Shown one piece after another: positions 1 to 64,000 of a stretch of 64,000 nt of DNA. Below the pieces are notes generated by a model. It had not been told where the DNA came from. It made no database searches and saw only the letters and a program-made list of their open reading frames with translations. Source of the stretch: Oligoflexia bacterium. Its GTDB lineage: Bacteria > Bdellovibrionota > UBA1018 > CAIPTA01. A program made the position numbers and the translations under genes. The stretch spans positions 1,130 through 65,129 of the forward strand of contig JAMLID010000002.1 in the NCBI GenBank assembly GCA_023954355.1, given 5' to 3'. How positions within the stretch are numbered: the first letter of the stretch is position 1; each line of letters starts with the position of its first letter.

Positions 1-234
1 TTTTTTAAGCAATGGAATGAATCAGTAAGCTCAAAACTATGGGGTGAGTTTGTTCCTAACTTTACTGTATCTAAGCAGTGGCTATTTAATTCAGAGGCCT
101 CGTTATCTGTGATGATGAACTCTATTTTGTCTCTAAAGACAGCGTATCTTTTAAAGTATAGTAATGAACCGTCTATTGTAGGTGCAAAAAAGACAGACTC
201 AGTTTTTACCACCTCATTAGTTGCTAAATTTTAA
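1..234 (+). CDS. Hypothetical protein, C-terminal 77 codons only (5-prime end lies outside the window)
   Basis: Open frame from the window edge (frame 1) to a TAA at 232-234. A rho-independent terminator follows directly. No recognisable motif. Confidence 0.3.
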   Translation, partial: FFKQWNESVSSKLWGEFVPNFTVSKQWLFNSEASLSVMMNSILSLKTAYLLKYSNEPSIVGAKKTDSVFTTSLVAKF

Positions 235-249
235 TATCTGTATCTACGC

Positions 250-289
250 ACGGTCTGTGCGATTCATTTGCTCAGACCGTTCTTTTTAT
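250..289 (+). terminator. Rho-independent terminator after the edge-truncated gene
   Basis: Inverted repeat acggtctg (250-257) and cagaccgt (274-281), followed by TCTTTTTAT. Confidence 0.45.
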
Positions 290-350
290 TCATCACTTTG
301 CTTTTCGAAGCTTTATTATTCGCTATTCTATTTTTGATGGAGGTAATGAA

Positions 351-425
351 ATGTTTCGTTGGTTATTGCTTGTTTTATTAGCCTTAGGTGTGAGCTTACA
401 AGTGGCATATTCATGTGGGCTTTGA
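351..425 (+). CDS. Candidate small ORF, 24 aa (MFRWLLLVLLALGVSLQVAYSCGL), single hydrophobic helix
   Basis: ATG at 351 preceded by GGAGGT with 7-nt spacing, TGA at 423-425. Below the ORF-track length cutoff. No homology can be recognised. Confidence 0.25.
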   Translation: MFRWLLLVLLALGVSLQVAYSCGL

Positions 426-432
426 TTAAAAG

Positions 433-1161
433 TTAACGCTTGAATAAACCGGTTTCTATATTTTTTTTAAAGCCCATTTTTTCAGACTGAGAAATAGATA
501 TTTTGATTTTTTCTAAATCATCTTCAAAAAGATTAGTGAGAAAATAAAAATCATTTTTGTGAACTAAATAAGTTCCCTCTAATATATAATCGTTATCAAA
601 TGTTGATTTAGGGTTTTGTATCATGACCTTGCCTGGAGAAAATAGAGTAGCGATATTCTCATGAGTTTTGAAGAAAACAACTTTGTGTATGCCTCTATAA
701 AAGTTTCCGCACTGATCTTGGTAGGTGTCTGATATAAATGTTTCTGTTAAGTAGTCGGCTTTCATGCAAGGCAATTGACCATTTTTGTTTTTAAATTTTC
801 CACCAATGGTACATGCTTCATCGTTTGCATTGAGTCTGAAGTGATCGTACTGACCGATTTTGGTGCTATGGTAAAGTTTAGTTGTCATTTGGGGGTGTGT
901 AGGTGCAAGGTATTCATTTTCGCAGCTTAGAGGAATAATATTCATTTCAGAAATTTCTAGATTGCTTGTGTTTAAATGTCTTTTTTCTACCCAACCTTTA
1001 AAGGCAAAACTATTAGGTACGTTATCTGAAGCAATGCCGCGGTTGCCATGATCACTTATTAAATCGAGTCTACTGCAAGCTGTAAACATCATTAGAGCTA
1101 GTGCGATAGAGAGAGTAAAAAAATATTTTTTTCTCATATAGTTTTTTTCGGAATTTTTCAC
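433..1161 (-). CDS. Hypothetical lipoprotein (signal peptide with FTAC lipobox)
   Basis: N-terminal hydrophobic segment followed by a Cys. Otherwise no recognised domain. Confidence 0.5.
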   Translation of the reverse strand: MKNSEKNYMRKKYFFTLSIALALMMFTACSRLDLISDHGNRGIASDNVPNSFAFKGWVEKRHLNTSNLEISEMNIIPLSCENEYLAPTHPQMTTKLYHSTKIGQYDHFRLNANDEACTIGGKFKNKNGQLPCMKADYLTETFISDTYQDQCGNFYRGIHKVVFFKTHENIATLFSPGKVMIQNPKSTFDNDYILEGTYLVHKNDFYFLTNLFEDDLEKIKISISQSEKMGFKKNIETGLFKR

Positions 1162-1191
1162 AAAATGGTTTAGTTTTATCTAAACCGTTTT

Positions 1192-1626
1192 GTGGGAGGT
1201 ATTTTGGCTAAGTGGTGGGAAAAGGGTATTCAGTTCGAGTGTCAAGGCTCTGGTCGTTGTTGTGTATCAAGAGGGGAATACGGCTATGTTTATCTTACGT
1301 TGGAAGACCGCAGGCGTTTTGCTAAATATTTCAAAATAACCACAAGAGCGTTTACAAAAGAATTTTGTGAGAAAGAAGATGGAATCTGGAAGTTAAAAGA
1401 GTTTAAAAAAAGCTGTCGTTTTCTGGAGAGTAAAAAATGCTCTGTTTATGAGGCTAGGCCAACGCAGTGTAGAACATGGCCTTTTTGGCCAGAAAACATG
1501 ACCCCTAGAGCTTGGGATAAAGAGGTTAGATCTTATTGTCCTGGAGTCAATAAAGGTAGGGTATGGCAAGCTAAAGAAATTCAAGGGCTTATTCGTAAGC
1601 AGGCCAAGTCTGAAGAAAAATATTAA
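1192..1626 (+). CDS. YkgJ-family cysteine-cluster protein (UPF0153, putative Fe-S/Zn binding)
   Basis: Motifs CQGSGRCC near the N-terminus and CRFL..KCSVYEARPTQCRTWPFWP. GTG start. Confidence 0.6.
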   Translation: MGGILAKWWEKGIQFECQGSGRCCVSRGEYGYVYLTLEDRRRFAKYFKITTRAFTKEFCEKEDGIWKLKEFKKSCRFLESKKCSVYEARPTQCRTWPFWPENMTPRAWDKEVRSYCPGVNKGRVWQAKEIQGLIRKQAKSEEKY

Positions 1627-1706
1627 TTAAATCAAATGTTTAAACCTCGCTCTTAAAATTAAAGAGACATACTAAAATAGTCGATAAAGCACTTAGGGGG
1701 TTTGAA

Positions 1707-2342
1707 ATGGTACGACTATTTTTATTTTTTGTTTTAGCGGTATCTCTTATTCAAACAGATACTATTTATGCCCAAGACAGTGGTTCTGAAGGGGGTTATG
1801 ATAATGGAACACCTATTTACTATGACCCTAGTCCAAGCCAAGTGCAGACGGTTAATACTGGTGGTGGAGATGCACAGGTTACGGGTTGGATAGATTTTTT
1901 TAAAAGAAAAAAGCGTAAAGCTAAAGATTGTAGTCAGGCAAAGTGTAATATGATTGGTATCGCTTGTCAGCAGGGGTATACATTGACTTGGGAAAAATCT
2001 TCGAACGAATGTTGTGCTAAGCCAGTTTGTAAGCCAACGAACTGTTCTATGATTTCTTGTGTAATGGGGAATATAAGTTGTGGTGATGATGAAGAAGTAG
2101 TCACGTTGCCGCCCAAGCCAGGGTCATGTTGTAGTACTCATGTGTGTAGAAAGAAAAGAGATGATGTAGGTTGTCCTGCAATGATGCCTGCTCTACGAAA
2201 ATGTGAAAATGGTCAAGACGCGATTATGATTGTGAAGCCTCGTAGAGGAAATGAAAATTGTCCTTCTTATATGCAGGTTTGCGCTGAGGATAGCTGTTTT
2301 ACTCCTCAACAATTGGCTGGATATGGTTCCGACATTGAATAA
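1707..2342 (+). CDS. Secreted cysteine-rich hypothetical protein (about 24 Cys after the signal peptide)
   Basis: Signal peptide MVRLFLFFVLAVSLIQTDTIYAQ. Repeated CxxxxC spacing. Confidence 0.5.
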   Translation: MVRLFLFFVLAVSLIQTDTIYAQDSGSEGGYDNGTPIYYDPSPSQVQTVNTGGGDAQVTGWIDFFKRKKRKAKDCSQAKCNMIGIACQQGYTLTWEKSSNECCAKPVCKPTNCSMISCVMGNISCGDDEEVVTLPPKPGSCCSTHVCRKKRDDVGCPAMMPALRKCENGQDAIMIVKPRRGNENCPSYMQVCAEDSCFTPQQLAGYGSDIE

Positions 2343-2479
2343 TGTACTATTGCCATATAAGCAGGGAACTTCAGTGAATACGATAAATGGTAGTAATGGT
2401 GGCCAAGGCGACTAATTTTATTATTGCTGAAGCTATAAAATAAAAAAGCCTCACTCAAAATAGTGAGGCTTTTTCTTTT

Positions 2480-3337
2480 TTAAAGGTGATTGTGGTCGTG
2501 GCTCTTATCTTGGTGGGGGTCTTGTTCTATAGCTACTGCAAGTGTACCAACATCTTTAGTGATATCGTAGGCATTAAATGGGTCGTCTTTTAAGTCTTCA
2601 GCGCTCATTACTTTTATCCAGGCAACATAGCCTCCAGGCAGGTTCCACTGGGAGAAGTCAGGTCGCTCAAATGTAGGCTTGCCTAGTGAAGCTCCGAAGG
2701 TTTCTTCTAATAGCTTAGTAGCGATTTCTTTACTGTCTTTGGCTGGTCGTATATTGAAAGAGGTGTGCTGTGCTAGGGCTTCTTGGTTTTCTTCTTGGAA
2801 AACTTGCGAATGAAAATTTGTAATTCCATCTAGAGTATTTTCTGTTCTTGTGATGACTAGTTTACCTGTATCAGGATTGAAGTCTTGCGCTACAATTGGT
2901 TTAAGTCCTAGTTTTTTTAAGTTTTGTAATAGACGTGCGGGCTGAAAGTTTTTGCCAATACTTTCTTTTAAAGCGAATTTTAAAATGTCTCTTGCAGATT
3001 GAATTTCTTTTTTTTCTAGCCTAGGTGTTTGCTCGATGGCGAGTAATCCACTTTCATTAAGAGGTTGGTTTGAGTATTTTGCTAAGGCAGGGTTTTTTTG
3101 CTGTTTATTACTCTGTTTGGCCTGTTCGTTTGACTGTTCGCTTTCATCATTTGAGTGATTTGATGAAAGACTAGAAGCAGGTGTATCGGATGAATCATTA
3201 TAAGAGGAGAGTTGTTGGTCCTCAGCGCTCTCAGTGCCAGAAATAAATGAAGGCTTTTGATTTGAAGTATATAGGAAAGTTCCTACACCAAGAATCAAAA
3301 GCCCAACAAATCCCAAAATCCATTTCATCATAAACAC
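2480..3337 (-). CDS. Membrane-anchored hypothetical protein with Ser/Gln-rich low-complexity linker
   Basis: N-terminal TM helix. Terminator-like hairpin downstream at about 2440-2475. Confidence 0.45.
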   Translation of the reverse strand: MFMMKWILGFVGLLILGVGTFLYTSNQKPSFISGTESAEDQQLSSYNDSSDTPASSLSSNHSNDESEQSNEQAKQSNKQQKNPALAKYSNQPLNESGLLAIEQTPRLEKKEIQSARDILKFALKESIGKNFQPARLLQNLKKLGLKPIVAQDFNPDTGKLVITRTENTLDGITNFHSQVFQEENQEALAQHTSFNIRPAKDSKEIATKLLEETFGASLGKPTFERPDFSQWNLPGGYVAWIKVMSAEDLKDDPFNAYDITKDVGTLAVAIEQDPHQDKSHDHNHL

Positions 3338-3360
3338 ATCCTTGTGCTTTAGTTGTACGT

Positions 3361-4257
3361 TTACTTACGAATTTTAAACTTATTATCGTACCATTTTAAC
3401 AGATAAGAAGTAGGATTCATAAGATCTCTTCTTCTTTGGTATTTATTTCCCTTTTGAGAAAGAGCACCTTTAGCCGCTCCACTGTATAATTCGAAGTGTA
3501 GCATAGGATTACAACAGCCAGAATTTACTTTACCGATATATCCTACGGTTTGACCGGCTTTCACTGCTTTGCCACCAGAAATTCCGCTAGCGCGTTTTCC
3601 TGTAAGCTCACCGTAGCGTACGATGAATCCTCCGCTATGCTTAACTTCCACTGCGAAAGTTCCTTGATAAAACTTGTATGGGTTTCGTATCACTGTGCCA
3701 GGGGCTACAGATACTGCTGCTTCGTTTTTGACTCTATATAAGTCACAGGCAGCGTGCACTCGTCTTCCTTTACTGCGTCTTGCTCCAAATGCTCTTTGAG
3801 CAGAAGTAAAGGTATGAGTTACTGGTTTAATTGTCGGGAACTCACAGCACTCTTTATCGTTTAGTCCTGAAATATTTGTGGATACTTCACGAACCTCTTC
3901 CTTTTCTTCTGATATTTTTTGTCTACAATCTGCTCCAGATTTTACGAATTGTTCTGGTATCCATGCAATGTCTTTCCCTTCATCTCGGTAAGGAAACTGA
4001 ACTTTGATAAAAGTATATTTTGTACTGCCTAGTTTTTTTGTTTTTTTATCAGTTTGAAAGAGCTTAAGTTGCTCAAAATTTTCTGCACTAAAAAGCACTT
4101 TTTTAAGACTTTCGTCACGTACTTTAATTGTGCCAGAGTTTAAGCATACCATATGGTCGTAGCTACCACGAATAAGAGGGCTTGGTTCTGCGTATGCGCT
4201 AAGAGCGAATAGCGAGCCTGTTATAAGCGATGCCGTTGCTAATTTGATTGGTTTCAT
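3361..4257 (-). CDS. M23-family (LytM-like) peptidase-domain protein, secreted
   Basis: Signal peptide. HAACD (HxxxD) and a C-terminal GxxxxVGYIGKVNSGCCNPMLHFELY block resembling the M23 GPHLHFE region, but with Met in place of the first His. Confidence 0.65.
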   Translation of the reverse strand: MKPIKLATASLITGSLFALSAYAEPSPLIRGSYDHMVCLNSGTIKVRDESLKKVLFSAENFEQLKLFQTDKKTKKLGSTKYTFIKVQFPYRDEGKDIAWIPEQFVKSGADCRQKISEEKEEVREVSTNISGLNDKECCEFPTIKPVTHTFTSAQRAFGARRSKGRRVHAACDLYRVKNEAAVSVAPGTVIRNPYKFYQGTFAVEVKHSGGFIVRYGELTGKRASGISGGKAVKAGQTVGYIGKVNSGCCNPMLHFELYSGAAKGALSQKGNKYQRRRDLMNPTSYLLKWYDNKFKIRK

Positions 4258-4389
4258 CTTTACTTCTCCGTAATACGATTTTGGTCGTCGTAATAGGCGG
4301 CCGGGGTGTAATTTATTAAAATAGTCAGGTATTGTAAAGTAAAAAAGTCAAGAACTATAAAATATTGATATTAAAGGATTTTTAATTAA

Positions 4390-4953
4390 TTATTGGCAGT
4401 AATTTTCTTCTTGAAAGTATTGTCGGCAGAGCGTTTGTGGGGTTCGGCAATCATTTAAGTTTCGTGAAAAATAGGTTCTTTGGTAGCGGCAGGTATTTGC
4501 TTCTCCTTCACGTACACGAACCGTAATTCTGCCCTTTGAAAGGGTTTTCCAATCTCTATCATGAAGTTCAAAATCTATTTTATTGTCTCCCATGGCTAAT
4601 AGAGGGGTTTGTAAAAGTGTGGAAATCCACAAGTTTAAGGGAGAGCTTGATTGGCCTTCTTTTCCTTTATAAGGCACTTTTTTATAGATTTGTTTGCCGC
4701 TTTCTTGGGTAGAGAGCACTTCTAGTTTTGTGCCGGCTTTATACTTACCTGCTAGAAAATAATCTGACTCTACCGGATTTAAAATCTGATCTTGGCAATG
4801 AACATACACAGATTCTCTTCTGTTTTCAAAAGGGTCTTCACAGTAGATGGTGATAGCACCGTAGATATTGTGGGCTGTAAACGAATTGCCACTAGAAAAA
4901 CCAGCAGATAAAGCTAAAGTCGATAGAAAGAGTGTAATAATACTACCAGGCAT
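4390..4953 (-). CDS. Secreted hypothetical protein
   Basis: Signal peptide. No recognised motif. Confidence 0.45.
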   Translation of the reverse strand: MPGSIITLFLSTLALSAGFSSGNSFTAHNIYGAITIYCEDPFENRRESVYVHCQDQILNPVESDYFLAGKYKAGTKLEVLSTQESGKQIYKKVPYKGKEGQSSSPLNLWISTLLQTPLLAMGDNKIDFELHDRDWKTLSKGRITVRVREGEANTCRYQRTYFSRNLNDCRTPQTLCRQYFQEENYCQ

Positions 4954-5113
4954 AAGATTATTTTTTACTAAATATTTTCTATAGGCAAGCTATTATAAGT
5001 ATTAGGTAGGTAACTTTTTAGCGCTACTATTTTTGTAGATAGTTTTTTAGTGTACTTTGAAAAAAAATTTCGAGATGTGATTGTAACTAAAATTTAATGT
5101 ACACTAAAGGCCG

Positions 5114-5497
5114 ATGAAGCTATTTTTTTTATTTATCAGTTTTCTAGTTTCTTCTTCAATAGCGTTTTCTAGTAGGCCATATTCTATTGGTTGTAAGTCT
5201 AAAATTGAAATTAAAAAAATTGAGCGAATCTCTGAAGTAACAGGAAACGGAGCTACGGTTTTTTTGTGGGTAAATGTTTTTGAATCTTCATGTAAAGAAT
5301 TAATTGGAAATAAGAGTGTTATGTTTTACTGGGATCCTGTTGCTAGGTTTAGGCATCGATTAGAAAAACTGAAGCAGTCGAATAAAGAGATTAGCGAGCT
5401 AGGAGTTTTTGAAGAAGGACGCAAGTTAGATGTTGTTATGGATTCATACGATCATGTTTTAAGTGAGATTAATGGGCTGAAATTGCCTAGCCCATAA
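5114..5497 (+). CDS. Secreted hypothetical protein
   Basis: Signal peptide MKLFFLFISFLVSSSIAFS. Confidence 0.4.
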   Translation: MKLFFLFISFLVSSSIAFSSRPYSIGCKSKIEIKKIERISEVTGNGATVFLWVNVFESSCKELIGNKSVMFYWDPVARFRHRLEKLKQSNKEISELGVFEEGRKLDVVMDSYDHVLSEINGLKLPSP

Positions 5498-5526
5498 TAA
5501 GCTGATGATTATTTTTATAATGATTT

Positions 5527-5763
5527 ATGAAGTATATTATTCTTAGTTTCATTTTTTTCTCAACGAGTGCATTTGCTAAAACTACAGATTGTAAATGCAC
5601 CTGTGTAACGAAAAGCGCTGACGGAAAATATCAAACCGAAAGCGGATCGGGCAAAACACGTGAAATTGCAGGGGAAAAGCTCAAAAAAGCACTTGGTGAT
5701 AGAAAATGTGAAATACCCCATCTTGTGAAGGTAAGTGTACTTTGGATTAAATATGTTCTCTAG
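5527..5763 (+). CDS. Small secreted Cys-containing hypothetical protein (78 aa)
   Basis: Signal peptide. CKCTCVTK motif. Confidence 0.3.
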   Translation: MKYIILSFIFFSTSAFAKTTDCKCTCVTKSADGKYQTESGSGKTREIAGEKLKKALGDRKCEIPHLVKVSVLWIKYVL

Positions 5764-5792
5764 AGGCACATTTAAAAGTCCGATAAGTATAT

Positions 5793-6818
5793 ATGAGCTA
5801 TTTTATTGTATGCTTTTTCTTGTTTTTTTGTTTTTGGCATCCGAGCCAATGCTTTGCTCTTGCTCCTAAAGTAAACTCAAAAGAAGCTTCTGATCCGTAT
5901 AGAGAGTTTCTTCGCCGTAAGTTTCCCAAATATTATCAAATTGATCTTGCTCTTGAAAAGTCTGGATCTAATCGTGTCGCCGAACTTTTTCAAAATGCAA
6001 AAAAGTTTTGTGATATGTCAGAGATACAAAAATCTCGTTTTACTAGAAATCAATATTTTGATGTGTGGCAAAACACCCTAGATCCAAATTTATTTTTCAT
6101 GACCTTTAAAAAGAAAGAATATATGTTTCTCATGTGGGATAGGCTTTCTGAATTTGGGGAAGATTATCACTTAGGGCGACCAATAAAGAAATCGCCTCTC
6201 ACTCATGAATTTGAGTTCACAGAAGGGCTGTTTATCACGGGCTCTGAAATTGCCGGATTTTTCAATTTATTGAATGAAAGAAAATACAAACCAACAGCTT
6301 TTGAATTGTCTTTGGCAGAGGGCTTACTAAAGACGGGTAATCTCAAATTCGATGGATCAAAATATTCTATGCCTGGATTGTTCGCAGTCGCAATGCTCTA
6401 TGACCAAGCTCCTTATTCTACAATTGAGCATGAAATTAACCACGCTGTGATGAATAATACTCCTCGTTATGCAGCTCAGGCGCGAGCAGTTTTTGGCACT
6501 CTAACTGATGAGGACAAAAAATTAGTAAGCGGAGTACTAGGTACGCTCTCTAATGCAGATCTTAAAGAAGATGCTAATACCTTCTACTATGAATTCACCG
6601 CGTATTTTCGTGACCCAGAGGCTATGGTGAAAGAATATGGAAACGAATTTAACTTTAGACGAGAGCCCAATATAGCATCACGGCTTCAAAGCATTAAACG
6701 CAGACTAAGAGAATTAGAAGAGCCGATTCCTGTGATTATTGGCTGTGGTAAAGAAAATCCAAATGCCAAGGCCTTAGACCCAAGTTGGGTTCCGGAGACA
6801 CCTTCACTGGAACGTTGA
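5793..6818 (+). CDS. Secreted hypothetical protein with HExxH motif (possible zinc metallopeptidase)
   Basis: Signal peptide. HEINHAVM matches HExxH. Confidence 0.45.
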   Translation: MSYFIVCFFLFFCFWHPSQCFALAPKVNSKEASDPYREFLRRKFPKYYQIDLALEKSGSNRVAELFQNAKKFCDMSEIQKSRFTRNQYFDVWQNTLDPNLFFMTFKKKEYMFLMWDRLSEFGEDYHLGRPIKKSPLTHEFEFTEGLFITGSEIAGFFNLLNERKYKPTAFELSLAEGLLKTGNLKFDGSKYSMPGLFAVAMLYDQAPYSTIEHEINHAVMNNTPRYAAQARAVFGTLTDEDKKLVSGVLGTLSNADLKEDANTFYYEFTAYFRDPEAMVKEYGNEFNFRREPNIASRLQSIKRRLRELEEPIPVIIGCGKENPNAKALDPSWVPETPSLER

Positions 6819-7076
6819 AAAACTATCGAATCATATAGACACTACTTATAGACAAAAAACTGTTCCTATGCCTGGTGAAGGGAGCTATATTGCGCAATTC
6901 AAAAAGTGCATGAAGCTAGCTGAAAAAACGCACATGAAACCTTTAGCATTAATTTTTAAATTCAAATACTTACATGATATTTGCGCAAGATAGCCGGCGA
7001 AAGCTTATAATTCTTGCTTGCAATTTATAACGAGACTACAGAAACTTAAATGGTTGTAAATTAACTAGGAGTTTGT

Positions 7077-7964
7077 GTGAAAGATAATTTTTTGTGTATT
7101 TTTATTCTAGCTTTACTATTTGTATCTCAAGCATGTTTTGCCTCTCATCGCTCTAATACTAGCCGTTATTCTGGCTATATTGTAATTGCAAATAGTAATA
7201 ACCAATCCGTTTCTTTGTTAAATCCTAAGTTTGAGTTTGTTCGACAGCTTTTAGCATTGGATGGGACAAGCACAGATACTCCAGAAGGGATTACAAGCTT
7301 TGATCAAAATAACATCCTTGTTGCAATTGATGGAATAGACAGAATAGTAAAGGTAAATCTTGATACATTAGATGAAAGTATTTTTCATATGAATATTGGC
7401 CTAAGTGGAAACATAAGAAATGTAACACAGCTAAGGTCAGGGGATTTTTTGGTCGTGGAGTCGAATAATGTCGAGCGATTTGACAATCAGGGAAATCGAG
7501 TTGGCATAGACTGGCCTAAACCACTTCAGAGTATTGCCGGTGGTATGGATAATCTTAAGAATCATGATGGATTTGTTTTATGTTCTAGATATTCTGCGGC
7601 TAAAATTGCAAGCTACAACGAAGATGGGGCAATGTTAGCATTTTCCAATTCTGATATCCCGGGAACTAAAGACGTGACTGATTGTGCTGGGGCTGAGGAC
7701 GGAAGAATTGCGGCGGCATTTAGCGGCTTAAAAGATACGATACGTATTTACAAAAATGCTAGCCTCAGCGAAGTTGAGTGTGATTTCCACAATCCTACGA
7801 TTATGGCGGGCCCATCTGCAATTGCTTTCCTAAAGTCAGGGAATCTTATGGTTGCCGATAATACCAACAACCTATTTATTGAAATAGATAAAAGCTGTAA
7901 GTTGAAAAGAAGATTTTCATCACATATTCATTCAGGAGTAACAGATCTTTTTGTAATTCCCTAG
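7077..7964 (+). CDS. Secreted hypothetical protein (repeat or beta-propeller-like)
   Basis: Signal peptide. No motif recognised. Confidence 0.45.
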   Translation: MKDNFLCIFILALLFVSQACFASHRSNTSRYSGYIVIANSNNQSVSLLNPKFEFVRQLLALDGTSTDTPEGITSFDQNNILVAIDGIDRIVKVNLDTLDESIFHMNIGLSGNIRNVTQLRSGDFLVVESNNVERFDNQGNRVGIDWPKPLQSIAGGMDNLKNHDGFVLCSRYSAAKIASYNEDGAMLAFSNSDIPGTKDVTDCAGAEDGRIAAAFSGLKDTIRIYKNASLSEVECDFHNPTIMAGPSAIAFLKSGNLMVADNTNNLFIEIDKSCKLKRRFSSHIHSGVTDLFVIP

Positions 7965-8089
7965 TGGATGCTAGGCTAGAGCCTTGCTCGCTCACCTTCG
8001 GAGTAACGGTCTTCGCAAGCAATCTCATAGAAATCGCTTCTGCCCCCTGTAATGGTGGAGAGCCTTCGGCTCTCCTTTAGATCCACGAA

Positions 8090-8127
8090 AACACAAAACC
8101 CCCGCTTGACAGCGAGGGTTTTGGTTT
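8090..8127. terminator. Hairpin plus T-tract, related in sequence to the terminator downstream of tRNA-Ala
   Basis: acaaaacccccgcttgacagcgagggttttggttt versus acaaaactctcgctgtcaagcgagggttttagttttt at 9865-9905. Confidence 0.4.
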
Positions 8128-8165
8128 ATTGGTGGAGGCTGTCCGAGTAAAGTCGAACAAACCGG
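8128..8165 (-). other. Degenerate tRNA-3-prime-end-like segment (partial similarity to the acceptor and T-arm of the tRNA-Ala at 9906-9981)
   Basis: The tggtgga..gag..gtcgaac core is shared with tRNA-Ala. I could not fold a T-arm, so it is not called as a gene. Confidence 0.25.
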
Positions 8166-8341
8166 AGTGCTCTATGTATCGAAAATACAGGGGGCTTCTT
8201 GGACTAGGAAATACGATAGACCTGCCTGAGCTGGCAAGACTTAGGTAAGTAGAACGATTATCAAAAGACATAAGGCCACGAACGGCAGTAGCATGCTTCA
8301 GAATTTTTTTAGCATAATCTCCAACAAGATTTTTCTTCCTA

Positions 8342-9517
8342 TTAGCCCATCTTTCCGTCGACGCGTTGACTCCAAAGAAATGGCCCATAAACAAACAAAA
8401 AGATACCGAATGCTAAGAACCATAAAACACCAGAGACAATGACAATACTTACATACTTATTAGGAAGTAAGAGAGGTAGAAAAACTCTGATAAGAGCAGC
8501 CAAAGATATTAAAACATACCCGAGAATAGTAAAATTGCTTGCTTGAATTTTTCTCCCCGTATGCCCAAGCGTCACTCTAGTGATCATGCCATAAATCATT
8601 ATTCCTACTGCGCCAACCGTAAAAGCATGAGTAGCTATACTTGCTGGAATGAGCCCAAGAGCGGCAAGTCCTTTTAAAAAAAGTGCTCCAGGAATCCAAG
8701 CGTAAGCAAAGTAGAGTATAAATAATATCGGAATTTTTATAGTCCTCAGCGGACACCAAAAGAACCATCGTAAAAAATGGATAGCCGCAACAGTAAAAGC
8801 CAAACCTGCAGTTACCATAGAAAATTCGAATGCTAATGCTGAAACAGCAAATGTCGATAAACCTAGAATACTTGCCAAATCGAGCCAAAGGTTATTTTCG
8901 ATTTTTTTTTCTGGCAATACTACATTGCTAAAAAAAGGAAGAACCCTTCCAGAAATTAAACTTATTATAATGATTATTAAATACAAGGCCCCAAGCAAAA
9001 CTGACTTCGCCGGAAAGGAGTAAGAATAAATAATATTTAAATGAAATAAAAAATTAAATAAAAATAAGATTCCAAATAATAAGAAAAAAAACTTATTCTT
9101 GCTTTGTTTTTTATTCCACAAAAATGGCAATAGATAAAAACAAAGCAGGGGATAAAAAGTTAAATCGATAAACGCAAAAACAAACGGCAATTGAATCCAA
9201 AAAAAAGCAAGCACCCTGGCTAACAGCCAAATAAAGACCAATATTTTTAACGGCGCACCTTTAAGTCCAGGAAGACCCGACCAATTCTGGCTTGCTGTTA
9301 GAATAAAACCTGCGATTATGGCGGTAGCGAAACCAAAAATCATTTCGTGAGCATGCCAAGCTATTAGATCACTTAAAGGCACAAAGTGAATCCATTGAGC
9401 ATAAATTAGGAGCCAAACAAAAATTTGTAGACAAGCCCAGATGGCTCCCAATAAGAAAAATGGACGAAATCCCAAGTTAAAAAGATTTTTCATAAACAAT
9501 CTATTCTTTCCAAGCAA
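8342..9517 (-). CDS. nnrS: NnrS-family polytopic membrane protein (NO-response associated)
   Basis: N-terminal GFRPFFLLGAIWA...HAHEMIFGF...AGFILTA pattern typical of NnrS. About 12 TM helices. Confidence 0.55.
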   Translation of the reverse strand: MLGKNRLFMKNLFNLGFRPFFLLGAIWACLQIFVWLLIYAQWIHFVPLSDLIAWHAHEMIFGFATAIIAGFILTASQNWSGLPGLKGAPLKILVFIWLLARVLAFFWIQLPFVFAFIDLTFYPLLCFYLLPFLWNKKQSKNKFFFLLFGILFLFNFLFHLNIIYSYSFPAKSVLLGALYLIIIIISLISGRVLPFFSNVVLPEKKIENNLWLDLASILGLSTFAVSALAFEFSMVTAGLAFTVAAIHFLRWFFWCPLRTIKIPILFILYFAYAWIPGALFLKGLAALGLIPASIATHAFTVGAVGIMIYGMITRVTLGHTGRKIQASNFTILGYVLISLAALIRVFLPLLLPNKYVSIVIVSGVLWFLAFGIFLFVYGPFLWSQRVDGKMG

Positions 9518-9582
9518 AGGGGCTCAGTTTTCAGCGATATACTCTAAGGCTTTTTAACCCAAGACATACACCATGCTTGTCC

Positions 9583-9639
9583 CTTTACCTCTTCAAACAA
9601 CCTTCTTAAGCAACCACCCACTGCGAACCTAGAAGAACC
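9583..9639. repeat. 57-bp direct repeat, copy A
   Basis: Exact 57/57 match to 9776-9832 (ctttacctcttcaaacaaccttcttaagcaaccacccactgcgaacctagaagaacc). Confidence 0.9.
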
Positions 9640-9775
9640 GTGCTTTCAAAATCCCAGGCCAAGACGTTCTTTATTGTTGGAACAGAGAAAACTGCTTTAT
9701 CAAAAATCACAAAAAACTATAGAAATTCAAAACTTCTGGCGATATACCACTACAAAACATGACTTGGATTCGTTG

Positions 9776-9832
9776 CTTTACCTCTTCAAACAACCTTCTT
9801 AAGCAACCACCCACTGCGAACCTAGAAGAACC
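9776..9832. repeat. 57-bp direct repeat, copy B
   Basis: Exact match to copy A. The two copies are 136 bp apart. Confidence 0.9.
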
Positions 9833-9857
9833 CTTAAGAGTTATTGCCTTTTTTGTA

Positions 9858-9905
9858 TCCACAAAAACACAAAACTCTCGCTGTCAAGCGAGGGTTTTAG
9901 TTTTT
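9858..9905. terminator. Bidirectional rho-independent terminator downstream of tRNA-Ala
   Basis: Stem ctcgct/agcgag (9876-9891) with a T-run on the plus strand and an A-run (T-run for the minus strand) upstream. Confidence 0.5.
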
Positions 9906-9981
9906 TGGTGGACGCTAGGAGAGTCGAACTCCTGACCCCCTGCTTGCAAAGCAGGTGCTCTACCAACTGAGCTAAGCGCCC
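9906..9981 (-). tRNA. tRNA-Ala (anticodon UGC)
   Basis: Reverse complement GGGCGCTTAGCTCAGTTGGTAGAGCACCTGCTTTGCAAGCAGGGGGTCAGGAGTTCGACTCTCCTAGCGTCCACCA. G3:U70 pair, TTCGA T-loop, anticodon loop TTTGCAA, encoded CCA. Confidence 0.85.
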
Positions 9982-10103
9982 TAAAATTCTTTAGAAGTTT
10001 GATCAAATTAGACGAAAATTAGCGATTCTACAAGCGGACTTTTTTATTTTTTCACTTACTTCTCACGAAAATGTAAGAGCAATTTTAGGCGCTGAGCGAC
10101 AAA

Positions 10104-10901
10104 TTATTCAGCCGAAATTGCTGGTGATGCAGGACTTCCGTTCTCAAGAAAGCCTTTAACATCTTGAAGAGCTCTTTTTAATTGGCCAAGGGAAGAGCTT
10201 GAATTTGATTGAGAAAATTCATCTACCAGAACAGAAAGCTTGGCAAGCTGGGTTTCACAGCTTTGAACGCTTCCCATTGCTTGAATTACGCAAGAGCTTG
10301 GATTTGTCTCTTTAGAGCATTTTTGTAGATCTCTTGGCGGTAAGGTTTTGCCGGCAATGGAGGCCAAACACTTTTGTCCATCACTTTCAGATTTATAGGT
10401 AGATTGAAGACAAAGATTTACTGCTTGGTCGTCATAGGTATTGTTTGCGATTGTGTCTAGGCACTGAATTTGCCCAAGGAAAGAGCCTGCAATTTCACAA
10501 ATTTCAAAGGCCGAAATAGAAAAATTTTTGTTCTTAATATGCTCAACGCAAGTCTTATAACGAGAAAAAGAAACTTCTAATGATCTTGGCTTCACGGGTT
10601 CATCAGAATCCATTTTCGCGCGACCGTCTTCTTCCATATGTCGTAGGCAAGAATCTAAAATGCCTCTATGAATAACATCAGTTTCGCTAATGGCTCGATT
10701 GCAATTAGTTCGAAGCTTTTTGCAGGCTTCCGATCCATCCGTACATTTTTCGAGGCTTTTGGTAATTGAATAGCAGTCTTTACGAATTTCTTTGCCGCTT
10801 TCCCATAAAAAATCCATACTTTCGTCGGCATACGAAGCGTTTATAAAAACGTAAAGTGAAAGAACGAATAGTGAAAATTTTTTCATAATTACCCCAAGCA
10901 C
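10104..10901 (-). CDS. Secreted Cys-rich hypothetical protein
   Basis: Signal peptide. No motif recognised. Confidence 0.45.
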   Translation of the reverse strand: MLGVIMKKFSLFVLSLYVFINASYADESMDFLWESGKEIRKDCYSITKSLEKCTDGSEACKKLRTNCNRAISETDVIHRGILDSCLRHMEEDGRAKMDSDEPVKPRSLEVSFSRYKTCVEHIKNKNFSISAFEICEIAGSFLGQIQCLDTIANNTYDDQAVNLCLQSTYKSESDGQKCLASIAGKTLPPRDLQKCSKETNPSSCVIQAMGSVQSCETQLAKLSVLVDEFSQSNSSSSLGQLKRALQDVKGFLENGSPASPAISAE

Positions 10902-10984
10902 GCATTTATGAAGATAGAGCGGCTTCCCCAGCTATCATATCCAGAATATAACGCATTTCGCAATAATTTTTCTTAGCTCCAGTA

Positions 10985-12067
10985 TTAATGAAGTTTCGCT
11001 TTGGGTTCATGCTCATTTAGCCATTGTACATAGGCTTGAACGCCTTGCTCTAAGCTAACCATAGGCTTTGAATAACCACTGGTTAAGAGCTTTTGCATTT
11101 TGGCTTCGGTAAAGTATTGGTAAGCCTTTCGGTACTGCTCTGGTGTATCGATCCATTGGATTTTTTCAGGTAGGCCTAGAGATTGAAACACAGCCTTCAT
11201 TAGATCGTAAAAGGTTCTCGCTTTGCCTGTTCCACAGTTGTAAAGACCAGAAGCTGGTTTTTTTTCTAAAACAAATTCAACCATCGAAACAATATCACTT
11301 ACGTGAATAAAGTCTCTTTTTTGTTCACCATCTTTTACCTCTGGGTGATGAGAGCGAAAAAGCTTACACTCTCCATTGGTCATAATTTGTCGATAGCCAT
11401 GAAGTACAGCACTAGCCATGGGCCCTTTGTGACTTTCTCTTGGTCCATAGACATTAAAAAATTTGAGACCATACCAATTTGGCGGACACTGTTGTGATTT
11501 TTCGTATCTTTCATGAACCCAAAGGTCAAAATCTTGCTTAGATTGCCCATAGGGATTCATGGGTTTTAAACGAAGAGTGGTTTCCCAATCATCTGAAAAC
11601 CCCTCGTTGGCGTTTCCGTAAGTTGCTCCACTGGAGGCATAAATGAACGGAACCTGTTGATCTACGCACCAAGACCAAAGGCTTTTCGTATATTCAACAT
11701 TCCACTGATTTAAATAATCTAGTCTTTTCTCTGCGGTGTCGGTACACGCCCCTAAATGAATGATCGCTTCAATGGTTTCACCCTTAGGTATGAGTACAGA
11801 CGATTTTTTTGGGTCTCTTGCTTTTGCTGGATCTTTATCAATTTGTTGCAAAACTTTTACAAAATACTCTCGGTCAATAATCTTATGTCTTGTCTCTTGG
11901 TTTTCTTTTCCTTGTGCCCAGTCCCATAGAGAGCTTTCTTGGGCTCCAGGCATATTTCTTTCGCGAAAATAAGAAGGTGTATCTACGAGAATCAATCGAT
12001 AGCGATTAGCTAAAGACTCATAAACATGACTGCCAATAAAACCTGCGGCTCCAGTAAGAATTATCAT
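10985..12067 (-). CDS. hldD: ADP-L-glycero-D-manno-heptose-6-epimerase-like NAD-dependent epimerase
   Basis: MIILTGAAGFIGSH Rossmann motif. FFNVYGPRESHKGPMASAV closely matches the HldD segment FFNVYGPREGHKGSMASV. YxxxK present. Confidence 0.7.
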   Translation of the reverse strand: MIILTGAAGFIGSHVYESLANRYRLILVDTPSYFRERNMPGAQESSLWDWAQGKENQETRHKIIDREYFVKVLQQIDKDPAKARDPKKSSVLIPKGETIEAIIHLGACTDTAEKRLDYLNQWNVEYTKSLWSWCVDQQVPFIYASSGATYGNANEGFSDDWETTLRLKPMNPYGQSKQDFDLWVHERYEKSQQCPPNWYGLKFFNVYGPRESHKGPMASAVLHGYRQIMTNGECKLFRSHHPEVKDGEQKRDFIHVSDIVSMVEFVLEKKPASGLYNCGTGKARTFYDLMKAVFQSLGLPEKIQWIDTPEQYRKAYQYFTEAKMQKLLTSGYSKPMVSLEQGVQAYVQWLNEHEPKAKLH

Positions 12068-12121
12068 TTTTCTAACATAAACCAGCTTGTAGGTAGAGAA
12101 AAGCTTCTGTAATGTCTAAGT

Positions 12122-12757
12122 GTGGAAAAAATGAAAATACGCTATGTGCATATATTGATTCTAAGCATATTCATGACGAGCTGTGCAGTTGCGCCCCTAT
12201 CTACACATACGACGGCTAGAACAAATGGTAAGGGCGAGAGTATGGCTAGTGTAGGCTCTACTCTTGCTATTGGATCGAATAATATTTGGGTTCCTTCATT
12301 AAAATACTCTATAGGCCTTAGCGAAGAATGGGACTTTGGTTTTCAGTATGAAGTTATTGAATACGGAATCTGGGGCAAATATGCTTTTATCCAAAATAAA
12401 GACGAAGGGCTTTCTTTTGCTGGTGTATTAGGAACAGGATTAAGTTTTGAAGGTTTTTATGGATATCTTGGTCCCATGATTAGTTGGAAAAAGGGGATTT
12501 TTGAGCCTTATTTTTTTACTCGATTTAATTATGTTCGTTACCCTAAGGCCAAAATTGATTTGGCCTCTATCGGAGAAGTTAGCGTTCGTCCAGGGACTTA
12601 TCGTTATTTGCAACATACCCTTGGATTTTTTATTTGGCCCCTTGAGTGGTTCGGTGGAGGCTTAGAGGCTAGCGCTTTCACTACCATCAGCAGCCCGTTT
12701 GTATTACAAGATAAAAGGCGAATGCTGTTTTCTGGTAATTTTAGTTTTCGTTTTTAG
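12122..12757 (+). CDS. Hypothetical lipoprotein or outer-membrane protein (ends in aromatic residue F)
   Basis: Signal peptide with Cys lipobox (MTSCAV). Alternating beta-strand-like pattern. Confidence 0.4.
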   Translation: MEKMKIRYVHILILSIFMTSCAVAPLSTHTTARTNGKGESMASVGSTLAIGSNNIWVPSLKYSIGLSEEWDFGFQYEVIEYGIWGKYAFIQNKDEGLSFAGVLGTGLSFEGFYGYLGPMISWKKGIFEPYFFTRFNYVRYPKAKIDLASIGEVSVRPGTYRYLQHTLGFFIWPLEWFGGGLEASAFTTISSPFVLQDKRRMLFSGNFSFRF

Positions 12758-12793
12758 ATTGGCTTTGCAAATTTTCTTATGTATGGTTCTGCC

Positions 12794-13940
12794 ATGGACT
12801 ATTCACTCAACGAAATTGAAAAAGATTTAGAAAGTATAGAAGTCAAAATTACTGATTTACGGAGGTCGCTTTGACGTTGAGACTAAAGCAAGAAGACTAG
12901 CTGAAATCGAGAACATGGAAGCCGATCCAAGTTTTTGGAGTGACAATCGAAAAGCCTCTCAGATACAAAAAGAAAAAGCCAATCTTAAACAAATAGTAGA
13001 AGAGTTCTCTTATTTAAAGTCAGGGTATGATGATGCAGTGACCTTGCTTGAGCTCTTAAGAGAAGATCCTCAAGAAAAGTCATTATCAGTAGAGCTTGAA
13101 TCAACTCTGAAACAAATAAAGCCAAAGGTAGATGATCTTGAAACGAGAACATTATTAGGTGGCGAACAAGATAACAGTAATGCATTTTTAAATATTAATT
13201 CTGGAGCAGGTGGTACAGAGTCGCAAGACTGGGCTCAAATGCTTTTACGTATGTATTTGCGATGGTGTGATATTCATGGATTCAAAAAAGAAATTGTAGA
13301 AGTTTCTGAGGGCGATGGTGCTGGGATTAAGAGTGCTACAGTGATGATAGAAGGGTCTTATGCTTATGGAAAATTACGCGCAGAAGTGGGTGTACATAGA
13401 TTAGTAAGAATTTCTCCCTTCGATGCTAATAAGCGAAGACATACCAGCTTTGCTTCTGTTTTCGTGTACCCAGAGGTTGATGACGAAGTAGAAATTGAAG
13501 TGAAAGAAAGTGATATAAGAGTAGATGTTTTTCGCTCTGGTGGTGCCGGCGGGCAGGGGGTAAATACTACAGATTCAGCTGTTCGTATTACACACTACCC
13601 TTCGGGAATCGTAGTGGTTTGTCAAAACGAAAGATCTCAAATTAAAAATAGAGCAACTGCTATGAAAGTCTTAAAAGCAAGGCTTTATGAAAAGCACTTA
13701 GAAGAAGAGCGCGCAAAACAAGCGGCCACGGAAGCATCTAAAATGGCTAACGAGTGGGGTTCGCAAATTCGCTCCTATGTATTGCATCCTTATCGCTTAG
13801 TGAAAGATCACAGAACAGGAGAGTCTACCTCTTCTGCCGATGATGTTCTTGATGGAGCACTGGATCCATTTATTCATACCTTTTTATTGTGGGATAAGGG
13901 CTTAATTGAGCGTAAAGCTGGCGATGAAGAGCTAGAGTAG
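12794..13940 (+). CDS. prfB: Peptide chain release factor 2 with programmed +1 ribosomal frameshift. ORF1 12794-12871 stops at TGA 12872-12874; the frame continues from GAC at 12873.
   Basis: The SPFDANKRRHTSFASVFVYPE and GGQGVNTTDSAVRITHYPSGIVV (GGQ) motifs match RF2. The canonical GGAGG-N3-CTT TGA C shift site lies upstream of the annotated ATG at 12915. Confidence 0.85.
12861..12875 (+). promoter_or_regulatory. RF2 autoregulatory +1 frameshift site (internal SD GGAGG, then CUU UGA C)
   Basis: ggaggtcgctttgac. Confidence 0.8.
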
Positions 13941-13953
13941 CAATTTTAGAAAT

Positions 13954-14466
13954 CTATTTTTTCGTAAAGTGTTGAATCAGCTGAATCGCTTCTTCTTGTT
14001 CTATAAATGGTGCTGTGACGATTCCGTGAATGATTGTATGTAGAGCTAAGAGTTCTATTTGTGTTAAGTTTGGGTTTTGTTCTTTTAGTTTTTTTTGAAA
14101 TTTGGCTTCTACTTTTTTAAAAGCTTCGTTCAAGGGGCTAGTTGTAGCTCTCCATTTTAAATAAAAAAGAGCTGGGTCTATATTTTCTTGTAGTTTCTTT
14201 TTTGCTTTTATTAAACGGCTACTGAAACTCAGATTTTCATGCTCGACTAGACCATAAAAATCATAGCAAAAAATTTCAATTGCCGAACTTAGCATTTTAT
14301 TTTTGTTACTGCCAAAGTAGCGATAAATGATTGGTCTACTTAGGCCTGTCTTTTTTGTAACTTCAGTGATTTTCCAATTTAAATGACCTTTTTTAATTTC
14401 TAATCCTAAAATTGCCTCAGAGATTTTTAATTGGGTTTGGTACTTTGAATTTATTTTTTTAGCCAT
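13954..14466 (-). CDS. TetR-family transcriptional regulator
   Basis: N-terminal HTH VTKKTGLSRPIIYRYFGSNKNKML resembles the TetR signature. Confidence 0.55.
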   Translation of the reverse strand: MAKKINSKYQTQLKISEAILGLEIKKGHLNWKITEVTKKTGLSRPIIYRYFGSNKNKMLSSAIEIFCYDFYGLVEHENLSFSSRLIKAKKKLQENIDPALFYLKWRATTSPLNEAFKKVEAKFQKKLKEQNPNLTQIELLALHTIIHGIVTAPFIEQEEAIQLIQHFTKK

Positions 14467-14614
14467 CCATTAAATTGTGCGCTGAAAGTCTTGCTTATAA
14501 AACTAGATAAAAGCTGTTTTGGGCTATGGGTTACAGAAAAGTAGATTCCTGTAAACCGTGTCTATTTGCTTGTAATGATGCAGTGCTTTAATATGCTGAG
14601 CAAGGAGCCAATTT

Positions 14615-15642
14615 ATGAAAAAACTCGCAGGATTACTCACATTCTTTATTTCTTTTAATAGTTTAGCAACGGATGAGCATATTCATCGTTATGAGCGCCT
14701 ATCAGCGGATGAAGTAGTTTATCAAAAGCAAATTTTAGAAGGAATTTTAGAATTGCAAAATGCCAATATGGAAAATGGGAAAAGAATGCGAGGCACCCAT
14801 GCCAAAAGGAAGCTGCTTAACGGGATCATTATCTATTCATAATCAAGCTCTTATTGATGGGTTTACCAGTAGTAGGGCTTTATAAATATCCGGGAACCTA
14901 TAAGACCACGATTCGGTTTGCCAATGCAGAAGGCAAGATTCAATCAGACTGGGAAAAAGATGTTCGATCTATTTCTGTAAAAGTTGAGCTGCCAGAAAGC
15001 CTTGCAGTCGAGGCTGGTGCAGAAACTCAAGATTATTCTATGAATAACACTCCGGAATTTTCTATTGATTCGGTAGAAGAATTTGCCAATCTTTTTACGA
15101 GAGAAAAAATCGGTTTATTTGTGAAAACCATAGCAAGAGGTTTGAAAGACAAAAGACGTTGGGATGGAGAAAAGTTTACAGAGCTTACGTTCTACAGTGG
15201 TACCGCCTATGCCTTAGGTAGCGAGCATGTAAGTAAAATTGCCTTTAAGCCCTGCAAGCAGAATTTTTCTGATACTGCTAAGTTAAGTAAGTCAAACCCG
15301 AATGCATTTATGGATCACGTATCAAGCATAACAAAAGATAAAAAAGCTTGCTTTGGTTTATGGCTGCAAATTTTGAATCCTCAAAAGATTCCTCAAGGGT
15401 TTTTCTCTAAGAGTACAGCTGCTGATTATGTTGAACATTCTGCAAAATCATGGGGCGAAGAAGAAAGCATTTGGGTTAAAGTAGGGCAGTTAGATTTTAT
15501 TGATAATAAACAAATTAGCTCAAGTGCTTGTGAGTCTTTGAGATTTAATATTAATCGTAATACGTTCAGAGATCAGCGAGGAATTGGAAATATCAACCGT
15601 GCGCGAACCCAAGCAGAAAAGGCTAGTGCTGAAAGAAGATAA
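14615..15642 (+). pseudogene. Catalase-related (heme) domain protein split by a frameshift near 14820-14855 (ORF-track entries 14615-14842 and 14854-15642)
   Basis: RGTHAKRK at the end of the first ORF and VGLYKYPGTYKTTIRFANAEG at the start of the second correspond to the catalase-family RG.HAKG...G.F...V.P..VRFS block. The two ORFs are in different frames. Confidence 0.4.
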
Positions 15643-15725
15643 AACTAAATAATATTAAATACTTATACTGCCTTTAAAAGGCTGGGTTCTATCAAGTTTT
15701 GCGCCTAAATGTCCGATAAGTAAGT

Positions 15726-17669
15726 ATGCGTTATTTAGAGCAAATTTCAAAAAACTTGCTATTAATTGCGTTTGTTTTTTTAATAAATAATATTTATTTA
15801 ATTAAGTCTTTTGGTGCCGCTCAAGCTACAGATAGTTGCTCTTCTGCTACTGTGGTTGATGGCTTCATGAGAGAGGCGCAAGAGCAGTATACTGCCGATA
15901 AAAATTGTGGAAAAAGTCCTACAGCAATTTTAGATAGAGCTCGCTTAGGAACTGTACGTCCGAAAGAAGCTTGTCGAGAAGCATACGATGATTTAACTCA
16001 GTATGCGAAAAACTATCTTGATGAAAAGCAGAAACAATGTGCCATTATTAAGCAAGCAACGGCTGGCCAAAGTTGTGATGGCAAAAAAGGTGCTGATGGA
16101 AAAGCCTGTATGGATGAAGCTGCGGCGAAGTTAGAGGCAGCTGCAGAAGCAGAAAAAAAATTGAAATCACTTCTGACTGAGGGTGAGAAAAAAATGGCTG
16201 ATCACGCTATGGTGATGGAAGGTGTACAAAAAATTTATGAGCTACATCGACAAGAAATGCACCAAGCATGGGACGAAACAGTTAGAAAAATTCAGTGGTA
16301 TGAAGAACAAGCCAAACAAAATTGGCAACAAGACACATTTGGAGATACCGCAGCTGCCGATGCTCAGCTTAAAAAACTAAGAGAAGAAAGGGATCGTTTA
16401 GCTGCGGGTCTAGAGGCTGGATCGGTGATAGAGAATAATATGATCAAAGTTGCCCCTGAGGGTGGCGCTGTAGTTTTGGCAGCTACCTCTGCTAGTGAAT
16501 CTACCATTTCGGGCTACTTATCAAATCTAAATGGAAAAAAAGATGAGGCGGCACAAACTGTTCGCTACGCGAATCAATTTAAGAAAATAGCTGACCAAGG
16601 AATTAAAGATCACACAACAAGACAGACCACGTTCACAGAGCAGGCAAAGGCATTGCGTGCCAGAGCTAAAAACCTAAACTCGAATTATGATAGGTCAGAT
16701 AAAGATTCAGATATAGCTTTGCCTGATAAGGTGCCTGTTCCAGAGAGGCGACCTGAAAATAAACCTGCTGAAACAAGGACTGCTGCAGAAACTAAAGTGG
16801 CAGGTACAGAACTTTCAGCGGCATCTACAAGTGGACAATCACAAAAAGGCAATGAAACTAATAATTCTAAAAGTTCGAGCGCAAATAATGGCCTAGCTAA
16901 TTTAGCGCCACTGGCATCTGCAGGAGCAGCGTCGATGAATAGAGGCGCTAGTTCTGGATCTAATATGGGATCGTTTAATACTCAAATCACAGACGGTCAA
17001 AATGCAGGTGTTGAGGTTGAGGGGAATCCAAACTTTAGTGATCCCAAAAATAATGTAGGAGAAGCGCTGAATAATACCAAAATCGTTTCTAATAATAAGA
17101 GTGAAGAGGCGGTAGACCCTACGAGTGAATATGCAGCCCAATATGACCAAATGGATAATAAAAATAATGAAGCAGAGGTTAGTTCTGCTAGTCGTATTGA
17201 TGGTGGATCTACAGTGGAAGATTTGGCTAATGGAAGAGGAGCTGTGGCAACTACGAGCGCTTCTTTAGGGCAAAACCATAGTTTATCACCTGCTGAAACT
17301 GGAATTAACTCTGGTGATTTAGGTGCGCCAAAGCTGTCGATCAGTGGAATAGAGACAAAATCTACAATGAGAGAACTAGCTAGTGATTTTGGCTTGGGTG
17401 ATCTATTTGGGTCTATGGATGGTAGTACAGCCGAAAAGGAAGAGGTTAGTGAATCTGGCCTTTTTGGTTCATTAACAGGCAAGATGGGGGCTACTTCGGT
17501 AAATAATCCAATAAAATCTGAAGAAGCGATTGTCCAAGCAGATACAGGGCAAAGAGAATCTGAAAGTCTTGATTCTATATCTCTTTTTGAGCGTGTTCAT
17601 GATCGCCTGCAAATAAATCTTAAGAAAGGAAACTTACTTTTAGTAAGGCCAGAGAGAAATAAGAGCTAA
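15726..17669 (+). CDS. Large secreted protein with coiled-coil N-terminal half and Ser/Asn/Gly-rich C-terminal half
   Basis: Signal peptide. Composition only. Confidence 0.5.
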   Translation: MRYLEQISKNLLLIAFVFLINNIYLIKSFGAAQATDSCSSATVVDGFMREAQEQYTADKNCGKSPTAILDRARLGTVRPKEACREAYDDLTQYAKNYLDEKQKQCAIIKQATAGQSCDGKKGADGKACMDEAAAKLEAAAEAEKKLKSLLTEGEKKMADHAMVMEGVQKIYELHRQEMHQAWDETVRKIQWYEEQAKQNWQQDTFGDTAAADAQLKKLREERDRLAAGLEAGSVIENNMIKVAPEGGAVVLAATSASESTISGYLSNLNGKKDEAAQTVRYANQFKKIADQGIKDHTTRQTTFTEQAKALRARAKNLNSNYDRSDKDSDIALPDKVPVPERRPENKPAETRTAAETKVAGTELSAASTSGQSQKGNETNNSKSSSANNGLANLAPLASAGAASMNRGASSGSNMGSFNTQITDGQNAGVEVEGNPNFSDPKNNVGEALNNTKIVSNNKSEEAVDPTSEYAAQYDQMDNKNNEAEVSSASRIDGGSTVEDLANGRGAVATTSASLGQNHSLSPAETGINSGDLGAPKLSISGIETKSTMRELASDFGLGDLFGSMDGSTAEKEEVSESGLFGSLTGKMGATSVNNPIKSEEAIVQADTGQRESESLDSISLFERVHDRLQINLKKGNLLLVRPERNKS

Positions 17670-17791
17670 TTAATTGAAACCATTGAATTTAAAAAATTAA
17701 AGAGAGAATCAATAATAGTCGATTAATTATATAGGATATTTGGATTCACAGGGGCGTGAGAAATATCCATGAATAAACAGGGGGCACAGCC

Positions 17792-19102
17792 ATGAAGTTA
17801 TTAATTGTAATCATAGGGACGGTAGGATTACTTTTTCAAACGAATTTTGTTTACGCAAGTTTGGGTAGTTCTGGTAACTCATCAGTTCAGCTGAGCATGG
17901 TTGATGTTAGTGGATTACAGAATGCAAACGTAACTTGCGCGGGAAGCGACTACCAGCCAACGCCTGGTGGTTTACCATCAGCGCCCTGCCAGGCATGTAA
18001 GCAGAAGCTAGATGAGCTTAAGCAAAAAATTCCAGAACTTGTGAAACAAGCTAAAGGGCAAGATGGCATCACGACAGGGGCGACGACTGCAGGTACTCAG
18101 GTTGTTGCTGGTGCAACTACTGGGCAGCAACAAAATACACAAACTAGTGCTGCTAACTCAAATAGCCTAGGTAGTTCGGGTGCTCAAAATAGGGCAAATA
18201 TTGCGAATAAGCTTGCCCAAGAATTAAAGCAGTGTGCTTCTGATATTCAAAGCTCTTGTAATGGTAAAGTTGGTCCTTCAAGCGATGGTACGCAAGTGCA
18301 AAATGCTATGAATTCTTGTAATAATGCTTCCCAAGTGGCTCAAGCAGCAGGAGCCGAGCAACAGAAAAATTCTGGTGGCCTAGGCGAAGCACTTCAAGCA
18401 GCTTCTGGTTTAGCGCAAGCTCTAGGTCCATTAGCGCAAATGTTAGCTGGTAAGCAAGATCAGTCAGCTACAGACCCTTATCAAACACAGCCAAACTACC
18501 AGACCTCTGGTGGCAGTACATTGAACGACCCAGGCACTACGAACGGTACATCATTTACAACAGGGCAATCAAACGGCACAGAGCTAGGAACAAACCCTAG
18601 TGTAAGTTCTGAGTTTGCGTCTGTGAGTCCAAAAGAATTCAATACCGGATTAGAAGGTGCCGGAGGTTTTGATTCCTCTTCTGGAAACGGCTTTGGTTCG
18701 GGCGGTGCAAGTGGTGCCGACATTGCTGCAAATGGTGGTGGAGGCGCATTAGGCTCTAGTGGATCATTCAATAGTAGCGGTGCTTCTAAGATGGGAGACA
18801 AAGCTGCAGAGGCCGCAGCGGCTGCCAATAGCCCAGGATCTGAAGATTATGCTTATGGTGCCGGCGGAGGTGGCGGTGGTGGTGTAAAACCAGCTATGCT
18901 TGGATTAAAATCAAAGAGTGGCGATCTTGAAGGATTAGCTGATCTTGGCGCGAGCAATGAGACTCTTAGCGCTGATGAAAATGGCGAAAGAATGCTTGCT
19001 AGCGAAGAGCAGGGTGATGGTATTCATGGTAATGATGGAAGCTCTTTATTCAATGTGATTCACAGCAAATACTCTGAAATTAAGCGCAGAGGTAGTATCT
19101 AA
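17792..19102 (+). CDS. Secreted Gly/Ser/Ala/Gln-rich low-complexity protein
   Basis: Signal peptide. Runs such as GGGGGGG. Confidence 0.5.
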   Translation: MKLLIVIIGTVGLLFQTNFVYASLGSSGNSSVQLSMVDVSGLQNANVTCAGSDYQPTPGGLPSAPCQACKQKLDELKQKIPELVKQAKGQDGITTGATTAGTQVVAGATTGQQQNTQTSAANSNSLGSSGAQNRANIANKLAQELKQCASDIQSSCNGKVGPSSDGTQVQNAMNSCNNASQVAQAAGAEQQKNSGGLGEALQAASGLAQALGPLAQMLAGKQDQSATDPYQTQPNYQTSGGSTLNDPGTTNGTSFTTGQSNGTELGTNPSVSSEFASVSPKEFNTGLEGAGGFDSSSGNGFGSGGASGADIAANGGGGALGSSGSFNSSGASKMGDKAAEAAAAANSPGSEDYAYGAGGGGGGGVKPAMLGLKSKSGDLEGLADLGASNETLSADENGERMLASEEQGDGIHGNDGSSLFNVIHSKYSEIKRRGSI

Positions 19103-19180
19103 GAATAGGGCATGTTTTCAAAGTTAGAATCGCAGTAGCTTATAATTTTGAAAACAAACCTTAGTAAATAAAATAAAAAA

Positions 19181-19210
19181 GCCAGAGCTGGTTCTCTGGC
19201 TTTTTTATTT
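19181..19210 (+). terminator. Rho-independent terminator
   Basis: gccagag-ctggtt-ctctggc followed by TTTTTTATTTT. Confidence 0.7.
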
Positions 19211-19381
19211 TATTTTTCTTGAAAAAAGTACAGGGGCGGCGCGCCTTTGAACTATGCTCTGCACAATGTGGAAGAATTGTGGGGGATTTTCTTCTTTTTT
19301 GCTTCAATTTCATTTCGTAATTGAGTTTTCATTTTTGCCTGATTAGGCTCAGCTTTCGTCACTTAAATTTTTGGAGGGGAA

Positions 19382-20008
19382 ATGAGAGAGACCGTGGGCT
19401 CATATGGTTGGGTAGAAGTTATTTGTGGGTGTATGTTTAGCGGAAAAACGGAAGAGCTAATTCGTCGAATGACTAGGGCTCAGATAGCTAGACAAAAACT
19501 GCAAGTGTTTAAGCCAGCTATTGATGACCGTTATGGAAAAGAATGCGTTTCTTCTCACAATGCTAATCGTATTGACTCTATTCCTATCCATGGTGCCGCA
19601 GAGATTTTGGAGCGCTTAGATGATTCTACGCGAGTTGTGGGCATAGATGAAGCTCAGTTTTTTGATACACATTTAGTTGAAGTTGTTGAGCGTTTGGCAA
19701 TGAGAGGTATTCGAGTTGTTATTGCTGGTCTAGATATGGATTTTAGAGGAGAACCCTTTGGTCCCATGCCACAACTGTTAGCGATTGCAGAACAAGTAAC
19801 AAAGTTGACTGCAGTTTGTATGGTTTGTGGTGGGCCGGCTACACGTTCTCAGAGAATGATTTCTTCTGATGAAACCGTGTTGGTGGGAGCTCATGATTCA
19901 TATGAGGCTCGTTGTAGAGCACATCATCATTCTCAAGCTGAGAATCGGGCTTTATTAAGGCCTGTGATGAAGGCTTCTTTAGAAGGCTCTATAGGTATTT
20001 CTCAATAA
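19382..20008 (+). CDS. tdk: Thymidine kinase
   Basis: P-loop [16 protein letters not shown]-terminal zinc ribbon [15 protein letters not shown]. Confidence 0.85.
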
Positions 20009-20068
20009 ATTAGACTATTTGGGGTCTATTTTCTTAAGGTTTTTTTTAGATAAAACCGAAACAAAAGT

Positions 20069-21292
20069 ATGAAAGTTTTGCTATTTGGTTTTGTGTGCTT
20101 TTTTTGTTCGGCAATTTCTGTGGCTTATGCAGCAAAGCACTCTTTTTCTAAAAGTTTACGACTGAAAGAGGCAAACTCGAGTCGACAAATTTTAGTGCCT
20201 GCGGGGCAGGGATATACTTTTGAGATTCTTCAACTAGGAGAAAAAGAAGCTGTCATTAAGATTTATGATCGCTCTGGGGCAACCCTTATGGGCGAGTATC
20301 TGGTTTCTAATTCGATTATTAATGATGCTATTCAGAAGAAAATAGAAGAGGGTTTAAAAGCCTCTACTGAGGGTGCACAAGCTGAAGATAAAGATTGCTG
20401 TAATGTGTCTGATCCTCAAGATGTAAGAGAAGAAGAAAAAGCCAAGCTTGTTGTTACTGTGCAAGAAAAGGCTCCTGTGGTTGTAAAGAAGCCAGAAGTT
20501 GTAGTGCAGGATAAAAAGATTCCTTTACCTGAGTGGAGGCCTGAATATAAGCCGCCAGAAGAGAAAGAAGAAGATCCTCCTCCCCGAGCAGAAACATATT
20601 CGGGTTCAAGAACAGGTATCTGCGGTGTCTACCAAAAGCTTTTACGTGCTGGTGTACCTCGTGAACCGCTAGCGCAGGCGTTAATGTTTTATGACCAGAA
20701 AAAAGGTAGCTCTCTTCCATCTGCTCGCTATTTAGCGATTGCCGATTTATCTCAAAGATCGTCTAAAAAACGTTTCTATTTACTGGATATTAAAGACGGT
20801 AGACTCGTGAGCCAAGAAAAAGTTAGTCATGGTGGCGGTTTAGCAAAAAAGGGAAGTCCAGGTGATCCAAATCATGATGGAATGATTGATCGTTGTGGTG
20901 AATCTCATAAAGGTCCTGATGGAATGACGAGAGCCGGTTTTTTTAAAGTTCTAGATTTTTATATGTCATCAAGCGGTCGCTATAATGGTTGGCCTCTAGT
21001 GGTTAAGAAACCTCCAAGAAATGGAATGCGGCTCATGGGACTTTCTCCTGGAGTGAATACGAATGCGCTATCTCAAGGGGTAGTTATGCACGAAGCTAAG
21101 TATAATTCAGCTGCTGTGGGTACAAATATGGGACGAAGCCATGGGTGCCCTGCTTTTGCTCCAGGAAAAGGTGCTCCGATTATGCAAAAGCTTAGAGGGG
21201 GTAGTTTATTTTATAACTATGCGCCTAAGTGCTCTTCAGATATGGGCAAAGTTTATAAGCAAGTAGCTGGCTGGCAAAATTTTTGCCGTTAG
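20069..21292 (+). CDS. Secreted L,D-transpeptidase (YkuD)-like domain protein
   Basis: Signal peptide. C-terminal region contains SHGC (MGRSHGCPAF), the YkuD catalytic Cys motif. Confidence 0.5.
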   Translation: MKVLLFGFVCFFCSAISVAYAAKHSFSKSLRLKEANSSRQILVPAGQGYTFEILQLGEKEAVIKIYDRSGATLMGEYLVSNSIINDAIQKKIEEGLKASTEGAQAEDKDCCNVSDPQDVREEEKAKLVVTVQEKAPVVVKKPEVVVQDKKIPLPEWRPEYKPPEEKEEDPPPRAETYSGSRTGICGVYQKLLRAGVPREPLAQALMFYDQKKGSSLPSARYLAIADLSQRSSKKRFYLLDIKDGRLVSQEKVSHGGGLAKKGSPGDPNHDGMIDRCGESHKGPDGMTRAGFFKVLDFYMSSSGRYNGWPLVVKKPPRNGMRLMGLSPGVNTNALSQGVVMHEAKYNSAAVGTNMGRSHGCPAFAPGKGAPIMQKLRGGSLFYNYAPKCSSDMGKVYKQVAGWQNFCR

Positions 21293-21388
21293 CATGACCT
21301 TAAAAGATCTCAAATGACAGAACAAAACTAAGCTTGGTAGATTGCTCTAAGCTAGAGGAGAAAGAGAAGTTATCTTGTAGGATTACCT

Positions 21389-22177
21389 ATGGATTTTAAC
21401 AATCAAGATCAGATTCTAGATAGTTTGGTGTATGTCTTGGGTGAAAAGATTCTTGGAATATACCTAACAGGGTCGTTGTTAAAGTGTGGGTCGATGCCTT
21501 TAAGTGATGTCGACTTGCTTGTCATTACGAAAGATTCGATCAGTAAACTAGAGCGAAGAAATCTTATTGATAAGCTTCTTCCTCTTTCTGCTTATCCACC
21601 GATAGCCAATGGGCTTCAGCCGTTAGAGGTCACTGTAGTTGCTTATTCAGATATCTATCCTTGGCGTTATCCGGTAAAAAGAGACTTCATATATGGAGAA
21701 TGGTTGCGGTCATCGTTTGAGAAGGGAGAGTTGTCTCTGCCTTCTATGGAGCCAGATCTAACAATTGTATTGGCTGGAGCTTTAGAGTCACATAAAAAAT
21801 TGGTAGGTGGTGATCTTGAGGCTTTTGTCTCTACTATACCGATGACTGATATTCGCAGGGCCATAGGAGATAGTTTAACGACACTCATAAGCTATTTAAA
21901 TGGTGATGAACGAAATGTGATTCTTACAATGGCACGAATGGTAGTGACTTTAGAAACAGGGGCCTTCGTTTCTAAACATGAAGCAGCGGATTATGTTAAG
22001 GCTAGGCTTTCTGCTGCTGAAAGAGATCTGTTAGGTCTTGTTAGTGATGTTTATCTAGGAAGAAGAAGTGATGAGGACTGGTCTATCAAAAGTTCTTTTG
22101 CGCAATCGTTAGTCATAAGCCTTGAAAAGATGATTCGCATGGAGTTAGCCAAACACTCAAGCGCTCATAAATATTGA
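21389..22177 (+). CDS. Aminoglycoside nucleotidyltransferase, ANT(3-double-prime)/ANT(9) AadA family
   Basis: GS...DVDLLVI nucleotidyltransferase motif. The DIYPWRYP...GEW...DERNVILTMARM...YLG block matches the AadA pattern (IIPWRYP...GEW...DERNVVLTLSRIW). 262 aa. Confidence 0.8.
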   Translation: MDFNNQDQILDSLVYVLGEKILGIYLTGSLLKCGSMPLSDVDLLVITKDSISKLERRNLIDKLLPLSAYPPIANGLQPLEVTVVAYSDIYPWRYPVKRDFIYGEWLRSSFEKGELSLPSMEPDLTIVLAGALESHKKLVGGDLEAFVSTIPMTDIRRAIGDSLTTLISYLNGDERNVILTMARMVVTLETGAFVSKHEAADYVKARLSAAERDLLGLVSDVYLGRRSDEDWSIKSSFAQSLVISLEKMIRMELAKHSSAHKY

Positions 22178-22282
22178 ATGAGGCAAAACTTCTAAACGTA
22201 TATGTATTAAGGCAGCTTTTCGTTTAAAAAATCTACTTATCTTCTTGATTTTAAAAATCATTTCTGTTTTGCTTACTCCACC

Positions 22283-23113
22283 ATGGATAAGCATTATTTA
22301 GGGCAAAGATATCAGCTTTCAGAACTAGAGCATCGTTACGGAAAGAACATTCACATTTTGTCGAATCCTGTTTTGTTCTCCTATTTGGCAACTTTATGCT
22401 CCCCAGAAACAAAACAACCCTCTATCAATGCACTTATGAAAATTCTTTATGACCAGCTGATTCCTATTGTAGTGAATCAAGAGTTTGCGAAAAAACCGGG
22501 GAGAACCGTAACTCGTATGGCCAAAATTCACCCACAAGAAGGGGCTTTTACCTCTGATTTGATCGATCGAGAGCAGCAAGTGGTATGTGTGAATTTAGCA
22601 AGAGCGGGTACATATCCCTCACATATTTGCTATGAATCTTTAAACTATTTATTAAACCCTGACCAAATAAGACAAGACCATATTTTAATGAGTCGAGTTA
22701 CTGATGAGTCAAATAAAGTTTTAGGTACTGCCGCTGGGGGATACAAAATTGGCGGGCCAGTAGATAATGCGATTGTATTGTTTCCTGATCCCATGGGGGC
22801 AACGGGTAGTACAATTATTAAAGCACTCAATGAATACAAGGGAAGTTTTGGCGGTAGTTTAAAAATGGGTAAGGCGAAGAAATATATTGCGCTGCATTTG
22901 ATTGTGACTCCCGAGTATTTGAAAAATATACAAAAACACCATTCCGATTTAATAGTATACGCATTACGTTTAGATAGAGGCCTGTCTCGTCCAGATGTAT
23001 TACAGTCGGCATTAGGGGAGTTTTGGGACGAAGAAAAAGGTCTCAACCAAGAACAATATATTGTTCCTGGCGGTGGGGGATTCGGAGAAATCCTCAATAA
23101 TGCTTACGTATAA
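22283..23113 (+). CDS. Uracil phosphoribosyltransferase-family protein (N-terminally extended)
   Basis: FPDPMGATGSTI matches the UPRT PRPP-binding loop (DPMLATGGS). The ARAGTYPSH region is also UPRT-like. Confidence 0.55.
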   Translation: MDKHYLGQRYQLSELEHRYGKNIHILSNPVLFSYLATLCSPETKQPSINALMKILYDQLIPIVVNQEFAKKPGRTVTRMAKIHPQEGAFTSDLIDREQQVVCVNLARAGTYPSHICYESLNYLLNPDQIRQDHILMSRVTDESNKVLGTAAGGYKIGGPVDNAIVLFPDPMGATGSTIIKALNEYKGSFGGSLKMGKAKKYIALHLIVTPEYLKNIQKHHSDLIVYALRLDRGLSRPDVLQSALGEFWDEEKGLNQEQYIVPGGGGFGEILNNAYV

Positions 23114-23137
23114 ATAATTTCTATGTGAAGGAGAAAA

Positions 23138-23680
23138 ATGGGAATTGAGAGACCAGATAATCCTCGTTGCTTAATACCTGAAGAGCGATTACGTACTCGC
23201 GTGAAAGAGCTCGCAAAAGAAATAGAAGAAGCCTATTCAGGTAAAGAGCCTTTGGTTTTCATTTGTGTCTTAAAGGGCTCTTTTGTTTTTTTCTCTGACT
23301 TGATTCGACAAATTGAGCTTCCCTTAATTTGCGATTTTTTATCGATCACTTCTTATGAGTTTCGTCCTCATAGCTCAGGAGAAGTAAAAATCACCTTAGA
23401 TTTATCAAGATCGATAGCGGGTAAGCATGTGGTAATCGTAGAAGATGTCATCGACTCGGGAGAATCGATTCAGTTTTTATTGCAGACCATTGCTGCAAGA
23501 AAGCCTGCGAGTTTAAAAGTTTGTTCGTTATTTTTAAAGCCACATACTTTAAGAAGTCCATTCGAGATCGATTTCGTTGGATTTCAAATTGGTGATGAAT
23601 ACGTAGTTGGTTATGGCATAGATCATCAAGAGCGGTATAGAGGGCTATCATATATTGGGGTAGTTGAAAGACCCTTATAA
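23138..23680 (+). CDS. hpt: Hypoxanthine-guanine phosphoribosyltransferase
   Basis: VVIVEDVIDSGESI PRPP-binding motif. 180 aa. Confidence 0.8.
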   Translation: MGIERPDNPRCLIPEERLRTRVKELAKEIEEAYSGKEPLVFICVLKGSFVFFSDLIRQIELPLICDFLSITSYEFRPHSSGEVKITLDLSRSIAGKHVVIVEDVIDSGESIQFLLQTIAARKPASLKVCSLFLKPHTLRSPFEIDFVGFQIGDEYVVGYGIDHQERYRGLSYIGVVERPL

Positions 23681-23696
23681 AAATTGAGGAGAATTT

Positions 23697-24707
23697 ATGA
23701 TCGTTACAGCAAGTGCGCCTACAAGAATCGATTTAGCCGGTGGCACAACAGACATTTGGCCAATGTATTTATTTTACCCAAATGCAAGAACGGTAAATCT
23801 TGCTATTGATTTGCGTGCTAAGGCCGTGATTGAGCAAGTAGGGGGAAACGCGATAGAAATTAAATCTGAAGATCAAGGTGTTTCGCATCGCCTGCCGTCT
23901 ATTGACTTTGTTGATGAGATAGAAAATGGACATCCTCTGGAGCTTGTTCTTCGTTTATTAGCTTTTTTTAAACCAGAAGGCGGACTAACAATCCAAACAA
24001 GCTGTGCTAGCCCAGCTGGTGCTGGACTTGGCGGTTCATCGGCTTTAACTGTAGCACTCAGTGGTGCACTTAATGCGATTACCGGTGGAAAATTTTCTCG
24101 CGAAGAGCTTTTAACTGTAGCAAAAAACGTAGAAACTCAGGTTTTAAAAATTCCAGCTGGTGTTCAAGATTATTATCCGGCCATGTACGGTGGACTAAAT
24201 ACTGTTTTATTAGAACCAATTGGTGAGAGCTTGCTAAGGCACTCTCATATTTTAGCTCATCAAATCGAATCACGAATGATCTTAGTATATAGCGGTCAGA
24301 GTAGAAACTCTGGGATCAATAACTGGTCTGTAATGAGACGTTTTTTTGATGGGGACGAAAAAGTTCGCGCAGCTATGAGTGGCATCCAAGAGGCAACAAA
24401 AAACTTAGAGCTTGCTCTAAAAACGAATCGCTACGAAGAAGCAACAAATGCCATTAATCGCGAAATGGAAAATCGAGAAAGACTTTCTGAAAGTATTTTG
24501 ACGGATGAAATTAAAAATCTATTCACCTTCGCTAGAGAGAGAGGGGCAAAAGCGGCAAAAATTTGTGGAGCTGGCGGAGGTGGCTGTGCCATGCTTTGGA
24601 CGAATCCTTCAGATAAGCACACTTTAATTAAAGCATTAAGAGAAAAAGAATTTAAGGTCTTAGATTTTCATGTTGATTCTGATGGCCTAAGCGTTACCAC
24701 ACGATAG
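23697..24707 (+). CDS. GHMP-family sugar or small-molecule kinase
   Basis: PAGAGLGGSSALTVAL ATP-binding motif. C-terminal CGAGGGG. Confidence 0.65.
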   Translation: MIVTASAPTRIDLAGGTTDIWPMYLFYPNARTVNLAIDLRAKAVIEQVGGNAIEIKSEDQGVSHRLPSIDFVDEIENGHPLELVLRLLAFFKPEGGLTIQTSCASPAGAGLGGSSALTVALSGALNAITGGKFSREELLTVAKNVETQVLKIPAGVQDYYPAMYGGLNTVLLEPIGESLLRHSHILAHQIESRMILVYSGQSRNSGINNWSVMRRFFDGDEKVRAAMSGIQEATKNLELALKTNRYEEATNAINREMENRERLSESILTDEIKNLFTFARERGAKAAKICGAGGGGCAMLWTNPSDKHTLIKALREKEFKVLDFHVDSDGLSVTTR

Positions 24708-24715
24708 GTTTTCTA

Positions 24716-25558
24716 TTGGAAGCTCGAGCCTTATATTTTGCAGGATTAGAGTTAGGTAGTGAAAGAAGAACTCAAATCGTATGTTTAAAGTATTTCTCAC
24801 AAGAAAATAAAATTTTTCTCGACTCTTTTCATGATGGGAAAGAGATTTTCTTAAAAGAGATAGAACCAGACCTTGGCTTAATTCAATTTTTTAATGAGCA
24901 TAAAATACAATCACTAGGTGTAGACGCACCTTTAAGCTTGCCTCCATGTATTGAGTGTAAGCTTATTTGCCCGGGTATCGGAAACTGTAAAGTTTCATCT
25001 GTACAATGGATGCAGCGAGAGTATGAGAGCTATAATCAAGGCAAAAAAAATAAAACACCTATCCCCTATGGTCAGCGTCCTGTGGATTTATTGCTAAAAA
25101 GTCGATGGAAAAATTCTTATGTAGACCAAGAGTCTGGCCTTAGTGCGAATCGTGCACCACTAGCCGCTAGAATGACATATTTAAAAAAGCATATTGCGGT
25201 TCAAAAATTAATAGAAGTAAACCCAAGACTTTCGGTAGTTGACCTTGCTCATAATTTTCGTATTTCAGATAGAGAAATTCGCCGCTATCGTAGTCTTGAG
25301 TTTGGAATCGAAAGCCGTGCTCGTATATTAGAAGAGCTAACAAAACAAAGCTCTTGGGCTCCACACTTGTTTTTATATAATTCTGAGTTGAGCAAAATTA
25401 TCGAAAATATTTCGATATTTGATGCCTTAATATGTGCACTGATGGCTGTATATGATCACGCCAATTTATTAGAAGAAATGCCTTTTTCTTCTGACTGGGG
25501 AAGCGTAGCTAAAGTTAAACCAGTAAAAAAAACTATGAGAATAGAGGAGTTCTATTGA
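24716..25558 (+). CDS. Hypothetical protein (possibly DUF429, RNase H-like fold)
   Basis: TTG start. N-terminal YFAGLELGS resembles an RNase H-like first strand. Weak. Confidence 0.3.
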   Translation: MEARALYFAGLELGSERRTQIVCLKYFSQENKIFLDSFHDGKEIFLKEIEPDLGLIQFFNEHKIQSLGVDAPLSLPPCIECKLICPGIGNCKVSSVQWMQREYESYNQGKKNKTPIPYGQRPVDLLLKSRWKNSYVDQESGLSANRAPLAARMTYLKKHIAVQKLIEVNPRLSVVDLAHNFRISDREIRRYRSLEFGIESRARILEELTKQSSWAPHLFLYNSELSKIIENISIFDALICALMAVYDHANLLEEMPFSSDWGSVAKVKPVKKTMRIEEFY

Positions 25559-27180
25559 GATCCTTATTTATTTGTTTCTTTTTTTTAGTGGCTTGTACAG
25601 GGCAAGAGCAGCCATTGCGATTTAATCTGGGTGTCGATGTTTTAGAGCTCGATTGGAATCGTGCTATCGACTCTAACTCTGTTACGGTTTTAGATAATAT
25701 CATGGAAGGCTTAAGTTCGTATGCAGACTCTGTGCAGGGAGCGCGAGCCGAACATTATCGTCCAAGGCCAGCACTAGCGGAATCATGGACAATAGATGAA
25801 GAGGGTACTCGTTATTTATTTAAAATTAGAAAAAAAGTGTATTGGACAGATGGAGAAGAGCTGATAGCTCAGCATTTTGTAGATTCTTGGCAAAGACTTT
25901 TGTCTCCTAAAGCATCTATGCCCAATGCATATCATTTTTTCGGCATTGTGGGTGCAAGAGACTATGCTGAAGGAAAAATCACAGACTTTACGAAAGTTGG
26001 AATTAAAGCACTTAATGATCACGAATTAGAGGTTCGCTTACTTTATAAAATTCCCTATTTTCTACAGTTAACTGCGGCTCCTAGTAGTTTTCCCATTCGT
26101 AACGATTTAATTCTTCGCAATGGTAGTAACTGGAGCAATCCACAGTCCATTGTCACTCTTGGTGCCTATAAAATATCAGATTGGCTTCAGGGTGAAAAAC
26201 TTGTCTTAAAGGCCAACGAATCGTATTACGATGAAGCGCCAAAAATTAGAGAAGTTATCTGTTCATTTGTCTATGAACCGCTAACTGCCTATGCATTATA
26301 TGAAAACGATGAAATTGATATTTTGCCTAAAGATTTACCGTCTTCTTATGCACAGAGAATTTTGACTCATCCTGATTATCGATCTGGCCCAAGATTGGCG
26401 GTAAATTTTTTAATTTTAAATACAAAAAAACCTCCTTTTGATTCTGCAAATAATCGCAGAGCTTTTATCGAGGCTTTAGATAGAAATTCGTTAGTTCAAC
26501 CATTTCAGATTACAAGAGTGGCTTTTTCTGGTTGGATTCCGCCGGGAATGCTCGGCTACGACCCTAACGCGGGAGTTAAAAGTATTTCTCAAAAAAGCGA
26601 TCGAATGAAAAATAAGTCAATCCAAGCGTTTTACAGTTCTGCAGATTCGTGGAGTTTATTTTTTAGAGATCTAAAAGATAGTGTAGAAGAGAATCTAGGC
26701 CTTAAGGTAAATTTGAATGCCGCGGATCAAAAAGAGTATAGCCGATTTTTGGCAGGTCTTGGTCGAATGCGTTTTGGTAAAAAAAATAATTTACCTGAGC
26801 TATTTCATCTAGGGTGGGTTGCAGATTATCCCGACCCTCAGTCTTTTATGAATATATTTACCACCGACTCTGAGAGTAATTTTACTGGCTGGTCTAGTGC
26901 GAAGTATGATGACTTAGTCAACCAAGCGGTGAGAGAAGATAATGAAGAGAAGAGAGCTGAGCTATACCAAGCTGCGCAAAAAGTACTTTTAGAAGAACAA
27001 GTAGTCGTAATGCCTTTATTTTATTCGAATCATCAGGTTATGGTTAAGCCTAGAGTGTTGGGGGTTCATCTAAATGCCTTGGATAAGTGGTATTTTAAAA
27101 AATTATACTTTGATTCAAATGCCTGGAAGCAATTTAGTCGATCGATTTTATTACGAATGAGCCCAAAGAGGAGTACGTAA
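25555..27180 (+). CDS. ABC transporter substrate-binding protein, peptide/nickel (OppA/DppA) family, lipoprotein
   Basis: Lipobox LVACTG. 541 aa SBP family 5-like. Confidence 0.7.
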   Translation: MRSLFICFFFLVACTGQEQPLRFNLGVDVLELDWNRAIDSNSVTVLDNIMEGLSSYADSVQGARAEHYRPRPALAESWTIDEEGTRYLFKIRKKVYWTDGEELIAQHFVDSWQRLLSPKASMPNAYHFFGIVGARDYAEGKITDFTKVGIKALNDHELEVRLLYKIPYFLQLTAAPSSFPIRNDLILRNGSNWSNPQSIVTLGAYKISDWLQGEKLVLKANESYYDEAPKIREVICSFVYEPLTAYALYENDEIDILPKDLPSSYAQRILTHPDYRSGPRLAVNFLILNTKKPPFDSANNRRAFIEALDRNSLVQPFQITRVAFSGWIPPGMLGYDPNAGVKSISQKSDRMKNKSIQAFYSSADSWSLFFRDLKDSVEENLGLKVNLNAADQKEYSRFLAGLGRMRFGKKNNLPELFHLGWVADYPDPQSFMNIFTTDSESNFTGWSSAKYDDLVNQAVREDNEEKRAELYQAAQKVLLEEQVVVMPLFYSNHQVMVKPRVLGVHLNALDKWYFKKLYFDSNAWKQFSRSILLRMSPKRST

Positions 27181-27183
27181 AGG

Positions 27184-28101
27184 ATGTTGGTTTTTTTTGT
27201 TCGTAAATGTTTTACCATTATCGCCACTCTTTTTGTTTTAGCGACGATTACTTTTTTTCTACTAAGAGTTGTTCCTGGTGGCCCCTTTGATTCAGACAAA
27301 GCGCTGCCTCCCGATATTAAAGCAAACGTAGAGGCAAAATTCGGATTAAATAAACCACTTTGGGAGCAATACGGTTCGTATCTTTGGGGAATCAGCAGGT
27401 TTGATTTTGGTCCAAGTTTTAAATATATGGGGAGAAATGTTACAGAAATTATTTTAGATACTCTCCCAACTAGTATGGAACTTGGGGTCTATTCTTTGTT
27501 TTTAGCCGTTATCTTAGGGATTCCCATAGGTGTTCTTTCTGCGTATAAACAAAATACTTGGGTTGATTTTTCTTCTATGTTTTTGGCGGTGGCGGGAATA
27601 AGTTTGCCTAGCTATTTCGTAGGTGCGATATTGATTTACTTTTTTGCTCTTCACTGGAATCTATTGCCACCAGCTCTTTGGGAAGAGTGGGTTCACAAAA
27701 TTTTACCGACGATCACCTTAGGCACTCGTCCGGCATCATTGATTGCAAGGCTTACAAGAGCTGCGCTTTTAGAAAGTATTCGTTCAGACTATGTCAGAAC
27801 AGCAAGAGCCAAGGGTGTTTCAGAATTCAAGGTTGTGGTTAAGCACGCACTTAGAAACTCACTTATACCGGTGGTAACTTTATTAGGACCGTTAGCGGCC
27901 TTTATTTTAACTGGTACCTTCGTAATTGAATATATCTTCGCTATTCCAGGCATGGGTAAATATTTTATCGATGCGGTAACGAATCGTGATTATCCACTAG
28001 TTATGGGTGTAACTATGATTTTTGGTTTCATGCTGGTAACGGCTAATCTTTTAGTAGACATTGCCTACGCAATTATTGATCCAAGAGTACGGATTCGCTA
28101 G
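27184..28101 (+). CDS. ABC transporter permease (OppB/DppB-like)
   Basis: IDPRVR C-terminus and 6 TM helices, typical of OppB. Confidence 0.8.
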   Translation: MLVFFVRKCFTIIATLFVLATITFFLLRVVPGGPFDSDKALPPDIKANVEAKFGLNKPLWEQYGSYLWGISRFDFGPSFKYMGRNVTEIILDTLPTSMELGVYSLFLAVILGIPIGVLSAYKQNTWVDFSSMFLAVAGISLPSYFVGAILIYFFALHWNLLPPALWEEWVHKILPTITLGTRPASLIARLTRAALLESIRSDYVRTARAKGVSEFKVVVKHALRNSLIPVVTLLGPLAAFILTGTFVIEYIFAIPGMGKYFIDAVTNRDYPLVMGVTMIFGFMLVTANLLVDIAYAIIDPRVRIR

Positions 28102-28106
28102 GGAGA

Positions 28107-28952
28107 TTGAGAATGTTTTTAGAAAGCTGGAAAAGAATAAAAAAACATAAACCATCACTAGTGAGCTTTGCTATTTTGCTTATTTTTACTCTAATGGCAG
28201 TTGCAGCCCCTTTGATTGCGCAATTTTCTTATTTTGAACAAAATGCTGAACATGCACTTCAATTTCCAAATCAAACATATTGGTTCGGTACTGACTCATT
28301 GGGAAGAGATCTTTTTTCGCGAATATTGTATGGTGCAAGAATAAGTTTATCTGTCGGATTTTTTACGGCGGTATTTTCTCTATTTATCGGCATCATTTAT
28401 GGCTCTATTGCTGGCTATGTCGGTGGGCGTGTAGATTCATTTTTAATGAGAGTGGCCGATATTTTAAATGCCCTACCGTCTCTTTTAGTTACTGTATTGC
28501 TTATGTTGGTTGTAGGTAGAGGGCCTTTAGGTATTTTTCTTGCGCTTGGTTTTGTAGGTTGGGTTGGAGAGGCAAGACTTGTTCGTGGCCAAGTACTGCA
28601 AATGAAAGAAATGCTATTTGTTGAGGCCGCAAGGTCTTTGGGCTTAAAGCCATTTAGAATTTTATTTCAGCACATATTGCCCAATATTTTAGGGCCAGTG
28701 ATAGTGAGTTTAACTTTTGGTATCCCTCAAAATATTATGGCAGAAAGTTTTTTAAGTTTTGTCGGTTTAGGATTAGAGCCGCCCTATGCCAGCTGGGGTA
28801 CTTTAGCTAACGAAGGGTGGAGGGCATATCGCACTTATCCCTATTTGATTTTTTTTCCAGGCATTGTACTTTTTATTACGATTTTAGCATTTAACTTTTT
28901 AGGCGATGGATTAAGAGATGCGCTAGATCCGCAATCATCTAAGCGCGTTTGA
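28107..28952 (+). CDS. ABC transporter permease (OppC/DppC-like)
   Basis: EAARSLG EAA-loop motif. 6 TM helices. Confidence 0.8.
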   Translation: MRMFLESWKRIKKHKPSLVSFAILLIFTLMAVAAPLIAQFSYFEQNAEHALQFPNQTYWFGTDSLGRDLFSRILYGARISLSVGFFTAVFSLFIGIIYGSIAGYVGGRVDSFLMRVADILNALPSLLVTVLLMLVVGRGPLGIFLALGFVGWVGEARLVRGQVLQMKEMLFVEAARSLGLKPFRILFQHILPNILGPVIVSLTFGIPQNIMAESFLSFVGLGLEPPYASWGTLANEGWRAYRTYPYLIFFPGIVLFITILAFNFLGDGLRDALDPQSSKRV

Positions 28953-29503
28953 ATATAGGTGAGGTCATGAAAAAATTAATTTTAATTATTGTTTGCTTAA
29001 CTTTCTTTTCCTGTACAAAAAAGGAAGAACAAAAAGTTACTGAGCTCGTGAGTGTGTCTTGCTTTGACTTAATAAATGGAGGCTATAAAGCCAATCAAGA
29101 GTTCAACGCAAAACTAAAAATGATAAAAGAGGGTTTAGCACAAACCGATGAAAAACCTGATTCGCAAGCAAGTAAGGCTGAAGAGATAGAAGTATATCTT
29201 TTTTCAGATAAAGAGATCGACAAGAAAATACGTGAAGAGTTTAGTAGGGTTCAAGATAAATTAGAGGGTTTCGAAAAAATGGAGCTTATTCTAAGTGAAG
29301 CCAAAAACTCGGTGGCAAGTAGATGTAGATCGGTTTTTTCTGAAGTGGCTACAAACTGTAAGGCTGACCCAGTTGATTCCGTTGAGTTTCAAAATTGTGT
29401 TAAAAAAGAGCTAGATCAGACGAAAAAAGATACCATTGGTATTCTTATGGGAGAAATTGCTGGATACAAAGATTTTGAGAAAAAACTAGAAGATTTAAAG
29501 TAG
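28949..29503 (+). CDS. Hypothetical lipoprotein (FFSC lipobox)
   Basis: Signal peptide plus Cys. Overlaps the upstream permease stop. Confidence 0.45.
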   Translation: MNIGEVMKKLILIIVCLTFFSCTKKEEQKVTELVSVSCFDLINGGYKANQEFNAKLKMIKEGLAQTDEKPDSQASKAEEIEVYLFSDKEIDKKIREEFSRVQDKLEGFEKMELILSEAKNSVASRCRSVFSEVATNCKADPVDSVEFQNCVKKELDQTKKDTIGILMGEIAGYKDFEKKLEDLK

Positions 29504-29587
29504 ATAATATGTGAAGAAGAGAAAAATGCCGCATAGGTCAATCTGTCTCTAGAGTTTTTTTAAAACTATCGTTAAAAATAAAGAAGA

Positions 29588-30967
29588 ATGAGTAAAAGAG
29601 TTTTATTAACAGGCGCAACAGGATTTATCGGCTCAGAGTTGGGCATGGCATTGGTGCGCTCTGGTTACGAAGTGGTTTCTTTAGTTCGAGATGTAAAGCT
29701 AGCAAGGCTGAATATTCCTTTTCCAACTGAGATTGTAGATTGGAAAAATGGGGAAATAAAAGATATCGATTATGTGATTCATTTGGCTGGAGAGTCTATA
29801 GCCAAATCTCGTTGGTCTGAGAAAGTGAAGCGCAGACTCATATCTTCGAGAATTGATAGTACAAAGAAATTATTAGAAAAAATTAAATCTTCTAAGGGAC
29901 GAAAACCCAAGGCTTATTTGGCGGCTTCAGCCATTGGCTACTATGGGCATCGTGAGAATGCTTGGTTGAGCGAAGAGAGCGAAAAAGGAGATGGGTTCTT
30001 ATCTGATTTATGTGAGCAATGGGAGGCCGAAAATCAGAAGGCTGAGAAACTTACCGATAGAGTGGTACTTTTTCGCATTGGCCTTGTGCTTGACCGCCAT
30101 GGTGGTGCGCTGAAAGAGATGATTCCTTTCTTCAAGAGAGGTCTGGGTGGTCAGCTTGGTTTTGGTAAGCAGTGGATGAGCTGGATTCACTTAAGTGATC
30201 TCATTCAAGCTATGATTTTTTGTCTTGAAAAAGAAAAGGTATCTGGCCCCGTGAATATGGTTAGCCCTAACCCTATTCAAAATAAAGAATTTACAAAAGA
30301 ACTTGGAGCTAAATTAAAGGTCCCTACTTTTTTTACTGCCCCAAAATTAGCATTAAGATTAGGTTTGGGTGAAATGTCGACTCTCTTACTATCTAGCCAA
30401 AAAGTGAGTTCTCGAAAACTTCTTGATGCTGGATTTAAATTTCAATATCCAAACTTTAAATCGGTATTTGAGGGTTTTTTTAGCGAATGTGAGCTTAAAA
30501 GAGGTTGCCTTAGCCAAGAATTTTATACTCGTCAATGGTTTCCAAAGCCGATAGAAGAGGTTTTTCAGTTTTTTTCCGAGGCAAAAAATTTAGAAGAGAT
30601 TACTCCTCCATGGTTAAAGTTTAAAATTTTACACCAAAGCACTCCTAGAATTGAAGAGGGCACAACGTTTGACTATCAGTTAAATATACATGGATTACCT
30701 GTGAAGTGGAGAAGCTTGATTCTTGATTGGGAAGAGAACAAACAGTTTTCTGATATTCAGCAAAAGGGTCCTTATACCTTATGGTATCACACTCATGTAT
30801 TTGAGAAGATGGGCAGTGGCACTTTGATGACTGATCGGGTGCTCTATAAGCTACCCGCTGGTTATCTAGGAGATTTATTTTTACATTGGAAAGTCAGAGC
30901 AGATATAGAAAAAATATTTTTTTATCGGCGCACATCTATTTATTCTCGTTTTTGGGGTAAAGATTAG
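29588..30967 (+). CDS. TIGR01777/YfcH-like NAD-dependent epimerase-family protein fused to a C-terminal SRPBCC-like domain (about 150 aa)
   Basis: LLTGATGFIGSEL Rossmann motif. Length of 459 aa exceeds the usual YfcH length of about 300 aa. Confidence 0.55.
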   Translation: MSKRVLLTGATGFIGSELGMALVRSGYEVVSLVRDVKLARLNIPFPTEIVDWKNGEIKDIDYVIHLAGESIAKSRWSEKVKRRLISSRIDSTKKLLEKIKSSKGRKPKAYLAASAIGYYGHRENAWLSEESEKGDGFLSDLCEQWEAENQKAEKLTDRVVLFRIGLVLDRHGGALKEMIPFFKRGLGGQLGFGKQWMSWIHLSDLIQAMIFCLEKEKVSGPVNMVSPNPIQNKEFTKELGAKLKVPTFFTAPKLALRLGLGEMSTLLLSSQKVSSRKLLDAGFKFQYPNFKSVFEGFFSECELKRGCLSQEFYTRQWFPKPIEEVFQFFSEAKNLEEITPPWLKFKILHQSTPRIEEGTTFDYQLNIHGLPVKWRSLILDWEENKQFSDIQQKGPYTLWYHTHVFEKMGSGTLMTDRVLYKLPAGYLGDLFLHWKVRADIEKIFFYRRTSIYSRFWGKD

Positions 30968-31020
30968 CGAATCGTCGAGGAAATGTAAGGCCAAAATTAA
31001 GTGCAAATTTTTATAAAAGT

Positions 31021-31515
31021 ATGGGGTTGTTTTGGGGCCAGAGCGAAAAGAAGCAAGAACCCATTGTCAAACAAATATGCCGACATGCAAAGAGAAGAAT
31101 TTCAGACGATGGTAGTTTTAATAAAACAAGAAGTAGATACATAGCAGCTGTTAGAGCAACAGAGGTTTCTGCTTGCTCTTTAATTAGTCCGGGGCAATAT
31201 ACTACTACTTGTACTTTTATGGGTATAGGAAATGAAGCTAATAGTTATGGATGGTATAAAATTGCGGATCGAGAATATGGCAAGGCTATTCATCTGTGTG
31301 CACAACAAATAGATTATTTATCTGAGCTAAGTAAGCTTAATGCCAACGAACTTTGGTTTGAGCTTGGCGGACTTGCTTCTGGTGTGACAGCACTAGTTGA
31401 TCTTTCTGGCAAGTTGGTTCAATTTTCAAATAAATATAGAAATTCGAGCAATGTTCAAATTAATTCCATGCATGAACCGTTTAAAAAGTTTGAGCGGCCT
31501 AGTAATAAACGTTAA
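31021..31515 (+). CDS. Hypothetical protein
   Basis: ORF only. Confidence 0.3.
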   Translation: MGLFWGQSEKKQEPIVKQICRHAKRRISDDGSFNKTRSRYIAAVRATEVSACSLISPGQYTTTCTFMGIGNEANSYGWYKIADREYGKAIHLCAQQIDYLSELSKLNANELWFELGGLASGVTALVDLSGKLVQFSNKYRNSSNVQINSMHEPFKKFERPSNKR

Positions 31516-31585
31516 CTAAAATTTAGTTGCTCTTCACATAGCTTTCAAACTATTAAAAATGACCCTAAAGAGTTAGAATTTAGCC

Positions 31586-32356
31586 ATGGAAACCTGGTGT
31601 GATGAAAGCTGGCAGTTGATTTTAAGTGATGTTGAGCTATTACCGGATGCTAGTATTGCTTTTTGGTGGAGAGATGACGACGCATCAGAAAAGACAGATC
31701 AATTAGAGGCACTGACAAAGGTAGCAGAAGAGTTTAGATTTGAAGTTGCTTTAGCAACGGTTCCTGAAAGATTACAGTCATCGCTCATACAATATGTAAA
31801 AGAGCATCCTCTTTTAGTTGTTTGTCAGCATGGCTATAGGCATGAAAATTATGAAAAAGGCTTGGGTAAAGGGTTTGCGGCAGAGTTGGGTGATGCTAGA
31901 GACCCTAAGGTAGTATTGAAAGACTTAGCTGAAGGTAAAGCAATTATTGAAGAAGAATTTGCCGAAAGTTTTATTCCAATTTTGGTTCCGCCATGGAATA
32001 GAATCCATGAAGAAATCATCCCTTCTTTGGAGGGCTTAGGCTATGTTGGACTATCTACTTTTGGGCAGCAAAGTCAAAAGCGTGGTGAACTGTCGATAGT
32101 GGATTGCCATATGGATATTTTAAAATGGAAGCCAACAGTGCATTTTAGAGGGGCAAAAAAATGCCTTCGTGATTTTAGAGAGGTTTTGAGAGAGCGCTTA
32201 GATAGTGGTCGTTTTGATTCACCTATTGGAATACTTACGCATCATTTAGACCATACTGACGATGCGAACTCATTTTTGCGTGCATTTTTTTCTCATTTAT
32301 TAAAGACAAAAAAATTTCGCTATTTAACTATCAGAGAAGTATTTTCTAAGCTTTAG
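31586..32356 (+). CDS. Hypothetical protein (possibly polysaccharide-deacetylase-like)
   Basis: WWRDDD and QHGYRHENY motifs. Weak. Confidence 0.35.
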   Translation: METWCDESWQLILSDVELLPDASIAFWWRDDDASEKTDQLEALTKVAEEFRFEVALATVPERLQSSLIQYVKEHPLLVVCQHGYRHENYEKGLGKGFAAELGDARDPKVVLKDLAEGKAIIEEEFAESFIPILVPPWNRIHEEIIPSLEGLGYVGLSTFGQQSQKRGELSIVDCHMDILKWKPTVHFRGAKKCLRDFREVLRERLDSGRFDSPIGILTHHLDHTDDANSFLRAFFSHLLKTKKFRYLTIREVFSKL

Positions 32357-33210
32357 ATTCTGACGTTTAAAACAAAAGCTTCGCTATAGAGTGAATCGTA
32401 AAAATGCTTGGGTAGATTAAATTCAGAGCGATAAATGCGTGGTGTTTTTAGTTTTACTAACCAGCTTGAATTTATAGGTTTAGTAATAAATCTAGAGTCA
32501 ATTGCTAAAAAGTGATCTTCTTCTTTTGTCAGCTGAGACGTAAGAGCGTCAATATGGTTTGTTAAAAGAGCGTAGTCGGTTGCATACATTAGGTGGGCAT
32601 ATTTTTTGCCACTTTTAGTTTGGTAGTCTTTAAGAATAAGCCCTAATAGCTGGGTTTCGATTTTTATAAAAATAATTCGGCTGTCCCATTGCTTATGCCA
32701 ATGAAAAAGAGTTTGGCTTTCGGGTAAGAGTTGCTTATTGGCTTCATCAAAAGGCACTAACTCGAAGTGCTTTTTATTGCTCGTTTTTGGAATTTCATAG
32801 ATGTATTCATCTAAAATATTTAATCCCATGCGCAGGTAAGCTTCTACCATATGTTGTGTGGGCGATTGACCAATTGTGATTAAGCCTGGCCGATCAATGG
32901 CTAAGTTCATAAGCTTTTTTGCTATGCCTCTGCCGCGAAATTCTTTTGCCACACAAATAGAGCTAATTTGACTAATAATGTACTTTTTTTCACCAAAAAA
33001 TCTTGAGCTGTAAATACACCCCATGAAACCAGCAAGCTTACCTTGTTCTTCTACTAGGGTTCCGAAATTTTGATACTCAGTAGCTAGGTTTTCGCTTGAA
33101 GGTCTAAATAGGTTGCTCCATTGTTCTACTGAAATAGCAGAGCTCATCTCTTGATGAAGAAAATTTGAAATGATCGTTTTGTCTGTTTTAGCCGCAAAGC
33201 GAACTTGCAT
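32353..33210 (-). CDS. GNAT-family N-acetyltransferase
   Basis: VAKEFRGRGIAKKLM matches the Q/RxxGxG/A acetyl-CoA motif. Confidence 0.65.
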   Translation of the reverse strand: MQVRFAAKTDKTIISNFLHQEMSSAISVEQWSNLFRPSSENLATEYQNFGTLVEEQGKLAGFMGCIYSSRFFGEKKYIISQISSICVAKEFRGRGIAKKLMNLAIDRPGLITIGQSPTQHMVEAYLRMGLNILDEYIYEIPKTSNKKHFELVPFDEANKQLLPESQTLFHWHKQWDSRIIFIKIETQLLGLILKDYQTKSGKKYAHLMYATDYALLTNHIDALTSQLTKEEDHFLAIDSRFITKPINSSWLVKLKTPRIYRSEFNLPKHFYDSLYSEAFVLNVRI

Positions 33211-33546
33211 GCTTTTAATGTATCTCTCTTAGGCAGAATTTCCAAAAAGCAGTTAGAAAGTAGTCTTTTTCGCTAATAGTTGGGCTGGACGAATTTTTTG
33301 TTATGATTTATTTATCAGTGATTTCAATTGGTTATATATATCGGAAGAAAGCACTTGCTTTTAATGATGCGTAGCATTATTATTCGTTCCGCTCCGTTGT
33401 TTGACATATCAATAGTTCAAAACCCGTAACGTAATGAGGTTTCTCTCATTATCGTTCAATCAAGTTTAAAACAATATCCGCCTGTGGATTACGCAGGTAT
33501 TCTTTAGTTAGCTTTTTTCTCACAAAATAGTGAGGGAGGAGGCCCG

Positions 33547-34401
33547 ATGAAAAACCCGAAAATTATAAATAAAAATTATTTACATATTGCCGTAATATCG
33601 ATTTCTGCTTTAGCTTTTACAGCTTGCGGAAATGGCCCAATAGATAAAATTTCTGAATCTACCACACAGAGTTCGCAAAACGATATGAGTGCGACAAACT
33701 TTGTGACAAACGCAAGTTTACGAATTAACCCACTAAGCCCAGGTGAGGCAGTAGAAGAGGCGAGCGCTAAATCATCTTTCGAATTAGCGGCTGGAACTGG
33801 CGTAGCTATTTTAGAAACAAAAGTTGACCCTACTTATGGAACGATTGTTCGTTTAGGTATAGATGCAGAAGAAGATTCTGGAATGCCTACTGACGTATGG
33901 GTGAAATTAGATGAAGTTAAAGACATTTTAGTTCCTGAATCTGACGAGAATCCAGCCAATACTGCTGAAGACCCTGAAGGCGATGCTTTATTAAACATAT
34001 TGAGTGATGAAGAAGCTGGTTATAGTGAAAATTCAGACCAAGACGATCTTTCTCAATATGGCATTGAAGAAGTAGCGAAGAAAAAGAAAAAAGGTAAGAA
34101 GAAAATGACTTACTGCTATCGCTACGTAAAACAATATTTATTGAAGAAAAAATTGGTAAAAGTGTATCTACCTGGAGTGAACGCCAGAGATGCTGCTAAG
34201 ATTTTACCAAAACATGGATTTAAGAAAACTGGACATACTCCAAGAACAGCAAAAAACGGTGAAGTATGTGTATATACCGGTGGCTGCTGTGGACATATCG
34301 AAGTAAAAATTAACGGTAAGTTCTGGTACGGATACGGATATAAAGATAAGCCCATAAATGAGCTTCTTCCTAGACCGTTCTTAGGATGTTTTACGAAATA
34401 A
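33547..34401 (+). CDS. Hypothetical lipoprotein with Lys-rich linker and Cys-containing C-terminal domain
   Basis: Lipobox AFTACG. KKKKKGKKK run. Confidence 0.45.
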   Translation: MKNPKIINKNYLHIAVISISALAFTACGNGPIDKISESTTQSSQNDMSATNFVTNASLRINPLSPGEAVEEASAKSSFELAAGTGVAILETKVDPTYGTIVRLGIDAEEDSGMPTDVWVKLDEVKDILVPESDENPANTAEDPEGDALLNILSDEEAGYSENSDQDDLSQYGIEEVAKKKKKGKKKMTYCYRYVKQYLLKKKLVKVYLPGVNARDAAKILPKHGFKKTGHTPRTAKNGEVCVYTGGCCGHIEVKINGKFWYGYGYKDKPINELLPRPFLGCFTK

Positions 34402-34473
34402 ACGATACCCCATCCCCTAGGAGCTCTGCTGTAAAGCAGCAGAGCTCCTTCTTTTTTTATAAATAGGAACAAA

Positions 34474-34938
34474 ATGATTTTTCTTTCTTTTTTAATTTTA
34501 CTCACTACCACCTCAGCAAAGGCTGAGCTCTATGAGGGGTTGCCGCACCCTCAGCTACAAGCGTCTGTTACGACTTGGTTTCAGACTGTAGGTTTGCCTC
34601 AGATGTTAAGAAACCAAGGTGTAGATCGAAATCGTTTTATCAGCTCATCATATAGTGTGGGCGTGAAGAGGGTTATTCTTCCTCCAGATTTAGGTGGGCC
34701 TCGTCCTGGAACATCAACAAAAGTTTTAGTTCGCGGATCCATTAGATTTTGGCCTGACCATTATTGGAGGTACTCGCACGAACCATATCATTCTGGCTGG
34801 GATCGCCATGCTACAAGCTCAGTGGAGTGTCGCTTCGAGCAAGAGATGTTAGCAAAAACTAACAAAAAGAGCGTACCAGTTGAGTTGATTGGTGGACAAA
34901 AAATTCGAGTCACCATTTTTTGCCTACAGTTATATTAG
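34474..34938 (+). CDS. Secreted hypothetical protein
   Basis: Signal peptide. Confidence 0.4.
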   Translation: MIFLSFLILLTTTSAKAELYEGLPHPQLQASVTTWFQTVGLPQMLRNQGVDRNRFISSSYSVGVKRVILPPDLGGPRPGTSTKVLVRGSIRFWPDHYWRYSHEPYHSGWDRHATSSVECRFEQEMLAKTNKKSVPVELIGGQKIRVTIFCLQLY

Positions 34939-34946
34939 CTTATACC

Positions 34947-36020
34947 CTACGCTATGGTGATTTCTTTATTTAAGTATACGTCTTGAATCGCATTTAATAG
35001 GGCAACGCCATCTTTAAGCGGCTTTTGAAAAGCTTTTCTTCCCGAGATTAGTCCCATTCCGCCAGCTCTCTTGTTGATGATTGCGGTTGCTAAGGCATCT
35101 TCTAAATCATTTTTCCCAGAGGCACCACCAGAGTTAATTAATCCTACTCTTCCCATATAGCCATTTGCCACTTGGTATCTGGTTAGGTCGATAGGGTGGT
35201 CAGAGCAAAGCTGCGTATACATTTTCTCATCTAATTTACCATAAGAACTCTTGCCCATATTAAGTGCCTTATACCCACCATTTTGTGTAGGTAGCTTTTG
35301 CTTTACGATATCGGCACCAATGGTAGCTCCCAAGTGATTTGCTTGGCCTGTTAAGTCTGTTGATGTGTGATGATCAACGCCATCCACTTTAAAAGAAGAG
35401 TTACGAATATAGCACCAAAGAATTGTGGCCATGCCAAGCTCGTGAGCTTTTGCAAAGGCTTCAGAAATTTCTTTGATTTGGCGACTAGACTCATCAGACC
35501 CAAAGTAAATCGTTGCACCAATGGCGGCCGCTCCAAGGTTCCATGCTTGCTCTACTTGGGCAAATAGCACTTGGTCGAATTTATTTGGATAGGTAAGGAG
35601 TTCGTTATGATTAATTTTTAAAATAAATGGAATTTTGTGCGCATAAGAGCGAGACATTAAGCTTAAGTTGCCTAAAGTTGTGGCAACGGCGTTGCATCCA
35701 CCTTCGAGGGCAAGTTTGATAATATTCTCAGGGTCGAAATAGTCTGGATTTGCAGCAAAAGAGGCACCTGCTGAGTGTTCTATGCCCTGATCTACTGGTA
35801 AAATAGAAAGATAACCTGTGCCAGCTAAGCGCCCACTTGAATACATGGCTTGAAGAGAGCGTAAGGTCTGTGTATTTCGATCTGATTGTTGAAAAATACG
35901 ATCAACCCAATCACTAGAAGGTAAGTGCAATTGAGATTTTGAAATTTTTGGTGAGTTAAACTCTAATAAGTCTTTTGCTTTTGGTCCTAAAACTTCCTGA
36001 ATTTTTCCTATACTTAGCAT
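34947..36020 (-). CDS. fbaB: Class I fructose-bisphosphate aldolase (FbaB/DhnA type)
   Basis: Near-colinear with E. coli Fba[26 protein letters not shown] and [21 protein letters not shown] are conserved. Confidence 0.85.
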
Positions 36021-36093
36021 CTTGAAATTCCTCTGTAATTTGGTTTATTTATCCCTAACATGGAAGGCTCTTTTTAGAAAGTAAGAGCACGCC

Positions 36094-36408
36094 TTATATA
36101 TTGTTGGATTGCACCGCAGTATAAGCAACAGTTTCGTAAGGGTGGGCTGTTTTCATAGCAGCAATTACCTCGTGAAGAAAAGTAGCTTCACAAATCATTT
36201 CTACTCGCCATTCGTCAAGATATTCTATTTTATTGGTTGAGCCAATATGAGGAGAGCTGCCTTCTAGTGGCATAAATTGGCCACGGCCTTTGACTTGCCA
36301 AGCGCATCTTTCATAAGCCCCCCATTTGCCTGCCCCAGCAGCAAACATCGCATCTTTAACGGATTCTAAATTTTCTTCGGGAACATAAAAAACAATCGCG
36401 TATAACAT
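36094..36408 (-). CDS. Small conserved protein with HPYE motif (PII/CutA/Nif3-insert-like fold?)
   Basis: C-terminal HPYETVAY. 104 aa. Confidence 0.35.
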   Translation of the reverse strand: MLYAIVFYVPEENLESVKDAMFAAGAGKWGAYERCAWQVKGRGQFMPLEGSSPHIGSTNKIEYLDEWRVEMICEATFLHEVIAAMKTAHPYETVAYTAVQSNNI

Positions 36409-37473
36409 TTATGCTTCTGCTTGGCTGGTCTCTTCTTTTGTATTGGGAATGCGGCTTTGTTTATAGAGCTTTTTAAATGCTACCCAAAAAGAAGGCTCTG
36501 ACATTTGATGATAAAAGTGGTTAGCTGGCAATACTGACTTTAACTGGCGGTGCGCGGTTCCCAAAGAGTGATAGGGGATTGTGGGAAACAAATGATGAAG
36601 ACCGTGATAGCGAAGACCAACTGGTGCGATGGCTTCTTCAAATACTTTGTTTCCTTCTAAATTGATTGAATCTAGTAGTTGGTCTTCAAAGGAGAGTTCT
36701 TGTAGTGAGCCGTTTTGGTAGCGATGGGCAACGACGGTTCGAAGAGAATTGATAATAAACATAAAAACCATAAGCGCATAAAAGTTAGGGACAAGAGCCC
36801 AAGGGATCCATCCTAAAATAAGCCCAGTAATGATTGCCCATAAGTAAGCAAAACAAAGAACTTCAAGAATAATCCAGTTTCTAAGATCGCGTCCTCGAGG
36901 GATCGCACGAGTCGCATTAGGATGAATGGCAAAGGATGAGGCTTTTTGCATTACCAGTAAACGCGTTCTTTTATGAAAGATAGATAGAGGGCCGATTAAG
37001 GAGAATCGTAGTACGAGCAATAGAGGCAAATACAAAGACTGAAAGATATAAGCGAGTGATTTAGAAAACGACTGGGCACCAAGAGGAAGGTATTCACCAT
37101 CTTCTATGGTTCCGTAGAGATTTTTTCTATGGTGGTCTATATGCACCCCTCTATACATAAAAGAAGGAATCATAAAAGGTATACCGATTAGTAGATTCCA
37201 TGCTGTAGAAAATCCGGGAATGCTTTCTCTTGTTTGGTGGGTAAGTTCGTGAATAAAAAGAGCTGCCCGATAGATGGCGATAGAAGAAAGAATAAAGCAA
37301 AGTCCTGTGGTGACAGGGTGAAAAGGCCGAAGAGCCGCTAAAAAAAACGATGTGTAGCCAATAAGAACTGAGGCTAAAAAGTCAGTCCAATAAATCCACG
37401 GAATCGGCTGAAAAAGATCATTTACCTCTCTCTTTAATGCTTGTATTGTCCAGGTAGTTTCTTTTTGCGTCAT
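36409..37473 (-). CDS. Membrane fatty-acid desaturase family protein
   Basis: Three His boxes: HELTHQ, HIDHHRKNLYG, HGLHHLFPTIPYH. Confidence 0.75.
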   Translation of the reverse strand: MTQKETTWTIQALKREVNDLFQPIPWIYWTDFLASVLIGYTSFFLAALRPFHPVTTGLCFILSSIAIYRAALFIHELTHQTRESIPGFSTAWNLLIGIPFMIPSFMYRGVHIDHHRKNLYGTIEDGEYLPLGAQSFSKSLAYIFQSLYLPLLLVLRFSLIGPLSIFHKRTRLLVMQKASSFAIHPNATRAIPRGRDLRNWIILEVLCFAYLWAIITGLILGWIPWALVPNFYALMVFMFIINSLRTVVAHRYQNGSLQELSFEDQLLDSINLEGNKVFEEAIAPVGLRYHGLHHLFPTIPYHSLGTAHRQLKSVLPANHFYHQMSEPSFWVAFKKLYKQSRIPNTKEETSQAEA

Positions 37474-37530
37474 GACTTAATCTCTAACATAGCGAATGAT
37501 TTTGAGCCAGCGATCTGGTACTATTTTGCC

Positions 37531-38934
37531 ATGACAAAATCAGTTTCTCTTTTCAATACCTTAACTCGAAAAAAAGAAGAATTTTTGCCCCTTAAAGCGG
37601 GACATGTTGGCCTATATACTTGCGGGCCAACTGTTTACCATTATGCACATATTGGAAATCTTAGAACTTATTTGTTTGAAGACATTTTAGTTCGAACTCT
37701 TAAGCGAGCAGGATTTGAAGTAAATCATGTGATGAATATCACCGATGTGGGACATTTAGTCTCTGATGGCGATCATGGTGAAGATAAAATGGAAGAAGGG
37801 GCAAGAAGGACGGGAAAAAGCATATGGGAAATCGCTGATTACTATACCAAGGTGTTTTTTTCTGACTTAGGTAAATTAAATGTTCTTAAACCACAGATTA
37901 TTCCTAAGGCGACAGATCACGTAAAAGAAATGATAGAGTTGGTACAGTCTCTAGAAGAAAGAGGCTTTACTTATAATACGAATGACGGGGTCTATTTTAA
38001 TACCGAGAAGTTTCCTACCTATAAGAATTTTGCCAAGATTGTTGTAGAAAATTTAGAAGAAGGTAAGCGTGTTTCTATGGGAGAAAAAAAGTCTGCTACA
38101 GACTTTGCTCTTTGGAAGTTTTCACCTGAAAATGAAAAGCGACAAATGGAATGGCCTTCTCCTTGGGGAAAAGGGTTTCCGGGCTGGCATATTGAGTGCT
38201 CGGCTATGGCAATGAAGTATCTTGGACAAACCTTCGACATTCATTGCGGTGGGATAGATCACATTCCTGTTCATCATACAAACGAGATAGCGCAAAGTGA
38301 AGCAGCTACAGGAAAGCGTTTTGTGAACTATTGGATGCATGGAGAATTTCTCTTAGAAGATAGCGGAAAAATGAGTAAGTCGAAGGGAGAGTTTTTGACG
38401 CTATCTGTTTTAGAGCGGGATGGGTTTGATCCGCTTGATTATCGATTTTTATTATTGCAGGCACACTATCGTTCTTCTTTGAAATTTTCTTATGAAGCGC
38501 TATCTGCGGCTAAATCTGGGCGCGAAACATTGGTACAAAAACTTAGAGAGTGGAAAGACGAGCCAGACCTAAATCTCAGTGAAATTAAGGCAACCAATAT
38601 TTGGGTTGAGAAATTTGAAAAAGCTATTTTTGACGATTTAAATACAGCCGAAGCATTATCTATTTTATTTTCACTGGTAAAAGATAATACATTGCTTCCT
38701 AAAGAGAAGAAGGCAATTGCGTTATCTTTTGATGATGTCTTAGGAATTCGGCTAAAAGAAAAAATCACTGAACAAGAAGCAGAAATTCCTGAAAATATTT
38801 TGAGTTTAGTTGCTAAACGAGATGAAGCTCGTAAGGCAAAAGACTGGGCCGAGAGTGATCGTTTACGGATTGAGTTGCAAAGTCTTGGGTTTACTGTAAA
38901 AGATAGTCCTACAGGAACAAAAGTGAGCAAGTAA
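37531..38934 (+). CDS. cysS: Cysteinyl-tRNA synthetase. True start probably ATG 37531; the ORF-track start at 37441 overlaps the desaturase.
   Basis: HIGNLRT (HIGH), zinc-binding C..C..HxxxH and KMSKS motifs. Confidence 0.9.
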   Translation: MTKSVSLFNTLTRKKEEFLPLKAGHVGLYTCGPTVYHYAHIGNLRTYLFEDILVRTLKRAGFEVNHVMNITDVGHLVSDGDHGEDKMEEGARRTGKSIWEIADYYTKVFFSDLGKLNVLKPQIIPKATDHVKEMIELVQSLEERGFTYNTNDGVYFNTEKFPTYKNFAKIVVENLEEGKRVSMGEKKSATDFALWKFSPENEKRQMEWPSPWGKGFPGWHIECSAMAMKYLGQTFDIHCGGIDHIPVHHTNEIAQSEAATGKRFVNYWMHGEFLLEDSGKMSKSKGEFLTLSVLERDGFDPLDYRFLLLQAHYRSSLKFSYEALSAAKSGRETLVQKLREWKDEPDLNLSEIKATNIWVEKFEKAIFDDLNTAEALSILFSLVKDNTLLPKEKKAIALSFDDVLGIRLKEKITEQEAEIPENILSLVAKRDEARKAKDWAESDRLRIELQSLGFTVKDSPTGTKVSK

Positions 38935-38936
38935 GA

Positions 38937-40010
38937 ATGTCAGATTTATTAGAAAAAAGAAAAAACCAGTACGTGCCAGAAGCACATTTTCGTCAGCGCC
39001 TTTTAGAAAAACTATATGCGCCTCAATACCGTTTTGTGACTGTAGAGGTGGGGATGCCTCAGGGTCATAAGAGTATTAAAGTTCGAGAGGGTTGTTTTCA
39101 TTTGGGGCAAAAGGGTTGTGACGCACTTAATTTGGCTGACAATCCGAATGCGAATGTGAAAATGCACCCGTTAGCATTTCAGTCTAGATTATTGCAGGCT
39201 GGGCCTGCGTTTATGGACACGATTTATCATATTACCTGTCGTGATAAGAATTTAATTGCCTTACAAACAGAAATTCTTGGAGCTGCTGCTTTAAATATTG
39301 CAGCGATTTTAGCAGTGACGGGTGATGCCGTAAAAAAAGGCCCGGAGCCCGCTAAGAGTGTTTTCGAGGGGAATTCGTTAAAGTTGTTAGAAATAGTACG
39401 CTCTCTTAGGCAAGGAAAATTAATGAGTGGTGAAGAATTAGACCAGCCAGTCGATATGCTAGTTGGTGTTGCTTATAATCCAAATGCGGCCGATATTAAT
39501 AATGAAACAGAAAAGTTATTACGAAAAATAGAGGCTGGGGCAGATTTTGCCGAGACTCAACCCGTACATTCAAAAGATGCCTTTGATCGTTGTGTAGAGG
39601 CCTTGGCTAAGTACAATATTCCCCAAGAAAAATTTCCTGTGATTTTTGGTTTAATGCCAGTAATGAGCCGAAAAAATGGTGAGTTTTTAAATAAATATTT
39701 TTCAGGCATACATGTACCAGAAGAAGTATTAAAAGAATTTGATGGTGTAGAATCTAAAGCCGCTCGCGAAAAGATTGCTTATGAGCAATCTCTAGAATTG
39801 GCAATGCACTTTTCTAAAGATGGCACTAACAATTACTATATTATTTGCCCGTTTACTCGTTATGAGCTTGTGGGAAAAATTGTTGAATATGTGAAATTCG
39901 GCTATAGCCACGTTTCTTTTCAGAGTGAGTCGATGTTGCGGCAAGATATGAGTCGTCAAGTCGAGACTCCTGAGCGCGTAAAGCCTTATCTTGGTCAGTC
40001 GGGTAAATAG
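38937..40010 (+). CDS. Methylenetetrahydrofolate reductase (MetF)-like protein
   Basis: HITCRD (compare MetF HLTCID) and VTGD (compare ALRGD). TIM-barrel length. Confidence 0.5.
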   Translation: MSDLLEKRKNQYVPEAHFRQRLLEKLYAPQYRFVTVEVGMPQGHKSIKVREGCFHLGQKGCDALNLADNPNANVKMHPLAFQSRLLQAGPAFMDTIYHITCRDKNLIALQTEILGAAALNIAAILAVTGDAVKKGPEPAKSVFEGNSLKLLEIVRSLRQGKLMSGEELDQPVDMLVGVAYNPNAADINNETEKLLRKIEAGADFAETQPVHSKDAFDRCVEALAKYNIPQEKFPVIFGLMPVMSRKNGEFLNKYFSGIHVPEEVLKEFDGVESKAAREKIAYEQSLELAMHFSKDGTNNYYIICPFTRYELVGKIVEYVKFGYSHVSFQSESMLRQDMSRQVETPERVKPYLGQSGK

Positions 40011-40183
40011 CTACTGGTCGTCTTTTTTTGCACTGTGGATGCTCTTACTGAGAACTATTATCATAACGGCAAAATTGTTGCATGAGTTCATACTGAAAAT
40101 TTATTCTACTTCAATATTCGTATCTCCCTAAAACCAAAATATTTTGATATGGTTTATGTACATCAATCGCATAAGGGGACTAC

Positions 40184-40849
40184 ATGAAATCCGGTTATAT
40201 TTGTTCTTCTATTGGTAAAAAACAGGTGATGGCTATCTCGGGTCTTGCCTGGTGTGGATTCGTATTGTCGCATATGTTGGGAAATTTACTCTATTTAGTA
40301 AGTGCCTCGGCTTATAACCAATATGGTAATGCTATTACTTCAAATAAACCTGTCTATTACACCATTGAAGTTGGCTTACTAATCACATTTTTAGTTCATG
40401 TGATTTTCGCGATTTGGGTTTCTATAGAAAATAGTAATGCACGTCCAGTAGCTTATGCTGTGAGCCCAAGCGGAAAAGGTGCAGCGAGTTTTGCTTCTAA
40501 GACAATGAAGTATTCGGGGATTTTAATTTTTGTTTTTCTAATTCTACACTTAATAAAATTTCGATTCGGTACTTATTACCCTTTTGACTTAAACGGAGCA
40601 GAAGTAAGAGATCTTCATCGCTTGATGACTGAAGCCTTTTTGGGTGCTGGGTATACAGCATGGTATCTTATTTGTCTGACAGTTCTTGGCTTTCATCTTT
40701 CTCATGCGCTTTGGAGCTCTTTGCAAACATTAAGTTTGCTACCATCTGGAAAAGAAAAGATGTTCTCTTGCTTAAGTTCTATTTTTGGTTGGGCAGTGGC
40801 TATTGGCTTTGCTTTGAATCCAATTATTATCTATATGAGGGGTGAGTAA
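40184..40849 (+). CDS. sdhC: Succinate dehydrogenase/fumarate reductase cytochrome b subunit (type B, single membrane anchor)
   Basis: Five TM helices with conserved His residues. Immediately upstream of sdhA with TAATG overlap. Confidence 0.7.
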
Positions 40850-42765
40850 TGAGTTTTCAGTTAGACGCAAAATGTCCTTCAGGTCCTATTGAAACAAGGT
40901 GGCAGAATCATAAATTTAATGTGAAGTTGGTGAACCCTGCTAATAAAAGAAAATTCTCGGTGATTGTTGTAGGTACTGGCTTAGCTGGTGCCTCGGCAGC
41001 GGCATCACTTTCTGAGCTAGGGTACAAAGTGAAAGCTTTTTGTATTCATGATTCTCCAAGACGAGCACACTCCATTGCTGCTCAGGGGGGAGTCAATGCC
41101 GCAAAAAACTATCAAAATGATGGAGACTCTGTATATCGACTTTTTTACGATACAGTAAAGGGTGGCGATTTTCGTTCTAGAGAGTCTAATGTGTATCGGC
41201 TTGCTGAGATTTCGTCGGCAATTATTGATCATTCTGTGGCGCTTGGGGTGCCTTTCGCGCGAGAATACGGTGGAACATTAGCAAACCGTTCTTTTGGTGG
41301 TGCGCAAGTATCTCGAACATTTTATGCCAGAGGGCAAACCGGACAGCAACTTCTTCTAGGTGCATACTCGGCCATGAATAAAGAAATTGAATCTGGCGGT
41401 GTAGAACTTTATGCGCGAAGAGAAATGCTAGAGCTTGTGGTGATTGATGGTAAAGCAAGAGGTATCATCGCAAGAAACCTAGTTACTGGTGAGTTAGAAA
41501 AACATGCGGCAGATGCTGTGATATTAGCAACTGGTGGTTATGGACATGTCTTTTATCTTTCTACAAATGCGATGAATTCAAATGCTACAGCAGCATGGCG
41601 CTGTTATAAGCAGGGTGCCGGTTTTGCAAATCCTTGCTATACACAGATTCACCCAACATGTATTCCTGTGACTGGCACACATCAATCTAAGCTTACTCTT
41701 ATGAGTGAATCTCTAAGAAATGATGGTCGAGTATGGGTTCCGCAAAAAATAGGAGAAAGTCGTAAGCCTGAAGAGATTCCTGATACTGAGCGCGACTATT
41801 ATTTAGAAAGAATTTATCCATCATTTGGAAACCTGGCTCCAAGAGATGTATCTTCTCGGCAGGCAAAGTTTCGTTGTGATGAGGGCAGGGGCGTTGGTCC
41901 TTCAAAGCTTGCGGTATATTTAGATTTTAGAGATGCCATAAAGAGAGAAGGGGAAGATAAGGTTCGCGAAAAGTACGGTAATCTTTTTCAAATGTATGAA
42001 AAGATCACTGGAGAGAATCCTTATAAGCAGCCAATGAGAATTTATCCTGCGGTTCACTATACAATGGGGGGGCTCTGGGTTGATTATAATTTGATGAGTA
42101 CCATTCCTGGCCTTCATGTACTAGGAGAAGCAAATTTTTCTGATCATGGAGCCAACCGTCTTGGAGCATCAGCATTGATGCAAGGACTAGCCGATGGTTA
42201 TTTTGTGATTCCTGCAACATTGGGGCACTACTTTGCAAGTACAAAGTTAGAAAAAGTGACTACTGATCATGAAGCTTTCGGTGCAGCACAAAATCAACAG
42301 CAAGAAAAAGTTCAACAGCTTTTATCTATTAAGGGCGGCAAATCGGCTCTAGAGTTTCATCGAGATCTAGGTCAGATCATGTGGGATAAGTGTGGAATGA
42401 GCCGAAGTAAAGAGGGCTTAGAAAAAGCTATTTCTGAAATCCGAAATTTGAGAGAAGAATTTTGGCAAAATGTAAATGTTCCAGGAGATGCAAAAGATAT
42501 TAACCAAGAGTTAGAGCTTGCAAGCAGAGTTGGTGATTATTTAGAGCTTGGTGAGTTGATGTGTATGGATGCTAAGACTAGAGAAGAAAGCTGTGGCGGG
42601 CATTTTAGAGAAGAACACCAAGTGGATGGTGAGTGTAAGAGAGATGATGAGAATTTTTGCCACGCAGCTGTTTGGGAGTTTAAGGGAGACCAGCAACAAC
42701 CAGAGCGCCATAAAGAAGAGCTAAAATTTGAGTACGTAAAACTTGCAGTGAGAAGTTATAAGTAG
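40849..42765 (+). CDS. sdhA: Succinate dehydrogenase/fumarate reductase flavoprotein subunit
   Basis: [15 protein letters not shown] fold, HSIAAQGG covalent-FAD His, HYTMGG active site. Confidence 0.9.
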
Positions 42766-42774
42766 GAGGCTGTA

Positions 42775-43560
42775 GTGGAAAAGTCGATGAAAATTCATTT
42801 AAAAATTTGGCGGCAAAAAGGTCCTAGTGTCTCTGGTGGATTCGAAAACTATACAATGGAAAATGTTCTAGGAGACATGAGCTTTTTAGAAATGTTAGAT
42901 GAGCTAAATGTAAAGCTCGTAAAAGAAGGCAAAGAGCCAGTGGCTTTTGAGAGTGATTGTCGCGAAGGTATTTGTGGTTCTTGTAGTTTAGTGATCGATG
43001 GAAACCCGCATGGGCCTGAAAAAGCAACTACGGCATGCCAGCTATTTATGAGGCATTATCGTGATGGTGATACCATTACGGTAGAACCATTTCGGGCAAA
43101 GGCTTTTCCTCTACAAAAAGATTTAATTGTAGATCGCTCATCTTTTGATCGTATTCAGCAAGCAGGTGGATATTGTTCGGTTCGTGTAGGTAGTGCTGTA
43201 GATGCTAACGTAAATTTGATTAATAAAGAAAATGCGGACAGAGCTTTTGATGCTGCGACTTGTATTGGCTGCGGAGCTTGTGTTGCAGTTTGTAAAAATG
43301 CTTCTGCTATGCTTTTCGTATCGGCTAAAGTAGCTCAATTCGCTTTATTGCCTCAGGGACAGCCTGAAAGAGATTTACGAGCAAGAAATATGGTGGCGCA
43401 AATGGATGCCGAGGGGTTTGGAAACTGTACGAATACTAAGGCTTGCGAAGCTACGTGCCCGAAAGAAATTAAGGTAGAAAATATTCGTATGCTAAATCGT
43501 GAATACGCTAGAGCAAAAATAGTAGAACGCCCGTTAAATGCAAAAGCTCAAGATAGCTAA
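42775..43560 (+). CDS. sdhB: Succinate dehydrogenase/fumarate reductase iron-sulfur subunit
   Basis: CREGICGSC [2Fe-2S], CIGCGAC [4Fe-4S] and CPK [3Fe-4S] motifs. Confidence 0.85.
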
Positions 43561-43685
43561 GAAAGTAGCTTTTTATTGCAGGTATACTCATTTTTGACTG
43601 TCTCCACGTAGAGACAGTTAAGGTCAAAAAATCAATGATTTTTGTTTATTTTTAGCCCTTTGTTTACAGCTAAGGTATAATATTA

Positions 43686-44609
43686 GTGATGGGGTCTTTC
43701 AGGGGAAAATATCAAGTCTTTGTTTTTCTTTTTGTTTTAATGCCAGCATTTTTATTTGCTGCTGATGAAGAGCCTATCGCGCAGTACCCAGATTGGAAAG
43801 TGAAAGAGATAGAAGAGGGAGCAGCAGAGTATAGGGCTGGTACTTCTTTTTATTCTTTAATCCCTCCAGACGGAAGAAGACCAATTGTGGTAGATAGTGT
43901 AATGGTTCTTCGAATGGAATCTGGTCTTATGCACCCAGAAATAGTTTACAATAGTAGAAAACCAAAAAAGGCTGGATCAAGGTTAGCCGGCAGTTCTGGA
44001 GATAAATCTAATAAATCAGGCTCTTCAGGTACTGGCTCAGGGGAAGAAGGTGGTGATGCTAGCGGTGCTTCAGGTGAGGGTGGTGGCGAGGCAGCAGGAT
44101 TAGCTGGAGGCGCTGGTGGCGGTACTTCTGGTAGTGGTGGAGGTAGCGCTGGAGGTGGTCCTGGTGGCATAAATGGTAGTGCTAGTGGCGGTTATGGATC
44201 TGGTAGTAATTTTGCTGGTAGCAGCAATAACAGTGCTTTTGGTCCATCTGGTAGTAGTGGGAGTTCTTCATTTGGAGGGTCTAGTTCAAATAGTAGAAGT
44301 AATGCAAATAACTCCAATTATAAAGTAGCTCCTGGCAGCTTTAGTGTATCTAGCTCTAGTAATAATTCATCTGGTTCAAGTAGTAGCGGAGGATATTATA
44401 ATCCTAGTTCTGGAACATTTTCTGGTGGAGCTGGTTCTTCTAAAACAGGGGTTCTCTCTGGTTCAGCTTATCGAAGCCCTTCTAGTGCTAGTGGTAGAGG
44501 TAGCGGACATGATTATTTAACTGGTGTGAATCAAGGTGCAGCCCAATCTGCTGCTGGCATTGGTTCAAAAGCCGGAAAATATATTAATAAGACTCAGTCT
44601 GGAAACTAG
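43686..44609 (+). CDS. Secreted Gly/Ser-rich low-complexity protein
   Basis: Signal peptide. More than 50 percent G/S/A/N. Confidence 0.5.
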   Translation: MMGSFRGKYQVFVFLFVLMPAFLFAADEEPIAQYPDWKVKEIEEGAAEYRAGTSFYSLIPPDGRRPIVVDSVMVLRMESGLMHPEIVYNSRKPKKAGSRLAGSSGDKSNKSGSSGTGSGEEGGDASGASGEGGGEAAGLAGGAGGGTSGSGGGSAGGGPGGINGSASGGYGSGSNFAGSSNNSAFGPSGSSGSSSFGGSSSNSRSNANNSNYKVAPGSFSVSSSSNNSSGSSSSGGYYNPSSGTFSGGAGSSKTGVLSGSAYRSPSSASGRGSGHDYLTGVNQGAAQSAAGIGSKAGKYINKTQSGN

Positions 44610-46005
44610 CTTCTTTCGACTCATCTATGTTTAGTAAGGGAAGAAAATATCTTAAAATTTCTCTACGATTTTTATCAAACCATAAGTTACCAATATGGCC
44701 ACCTCTTGGATATAAAACTAAGTTTTTAGGAGTCTCTTTTAAGAGGAAATTAAAGTGAGATTCACTTACTAAAAAGTCATCAGAGTTGTGTAAGATTTTA
44801 ATGTTTGGATTGTTTTTTATAAAAGGGAGAATGGCTGCAAGGCCAGATGCTTCATCGAGAGATTTAAAGTCAGTGATAATTGTTTCTTTAGTTTTCAAAT
44901 AGGGAAGTAGTACAAGCTTTAAGTAATCACTAAAATTAATATTTCCAGATTTTTCTATGCGGTTAGCAACCCAATTAGGGTTGTCTTTTTTGCCAAGAAT
45001 ACCAAGGTCGAAAACCTCTTGAGTAGCAAAAATCATTTTTGTTAAAAAATCTCGCATAGAATTACCTATGGCATAAGCAAGTTCTTCTTGTTTAAGGGGT
45101 AAGCGATTTTGAATATCTAGAAAGTAATCTGGGCTATGAATGTCTCGAAAGCTGATAGCCTTTAGGGCAAAGATATATAGTTCTCTTTCAATCTCTTTTC
45201 TTCTTTCATTAGAAAACTGGTTTCGATTTAAATAAAGTTCATCCAGTTTTTGTATTCCATAAACTACAGAATAAGGGGGGTTTATAAGGAGATTTTTTTT
45301 GAATCCAATAGCACCTTCTTCTTGATCTAGTTTATAAACGTAAGCTGCCTCTAGTGCCCCCATGCTTACACCTAATAAACCTACATCTGAAAATTGCACT
45401 CCTTTTCGTTGAATTTTTGCCAATGCTTTTTTCATGACCAGATAAAGGTCTTTCGCATCTTCTTTGGTAATACCGGGATATCCAGTTTTGCTTGATGTAA
45501 AAGCAAACTGCCAATGAAAAGGAGACGGAATAACTAATAAATGAAAGCCCAACTTATAGAAGTGATAAGTAAGATAGTTATAATAAGGAACAGAAGAGTC
45601 TCCCCCAAGACCAGAGATCATCAGAATAATGGGAGCCTTTTTTTCTTGTGCCCAGAGGCGTAAGGATAAAAAATTCTTATCTTTGCCGTAGTATTTATTG
45701 TTATTTCTTTCTTCCAGACCAGGGATTCGGATTTCTCTAGACTGAACCGTAGAGTCTTTACTGTCGCCTTTCATAATGGCAGCAGTGATTGTTGCGTAGT
45801 AGGGATTGTCGTATGGAAAGTCGTAGATATGACTTTCTTCTTTAGCTATTGAGCTAAGTGTAAGCCATGGTGCTAGACCTAAAAGCGCTATCGATATTGC
45901 TATACCCCTCATGATGACGGTATGTGTAAGGGCTAGGAGGGTAATAGTCAAATTTTTTGTAAGTAGGCCTTTAATCGCGATTATTAAAATATATAATAAT
46001 ATCAA
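44584..46005 (-). CDS. Secreted alpha/beta-hydrolase-fold protein (esterase or lipase-like)
   Basis: Signal peptide. GVSMG nucleophile elbow (GxSxG). Confidence 0.5.
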   Translation of the reverse strand: MILLYILIIAIKGLLTKNLTITLLALTHTVIMRGIAISIALLGLAPWLTLSSIAKEESHIYDFPYDNPYYATITAAIMKGDSKDSTVQSREIRIPGLEERNNNKYYGKDKNFLSLRLWAQEKKAPIILMISGLGGDSSVPYYNYLTYHFYKLGFHLLVIPSPFHWQFAFTSSKTGYPGITKEDAKDLYLVMKKALAKIQRKGVQFSDVGLLGVSMGALEAAYVYKLDQEEGAIGFKKNLLINPPYSVVYGIQKLDELYLNRNQFSNERRKEIERELYIFALKAISFRDIHSPDYFLDIQNRLPLKQEELAYAIGNSMRDFLTKMIFATQEVFDLGILGKKDNPNWVANRIEKSGNINFSDYLKLVLLPYLKTKETIITDFKSLDEASGLAAILPFIKNNPNIKILHNSDDFLVSESHFNFLLKETPKNLVLYPRGGHIGNLWFDKNRREILRYFLPLLNIDESKEASFQTESY

Positions 46006-46088
46006 TTACTTAATTTATATTGTTGATGTAAGTGCGTGTTCTAGTGGCTATACCAGAAAAAGAATTAGGCCTATGATAAAGAGAAGCT

Positions 46089-46817
46089 ATGAAATGCCTC
46101 CTATGTCAGTCAGAAATTCAAGAATTCCTTTCTTACGGAATACCAACAAAAGTAGGAAAGTGCCCAGAGTGTGGAGCAAAGCCTAGACATCGTGAGCTTG
46201 CCTGGTTTTTTATAGAAAAAATTAACCTTCCTGATGGATTCAAAGCTTTAGAGGTAGGGCCCTCAAAAGTTTCAACAAGAAAGTTTCTCAAATTACCAAA
46301 GTTCTCGAATGGAAAGTATACAGCAATTGATATTCGTTCTTTAAAACATCATGAATCTATTGCTTTACCTCATCGATTTATGAACATGGATGCAACTAAA
46401 ATGTCGTTTTCTGATTCTTGTTTTGACATTATTTTTTGCAATCACGTTTTGCCTTTCATTCGTTCAGATTACCAAGCAATTGCTGAAATTCATCGATGTC
46501 TAAAGGCTGATGGCATTGCTATTTTGAACACAAGCATTGAACTGGAAAAAACACTTCGATCTGAACAAGCAAGAGAGCTGTATCCAGAGAAGTATTCAAA
46601 AGAGTTTTTAGCAGAAAATGGCACTGAGTGGATATATGGAGATGATTTTTTTGAAAGAATAGAGGCAGCTGGTTTTTTTTATGAAAGAGTTCGAATAGAC
46701 CAGATGCTTCCTATTGAAAAAATCGAAGAAAATAAAATGCGCCCTCAGGGAGAGCTTTTTCTTTGTTTTAAATTTCAAGAAGCAAAAACTAAATTTTTAG
46801 AAAAACTATATGGATAA
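46089..46817 (+). CDS. Class I SAM-dependent methyltransferase with N-terminal zinc-ribbon (CxxC...CxxC)
   Basis: CLLCQ...CPECG. LEVGPS motif I-like. Confidence 0.55.
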   Translation: MKCLLCQSEIQEFLSYGIPTKVGKCPECGAKPRHRELAWFFIEKINLPDGFKALEVGPSKVSTRKFLKLPKFSNGKYTAIDIRSLKHHESIALPHRFMNMDATKMSFSDSCFDIIFCNHVLPFIRSDYQAIAEIHRCLKADGIAILNTSIELEKTLRSEQARELYPEKYSKEFLAENGTEWIYGDDFFERIEAAGFFYERVRIDQMLPIEKIEENKMRPQGELFLCFKFQEAKTKFLEKLYG

Positions 46818-47211
46818 ACAAGCACACCAGATTGTATTTTTTGATGGAGTCTGTAATCTTTGTAACGGCTTTATTGATTTTCTCATTTCAAGAGATTCAG
46901 AAGGCATATTTCAAGTAGCATCTTTACAGGGAGTGACTGCAAGAAGTTACGTTAGCCAATCAGCAAGAGATGACCTTCAATCTGTAGTATTATGGGCTCA
47001 GGGGCAAACCTATTCTCAATCTGATGCCATTTTGATGATTTTGCCTCAACTAGGAGGCGGCTGGTTTTTTATGAAGATGTTTTGGATTTTTCCAAAATTT
47101 ATTCGTGATTTTTTCTATCAACTTATTGCTAAGAATCGTTATCGTTTGTTTGGTAAAAAAGAGAGTTGTCGTTTGCCTACGAGAGAAGAGCGTAGCAGAT
47201 TCTTAGATTAA
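46810..47211 (+). CDS. DCC-family thiol-disulfide oxidoreductase (DUF393)
   Basis: FFDGVCNLCNGFIDFL matches the DCC motif. Confidence 0.7.
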   Translation: MDKQAHQIVFFDGVCNLCNGFIDFLISRDSEGIFQVASLQGVTARSYVSQSARDDLQSVVLWAQGQTYSQSDAILMILPQLGGGWFFMKMFWIFPKFIRDFFYQLIAKNRYRLFGKKESCRLPTREERSRFLD

Positions 47212-47221
47212 TATAGACTAT

Positions 47222-48343
47222 CTAGAAATTGAATGGCCTGTGAGCTCTTTGCAAGCCAAACCATTCTTCAAGGCTTGAAGTCGGTTTTCCTTCTTCATCA
47301 TATTCGATAAGAGCAAAAGTAAGTTTTGTAGATTGACCTAGATTTCTAAGATCTAAGTTAATCATCCTAGTCCAAGTTCCTGTATTGATATAGGTCTTTC
47401 CATCTCGATAATATCTTTGCATTGGGCCATGTGTGTGACCAAAAATCACAGTGTGAACTTGAGGATTTTTATCCAAAATTTCTTTTGCATCATCTTCTAA
47501 GCCATGAAACGGCGTTATCTCTTCTCTCATAATGGCTAAAGTGTTTCCTATGGTAGCTCTTCGTTTGGGGCTGTATAAAAAGCGCGTATGCAAAAAGTAA
47601 AATGTAGATAGAATAAAAAATTTGAATGTAAAAATAGGATCAAAAATAAAACCAAAAAGCATGAATACCTTTGCAGGCTTTACTTTATCAATATAATCAC
47701 GTTCCCATTTTAGACGATTAATAATTTTTATTACGTAGACAGATCCCCAGGGTAGGTAAAGTATGGGTTCTGGTAAATTGTCTTCTAAAAAAGGTTTAGA
47801 GTAGTTGGTAGTATGAACCGCTTCAAATTGATTTCCGTGGTGAATTTGAATACCTTCTGGGTAGTCTAAAAATTCGGTCTCAGTATTAACCCAAATTTTT
47901 TCTTTGGTCCAGCCGTCTCCACCTATTGTTTTACAAAACAATTCTTTAACAGCTGGAAAAAAGAATTCCATATCATGATTGCCAACGTTGTATAAAATTC
48001 GTTTTCCTGGTTTAGAAACAAAAGTTTGTAAGGCTGCAATTACTTCGTGGTGGCCCTGAAATATAGCTTGTAATTTTTCTAGGGCAGTTTCTTCGGTGAC
48101 GATATCTAAAAAGTCACCTTGGACAGGAACATTTAAAAAATCAAAAACATCGCCGTTTAAAATTAATTCTACTTCGCAGTGTTCACCGTACGGGCCACTT
48201 GAAAAATATTCTAAAAATTCACAGAATTCTCTGTCAAAGAAAAAGTCTTCATGTGGGTTTTGAATTCCATCTACAAACCGACCAGCAGATAAGTGCATAT
48301 CGCTGGTTATAACTTTTATTTTCTTTCGTTTGTATCGATCCAT
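47222..48343 (-). CDS. Calcineurin-like metallophosphoesterase
   Basis: GDVFDFLN, GNHDMEF and GHTHGP motifs. Confidence 0.65.
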   Translation of the reverse strand: MDRYKRKKIKVITSDMHLSAGRFVDGIQNPHEDFFFDREFCEFLEYFSSGPYGEHCEVELILNGDVFDFLNVPVQGDFLDIVTEETALEKLQAIFQGHHEVIAALQTFVSKPGKRILYNVGNHDMEFFFPAVKELFCKTIGGDGWTKEKIWVNTETEFLDYPEGIQIHHGNQFEAVHTTNYSKPFLEDNLPEPILYLPWGSVYVIKIINRLKWERDYIDKVKPAKVFMLFGFIFDPIFTFKFFILSTFYFLHTRFLYSPKRRATIGNTLAIMREEITPFHGLEDDAKEILDKNPQVHTVIFGHTHGPMQRYYRDGKTYINTGTWTRMINLDLRNLGQSTKLTFALIEYDEEGKPTSSLEEWFGLQRAHRPFNF

Positions 48344-48352
48344 ACAAAACTA

Positions 48353-49060
48353 TCATACCTTGTTGTTGCTATACTCGTGAATTTTTTTGTTTTGAAATAA
48401 TAGAAATCTATTACAGAAAGAATGTAAAATTTGATCGTCGTGAGAGGTGATTAAAATGGTTTTTCCGTCAGCCTGCCATTTTTTACAGGTTTCTAGAAAT
48501 TGTGTTTTAAAATCTATGTCTATATGGTTGAGGCTTTCGTCTAACAATAAAATATCAAACGAAGCTAATTGTAGACAAGCAAGTGGTATTTTTGCTCTCA
48601 TTCCTTCAGATAGCTGGCTTGTAGGGCTAAGTAATCGCTCGCTTAGACCAGCAATTTTTGCACATTCTAAAACCCGTTCTTCGGCTTCTTTGGCTTTGTA
48701 ACCAAATAATTGTAAACAGATTTGAAAATTCTTTTTTACCATTATGTCTTCGTATGCTCCAAATCCATGTGTTAATAATGCTAGTAGTTTTCCATCTACA
48801 AATAGATTACCAGAGTCAGCAACAGAGTTACCTGCTATGCATTTCAATAAAGTACTTTTACCCGAGCCATTTTTGCCAACTAAACCAACGCATTCACCTT
48901 TTTGAATAGAGATATTAATGTCTTCTAATACCGAAAAAGAAGGTTTATGCTGGCCAAGGGTTCTTATTAATTGTGCAATCGATCGAAAGAGTCCCGATTG
49001 TATGTAAAACGATTTATTTAGGTGTTGAATTTCTAAAGAGAGATTGCTTGCTGTATTCAT
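48353..49060 (-). CDS. ABC transporter ATP-binding protein, polysaccharide/O-antigen exporter (Wzt/KpsT) type
   Basis: Walker A GKNGSGKST, signature LSEGMRAKI, Walker B LLLDE. Confidence 0.8.
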   Translation of the reverse strand: MNTASNLSLEIQHLNKSFYIQSGLFRSIAQLIRTLGQHKPSFSVLEDINISIQKGECVGLVGKNGSGKSTLLKCIAGNSVADSGNLFVDGKLLALLTHGFGAYEDIMVKKNFQICLQLFGYKAKEAEERVLECAKIAGLSERLLSPTSQLSEGMRAKIPLACLQLASFDILLLDESLNHIDIDFKTQFLETCKKWQADGKTILITSHDDQILHSFCNRFLLFQNKKIHEYSNNKV

Positions 49061-49843
49061 TTATAGACAATCTCCAATTTTTCTCTCTGATTTTCGGAAG
49101 ATAAAGTATCCAAATAAAAAGACAGCAATAGATCCTAGAAAGATTTTTGCCATCGATAGAGGTACATCAAAACCATTTGCTCCGACGATATCTCTTATCC
49201 AGAGCATAAAAATAGTGAAGGGGTTCCATGAAAAAATGATGTCTGCCCATTTGCTACTGAAATGAGCCGGTAGATAAAAGATAGGCGTAGCAAAAGAGAG
49301 TAAGCGAAACATTATGTTCCAAAACGGAACAATATTTTTATGCACAACGCCAATGAAAGCAAAAATAAATCCTAGGCCTGCACAGAAAAAGTATTCAGAA
49401 AGTATTAATATAGGAATCTGAAAAAATTTTTCTCTAGGAAACATTTGAAAATACGCAGCTATGCATAAAATCAAACTAAGTTCTATAATGTAGGGGACAA
49501 ATACAGCGGCTGTTCTTGCTAAAATAAGAATTTCTTTTGGAAAGCTATACCCCATTACTAGTTTTTGACGATAGACCAGACTGCCAAATCCGGCAAGCGA
49601 GGCATTCATATAGAGATTCCATTGAACAATGCCTAAGAGTAAATAGACCCATGGGTTTGGTACGCCATGAAGAAAACGCTCTACGAATAAAGTATGAAAA
49701 ACTAAGAGCATCACGACATTATTGCAAAATGCTAAAGTAAAACCTAAAACGGTTCCTTGCTCCATGAGTGAAAATTCATTTTTAGCGAGCGTATAGCCTA
49801 AATTTAGTGACCAAGGATTTCCTAGAGATTGAAAGCGCTTCAT
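49061..49843 (-). CDS. ABC-2 type transporter permease (Wzm/KpsM-like)
   Basis: Six TM helices. Translationally coupled to the ATPase. Confidence 0.65.
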   Translation of the reverse strand: MKRFQSLGNPWSLNLGYTLAKNEFSLMEQGTVLGFTLAFCNNVVMLLVFHTLFVERFLHGVPNPWVYLLLGIVQWNLYMNASLAGFGSLVYRQKLVMGYSFPKEILILARTAAVFVPYIIELSLILCIAAYFQMFPREKFFQIPILILSEYFFCAGLGFIFAFIGVVHKNIVPFWNIMFRLLSFATPIFYLPAHFSSKWADIIFSWNPFTIFMLWIRDIVGANGFDVPLSMAKIFLGSIAVFLFGYFIFRKSERKIGDCL

Positions 49844-50899
49844 TTAGTCTTGATTCTCTTTGTTCATAAATTGAATAATATGGTTCGCATTTTTTTCACT
49901 ATTATCAGATAGGTGGATTTCATAAACTTTTGCTCTTGCAATAGCAGAACTCATGCTTAAGCTTCTTGAGAGTGCTGGTTTGGTGAGACCAATAAGTGAT
50001 TTCGCGCCATTTGATAATACGAGCTCGACGACTTGTGGTAACCCAAGGCCGACTACTAAATCTCTAAAAAGTGGTAGGGCTGCAGCACTCTTTTTAGAGC
50101 GAACGATCTTGGGTTCATTTAAAGTGCCGTGACGGATTCCTATAAAAATATGTTTAAGCGGAGCTTTATCTGTAGGTCTAGGTAAATTTTCTTCAGAAAG
50201 GCTTAAGGTAGAAACTAAAATTTTATCTCCATGTTTTCTTCTTGAAAACTCTCTGGTGCGTTCTTTCCATTCGTTTGGCAGGTTGGTGCCCTTTTTAAAA
50301 GAAAGAGAAAGTGGGAATGGGCGCAATCTACCCAGGCGGTCTATGATAGGACAATCATCAGAAAAAAGTCGTATACCTTCTTGAGAGACTAAGTGTTTTG
50401 CTAATGAGCTTTTTCCGCCTCCACTTGGGAGTAAAAATATAGCACCATGATTATTTTTATTCGCAATACCTAGTGCATGGATGCGGTGTAAACCCATTTG
50501 ATCTAAAAATTTTCCAATTTCAGTTTGCAAAAATAAATAGCTTATTTCTATTGCTAGATTGGTATTCTGCGATACGAGTGTTCCCGTACATGAGTTTATA
50601 TCTCTTTCGACAGTAAGTAATAGATCGTCTCCGTATTGAAAAACTTCTTTTTGCGAAAATTCAAATTTTATACATTCTGGAAATATTTTTGTAGCTGGTG
50701 CGTTAGGTTTTTCGCTGGGATCAATCGCACGTTCTTCTGTCTGAAGTTTTAGGTGAAACTTTGCATTGCCTTTCTTTTCAATTCGGTTAGTGAAATAGTC
50801 AAAATCAAAGGCTAGGGTTTTCCCGATTTTTCCTTCTAGAGATACGGATATTGAGTGTAAATCAAATCGTATGGGTGTAGTCTGAACAAGAGTATTCAT
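49844..50899 (-). CDS. HPr-kinase-related P-loop kinase (HprK C-terminal-domain homologue)
   Basis: GAIFLLPSGGGKSSLAKHLVSQEGIRLFSDDCPII follows the HprK pattern G.SG.GKS..A..L...G..L..DD...I. Confidence 0.6.
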   Translation of the reverse strand: MNTLVQTTPIRFDLHSISVSLEGKIGKTLAFDFDYFTNRIEKKGNAKFHLKLQTEERAIDPSEKPNAPATKIFPECIKFEFSQKEVFQYGDDLLLTVERDINSCTGTLVSQNTNLAIEISYLFLQTEIGKFLDQMGLHRIHALGIANKNNHGAIFLLPSGGGKSSLAKHLVSQEGIRLFSDDCPIIDRLGRLRPFPLSLSFKKGTNLPNEWKERTREFSRRKHGDKILVSTLSLSEENLPRPTDKAPLKHIFIGIRHGTLNEPKIVRSKKSAAALPLFRDLVVGLGLPQVVELVLSNGAKSLIGLTKPALSRSLSMSSAIARAKVYEIHLSDNSEKNANHIIQFMNKENQD

Positions 50900-50946
50900 T
50901 CCTAGAATTTAGGCCATGAGAACAAGGCTTTCAAGAAGGGAAACGC

Positions 50947-51975
50947 TTGGTAAAGAAAAAAAATCAAGAGAATCCGTCAATCAGTGTAGTGATGATTGCA
51001 CATAGAGATGTAGCACTCTTAAGGGCTGCGTTGACCTCAATCAAAAAACATTTTTTAAAGGGTAGATGGGAACTAATTCTAGTAAATAATGGTAATTATC
51101 CTGGAATTAGTGATGTGATTCAGTGGGCTGTGAACAACTTCACTCAAGAGGTAGTGGTTGTTGACACAAAAGAGACACAACCTGGTGCTGCTAGAAATCT
51201 CGGCGTTGCCAGAGCTAAGGGAAAAATTCTTTTATTTTTAGATGATGATATCGAATGCTTTTCTGATCTAGTCGCTGAAGTAGAGCAAATTTTTGAGCAA
51301 TATGCTATCTCGGTCGCTGGTGGTCCAAATTTAACTCCAAAAAATTCAAATTCTTTTCAAAAGGCTTCTGGATATGCCATGGAGTCTTTTTTTGGTGCTG
51401 GACCCATGTCTGCACGCTATGCAAAAAAGGGAGAAATGGAGTGTGACGAACATAGTCTAATTCTTTGTAATTTAGCGGTTCGTAGAGACGATTTTGTTCA
51501 GTTTAAAGGATTTCCCTTAGGGTTTGCCTCTAGTGAAGAAAATTACTTTATGCAGCAAGTGAGTTCGTCGGGCGGGGCAATGTTTTTCTCTGACCGTTTG
51601 GCCGTTTTTCACAAAAGAAGAGCAAACCTGAGTTCTTTTTTGCAGCAAATTGAAAAATACGCCCTAGGTAGAGCACAAAATTTATTAGTTTTTCCTCAGT
51701 CATTTTCTTTTTTGTATTTTATCCCTACTTTCTTTTTTTTCTATCTCATCTCTCTACCTTTCTTTAGAGAGCAAGCGTTCTACCTTTGGCCACTTTACAC
51801 CTATATGGGGCTTTCGTTTTTTAGTGCTATCAGCTTATGTTGGAGAAAAAAATCCATTTTAGCACTGGCTACATTTTTTCTCTTTCCGTTAATTCATATA
51901 GTGTACGGAAAAACCCTATTCATGGGTCTTTTATTTTGGTTTCGAAAAAGAAAGAGTTTAAATGCCCACGGTTAA
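50947..51975 (+). CDS. Family 2 glycosyltransferase with C-terminal transmembrane segment
   Basis: ISVVMIAH...LVNNG...DDD motifs. Four C-terminal TM helices. Confidence 0.7.
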   Translation: MVKKKNQENPSISVVMIAHRDVALLRAALTSIKKHFLKGRWELILVNNGNYPGISDVIQWAVNNFTQEVVVVDTKETQPGAARNLGVARAKGKILLFLDDDIECFSDLVAEVEQIFEQYAISVAGGPNLTPKNSNSFQKASGYAMESFFGAGPMSARYAKKGEMECDEHSLILCNLAVRRDDFVQFKGFPLGFASSEENYFMQQVSSSGGAMFFSDRLAVFHKRRANLSSFLQQIEKYALGRAQNLLVFPQSFSFLYFIPTFFFFYLISLPFFREQAFYLWPLYTYMGLSFFSAISLCWRKKSILALATFFLFPLIHIVYGKTLFMGLLFWFRKRKSLNAHG

Positions 51976-52127
51976 AAAAGCGGCGCTTACGTTTTTATTC
52001 GTAGCTTTTCTTTTGTGTGGATTTTATTGGATATACGTTGGCACGCAGTCGTTTGCATTTAAATTTGATTATATAACTAATATTTTAAGAAACAAAGGGT
52101 ATACGCTATTTAGATCATCCAAAAGCT

Positions 52128-54002
52128 ATGATAGAGAATTTAGTGGGTAAGTCACGAATAGTGACAACAATTACGTATGCTATAAATTATTATTTCTTTG
52201 GCTTATCTCTATCTAGTTTTCGTTACTTAAATTTCTTTATTCATTTTTTAAATACTCTTCTTATGGGATGGCTATTTTATCGATGGACAAAAAAAATTCC
52301 ATTTCTTGCAATGTCATTATTTTTGTTAGCTCCTATAACAGTGGAGTCAGTTATTTATCTTACTGGTAGGTCTGGATTACTTTCGACTTTTTTTGTTTTA
52401 TTGGCTTTAGCAATGCAGGGGTCTGTTTTTCTAGAAAAAAAACCACTTCTTCGAATTTTTACTTTTTGTTTAACAATGGGCCTTGCTGTTTTAAGCAAAG
52501 AAAATGCAGTGGCAATTTTATTATTAGTATTTTTAGTGCAGCCATTTGATAAAAAGCGCTATATAGAATCTTTCCCTTTAATTTCATCTATACTAATAGC
52601 ATTTAGTTTTATTTTATTTTCAAAATGGTCATACATAACAAATTCTGTGATGGGGATATTTAGAATTCATGGAGAATTATACGCCTTATCTTATGATCAG
52701 TTCTTACTTTTACAGCTTTCTTTGTGGCCAAAAATGTTTGCACTTCTTTTTAATCCATCATTAATGTCTATTGATCATTCTGTAGTATTGCCGTCATCCA
52801 TATTTTCTATAAATGTGGCACTAGGTTTTTCACTTCTTGTTTTTGGGATATTTTGTATTTATCAAAGCTTTAAAAAAATGCAGTTTGCATACTTATCTAT
52901 AGCGTGGTTTTTTATATGCTTATTGCCCACAAACTCTATCATTCCCGTATTTGACCCATTGGCAGAGCGGCATCTTTATATGGCAAGTATTGGAATCGCG
53001 TGGTTTATCTCATATTTTATTATGAACACGCCCTATTTAAAGAACGTATGGTTGGTTTTTTTTGTATTAAGTTTTTCGTTGGTTCCAATAGCGAAATCGC
53101 GCGCGCAAGATTGGAGAAGTGCGTACTCGTTATGGTCTGATGCGTATGAAAAGTATCCTTCAAAATATCGTATTGCACTAAATACAGCCTATTATGCATC
53201 TTTAGAGTTAGAAGATAGAAGGCCTGCAATAAAAATTGCATGTAAGTTATTAAACGAAACACCTCCTGGTGATTTAACCTATGAGCAGCAAGAGCTTTTA
53301 CTCAGCTTCATAAAAGGTAATTTAGGTATTGTAATGAATAATCTAAATTCTAAAACTAGTATAAATGATATAGATAAATATTGTTTATTGAATGGCTTTT
53401 GGAAAGATCTTTTTAAGCTAAAATTGACACTACCTTGGCAAGAGAAAGACGAGTGGTTAGATCAGTATGAGAAAACATATAATGAGTATTCTAGTAAAGA
53501 ACCTATCAATTTAAGAGCATCTTTAAGCTATTATGCTCATACATTAGAAGTTTATTTGGGCTTTTTTTATGTTCGTCTAGAAGACTGGCAAAATGCGCGC
53601 TTACAGTTTGAAAAGGTTTTGTTTAATTATAAAGACCGCCACTCGCCTTATTGGCAAATTAGAGAAAACTTAGGTGATGCTTATCGCAAGCTAGGCTTAT
53701 ACGAGAAGGCAGCTGAGCAGTATGAATTATGTATGTATCAGTACAAAGTGTTTAAGAGGTTTCCAAAATCTCTCTTAGAGAAAATGATAGAAAACTATAA
53801 ACAGTTAAATGATCTAGTGCGCGCAAAGGATTCTTTAGGGGAAATGATTCGAGTATATACAGATGATCCAAGAGTTCGTGATGCTTATGCTACTGCTTTA
53901 GAAGAATTAAATGATCGTCATGCTGGTTCGCAGAGAAAAGAGGCGAATTTTTATTTGCGCAACGCAAGAAACCTAGAAGAGTACGAAATTATAAGTCCAT
54001 AG
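52128..54002 (+). CDS. Polytopic membrane protein (about 11 TM) with C-terminal TPR-like helical repeats; GT-C/PMT-ArnT-like candidate
   Basis: Hydrophobic N-terminal 400 aa, soluble helical C-terminus. No catalytic motif assigned. Confidence 0.45.
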   Translation: MIENLVGKSRIVTTITYAINYYFFGLSLSSFRYLNFFIHFLNTLLMGWLFYRWTKKIPFLAMSLFLLAPITVESVIYLTGRSGLLSTFFVLLALAMQGSVFLEKKPLLRIFTFCLTMGLAVLSKENAVAILLLVFLVQPFDKKRYIESFPLISSILIAFSFILFSKWSYITNSVMGIFRIHGELYALSYDQFLLLQLSLWPKMFALLFNPSLMSIDHSVVLPSSIFSINVALGFSLLVFGIFCIYQSFKKMQFAYLSIAWFFICLLPTNSIIPVFDPLAERHLYMASIGIAWFISYFIMNTPYLKNVWLVFFVLSFSLVPIAKSRAQDWRSAYSLWSDAYEKYPSKYRIALNTAYYASLELEDRRPAIKIACKLLNETPPGDLTYEQQELLLSFIKGNLGIVMNNLNSKTSINDIDKYCLLNGFWKDLFKLKLTLPWQEKDEWLDQYEKTYNEYSSKEPINLRASLSYYAHTLEVYLGFFYVRLEDWQNARLQFEKVLFNYKDRHSPYWQIRENLGDAYRKLGLYEKAAEQYELCMYQYKVFKRFPKSLLEKMIENYKQLNDLVRAKDSLGEMIRVYTDDPRVRDAYATALEELNDRHAGSQRKEANFYLRNARNLEEYEIISP

Positions 54003-54050
54003 TATTTGGGGAATTGACAAGCGCAGGATTATTCAGGAGAGTATTGATTT

Positions 54051-54338
54051 ATGGGGCAGCTAGAGGGTTTAAAATTTCAAAAAGCAAAAAACATTCACTG
54101 GAAAAGTGTAAATGGTGAAGCAGTTTTGCTGCATATTGGCAGCGGTGACTACTATGCACTGGATAAGGTTGGAACCTTCTTATGGGGGCAGATGGCAGAG
54201 CGTAGCACTGCTATAACTGATTTGATTGATTCCTTAGTTATGGAGTATGATTGTAACAGGGATCAGGCGATGCGGGATGCCAAGGAATTTTGCGGAAGCT
54301 TATTAGCGGAACGTTTGTTAGAAACCACGGAAGAGTAG
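54051..54338 (+). CDS. PqqD-family protein (RiPP recognition element-type peptide chaperone)
   Basis: 95 aa. WKSVNGEAVLL...DYYALDKVGTFLW...LIDSL...Y.....A..D...F...L matches PqqD family architecture. Confidence 0.6.
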   Translation: MGQLEGLKFQKAKNIHWKSVNGEAVLLHIGSGDYYALDKVGTFLWGQMAERSTAITDLIDSLVMEYDCNRDQAMRDAKEFCGSLLAERLLETTEE

Positions 54339-54340
54339 GG

Positions 54341-54451
54341 ATGGGAATGGCTAAAGAAAATGTCAAAAAAAGCGGTAAAGCAAAAAAGCAGTACCAAAAA
54401 CCAACGCTTACAAAGTACGAAAAAATTAAAAGAGTACACGCGTACTTCTAG
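54341..54451 (+). CDS. Candidate leader/precursor-peptide ORF, 36 aa (MGMAKENVKKSGKAKKQYQKPTLTKYEKIKRVHAYF). Alternative reading frame to the annotated start of the downstream peptidase.
   Basis: ATG 3 nt after the PqqD stop with GGAAGAG upstream. Contains YQKPTL (YxxPxL-like / PqqA-like KP motif). Overlaps frame of 54360-55028. Confidence 0.2.
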   Translation: MGMAKENVKKSGKAKKQYQKPTLTKYEKIKRVHAYF

Positions 54452-55028
54452 TTTTAAAGCACCACCTAGTCGATTAAGCAAAGACAAGGTTCACCAAATT
54501 GCTATGGAGTTGGCGCAGTTAGAATATACGAAAAGCTCTAAGCACTCGCAAACTGCTATAATCGAAGGCGTATCTATGTGGCCTCTTTTGCGGCCAGGCT
54601 ATTTAGCTAAGTATAAAAGAGGAAACCTAAATCAATTAAACGAAGGCGATATAATTGTTATTCGCAGTCGAGGTAGAAAATCTGAGAAGCATATTGCGAT
54701 TCATCGCTTATTGGGCAGAATAGGTCCCTATTTTTTAGAGTCCGGAGACAATACATATACGGCTGCGCTAATTCATGAAAAAGATATTTTGGGAAAAGTG
54801 GTAGAAGTTTTCTCTCATGATGGAAGCAAAGTGAAACTTCCCAAATTTAAGCCTGGCAAAAAATCTTCCTTTTTTACTTCTTGCGCACATTTGTTTTTTT
54901 ATTTACATGAAAGTAAAAATCAGGTTTTGGGTAGTAAAAAGAGTAAAATTTTGTGGAATGCCTCAGTGCTTTATAGAAAAAGCTTATCAGTGCTTGGGCT
55001 AAAAGTACCTAATCTACCACCTCTCTAA
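54360..55028 (+). CDS. S24/S26-family serine peptidase (LexA/signal-peptidase fold). The catalytic domain begins near residue 50, so the true start may be the internal Met (AMELAQ).
   Basis: EGVSMWPLL (GxSMxP Ser motif) and GDIIVIR. Confidence 0.5.
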   Translation: MSKKAVKQKSSTKNQRLQSTKKLKEYTRTSSFKAPPSRLSKDKVHQIAMELAQLEYTKSSKHSQTAIIEGVSMWPLLRPGYLAKYKRGNLNQLNEGDIIVIRSRGRKSEKHIAIHRLLGRIGPYFLESGDNTYTAALIHEKDILGKVVEVFSHDGSKVKLPKFKPGKKSSFFTSCAHLFFYLHESKNQVLGSKKSKILWNASVLYRKSLSVLGLKVPNLPPL

Positions 55029-56613
55029 AAAAATTTTTCTCTTCCATAATTTTATACCAATTGCGAAATTCATCGGGTGATAAAGAAATGTAGTAGTATT
55101 TTTCTTGGATTTTCTCGATAGGAAAAGAATGAAAGATCCTTAAAGATGGGGGAGCAAAGATATGCACTTTTCCATTAAGTTTATTATTAAGGCTTTCAGT
55201 GTAGAGATTTCTTAGTCTTAAATAATTAGAGTATTTCCAATCGGTGAATAGCCAGGATTTTCTTTGTAGTATGCTCCTATGTAGAATTAAATGATCTGGA
55301 TGTACAAAAATAAATATGTCAGAAGGCCGGCTCATCTCTCTTAGGTTTTCTTCAAAGTTTAGATAGCTAATCTCTTCAAGAGACACTCTATTCAGTAGGT
55401 TTAGTCGGATAGATTCTGTTGAAAATACGTACAAGTTTAAAGAAAGTATTGTAAGAAATAGGATAAATTTATTTTTACAAATTAGTAATAAACTAAAAAT
55501 AAAAGCAGTAATGATGAAAATAGTTCTGGTTAGTGTGTAGTCATGGTCTCTATAGTGGGGATAAAAAACGAGTAAGTGAAATACTAGTGGGATGGAGAAT
55601 AGATTTAGTATTGCTAGTTTTTTATTTTTATAAAAACAAGCGTAGACAAAAAATGCAAAACTGCTGACAAGTGTGAGAAAAAGTAAAAGACCACCTATTT
55701 TTCCATGTAAAGAATAAATGGTTTCAAGAAAATCAAAAATTCTTAAGTTCTGGTAGTTTTGAAACAAATTGGTTCTACTTTCAAGAGAAAGATAAATTTT
55801 CTGTTGAGCATCTTTTGTCCACGAAAAGATGGGGATAAAGAAAAGTAGCAATGACACTAAAAATGTGATTAGAGTCGGTATGATTTTTTTTCTGTTTTCT
55901 TGGAAAATCCACAAAAACAGTATGTAAAAAAATAAAATAAAATAAAAAGACCAATCTGTGCACAATCCCCAGAATAGAGCGAGCAAAGTTAGCCTTTCAA
56001 TTGTGTGAGATGGTTTTATAGATTGCCAAAAAAGTAGCAAAATAAATATAGAGTAGGGTAGAGCACTTGCTAGGTCAGCAAAAAAAGTTGTACTAAAAAA
56101 AAGATATATTGGTGGATAAAAAACAGTAAAGATTTGTACTGAGACGAAAGCAAAAAGAGAGAGATAAACAGAACGATCTTTTAATATCAAGAAGGCAAGG
56201 CTGGCTAGTACTAGAGAAAGCAGATAGTGAATAAGCATTGTGTATGAATCAACAAGTCTATAATCGATTTTAGGCTTAAAAATAGATGAGATTATATATA
56301 GTGGAATCATAAAACCAGAAGGATAGCTAAAGTATTTTTCTTGTGACTCTGGTGTTTCAAAAAATTGATTTTGTGCAAGAGAAAACTTTAGAGAGAAAAT
56401 TCCCATTCGCTTCCAATGAAGTAAATAAGTAACAGAATTTTCTGTATTTATTCTCCAGCTCAAATCTGTAGCAGATCCAGGGTGCCCAAAAATTTCTTTT
56501 TTTTCTAAAAAGCCAGCGCTAAAAACTAGAATAGAAACCAGGGCTAGAAAAATTGTTGTGGCGACATGTCTTATGAGCATTTTAAAAACTATATCTGGGA
56601 ACGATAAGATCAC
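55009..56613 (-). CDS. Large polytopic membrane protein (about 13 TM), GT-C/ArnT-like or polymerase/ligase-like candidate
   Basis: Hydrophobicity only. Confidence 0.45.
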   Translation of the reverse strand: MILSFPDIVFKMLIRHVATTIFLALVSILVFSAGFLEKKEIFGHPGSATDLSWRINTENSVTYLLHWKRMGIFSLKFSLAQNQFFETPESQEKYFSYPSGFMIPLYIISSIFKPKIDYRLVDSYTMLIHYLLSLVLASLAFLILKDRSVYLSLFAFVSVQIFTVFYPPIYLFFSTTFFADLASALPYSIFILLLFWQSIKPSHTIERLTLLALFWGLCTDWSFYFILFFYILFLWIFQENRKKIIPTLITFLVSLLLFFIPIFSWTKDAQQKIYLSLESRTNLFQNYQNLRIFDFLETIYSLHGKIGGLLLFLTLVSSFAFFVYACFYKNKKLAILNLFSIPLVFHLLVFYPHYRDHDYTLTRTIFIITAFIFSLLLICKNKFILFLTILSLNLYVFSTESIRLNLLNRVSLEEISYLNFEENLREMSRPSDIFIFVHPDHLILHRSILQRKSWLFTDWKYSNYLRLRNLYTESLNNKLNGKVHIFAPPSLRIFHSFPIEKIQEKYYYISLSPDEFRNWYKIMEEKNFFREVVD

Positions 56614-56792
56614 CTAAAGCATTGAACGTTTTCCTCTGGTATAGCTGTATCCGTGTAAGCGGGGTCGATATTAAGTTGAATGCTTTGCTTTTTACCTTAT
56701 TTTTTAACTATGTGAGGGATAAAATCTGTGAAAATACTCCAAGAAACTCAGCTTTTAGGTGTTGCTATACAATTTGTGGATATAATAGAAGT

Positions 56793-58151
56793 ATGGGTGC
56801 CTCTTCGCTCAAAACCTGTGCGCATATCTATTTTTTGTTAGCGATTATCTTTTTTGCTAGTGGTCGTAGTGCCTTTTCTGAAGATGGTGGCGAAAACACT
56901 TTTTATATAGATGCAAATCGTACAGAATCTATGGAGGAGGAAGATCTAGAAAACACTATTTCACCTGATCAAGAGACTAGTGTTGTTGATTCTATGGATA
57001 AAAACTATTTATATCCAGTAGCAAATCATGCGGGTGCTAGTGATCAACCAGGGGATATAGGAAGCTTTTTAAAAAAAGGAAAAGTCCCAAAATATATTAG
57101 AATTAATATCAATGGATATAACGTTAGAAAAACACCTGAGTTTGAATCAGCGAAAACAGATAATTTAGATTTTAAATCTGAAAAGGGATCACTGTTCGCG
57201 GTAACAAGAGTACAGCCTTTAGAAAAAGGGGTTGCAGTAGGAATTTATGTAGGCGGAGAAGAGCGTTGGATCTATGTACCCAACTGGAGAAAAGATGATT
57301 TTCAATTTTGTGAAACCGAAGCATGTTACGAGGTAATTTCTAAGGTATTAAATATTTTAAACAGTAAACCAGAAGTATCTGCCGAATCTGAGACAGAATG
57401 TGTTGTTCCTCTGGCAGAAGAGACATCGATTGCAAAAGAAATCGCATCTATACCATTAGAAAATATTCCAGTGCCCAAGTGGCGACCACCGTATACAAAA
57501 AAACTAGACGAAAATATTCCTTCAGAGAATAGATATTATCGACCTTTAAGAGTCACACCTCTATGGGAGCGTGCTAGATCTAGGGATGGAAAGCAATTAA
57601 CGAGAATGGCTAGAGAGTCTCTAGCAACATATGGCAGAACGTTGTTAGCGAAAACAGCTTTGAGAGACCAACGATCGTGGTGTCCGAATTATTCTCGTCT
57701 TACCTCTTCAGAGCGAGAAGAGTTTTGGATTCATTTATTGAATGGAATGGCAAAATATGAGTCAGATTTTGATTTAAGCCCAGCACCATATGATGAAGAA
57801 AGAAGCATCAATGTATCGAGAGGGCGAATTAAAAAAAATGATTATAGTATGGGCTTTTTTGCTTTATCTTATGGTGGTACAGAGCAGCGTGCCTACAGAA
57901 ATTTTTGCAAATTCTCTTGGTCAAGAGATAAGCATAAAGATGTGAGTGACCCAAGCCTAACAATTCATGATCCAAAAAAACAAATGGATTGTGCTGTGGG
58001 AATTTTAAACCACTTAGTAGGGCAAGATGGAGCCATTGGAGGTAGTGTTCGCGGAGGTGCAAGATGGTGGTCTGTATTAAGGGATTCAAATGTTCGAGGG
58101 TCTAGAGGTATTAAATCATCGTTAAAAAGGTACAGGCCATGTTGGGGGTAA
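56793..58151 (+). CDS. Secreted protein, possibly a lytic transglycosylase-like C-terminal domain. Start placed at the internal ATG (MGASSL...) with a TATAAT box upstream.
   Basis: Signal peptide after the internal Met. YESDF...SMGFFALS resembles the SLT ES.F...GLMQ block. Weak. Confidence 0.35.
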   Translation: MGASSLKTCAHIYFLLAIIFFASGRSAFSEDGGENTFYIDANRTESMEEEDLENTISPDQETSVVDSMDKNYLYPVANHAGASDQPGDIGSFLKKGKVPKYIRININGYNVRKTPEFESAKTDNLDFKSEKGSLFAVTRVQPLEKGVAVGIYVGGEERWIYVPNWRKDDFQFCETEACYEVISKVLNILNSKPEVSAESETECVVPLAEETSIAKEIASIPLENIPVPKWRPPYTKKLDENIPSENRYYRPLRVTPLWERARSRDGKQLTRMARESLATYGRTLLAKTALRDQRSWCPNYSRLTSSEREEFWIHLLNGMAKYESDFDLSPAPYDEERSINVSRGRIKKNDYSMGFFALSYGGTEQRAYRNFCKFSWSRDKHKDVSDPSLTIHDPKKQMDCAVGILNHLVGQDGAIGGSVRGGARWWSVLRDSNVRGSRGIKSSLKRYRPCWG

Positions 58152-58158
58152 GAAAAAT

Positions 58159-58575
58159 ATGAAAATTTTAATAACGACCATTTTATTATTAATACTATTT
58201 CAAGGCACAGCTCAAGCAGAAGCTTTTATACTAAGTTGCGGAATAGGGGCAGACCAAGGAATCAAAGCAGCAGAGCTGTCATTAGTTGATGATCCTGAGA
58301 AAACTCTCGAAATTTATGAAAAAGGGAAAGTCTTACAAAAAGGTGAGTATGGCACTGCTTCGCGAGGCGAGCTTTGGATTGTAACTATTTTTGGGCAAAG
58401 AGGAGCTCTTGATCGAAAATATGAGATTAACCTTAACAATCAGACGGTCAAAGAATTTATTATTGACGATAAAGACGTCAAGCCTTTAGGAAAAACTAAG
58501 AAATGTAAGATTCATGAAACTAGTGCGCTTAGGTCTTTTGATAAACTAAAAAAATCGTTGCTTGGGCGCTCGTAA
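58159..58575 (+). CDS. Secreted hypothetical protein
   Basis: Signal peptide. Confidence 0.4.
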   Translation: MKILITTILLLILFQGTAQAEAFILSCGIGADQGIKAAELSLVDDPEKTLEIYEKGKVLQKGEYGTASRGELWIVTIFGQRGALDRKYEINLNNQTVKEFIIDDKDVKPLGKTKKCKIHETSALRSFDKLKKSLLGRS

Positions 58576-60750
58576 GCGTAAAAGAGTTTCTTTATGAGCT
58601 TTGGCAATGTGATCTAAACCTCTCTTGCCCCACTTAAAAGCAAATCGAGACATACCGTCTTCTAAGAAATCATCTCGCTTAAAGAGGTTTCCTTCAAAGC
58701 TCATAGAACCAAAATGGTGAACGTATATATCTTTTGCCCATACCAGTTTTAATCCTAGGTCTTCAGTTCTCAAGCACAGATCATCGTCCTCAAAGTAGCC
58801 GATTCCAAACTCTTCTCCAAACAACCCAACTTTTTCAATTGTGGCTCTTGGCAAAACCATACATAGACCACTGATTTTTTTAACTCTCTCCCATGATCCT
58901 TGATTTTCTGATTCTAATTTTTCGTTATATTGGAAAAATTCTCTTAGGCCGTTATAGCTTGGCTTAAAAAGAGCTTGACCTGATTCTGTATTTGCAGAAG
59001 GGCCCAAAATACCGAGTCTATCAATATGCTGCAAATGTTTTTCAAAGCAATTTAGCCAGTGAGGGGGAACGATAGTGTCATTATTTAAGATTACAATATT
59101 TTTTCCTCGGGCGGCTCTTATCCCTACATTATTCCCTTTAGCAAAACCTAAATTTTCTTTATTGCGAATTACTTTTAAATTTTTTATCAAGCCAGCTTTA
59201 TCTGCGGTGCCATCTGTAGAGTTATTGTCGACCAAAATATATTCAGCTTTGATCTCAGGATGTAATTTAGCTGCGTGAGATAAAGATCTTAGACATAATT
59301 CAGTAAATGCCCACTGGTTAAATGTTAAAACTATAACAGAAAAGTCTGGGTTTTTATCTGGTTTTTCGAAGCTTGGTGCATCCAGTGAAATCTCATGGTC
59401 TCTTTTAACAAGGGTATATTCGATCTTTTTCAGAGGCGATGCTATTTTTTTCATTTCAGAAAGAACAATTTGTTGTAAATAATTTTTTGAGAAGCGTTTT
59501 TCTACGTAGGATTTTCCATTCTTATGAAGTTTATTCCATAGCGGTTTATCTGTATGTAATCGCTTTATAGCATTAGCAAAATCTTCTGCTGTATCAGCTA
59601 CTAAGCAGTTTTCTTCATTTGTTAAACCCATTCCTAATGCACCTAAGTGGGTGGTCACTACGGGTACACCATAGGCTAAGGCCTCACCGATTTTTCCGTT
59701 CATGCCTGCTCCGAACAAAATGGGAGCAATACTGATTCTTGCACTATCTAAATATGGTTTTGTGCTTGGTACATAGCCTGTTACTTTAAACATCTCTTTA
59801 TGTGCACCAAACTTACCAATGGTACGTACAATTTTTGGTGGATTAGAGCCCACCAGTGAAATAGGGATATTCGTATTGGCTAAAAATGGTGCAACCTCGT
59901 GTTTTAGGAAAATAGCTGAGCTTACATTTGGGTTATGATCAAAGTTTCCTATAAAAATACACCCATTTCTTTCTTCAAATTTTGGTAAAGACGCTTTTTT
60001 ATGCTCAGGCATTCTATGGATATTAGGTATAAAAAGTGTTTCTAAATTTGGACAGTGTTTTTTTAATTCATTTTTATCATCTTCACTCACAACAACTACA
60101 GCGTCGCATTTTTCGTATACTTTAAGTTCATGCTCTCGAACATGATCAGCATATGTACGATGGTCTAGTACTTTTTGTTTATGGGCAGAGAGTTTTGGTT
60201 TTTTCTTCTCATGTTTAGTGTTTACTAAAAATCTAACCTCTGACTCTAGATAGTTAGCCTGTCTGGCTAGACGTCTGAAGTGTAAGTCGACAGAATCACA
60301 TACAACTTTTGCCCACGGTTGGTATTGTCTAATTTGATCGATATATTGATCCATTAAATAAAAAAACTCGACCCAGATCATGTCGTAGACTTTTTGAGAT
60401 AAAAAAGGCCGAATGTCATAATCATTTGTTGGGCGTATGGTGAAAGGTACAGGTTCAGCAAAATTTAGTGCATTTATGTTGATAGAGCGAAGGTCATCAA
60501 TATATTTTTGGTCTAAGAAATTAACTTTACTGAGATTGAAACTAGAGTCTCTCACAATATAATCTAAACGTTTTTCTTTAATATGCCATGCTGTATGGGT
60601 AGTAGAGAGAAAATCAATGTCGTACTCGTCTCTCAAAATATCTAAAATTTGAAAAAGACGATAATCGCCACTGGCTCTATCATGAAGCGGTAGGGTTTTA
60701 GCTAGGACTAAAATTCTTTTCTTTTCTTTCATGGCAGAAACGCCCTCCAA
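58546..60750 (-). CDS. Bifunctional glycosyltransferase: N-terminal GT-B (GT4-like) domain plus C-terminal GT2 domain
   Basis: GKIGEALAYGVPVVTT (GT4 E-x7-E region). C-terminal FSVIVLTFNQ...LVDNNSTDGT GT2 motifs. Confidence 0.7.
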   Translation of the reverse strand: MEGVSAMKEKKRILVLAKTLPLHDRASGDYRLFQILDILRDEYDIDFLSTTHTAWHIKEKRLDYIVRDSSFNLSKVNFLDQKYIDDLRSININALNFAEPVPFTIRPTNDYDIRPFLSQKVYDMIWVEFFYLMDQYIDQIRQYQPWAKVVCDSVDLHFRRLARQANYLESEVRFLVNTKHEKKKPKLSAHKQKVLDHRTYADHVREHELKVYEKCDAVVVVSEDDKNELKKHCPNLETLFIPNIHRMPEHKKASLPKFEERNGCIFIGNFDHNPNVSSAIFLKHEVAPFLANTNIPISLVGSNPPKIVRTIGKFGAHKEMFKVTGYVPSTKPYLDSARISIAPILFGAGMNGKIGEALAYGVPVVTTHLGALGMGLTNEENCLVADTAEDFANAIKRLHTDKPLWNKLHKNGKSYVEKRFSKNYLQQIVLSEMKKIASPLKKIEYTLVKRDHEISLDAPSFEKPDKNPDFSVIVLTFNQWAFTELCLRSLSHAAKLHPEIKAEYILVDNNSTDGTADKAGLIKNLKVIRNKENLGFAKGNNVGIRAARGKNIVILNNDTIVPPHWLNCFEKHLQHIDRLGILGPSANTESGQALFKPSYNGLREFFQYNEKLESENQGSWERVKKISGLCMVLPRATIEKVGLFGEEFGIGYFEDDDLCLRTEDLGLKLVWAKDIYVHHFGSMSFEGNLFKRDDFLEDGMSRFAFKWGKRGLDHIAKAHKETLLRLRAPKQRFF

Positions 60751-61847
60751 AATTCTTTTGCCTCTGCATCAGCAGCGCTTTGACTTAGGTGAAAGTGGCT
60801 TCTGAACTCACTGGCTAATTGCTTAACAGATTTCATTTTGCTCATTTTTTTCCACATTGCTAATTGATCGCCAGAAAGATTTACAATTCCTTTTTGGGGA
60901 ACATAAATAGTCCATTCTGAATCTTTTACAGGCCAACCAATAGATTTTTTTGGATTTTTTCTTTTCTGTGGGCACTTTTTATAAGCACTTTCATAGCCAG
61001 CGCGTATACCAGAAGAAAAAGCCACTGCAATCTCTTCTATTTCTAGTCTAGTATCTGTTGCTTGGCTTAAATTTGGATGCTTTCGTATTCGTTGAAAAGC
61101 ATCTAATGAGGCTTCTAAAGCGCTTAGGCGTGGTTCGTCTGATAAAAATTGATAAGTTCTAAGTAGCCACGCCTCACCCATACCGTAGCGTTCAAACTGG
61201 TTAATGATTTCACTACGTGTATTTCTTCTATAGTGAGTAATTTTAGCAGCCTCGTTATATTCAATCTGAAAACCTTGCAAAACAGCTCTCCAGCACCAGT
61301 CAATATCCATAGCACCAGCTGCAGCTTCTGAGAAAATACCCACAGTGTGAAAAACAGAATGTTTAACAGCTAAATTACAGGTTGGTCCCCAGGGTAGTGC
61401 ATGGGCAAGTGCCTTAGCAGTTCGCTCTGAGTGTCCCTCAAATAAAAGGCAAGCTAGTTTTCCATAATTTGTAGGGGCATCAAAAATTTTAGAATTTGTA
61501 CTGCCTACAGAAATGTCTACTTTCTCTAAATAAGTTTCATGTTCGCGAATAAGATTTTTTGAAGGAAGGGTGTCTGCATCTAAAAATATTAGATTTTGTC
61601 CTTTTGCTTTTTTTACACCTGTGTTCAGTGGTTTAGCGAAGCCTAGTTTTTTTTCTATAATCAAATGCCAGTTTTTGAACTTTGATTTTTTAAAAAAACT
61701 TGTAAGAATTTTTTTACTGTTATCTGTAGAACCGTTGTCTACAAAAATGACTTCTTGATTTTTAGATAATTGAATCTCTAAAGAGAGTAAAAGGTCGGGT
61801 AGAAACTTTTCTTCATTTAAGACAGGAATAATAATTGACGTTTTCAT
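60729..61847 (-). CDS. Family 2 glycosyltransferase
   Basis: SIIIPVLNE...FVDNGSTDNS...DAD motifs. Confidence 0.75.
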   Translation of the reverse strand: MKTSIIIPVLNEEKFLPDLLLSLEIQLSKNQEVIFVDNGSTDNSKKILTSFFKKSKFKNWHLIIEKKLGFAKPLNTGVKKAKGQNLIFLDADTLPSKNLIREHETYLEKVDISVGSTNSKIFDAPTNYGKLACLLFEGHSERTAKALAHALPWGPTCNLAVKHSVFHTVGIFSEAAAGAMDIDWCWRAVLQGFQIEYNEAAKITHYRRNTRSEIINQFERYGMGEAWLLRTYQFLSDEPRLSALEASLDAFQRIRKHPNLSQATDTRLEIEEIAVAFSSGIRAGYESAYKKCPQKRKNPKKSIGWPVKDSEWTIYVPQKGIVNLSGDQLAMWKKMSKMKSVKQLASEFRSHFHLSQSAADAEAKEFWRAFLP

Positions 61848-63601
61848 ATTCTTAGCTCTGGACGTTCTTCAAAAAATCTATCTTTCATTGTGTTCATTTC
61901 CATTCGTAAAAACGGAGTTAAATTAATCCATATATCTGTGGATAGGGTTTTAGACTCTGGTAGTTCTCTATTTTTTCGTCTAAGCGTTTCCATTTGAGCT
62001 TTAATGCAACTTGCTCTCTCTGGAACAGAGTTTTGGTATTGGCCAATTAAGTCAAAGACCAATGACCACATTTTTTCCTCTTCTTCAAATTGTGCTTTTA
62101 AGTAGGGCGCTATTTTTGCTTTTAAGTGCTCAACTCTTTTGGGATACCGTTGGCCGTAAGATTTTAAAGTTTCAAAGAAATCGGTAGAGATTTCTTTGTG
62201 TTCATTTGCAAGACGTAGACCTAGCACTAAGGCTACCATTTTTTCTAAAAAGTGTTCTAGGTTTACAGGTTGAAAGCGTAGTACAAAGCTGAGCTCGGCA
62301 AACGATTTTAGTATTACTTGTTTTGGAAGTCGAGTAATTGGTGAAACATAGGTTTTAGTTTCTAAATTTAAAGAATCACTTAAATAGATTTCTTCGTGCC
62401 CATAAAATGAGTGAAATGGAGTATCTAATAGAGAAGTTTTCTCTAACTCATGGAATGTTTTTTTCGTCAGTGGCATGGCTACGCTAAAGCGATCGAAAGA
62501 AAAACTTACATCGCGTAAATCTTTTAGTAGCGTCTCTGTGTCAGCAAGAGAGGGGCTACTAGAGAGTGGAAAATACATATGAGTTGTGCTTTCAGAAAGA
62601 ATGCAGCGCTCGATAATGTTTTGATGTCTTAAGAGCATTCTTTCTGCAAAAAGCTGACGTACAGAAAGTGAATATGGGTCTTTTGCTTCAGGAATAGAAT
62701 TATAGTTTACTGTCCAATCACTATCGATCATTTCTTCACTTCTATTTTGTAAATAGTCTGCAATTTCATCGAGCAAGTGAATTGAATGATTAACTAACTT
62801 AGAAAAAAGAGAAAAAGGCTCTGCAGAGAAGAGAGGTGGTTTTAGCAGTAGAATATTTTCTATTTCATTAGCTTTAATTTCGAACTTACCTAAGTTTAAA
62901 GACTGAAGAAATTGTAATCGCCCTGGTGCCCATAGAGACTCGAGTTCTGCTTTATTTTTAATAAAAACAGTTGCGTGCATTCTCATGATATCAATAGCAG
63001 CTTTTGTTGCATTTCGTAAATGTATGGCTCCGTACTGATATTCTTGAAGTTGTTGATGAAAGGCTTCTTCTCTAAGTTTTAAAACCGGCTGTAATAGATC
63101 CCAGTAGTGTTTTAGCGCTTCGCTGAAGGCATCTCTAGCATCGGGTAGTGTGCTAATATTCCATTCTCGAATAAAATCTTTCCCAAATAAAACTTTCCAT
63201 GAAAAACGAGCTTCATATGCTCTTATGGTTGGCGTTTTGAGCCAGTTTTTAAGTTCATTGTGGTCGCCCATAAGAACTTCACCCCAGAAGGGAAAAAGTA
63301 TTCTCCATTTATGGTACTTGACCCAAAAGTTTTTCAGAAACTCCATTTCAAGCTCTGACGGAACCGTTGAAAGCACTAAGAAAAAATCTAAATCACTAGC
63401 GGCGGTTACGGCTTCATGCCTGCCAGCGCCTCTGCGTAAGTATACTGTTTGTAATAAATCTTTATGGATACGCTTTGCTTCTCGTTTAGAAAAAAAAGCA
63501 AATGCGCGTTCTCCGACTTGATACCACTTGGTATAAATTTGCGATACTAATGGGATTCGTTTCAGGGCAATAGCCTGCTGTTGGAGTTCAGATTTTTTCA
63601 T
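61844..63601 (-). CDS. Polymerase-beta-fold nucleotidyltransferase-domain protein with large C-terminal helical region
   Basis: GAGRHEAVTAASDLDFFLVL matches the G[SA]-x9-13-D.D nucleotidyltransferase motif. Confidence 0.5.
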   Translation of the reverse strand: MKKSELQQQAIALKRIPLVSQIYTKWYQVGERAFAFFSKREAKRIHKDLLQTVYLRRGAGRHEAVTAASDLDFFLVLSTVPSELEMEFLKNFWVKYHKWRILFPFWGEVLMGDHNELKNWLKTPTIRAYEARFSWKVLFGKDFIREWNISTLPDARDAFSEALKHYWDLLQPVLKLREEAFHQQLQEYQYGAIHLRNATKAAIDIMRMHATVFIKNKAELESLWAPGRLQFLQSLNLGKFEIKANEIENILLLKPPLFSAEPFSLFSKLVNHSIHLLDEIADYLQNRSEEMIDSDWTVNYNSIPEAKDPYSLSVRQLFAERMLLRHQNIIERCILSESTTHMYFPLSSSPSLADTETLLKDLRDVSFSFDRFSVAMPLTKKTFHELEKTSLLDTPFHSFYGHEEIYLSDSLNLETKTYVSPITRLPKQVILKSFAELSFVLRFQPVNLEHFLEKMVALVLGLRLANEHKEISTDFFETLKSYGQRYPKRVEHLKAKIAPYLKAQFEEEEKMWSLVFDLIGQYQNSVPERASCIKAQMETLRRKNRELPESKTLSTDIWINLTPFLRMEMNTMKDRFFEERPELRI

Positions 63602-64000
63602 ATTAAAAATTGTTTTTTTCTCAACTCTAGAGTGAGTTCGTCAATATCACGCAATACTTCAAAGCTTTTGGGCTGTTTTAACGCTTTGGCGGCATCTTCT
63701 GATTGTCCACCTTTAGATTTGATTCTCCAGATAGTCCAGGCACTAGAGTTCAAAGAAAATCGCTCTCTTGTTTTGGGTCGATACAAACAGAGTTCTCCAT
63801 CTAATTTAATATTTGCAGGATACTTCCAATAAACCCAGCCACGCTCTTGAAGCTTTCGATAGCTTGCAGGAACTTTTGCTAATAAATTTTTTGGAGGTGT
63901 TCCTTTTCTTAAGGGATGAAACTTTGGATTAGGATGAGGGTATCGAAATTTTGAAGAAATCCATCCTTTTTGTTTAGAGGCAAGAACGACTAAATCAATT
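63598..64000 (-). CDS. Hypothetical protein, 3-prime part only (the ORF continues past the window edge)
   Basis: Open frame to position 64000 on the minus strand. No motif recognised. Confidence 0.4.
   Translation of the reverse strand, partial: IDLVVLASKQKGWISSKFRYPHPNPKFHPLRKGTPPKNLLAKVPASYRKLQERGWVYWKYPANIKLDGELCLYRPKTRERFSLNSSAWTIWRIKSKGGQSEDAAKALKQPKSFEVLRDIDELTLELRKKQFLI

Follow-up and report, generated by a model that had tools for sequence, protein, structure and literature searches.

We found that a block of glycan assembly and export genes, at positions 47222-63601 of the 64,000-nucleotide stretch of Oligoflexia bacterium DNA under study (the window), encloses a short conserved peptide gene together with RRE, kinase, peptidase and nucleotidyltransferase genes. 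The block is probably the Bdellovibrionota counterpart of an LPP-type (linear polyphosphorylated peptide) RiPP pathway, built into a set of glycan assembly and export operons. The synteny, the selection on the peptide, its YxxPxL motif, the lasso-B1-like PqqD protein and a GT2 enzyme with a PqqD-like domain suggest, as the best reading of these sequences, that a small peptide is modified under RRE guidance and that this step is coupled to export. The original prediction had arrived at this reading, and all the genes it listed were present. It had also regarded the architecture as undescribed; that claim fails, because the core set of RRE, HprK-like kinase, SpI-like peptidase, nucleotidyltransferase and exporter inside polysaccharide genes was defined in May 2026 as the LPP family, LppA/K/B/S/D/N (Popov et al., Nat Commun 2026, PMC13381572).

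The peptide-handling genes had been placed inside a glycan pathway, and they are not chance neighbours there, as the whole block is syntenic in at least nine Bdellovibrionota loci. The gene order common to these loci comprises a metallophosphoesterase, an ABC-2 exporter and the kinase; a GT2 with a membrane tail, a GT-C/TPR protein, PqqD, the peptide and the peptidase; a lysozyme-like protein; and a GT4-GT2 enzyme, the GT2-RRE fusion and the nucleotidyltransferase. The gene-neighbourhood comparison proposed with the original prediction therefore found kinase, PqqD, peptidase, nucleotidyltransferase and glycosyltransferases together in nine loci or more. Across loci, the enzymes adjoining the peptide share 41-79% identity, and full-module synteny still holds where kinase identity is merely 41-46%. 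In every full locus the peptide genes sit in the middle of the GT2/GT-C operon. More distant loci (L011-L014) still keep the GT2-kinase pair. The cluster, found in Bdellovibrionota bacteria, is rare.

The 36-codon ORF noted earlier for its leader-like motif (54341-54451, + strand; likely start 54347) encodes a peptide of 34-36 residues, M(GM)AKENVKKSGKAKKQYQKPTLTKYEKIKRVHAYF. Nine distinct Bdellovibrionota loci share the same C-terminal 19 residues, Y[Q/R]KPTLTKYEKIKRVHAYF, although the DNA beneath them carries many synonymous substitutions: over the last 63 nt of the gene, 15-17 positions separate the window from the other loci, with the motif residues unchanged save the Q/R position. Because of this conservation, we conclude from the sequences that the small ORF is a genuine gene under strong purifying selection. 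The peptide carries YxxPxL (Y18, P21, L23), the motif bound by lasso and LPP RREs. A gapless alignment to the LPP leader puts its tyrosine at −16, its proline at −13, a hydrophobic side chain at −11 and an isoleucine at −5; the peptide ends three residues past the predicted cleavage site (+3), 13 residues after the motif leucine. A serine acceptor is absent from the invariant part. The variable part, N-terminal and Lys-rich, resembles the beginning of a lasso or LPP leader.

The PqqD-family assignment of the ORF at 54051-54338 (+, 95 aa) was borne out by Pfam PqqD (1.4e-14) and lasso_PqqD_Bac (2.6e-14). In profile comparison with PDB, this stand-alone RRE was nearest to the lasso B1 proteins TbiB1 (2.3e-12) and PbaB1 (1e-10), with LppB farther away (0.066). 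Its residues D38 and D76, both invariant, align with the leader-contacting N33 and D70 of LppB, of which D70 hydrogen-bonds the leader tyrosine (PMC13381572). A second PqqD-like domain, of about 70 residues, lies at the C-terminus of a 372-aa GT2 (60729-61847, −; Glycos_transf_2 2.5e-24). The window's own copy is below Pfam PqqD significance (E 0.23), and the domain is recognized in 6 of 42 orthologs (best 2.4e-7), with a precomputed PqqD match for the ortholog at the P0013 locus. Further, the domain aligned with the stand-alone RRE family by hhalign in register over 70 columns (E 0.008). The fusion is thus supported by sequence comparison across orthologs.

The ORF following the peptide opens at 54360, overlapping the peptide gene, and probably starts at 54504 (54504-55028, +). 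The predicted S24/S26 serine peptidase could be narrowed to a soluble SpI-like enzyme of the archaeal/SipW-type S26 group, with a Ser-His-Asp triad and a conserved C-terminal extension. It matched TIGR02228 at 1.2e-6, under the cut-off, and its GxSMWP, HR and GDN motifs are invariant in 9 orthologs. Against the LppS-type SpI, hhalign gave a probability of 91% and an E value of 1.1e-6, with the catalytic triad aligned. The catalytic residues are intact, and the gene always adjoins the peptide.

As predicted, fold searches identified an HPr-kinase-related P-loop kinase of HprK/PEPCK fold (49844-50899, −; 351 aa) and a polymerase-beta-fold nucleotidyltransferase (61844-63601, −; 585 aa), both from families without a curated model. 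The nucleotidyltransferase lies outside the LppN family, NTP_transf_5. Its structural neighbours are ANT, GlnE, MNT and DrrA, which nucleotidylylate hydroxyl groups, often on tyrosine. There are also large proteins in which its domain is joined to Beta_helix/NosD repeats.

Around these genes, profile searches with Pfam and NCBIfam recovered the anticipated Wzm/Wzt-type pair. The ATPase (48353-49060, −; Pfam ABC_tran 5.7e-21) has as best specific NCBIfam matches galactan Wzt/RfbE (3.4e-28) and TagH (9e-26), both under their cut-offs, and lacks a C-terminal glycan-binding domain. The Wzm/TagG-like ABC-2 permease (49061-49843, −; ABC2_membrane 1.1e-8) is 61-66% identical across loci. The last gene of this kinase-exporter operon encodes the expected metallophosphoesterase (47222-48343, −; 373 aa, hydrophobic insert), the module's most conserved enzyme (75-79% identity). 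Its matches to Pfam Metallophos and Metallophos_2 are weak, yet all five canonical motifs (DxH, GDxxD, GNHD, H, GHxH) are readable and invariant in 5 orthologs; neither sequence nor profile searches found a PDB relative.

The three GT2 domains and one GT4 domain previously counted were confirmed by Pfam on three ORFs: the GT2-RRE fusion, a GT2 with a C-terminal membrane tail (50947-51975, +; Glycos_transf_2 4.5e-16), divergently transcribed from the kinase gene, and a 734-aa bifunctional GT4-GT2 enzyme (58546-60750, −; Glyco_trans_1_4 9.5e-21, Glycos_transf_2 7.3e-20; 58-67% identity across loci). Both large polytopic membrane proteins of the prediction were also found. One, with TPR matches in its tail, is a PMT_2-like GT-C glycosyltransferase (51962-54002, +; ORF 52128-54002), split in the window by a frameshift near 52085-52095, where tblastn shows a change of reading frame; Pfam PMT_2, which is a GT-C family, matches its orthologs, proteins of 683-695 aa. 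The other (55009-56613, −; 534 aa) has no Pfam or NCBIfam match and no ortholog in any syntenic locus; by this comparison it is a window-specific insertion outside the conserved module.

Two conserved members had gone unnamed in the original prediction. A secreted lysozyme or lytic-transglycosylase-like protein (56793-58151, +; ORF opens at 56622) matches the 'SLT domain-containing protein' of PDB 6ta9 at 2.9e-15 over residues 310-497; its orthologs carry Pfam Glucosaminidase, and its gene keeps its position in L004, L009, L010, L015 and L018. It is followed by a 138-aa protein (58159-58575, +) with a readable signal-peptide-like N-terminus and orthologs in L010, L015 and L018.

The LPP clusters are among the closest known systems. 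Window and LPP loci both combine a separate RRE protein with an HprK-fold kinase, a nucleotidyltransferase, an exporter and a Ser-His-Asp leader peptidase of SipW/archaeal type, the peptidases being homologous at profile level; both lack a cyclase, lie among polysaccharide genes and have YxxP-type leaders that match in register, including the Ile at −5, and some LPP neighbourhoods contain metallophosphoesterases. Unlike the LPP precursors, with a variable core of 10-170 residues, the window peptide ends at +3 and is missing the FET cleavage motif and Ser3. The pump is a two-component Wzm/Wzt-like ABC-2 system rather than an MsbA-like exporter, the nucleotidyltransferase belongs to another family, and the RRE resembles lasso B1 proteins more closely than LppB. 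Glycosyltransferases, including the GT2-RRE fusion and GT-C/TPR, and the lysozyme-like protein are constant components of the module here.

The LPP-type reading is favored by the constrained peptide gene and its gapless match to the LPP leader, by the retention of the module as a unit at low kinase identity, by an RRE suited to a Tyr-type leader (TbiB1/PbaB1-like, with Asp at the LppB D70 position), by the peptidase homology with its aligned, invariant triad, and by the upheld kinase and nucleotidyltransferase folds next to a glycosyltransferase with its own RRE. Against it stand the different nucleotidyltransferase family, the lasso-B1-like RRE and the E value of the window GT2 C-terminus. 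LppK accepted serine only, the S3T and S3Y variants remaining unphosphorylated (PMC13381572), and this weighs against a peptide with no serine in its invariant part. In Bacillota, too, the LppN step was silent and the LPP link to the surrounding polysaccharide genes is unproven (PMC13381572). For the window locus there are hints that LPP-like peptides may be joined to sugars; both glycosylation of the peptide and action of the kinase and nucleotidyltransferase on it are unproven.

Another possibility, to which we give limited credence, is that two systems lie side by side: an ordinary phosphate-containing surface glycan (O-antigen, capsule or teichoic-acid-like), made and exported by the kinase, nucleotidyltransferase, phosphoesterase, glycosyltransferases, GT-C and ABC-2 pump, and a chemically unlinked minimal RiPP unit of RRE, peptide and SpI-like peptidase that accompanies the glycan genes. 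More distant homologs of both the kinase and the nucleotidyltransferase occur beside GT2 and GT-C genes in glycan loci with no RRE, peptide or peptidase, and the distant kinase homologs keep GT2, GT-C and nucleotidyltransferase-like partners with no PqqD, peptide or SpI. From these loci and the beta-helix fusions, the two enzymes might therefore act on glycan rather than peptide. The exporter is nearest to Wzt/TagH, and such pumps normally export lipid-linked glycans, a point that, like the distant loci and the beta-helix fusions, also counts against the LPP-type reading; the Bacillota LPP clusters likewise lie in capsule loci. However, an RRE-like domain on one of the block's own GT2 enzymes and the syntenic, mid-operon position of the peptide genes argue against such a split, which would also leave the RiPP unit without a modifying enzyme. 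The window resembles Wzm/Wzt and TagGH export loci in having an ABC-2 permease and a Wzt/TagH-like ATPase beside cytoplasmic GT2 and GT4 enzymes, but profile searches of the block found no initiating phosphoglycosyltransferase, and its Wzt lacks the carbohydrate-binding domain. Among reported O-antigen, capsule and teichoic-acid loci we know of none whose glycosyltransferase operon encloses genes for an RRE, a precursor peptide and an SpI-like peptidase.

Less likely still, the peptide may be no substrate and instead serve as an RRE-bound adaptor, regulator or scaffold, such as a subunit assembling or gating the glycan machinery, or a follower-type peptide with a functional Lys-rich N-terminus. 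Invariance of all 19 C-terminal residues is more usual for a protein-protein interface than for a RiPP core, the variable part is N-terminal, a serine acceptor is absent, and a single motif could bridge the two RRE domains or be the object of competition between them. Set against this are the catalytically intact LPP-leader-peptidase homolog always beside the peptide, the leader-like N-terminus and the match to the LPP leader register up to +3. A decayed lasso cluster that lost its cyclase and B2 protease is very improbable: in its favor, lasso B1 proteins are the closest matches of the RRE and the leader shows the YxxPxL motif of lasso precursors, but the same short peptide is under purifying selection in 9 loci with a cyclase-less gene set, and no Asn-synthase-like or transglutaminase-like gene was found in the module or the ten largest upstream ORFs.

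The same scan detected no lasso cyclase, YcaO, radical-SAM or LanB/C enzyme, in agreement with the original prediction. Lasso and LPP precursors are known substrates of HprK homologs; in pseudomycoidin the nucleotidyltransferase PsmN adds hexoses to phospho-serine. Both points speak for the LPP-type reading. Paeninodin and pseudomycoidin share with the window a B1-type RRE, an HprK-like kinase, a nucleotidyltransferase and a YxxPxL/WxxPxL-leader peptide; there, these enzymes act on the peptide, with phosphate placed on the C-terminal residue and hexoses on the phosphate. Unlike them, the window locus has neither lasso cyclase nor B2 cysteine protease, and its core, far too short for a lasso, ends in Phe instead of Ser. 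In mycofactocin and PQQ biosynthesis, the C-terminus of a carrier peptide is turned into a small molecule; a short conserved peptide and a PqqD-type RRE take part, and here too the predicted leftover is just 2-3 C-terminal residues including Tyr. The window locus, however, lacks both a radical-SAM enzyme and a peptidase of the MftE/PqqF type. The best NCBIfam match of the GT2 enzymes, the mycofactocin glycosyltransferase MftF, is far under cut-off and reflects generic GT2 similarity.

Under the LPP-type reading, the 34-36-residue peptide would be translated, after which the lasso-B1-like RRE, and probably also the RRE-like domain of the 372-aa GT2, would bind its YxxPxL motif in beta-strand form. 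The kinase would then phosphorylate a hydroxyl near the C-terminus, most likely Tyr35, because the peptide ends exactly at the LPP phospho-serine position; Thr22, Thr24 and Tyr26 are alternative sites. The nucleotidyltransferase and the RRE-bearing GT2 would place a nucleotide- or sugar-containing group on this site, as PsmN does, and GT4-GT2 may extend it. LppS cleavage needs its RRE (PMC13381572), and the SipW-type peptidase would likewise remove the leader from an RRE-presented substrate, cutting within R31-Y35; in the LPP register the cut would fall after His33, leaving Ala-Tyr-Phe. The Wzm/Wzt-like pump would export the product, which the membrane-tailed GT2 and GT-C/TPR may decorate on the periplasmic side; a possible role of the metallophosphoesterase is to trim phosphate or pyrophosphate links. 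What results would be either a phospho-glyco-peptide of very small size or a glycan with a peptide stub.

The LPP family was stated to be restricted to Bacillota (PMC13381572). Taken together, the window locus, from the phylum Bdellovibrionota, is a distinct Gram-negative variant of this family.

The block at 47222-63601 consists of five transcription units, and profile searches across it bore out the gene content of the original prediction. The first unit, from 50899 down to 47222 (-), encodes a kinase-like protein, an ABC-2 permease, an ABC ATPase and a metallophosphoesterase. The second (50947-55028, +) carries a membrane-tailed GT2, a GT-C/TPR protein, a PqqD protein, the 36-codon ORF and a peptidase, and is followed by the gene of a 534-aa polytopic membrane protein (55009-56613, -) as the third. 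A 509-aa ORF and then a 138-aa ORF form the fourth (56622-58575, +), and the fifth, from 63601 down to 58546 (-), encodes a 585-aa protein, a 372-aa GT2 and a 734-aa GT4-GT2. The searches found ABC_tran together with ABC2_membrane (top specific relatives Wzt/RfbE and TagH), three GT2 domains, one GT4 domain and the TPR tail; the metallophosphoesterase and S24/S26 signals were weak. The exporter is made of a separate ABC-2 permease and a Wzt/TagH-like ATPase, with scores under the equivalog cut-offs. Rfam and tRNA scans returned no RNA elements in the region. Upstream of 47222 lie housekeeping genes (CysRS, SdhA, MTHFR, DeoC and others). Directly adjacent to the module, 46089-47211 (+) encodes a class I SAM methyltransferase whose N-terminal part has a Cys-rich motif, and also a DCC1-like thiol-disulfide oxidoreductase, neither of which was found beside the module in orthologous loci.

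Neighbourhood comparison across genomes, proposed earlier as a check, showed that kinase, PqqD, peptidase, nucleotidyltransferase and glycosyltransferase genes recur as a syntenic block. Gene order and orientation are repeated in homologous loci of other genomes (L002/L003/L008, L004, L009, L010, L015 and the locus of the homologous protein P0013); on the short contigs L016-L018, parts of this order are preserved. The shared members are the metallophosphoesterase, ABC ATPase, ABC-2 permease, kinase, membrane-tailed GT2, GT-C/TPR protein, PqqD, peptide, peptidase, lysozyme-like protein, small secreted protein, GT4-GT2, GT2 and nucleotidyltransferase. Wherever a carrier is named, it is a MAG from Bdellovibrionota, Bacteriovoracia or Oligoflexia. 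The family is small: among 5.8 billion proteins there are approximately 26 clusters of close kinases, 41 of nucleotidyltransferases and about 50 of GT2 proteins, and a kinase-profile scan of 185,579 species genomes found only 7 loci.

Several genes of the module have features of their own. The metallophosphoesterase (47222-48343, -) is 75-79% identical across loci, far above any other module enzyme; a hydrophobic insert spans residues 225-258 or so, the C-terminal HR.FNF is invariant, and sequence searches gave no PDB relative for it. The GT-C/TPR gene is split (51962-52150 and 52089-54002): the 62-aa ORF, in another frame, corresponds to the N-terminal ~53 residues of the orthologs, and the frameshift is located in a AAACAAAGGG run near 52085-52095, reflecting either an assembly error or a pseudogene. 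The 534-aa membrane protein (55009-56613, -) has no family match and no ortholog in any syntenic locus, and looks like a window-specific insertion into the module. The C-terminal domain of the 509-aa ORF matches PDB 6ta9, an SLT domain-containing protein that we take to be the Bdellovibrio lysozyme DslA, at 2.9e-15. Its true start is probably M58 (56793), which would give a signal peptide. The small secreted protein is encoded directly after this lysozyme-like gene, and both are kept inside the module.

The 36-codon ORF (54341/54347-54451, +), noted at first for a leader-like motif, proved to be a real gene. A small ORF, called or callable, lies between the PqqD and peptidase genes at the same place in orthologous loci, and a 19-residue motif of its product is near-invariant across nine loci despite synonymous changes. 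In 9/9 distinct loci the peptide ends in Y[Q/R]KPTLTKYEKIKRVHAYF-stop, the Q/R position being the sole amino-acid difference in the motif; the N-terminus is Lys-rich and variable (consensus MTKENAKK.GKAKK), and this consensus suggests that the peptide starts at 54347 (MAKEN...) in the window. Over the last 63 nt of the gene, the window shows 15-17 differences from the other loci, versus 7-11 among the other loci themselves. The motif otherwise stays invariant despite these nucleotide changes, next to enzymes that are only 41-79% identical across loci, implying strong purifying selection on the translated product. A metagenome scan with the degenerate leader-only pattern Y-x-KPTLTKYEKI yielded four further loci, in none of which a variant core was found, the C-terminus being the same in all. 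No curated family covers the peptide; the sole match was a weak one to DUF5972 (E 0.058). We considered that the ORF might merely regulate the peptidase gene as an upstream ORF, and rejected this because invariance at the amino-acid level, synonymous drift and an RRE-binding motif indicate a peptide product.

The original prediction regarded the architecture as not described, but its core was published in 2026 as the LPP (linear polyphosphorylated peptide) family (Popov et al., Nat Commun, May 2026; PMC13381572). The LPP core pairs the SpI-like peptidase LppS with the discrete RRE LppB, and adds the HprK-like kinase LppK, the NTP transferase LppN (NTP_transf_5 family) and an MsbA-like pump. 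The clusters lack a cyclase and lie within capsular polysaccharide loci of Bacillota, to which the authors state that the family is restricted (PMC13381572). The precursor LppA has the leader motif YxxPxVLxHQxIxFET followed by xxS. Ser3 is polyphosphorylated by LppK, which accepts neither Thr nor Tyr, and for its cut after T-1 LppS depends on presentation of the substrate by LppB; LppN stayed silent, and a link to the neighbouring polysaccharide genes was only speculated upon (PMC13381572).

We compared the module directly with the LPP sequences of Supplementary Data 1 of PMC13381572. The peptide aligns with LppA without gaps, placing Y18 at -16, P21 at -13, L23 at -11, I29 at -5 and H33 at -1, so that Ala34-Tyr35-Phe36 occupy +1 to +3 and the peptide ends exactly at the position of the LppA phospho-serine. 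The match between the two leaders is limited to Y(-16), P(-13), hydrophobicity at -11 and I(-5). Unlike LppA, the peptide has RVH in place of FET and Phe in place of Ser3, ends at +3 without a variable C-terminal core, and has no serine in its invariant part.

The discrete RRE of the window matches Pfam PqqD at 1.4e-14 and lasso_PqqD_Bac at 2.6e-14, the latter under its 80-bit cut-off. Against PDB, its profile gave TbiB1 as the best match (2.3e-12), then PbaB1 (1e-10), and LppB at only 0.066; with hhalign, the RRE aligned to LppB at E 2.5e-6. In this alignment the invariant D38 and D76 fall on LppB N33 and D70; N33 fixes the backbone where it kinks at the leader proline, and D70 hydrogen-bonds the leader tyrosine (PMC13381572). 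A second, RRE-like domain resides in the 372-aa GT2, whose last ~70 residues align along the full stand-alone RRE family (hhalign E 0.008). Pfam PqqD was reached in 6/42 orthologs (best 2.4e-7), and a PqqD match is precomputed for one ortholog. The window's own C-terminus stays below significance (E 0.23), and BLASTP against the stand-alone RRE gave no alignment, so this assignment comes from the orthologs and the profile comparison. RRE fusions to PF00535 glycosyltransferases were recorded, without function, in a 2025 survey.

The peptidase is of the LPP kind, a SpI-like (SipW/archaeal-type) Ser-His-Asp enzyme. Archaeal-type signal peptidase I was its top curated model (TIGR02228, 28.5 bits versus a cut-off of 51.85), and the GxSMWP, HR and GDN motifs are invariant in nine orthologs. 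Comparison of these nine with LppS and two LPP SpI by hhalign gave a probability of 91% (E 1.1e-6) and aligned the catalytic triad, S24/H67/D82 with S29/H68/D93; pairwise BLAST recovered the serine box only. The enzyme has no membrane anchor and carries a conserved C-terminal extension of ~70 residues. Its ORF opens at 54360, overlapping the peptide gene, but the orthologs are 153-154 aa long and, like the alignment, place the start at or near 54504. One Bdellovibrionales SpI (PIP88705.1, SSN cluster 30) is also listed in Supplementary Data 1 of PMC13381572. It is accompanied by two RRE genes, does not resemble the window's peptidase in sequence, and may represent a second SpI/RRE system in Bdellovibrionota.

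The module kinase is HprK-like, as in the LPP family. The folds of the kinase and of the nucleotidyltransferase (polymerase-beta) were assigned only via structure prediction; PDB sequence searches with the nucleotidyltransferase, the kinase profile and the metallophosphoesterase returned nothing useful. None of 38 nucleotidyltransferase orthologs matched NTP_transf_5 at E <= 1; the enzyme is of a common superfamily with LppN and of a different family. The module exporter also differs, being a Wzm/Wzt-like two-component ABC-2 system instead of an MsbA-like pump.

Distant relatives of both enzymes occur in other settings. Kinase homologs of 30-39% identity (loci L005, L007, L011, L012, L014, L001) retain the divergent membrane-tailed GT2, often also with a PMT_2 GT-C and a nucleotidyltransferase-like gene, and within 10 kb of them PqqD, peptide and SpI were absent. 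The kinase family is older than the peptide part. The N-terminal nucleotidyltransferase domain was found in 497 representative proteins, and is fused to Beta_helix/NosD repeats in proteins of 0.7-2.5 kaa (P0176, P0179, P0180, P0183, P0187, P0192). No credible YxxP-type small ORF was found near the divergent nucleotidyltransferase orthologs (loci L019, L020) or in the distant kinase loci. In L019:10001-16115, a nucleotidyltransferase ortholog of 39% identity is accompanied by GT4-GT2 and PqqD genes; the peptidase is replaced by a membrane protein of 233 aa, and the YxxP peptide is absent. In the high-GC MAG FW305_bin.15 (L013:375-3937), B12-binding radical-SAM-like and PqqD genes adjoin GT2-kinase-GT4 genes, perhaps as another kind of peptide system built around this kinase/GT2 pair.

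The analysis established that the peptide gene is constrained and that the gene set is conserved, as well as the folds, the catalytic motifs and the recognition motif with its register. We consider it rather probable that the locus is an LPP-like RRE-guided peptide maturation pathway, genetically fused to glycan synthesis and export. The original proposal of RRE-guided glycosylation and/or phosphorylation of a small peptide or protein, followed by export, was right in outline and, with the core architecture published in 2026, is no longer new in kind. By analogy, the RRE would bind YQKPTL, and a hydroxyl near the peptide C-terminus would be phosphorylated, the position favouring Tyr35. The phosphorylated site could then be elaborated by the nucleotidyltransferase, the RRE-bearing GT2 and the GT4-GT2 enzyme. 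The SpI-like peptidase would cut within R31-Y35 of a substrate presented by the RRE, the ABC-2 pump would export the product, and the membrane-tailed GT2 and GT-C/TPR enzyme would possibly decorate it in the periplasm.

Other readings were weighed against this pathway. Given the departures from LPP, the distant loci and the Beta_helix/NosD fusions, the kinase and nucleotidyltransferase might act on a sugar polymer. HprK homologs are known to phosphorylate the C-terminal serine of paeninodin-type lasso precursors, and in pseudomycoidin a nucleotidyltransferase puts hexoses on the phosphate of the phosphorylated C-terminal serine; this latter precedent suggests that the same facts would be expected if both enzymes join peptide to glycan through phosphate. 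A further possibility, which we hold to be unlikely, is that the peptide is a ribosomal primer, with a phosphorylated Ala-Tyr-Phe stub accepting a phosphate-linked glycan from the GT2-RRE and GT4-GT2 in the cytoplasm before passage to the Wzm/Wzt-like pump. If true, a surface glycoconjugate would be made by a peptide-primed route without a lipid carrier, which would also account for LPP and paeninodin-type clusters sitting in polysaccharide loci. The module shares with ABC-dependent O-antigen, capsule and teichoic-acid pathways a Wzm/Wzt- or TagGH-type ABC-2 exporter and cytoplasmic glycosyltransferases; it contains no initiating phosphoglycosyltransferase of the WecA/WbaP/TagO type, which may be encoded elsewhere in the genome. 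A decayed lasso cluster would fit the B1-type RRE and the YxxPxL leader motif, and was rejected because neither an Asn-synthetase-like cyclase nor a B2 transglutaminase-like protease was found in the module proteins or the ten largest upstream ORFs, where the predicted absence of lasso cyclase and radical-SAM enzymes also held. Membership in HPr-rel-A (TIGR04352/TIGR04353) and in mycofactocin was dismissed on scores far under the cut-offs (kinase against TIGR04352, 21.3 bits versus 200, best ortholog 2.4e-6; MftF model, 82.8 bits versus 280) and on absent hallmark genes, including the mycofactocin radical-SAM protein.

The locus is a variant of the LPP kind in another phylum: its precursor is minimal and invariant, its exporter and nucleotidyltransferase are different, and its glycosyltransferases, among them a GT2-RRE fusion, are hard-wired. 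It extends LPP-type architecture outside Bacillota, contrary to the published distribution, and adds two enzyme families without a curated model, the HprK/PEPCK-fold kinase and the 585-aa nucleotidyltransferase, together with a strongly conserved metallophosphoesterase. The Bdellovibrionota version is more tractable: its glycosyltransferases are fixed and syntenic, one has its own peptide-recognition domain, the peptide is cut down to a leader plus three residues, and the invariance of its sequence leaves essentially one substrate to test. It offers a compact, testable system for asking whether LPP-type peptides are phospho-glycosylated or serve as glycan primers, and why they sit in polysaccharide loci.
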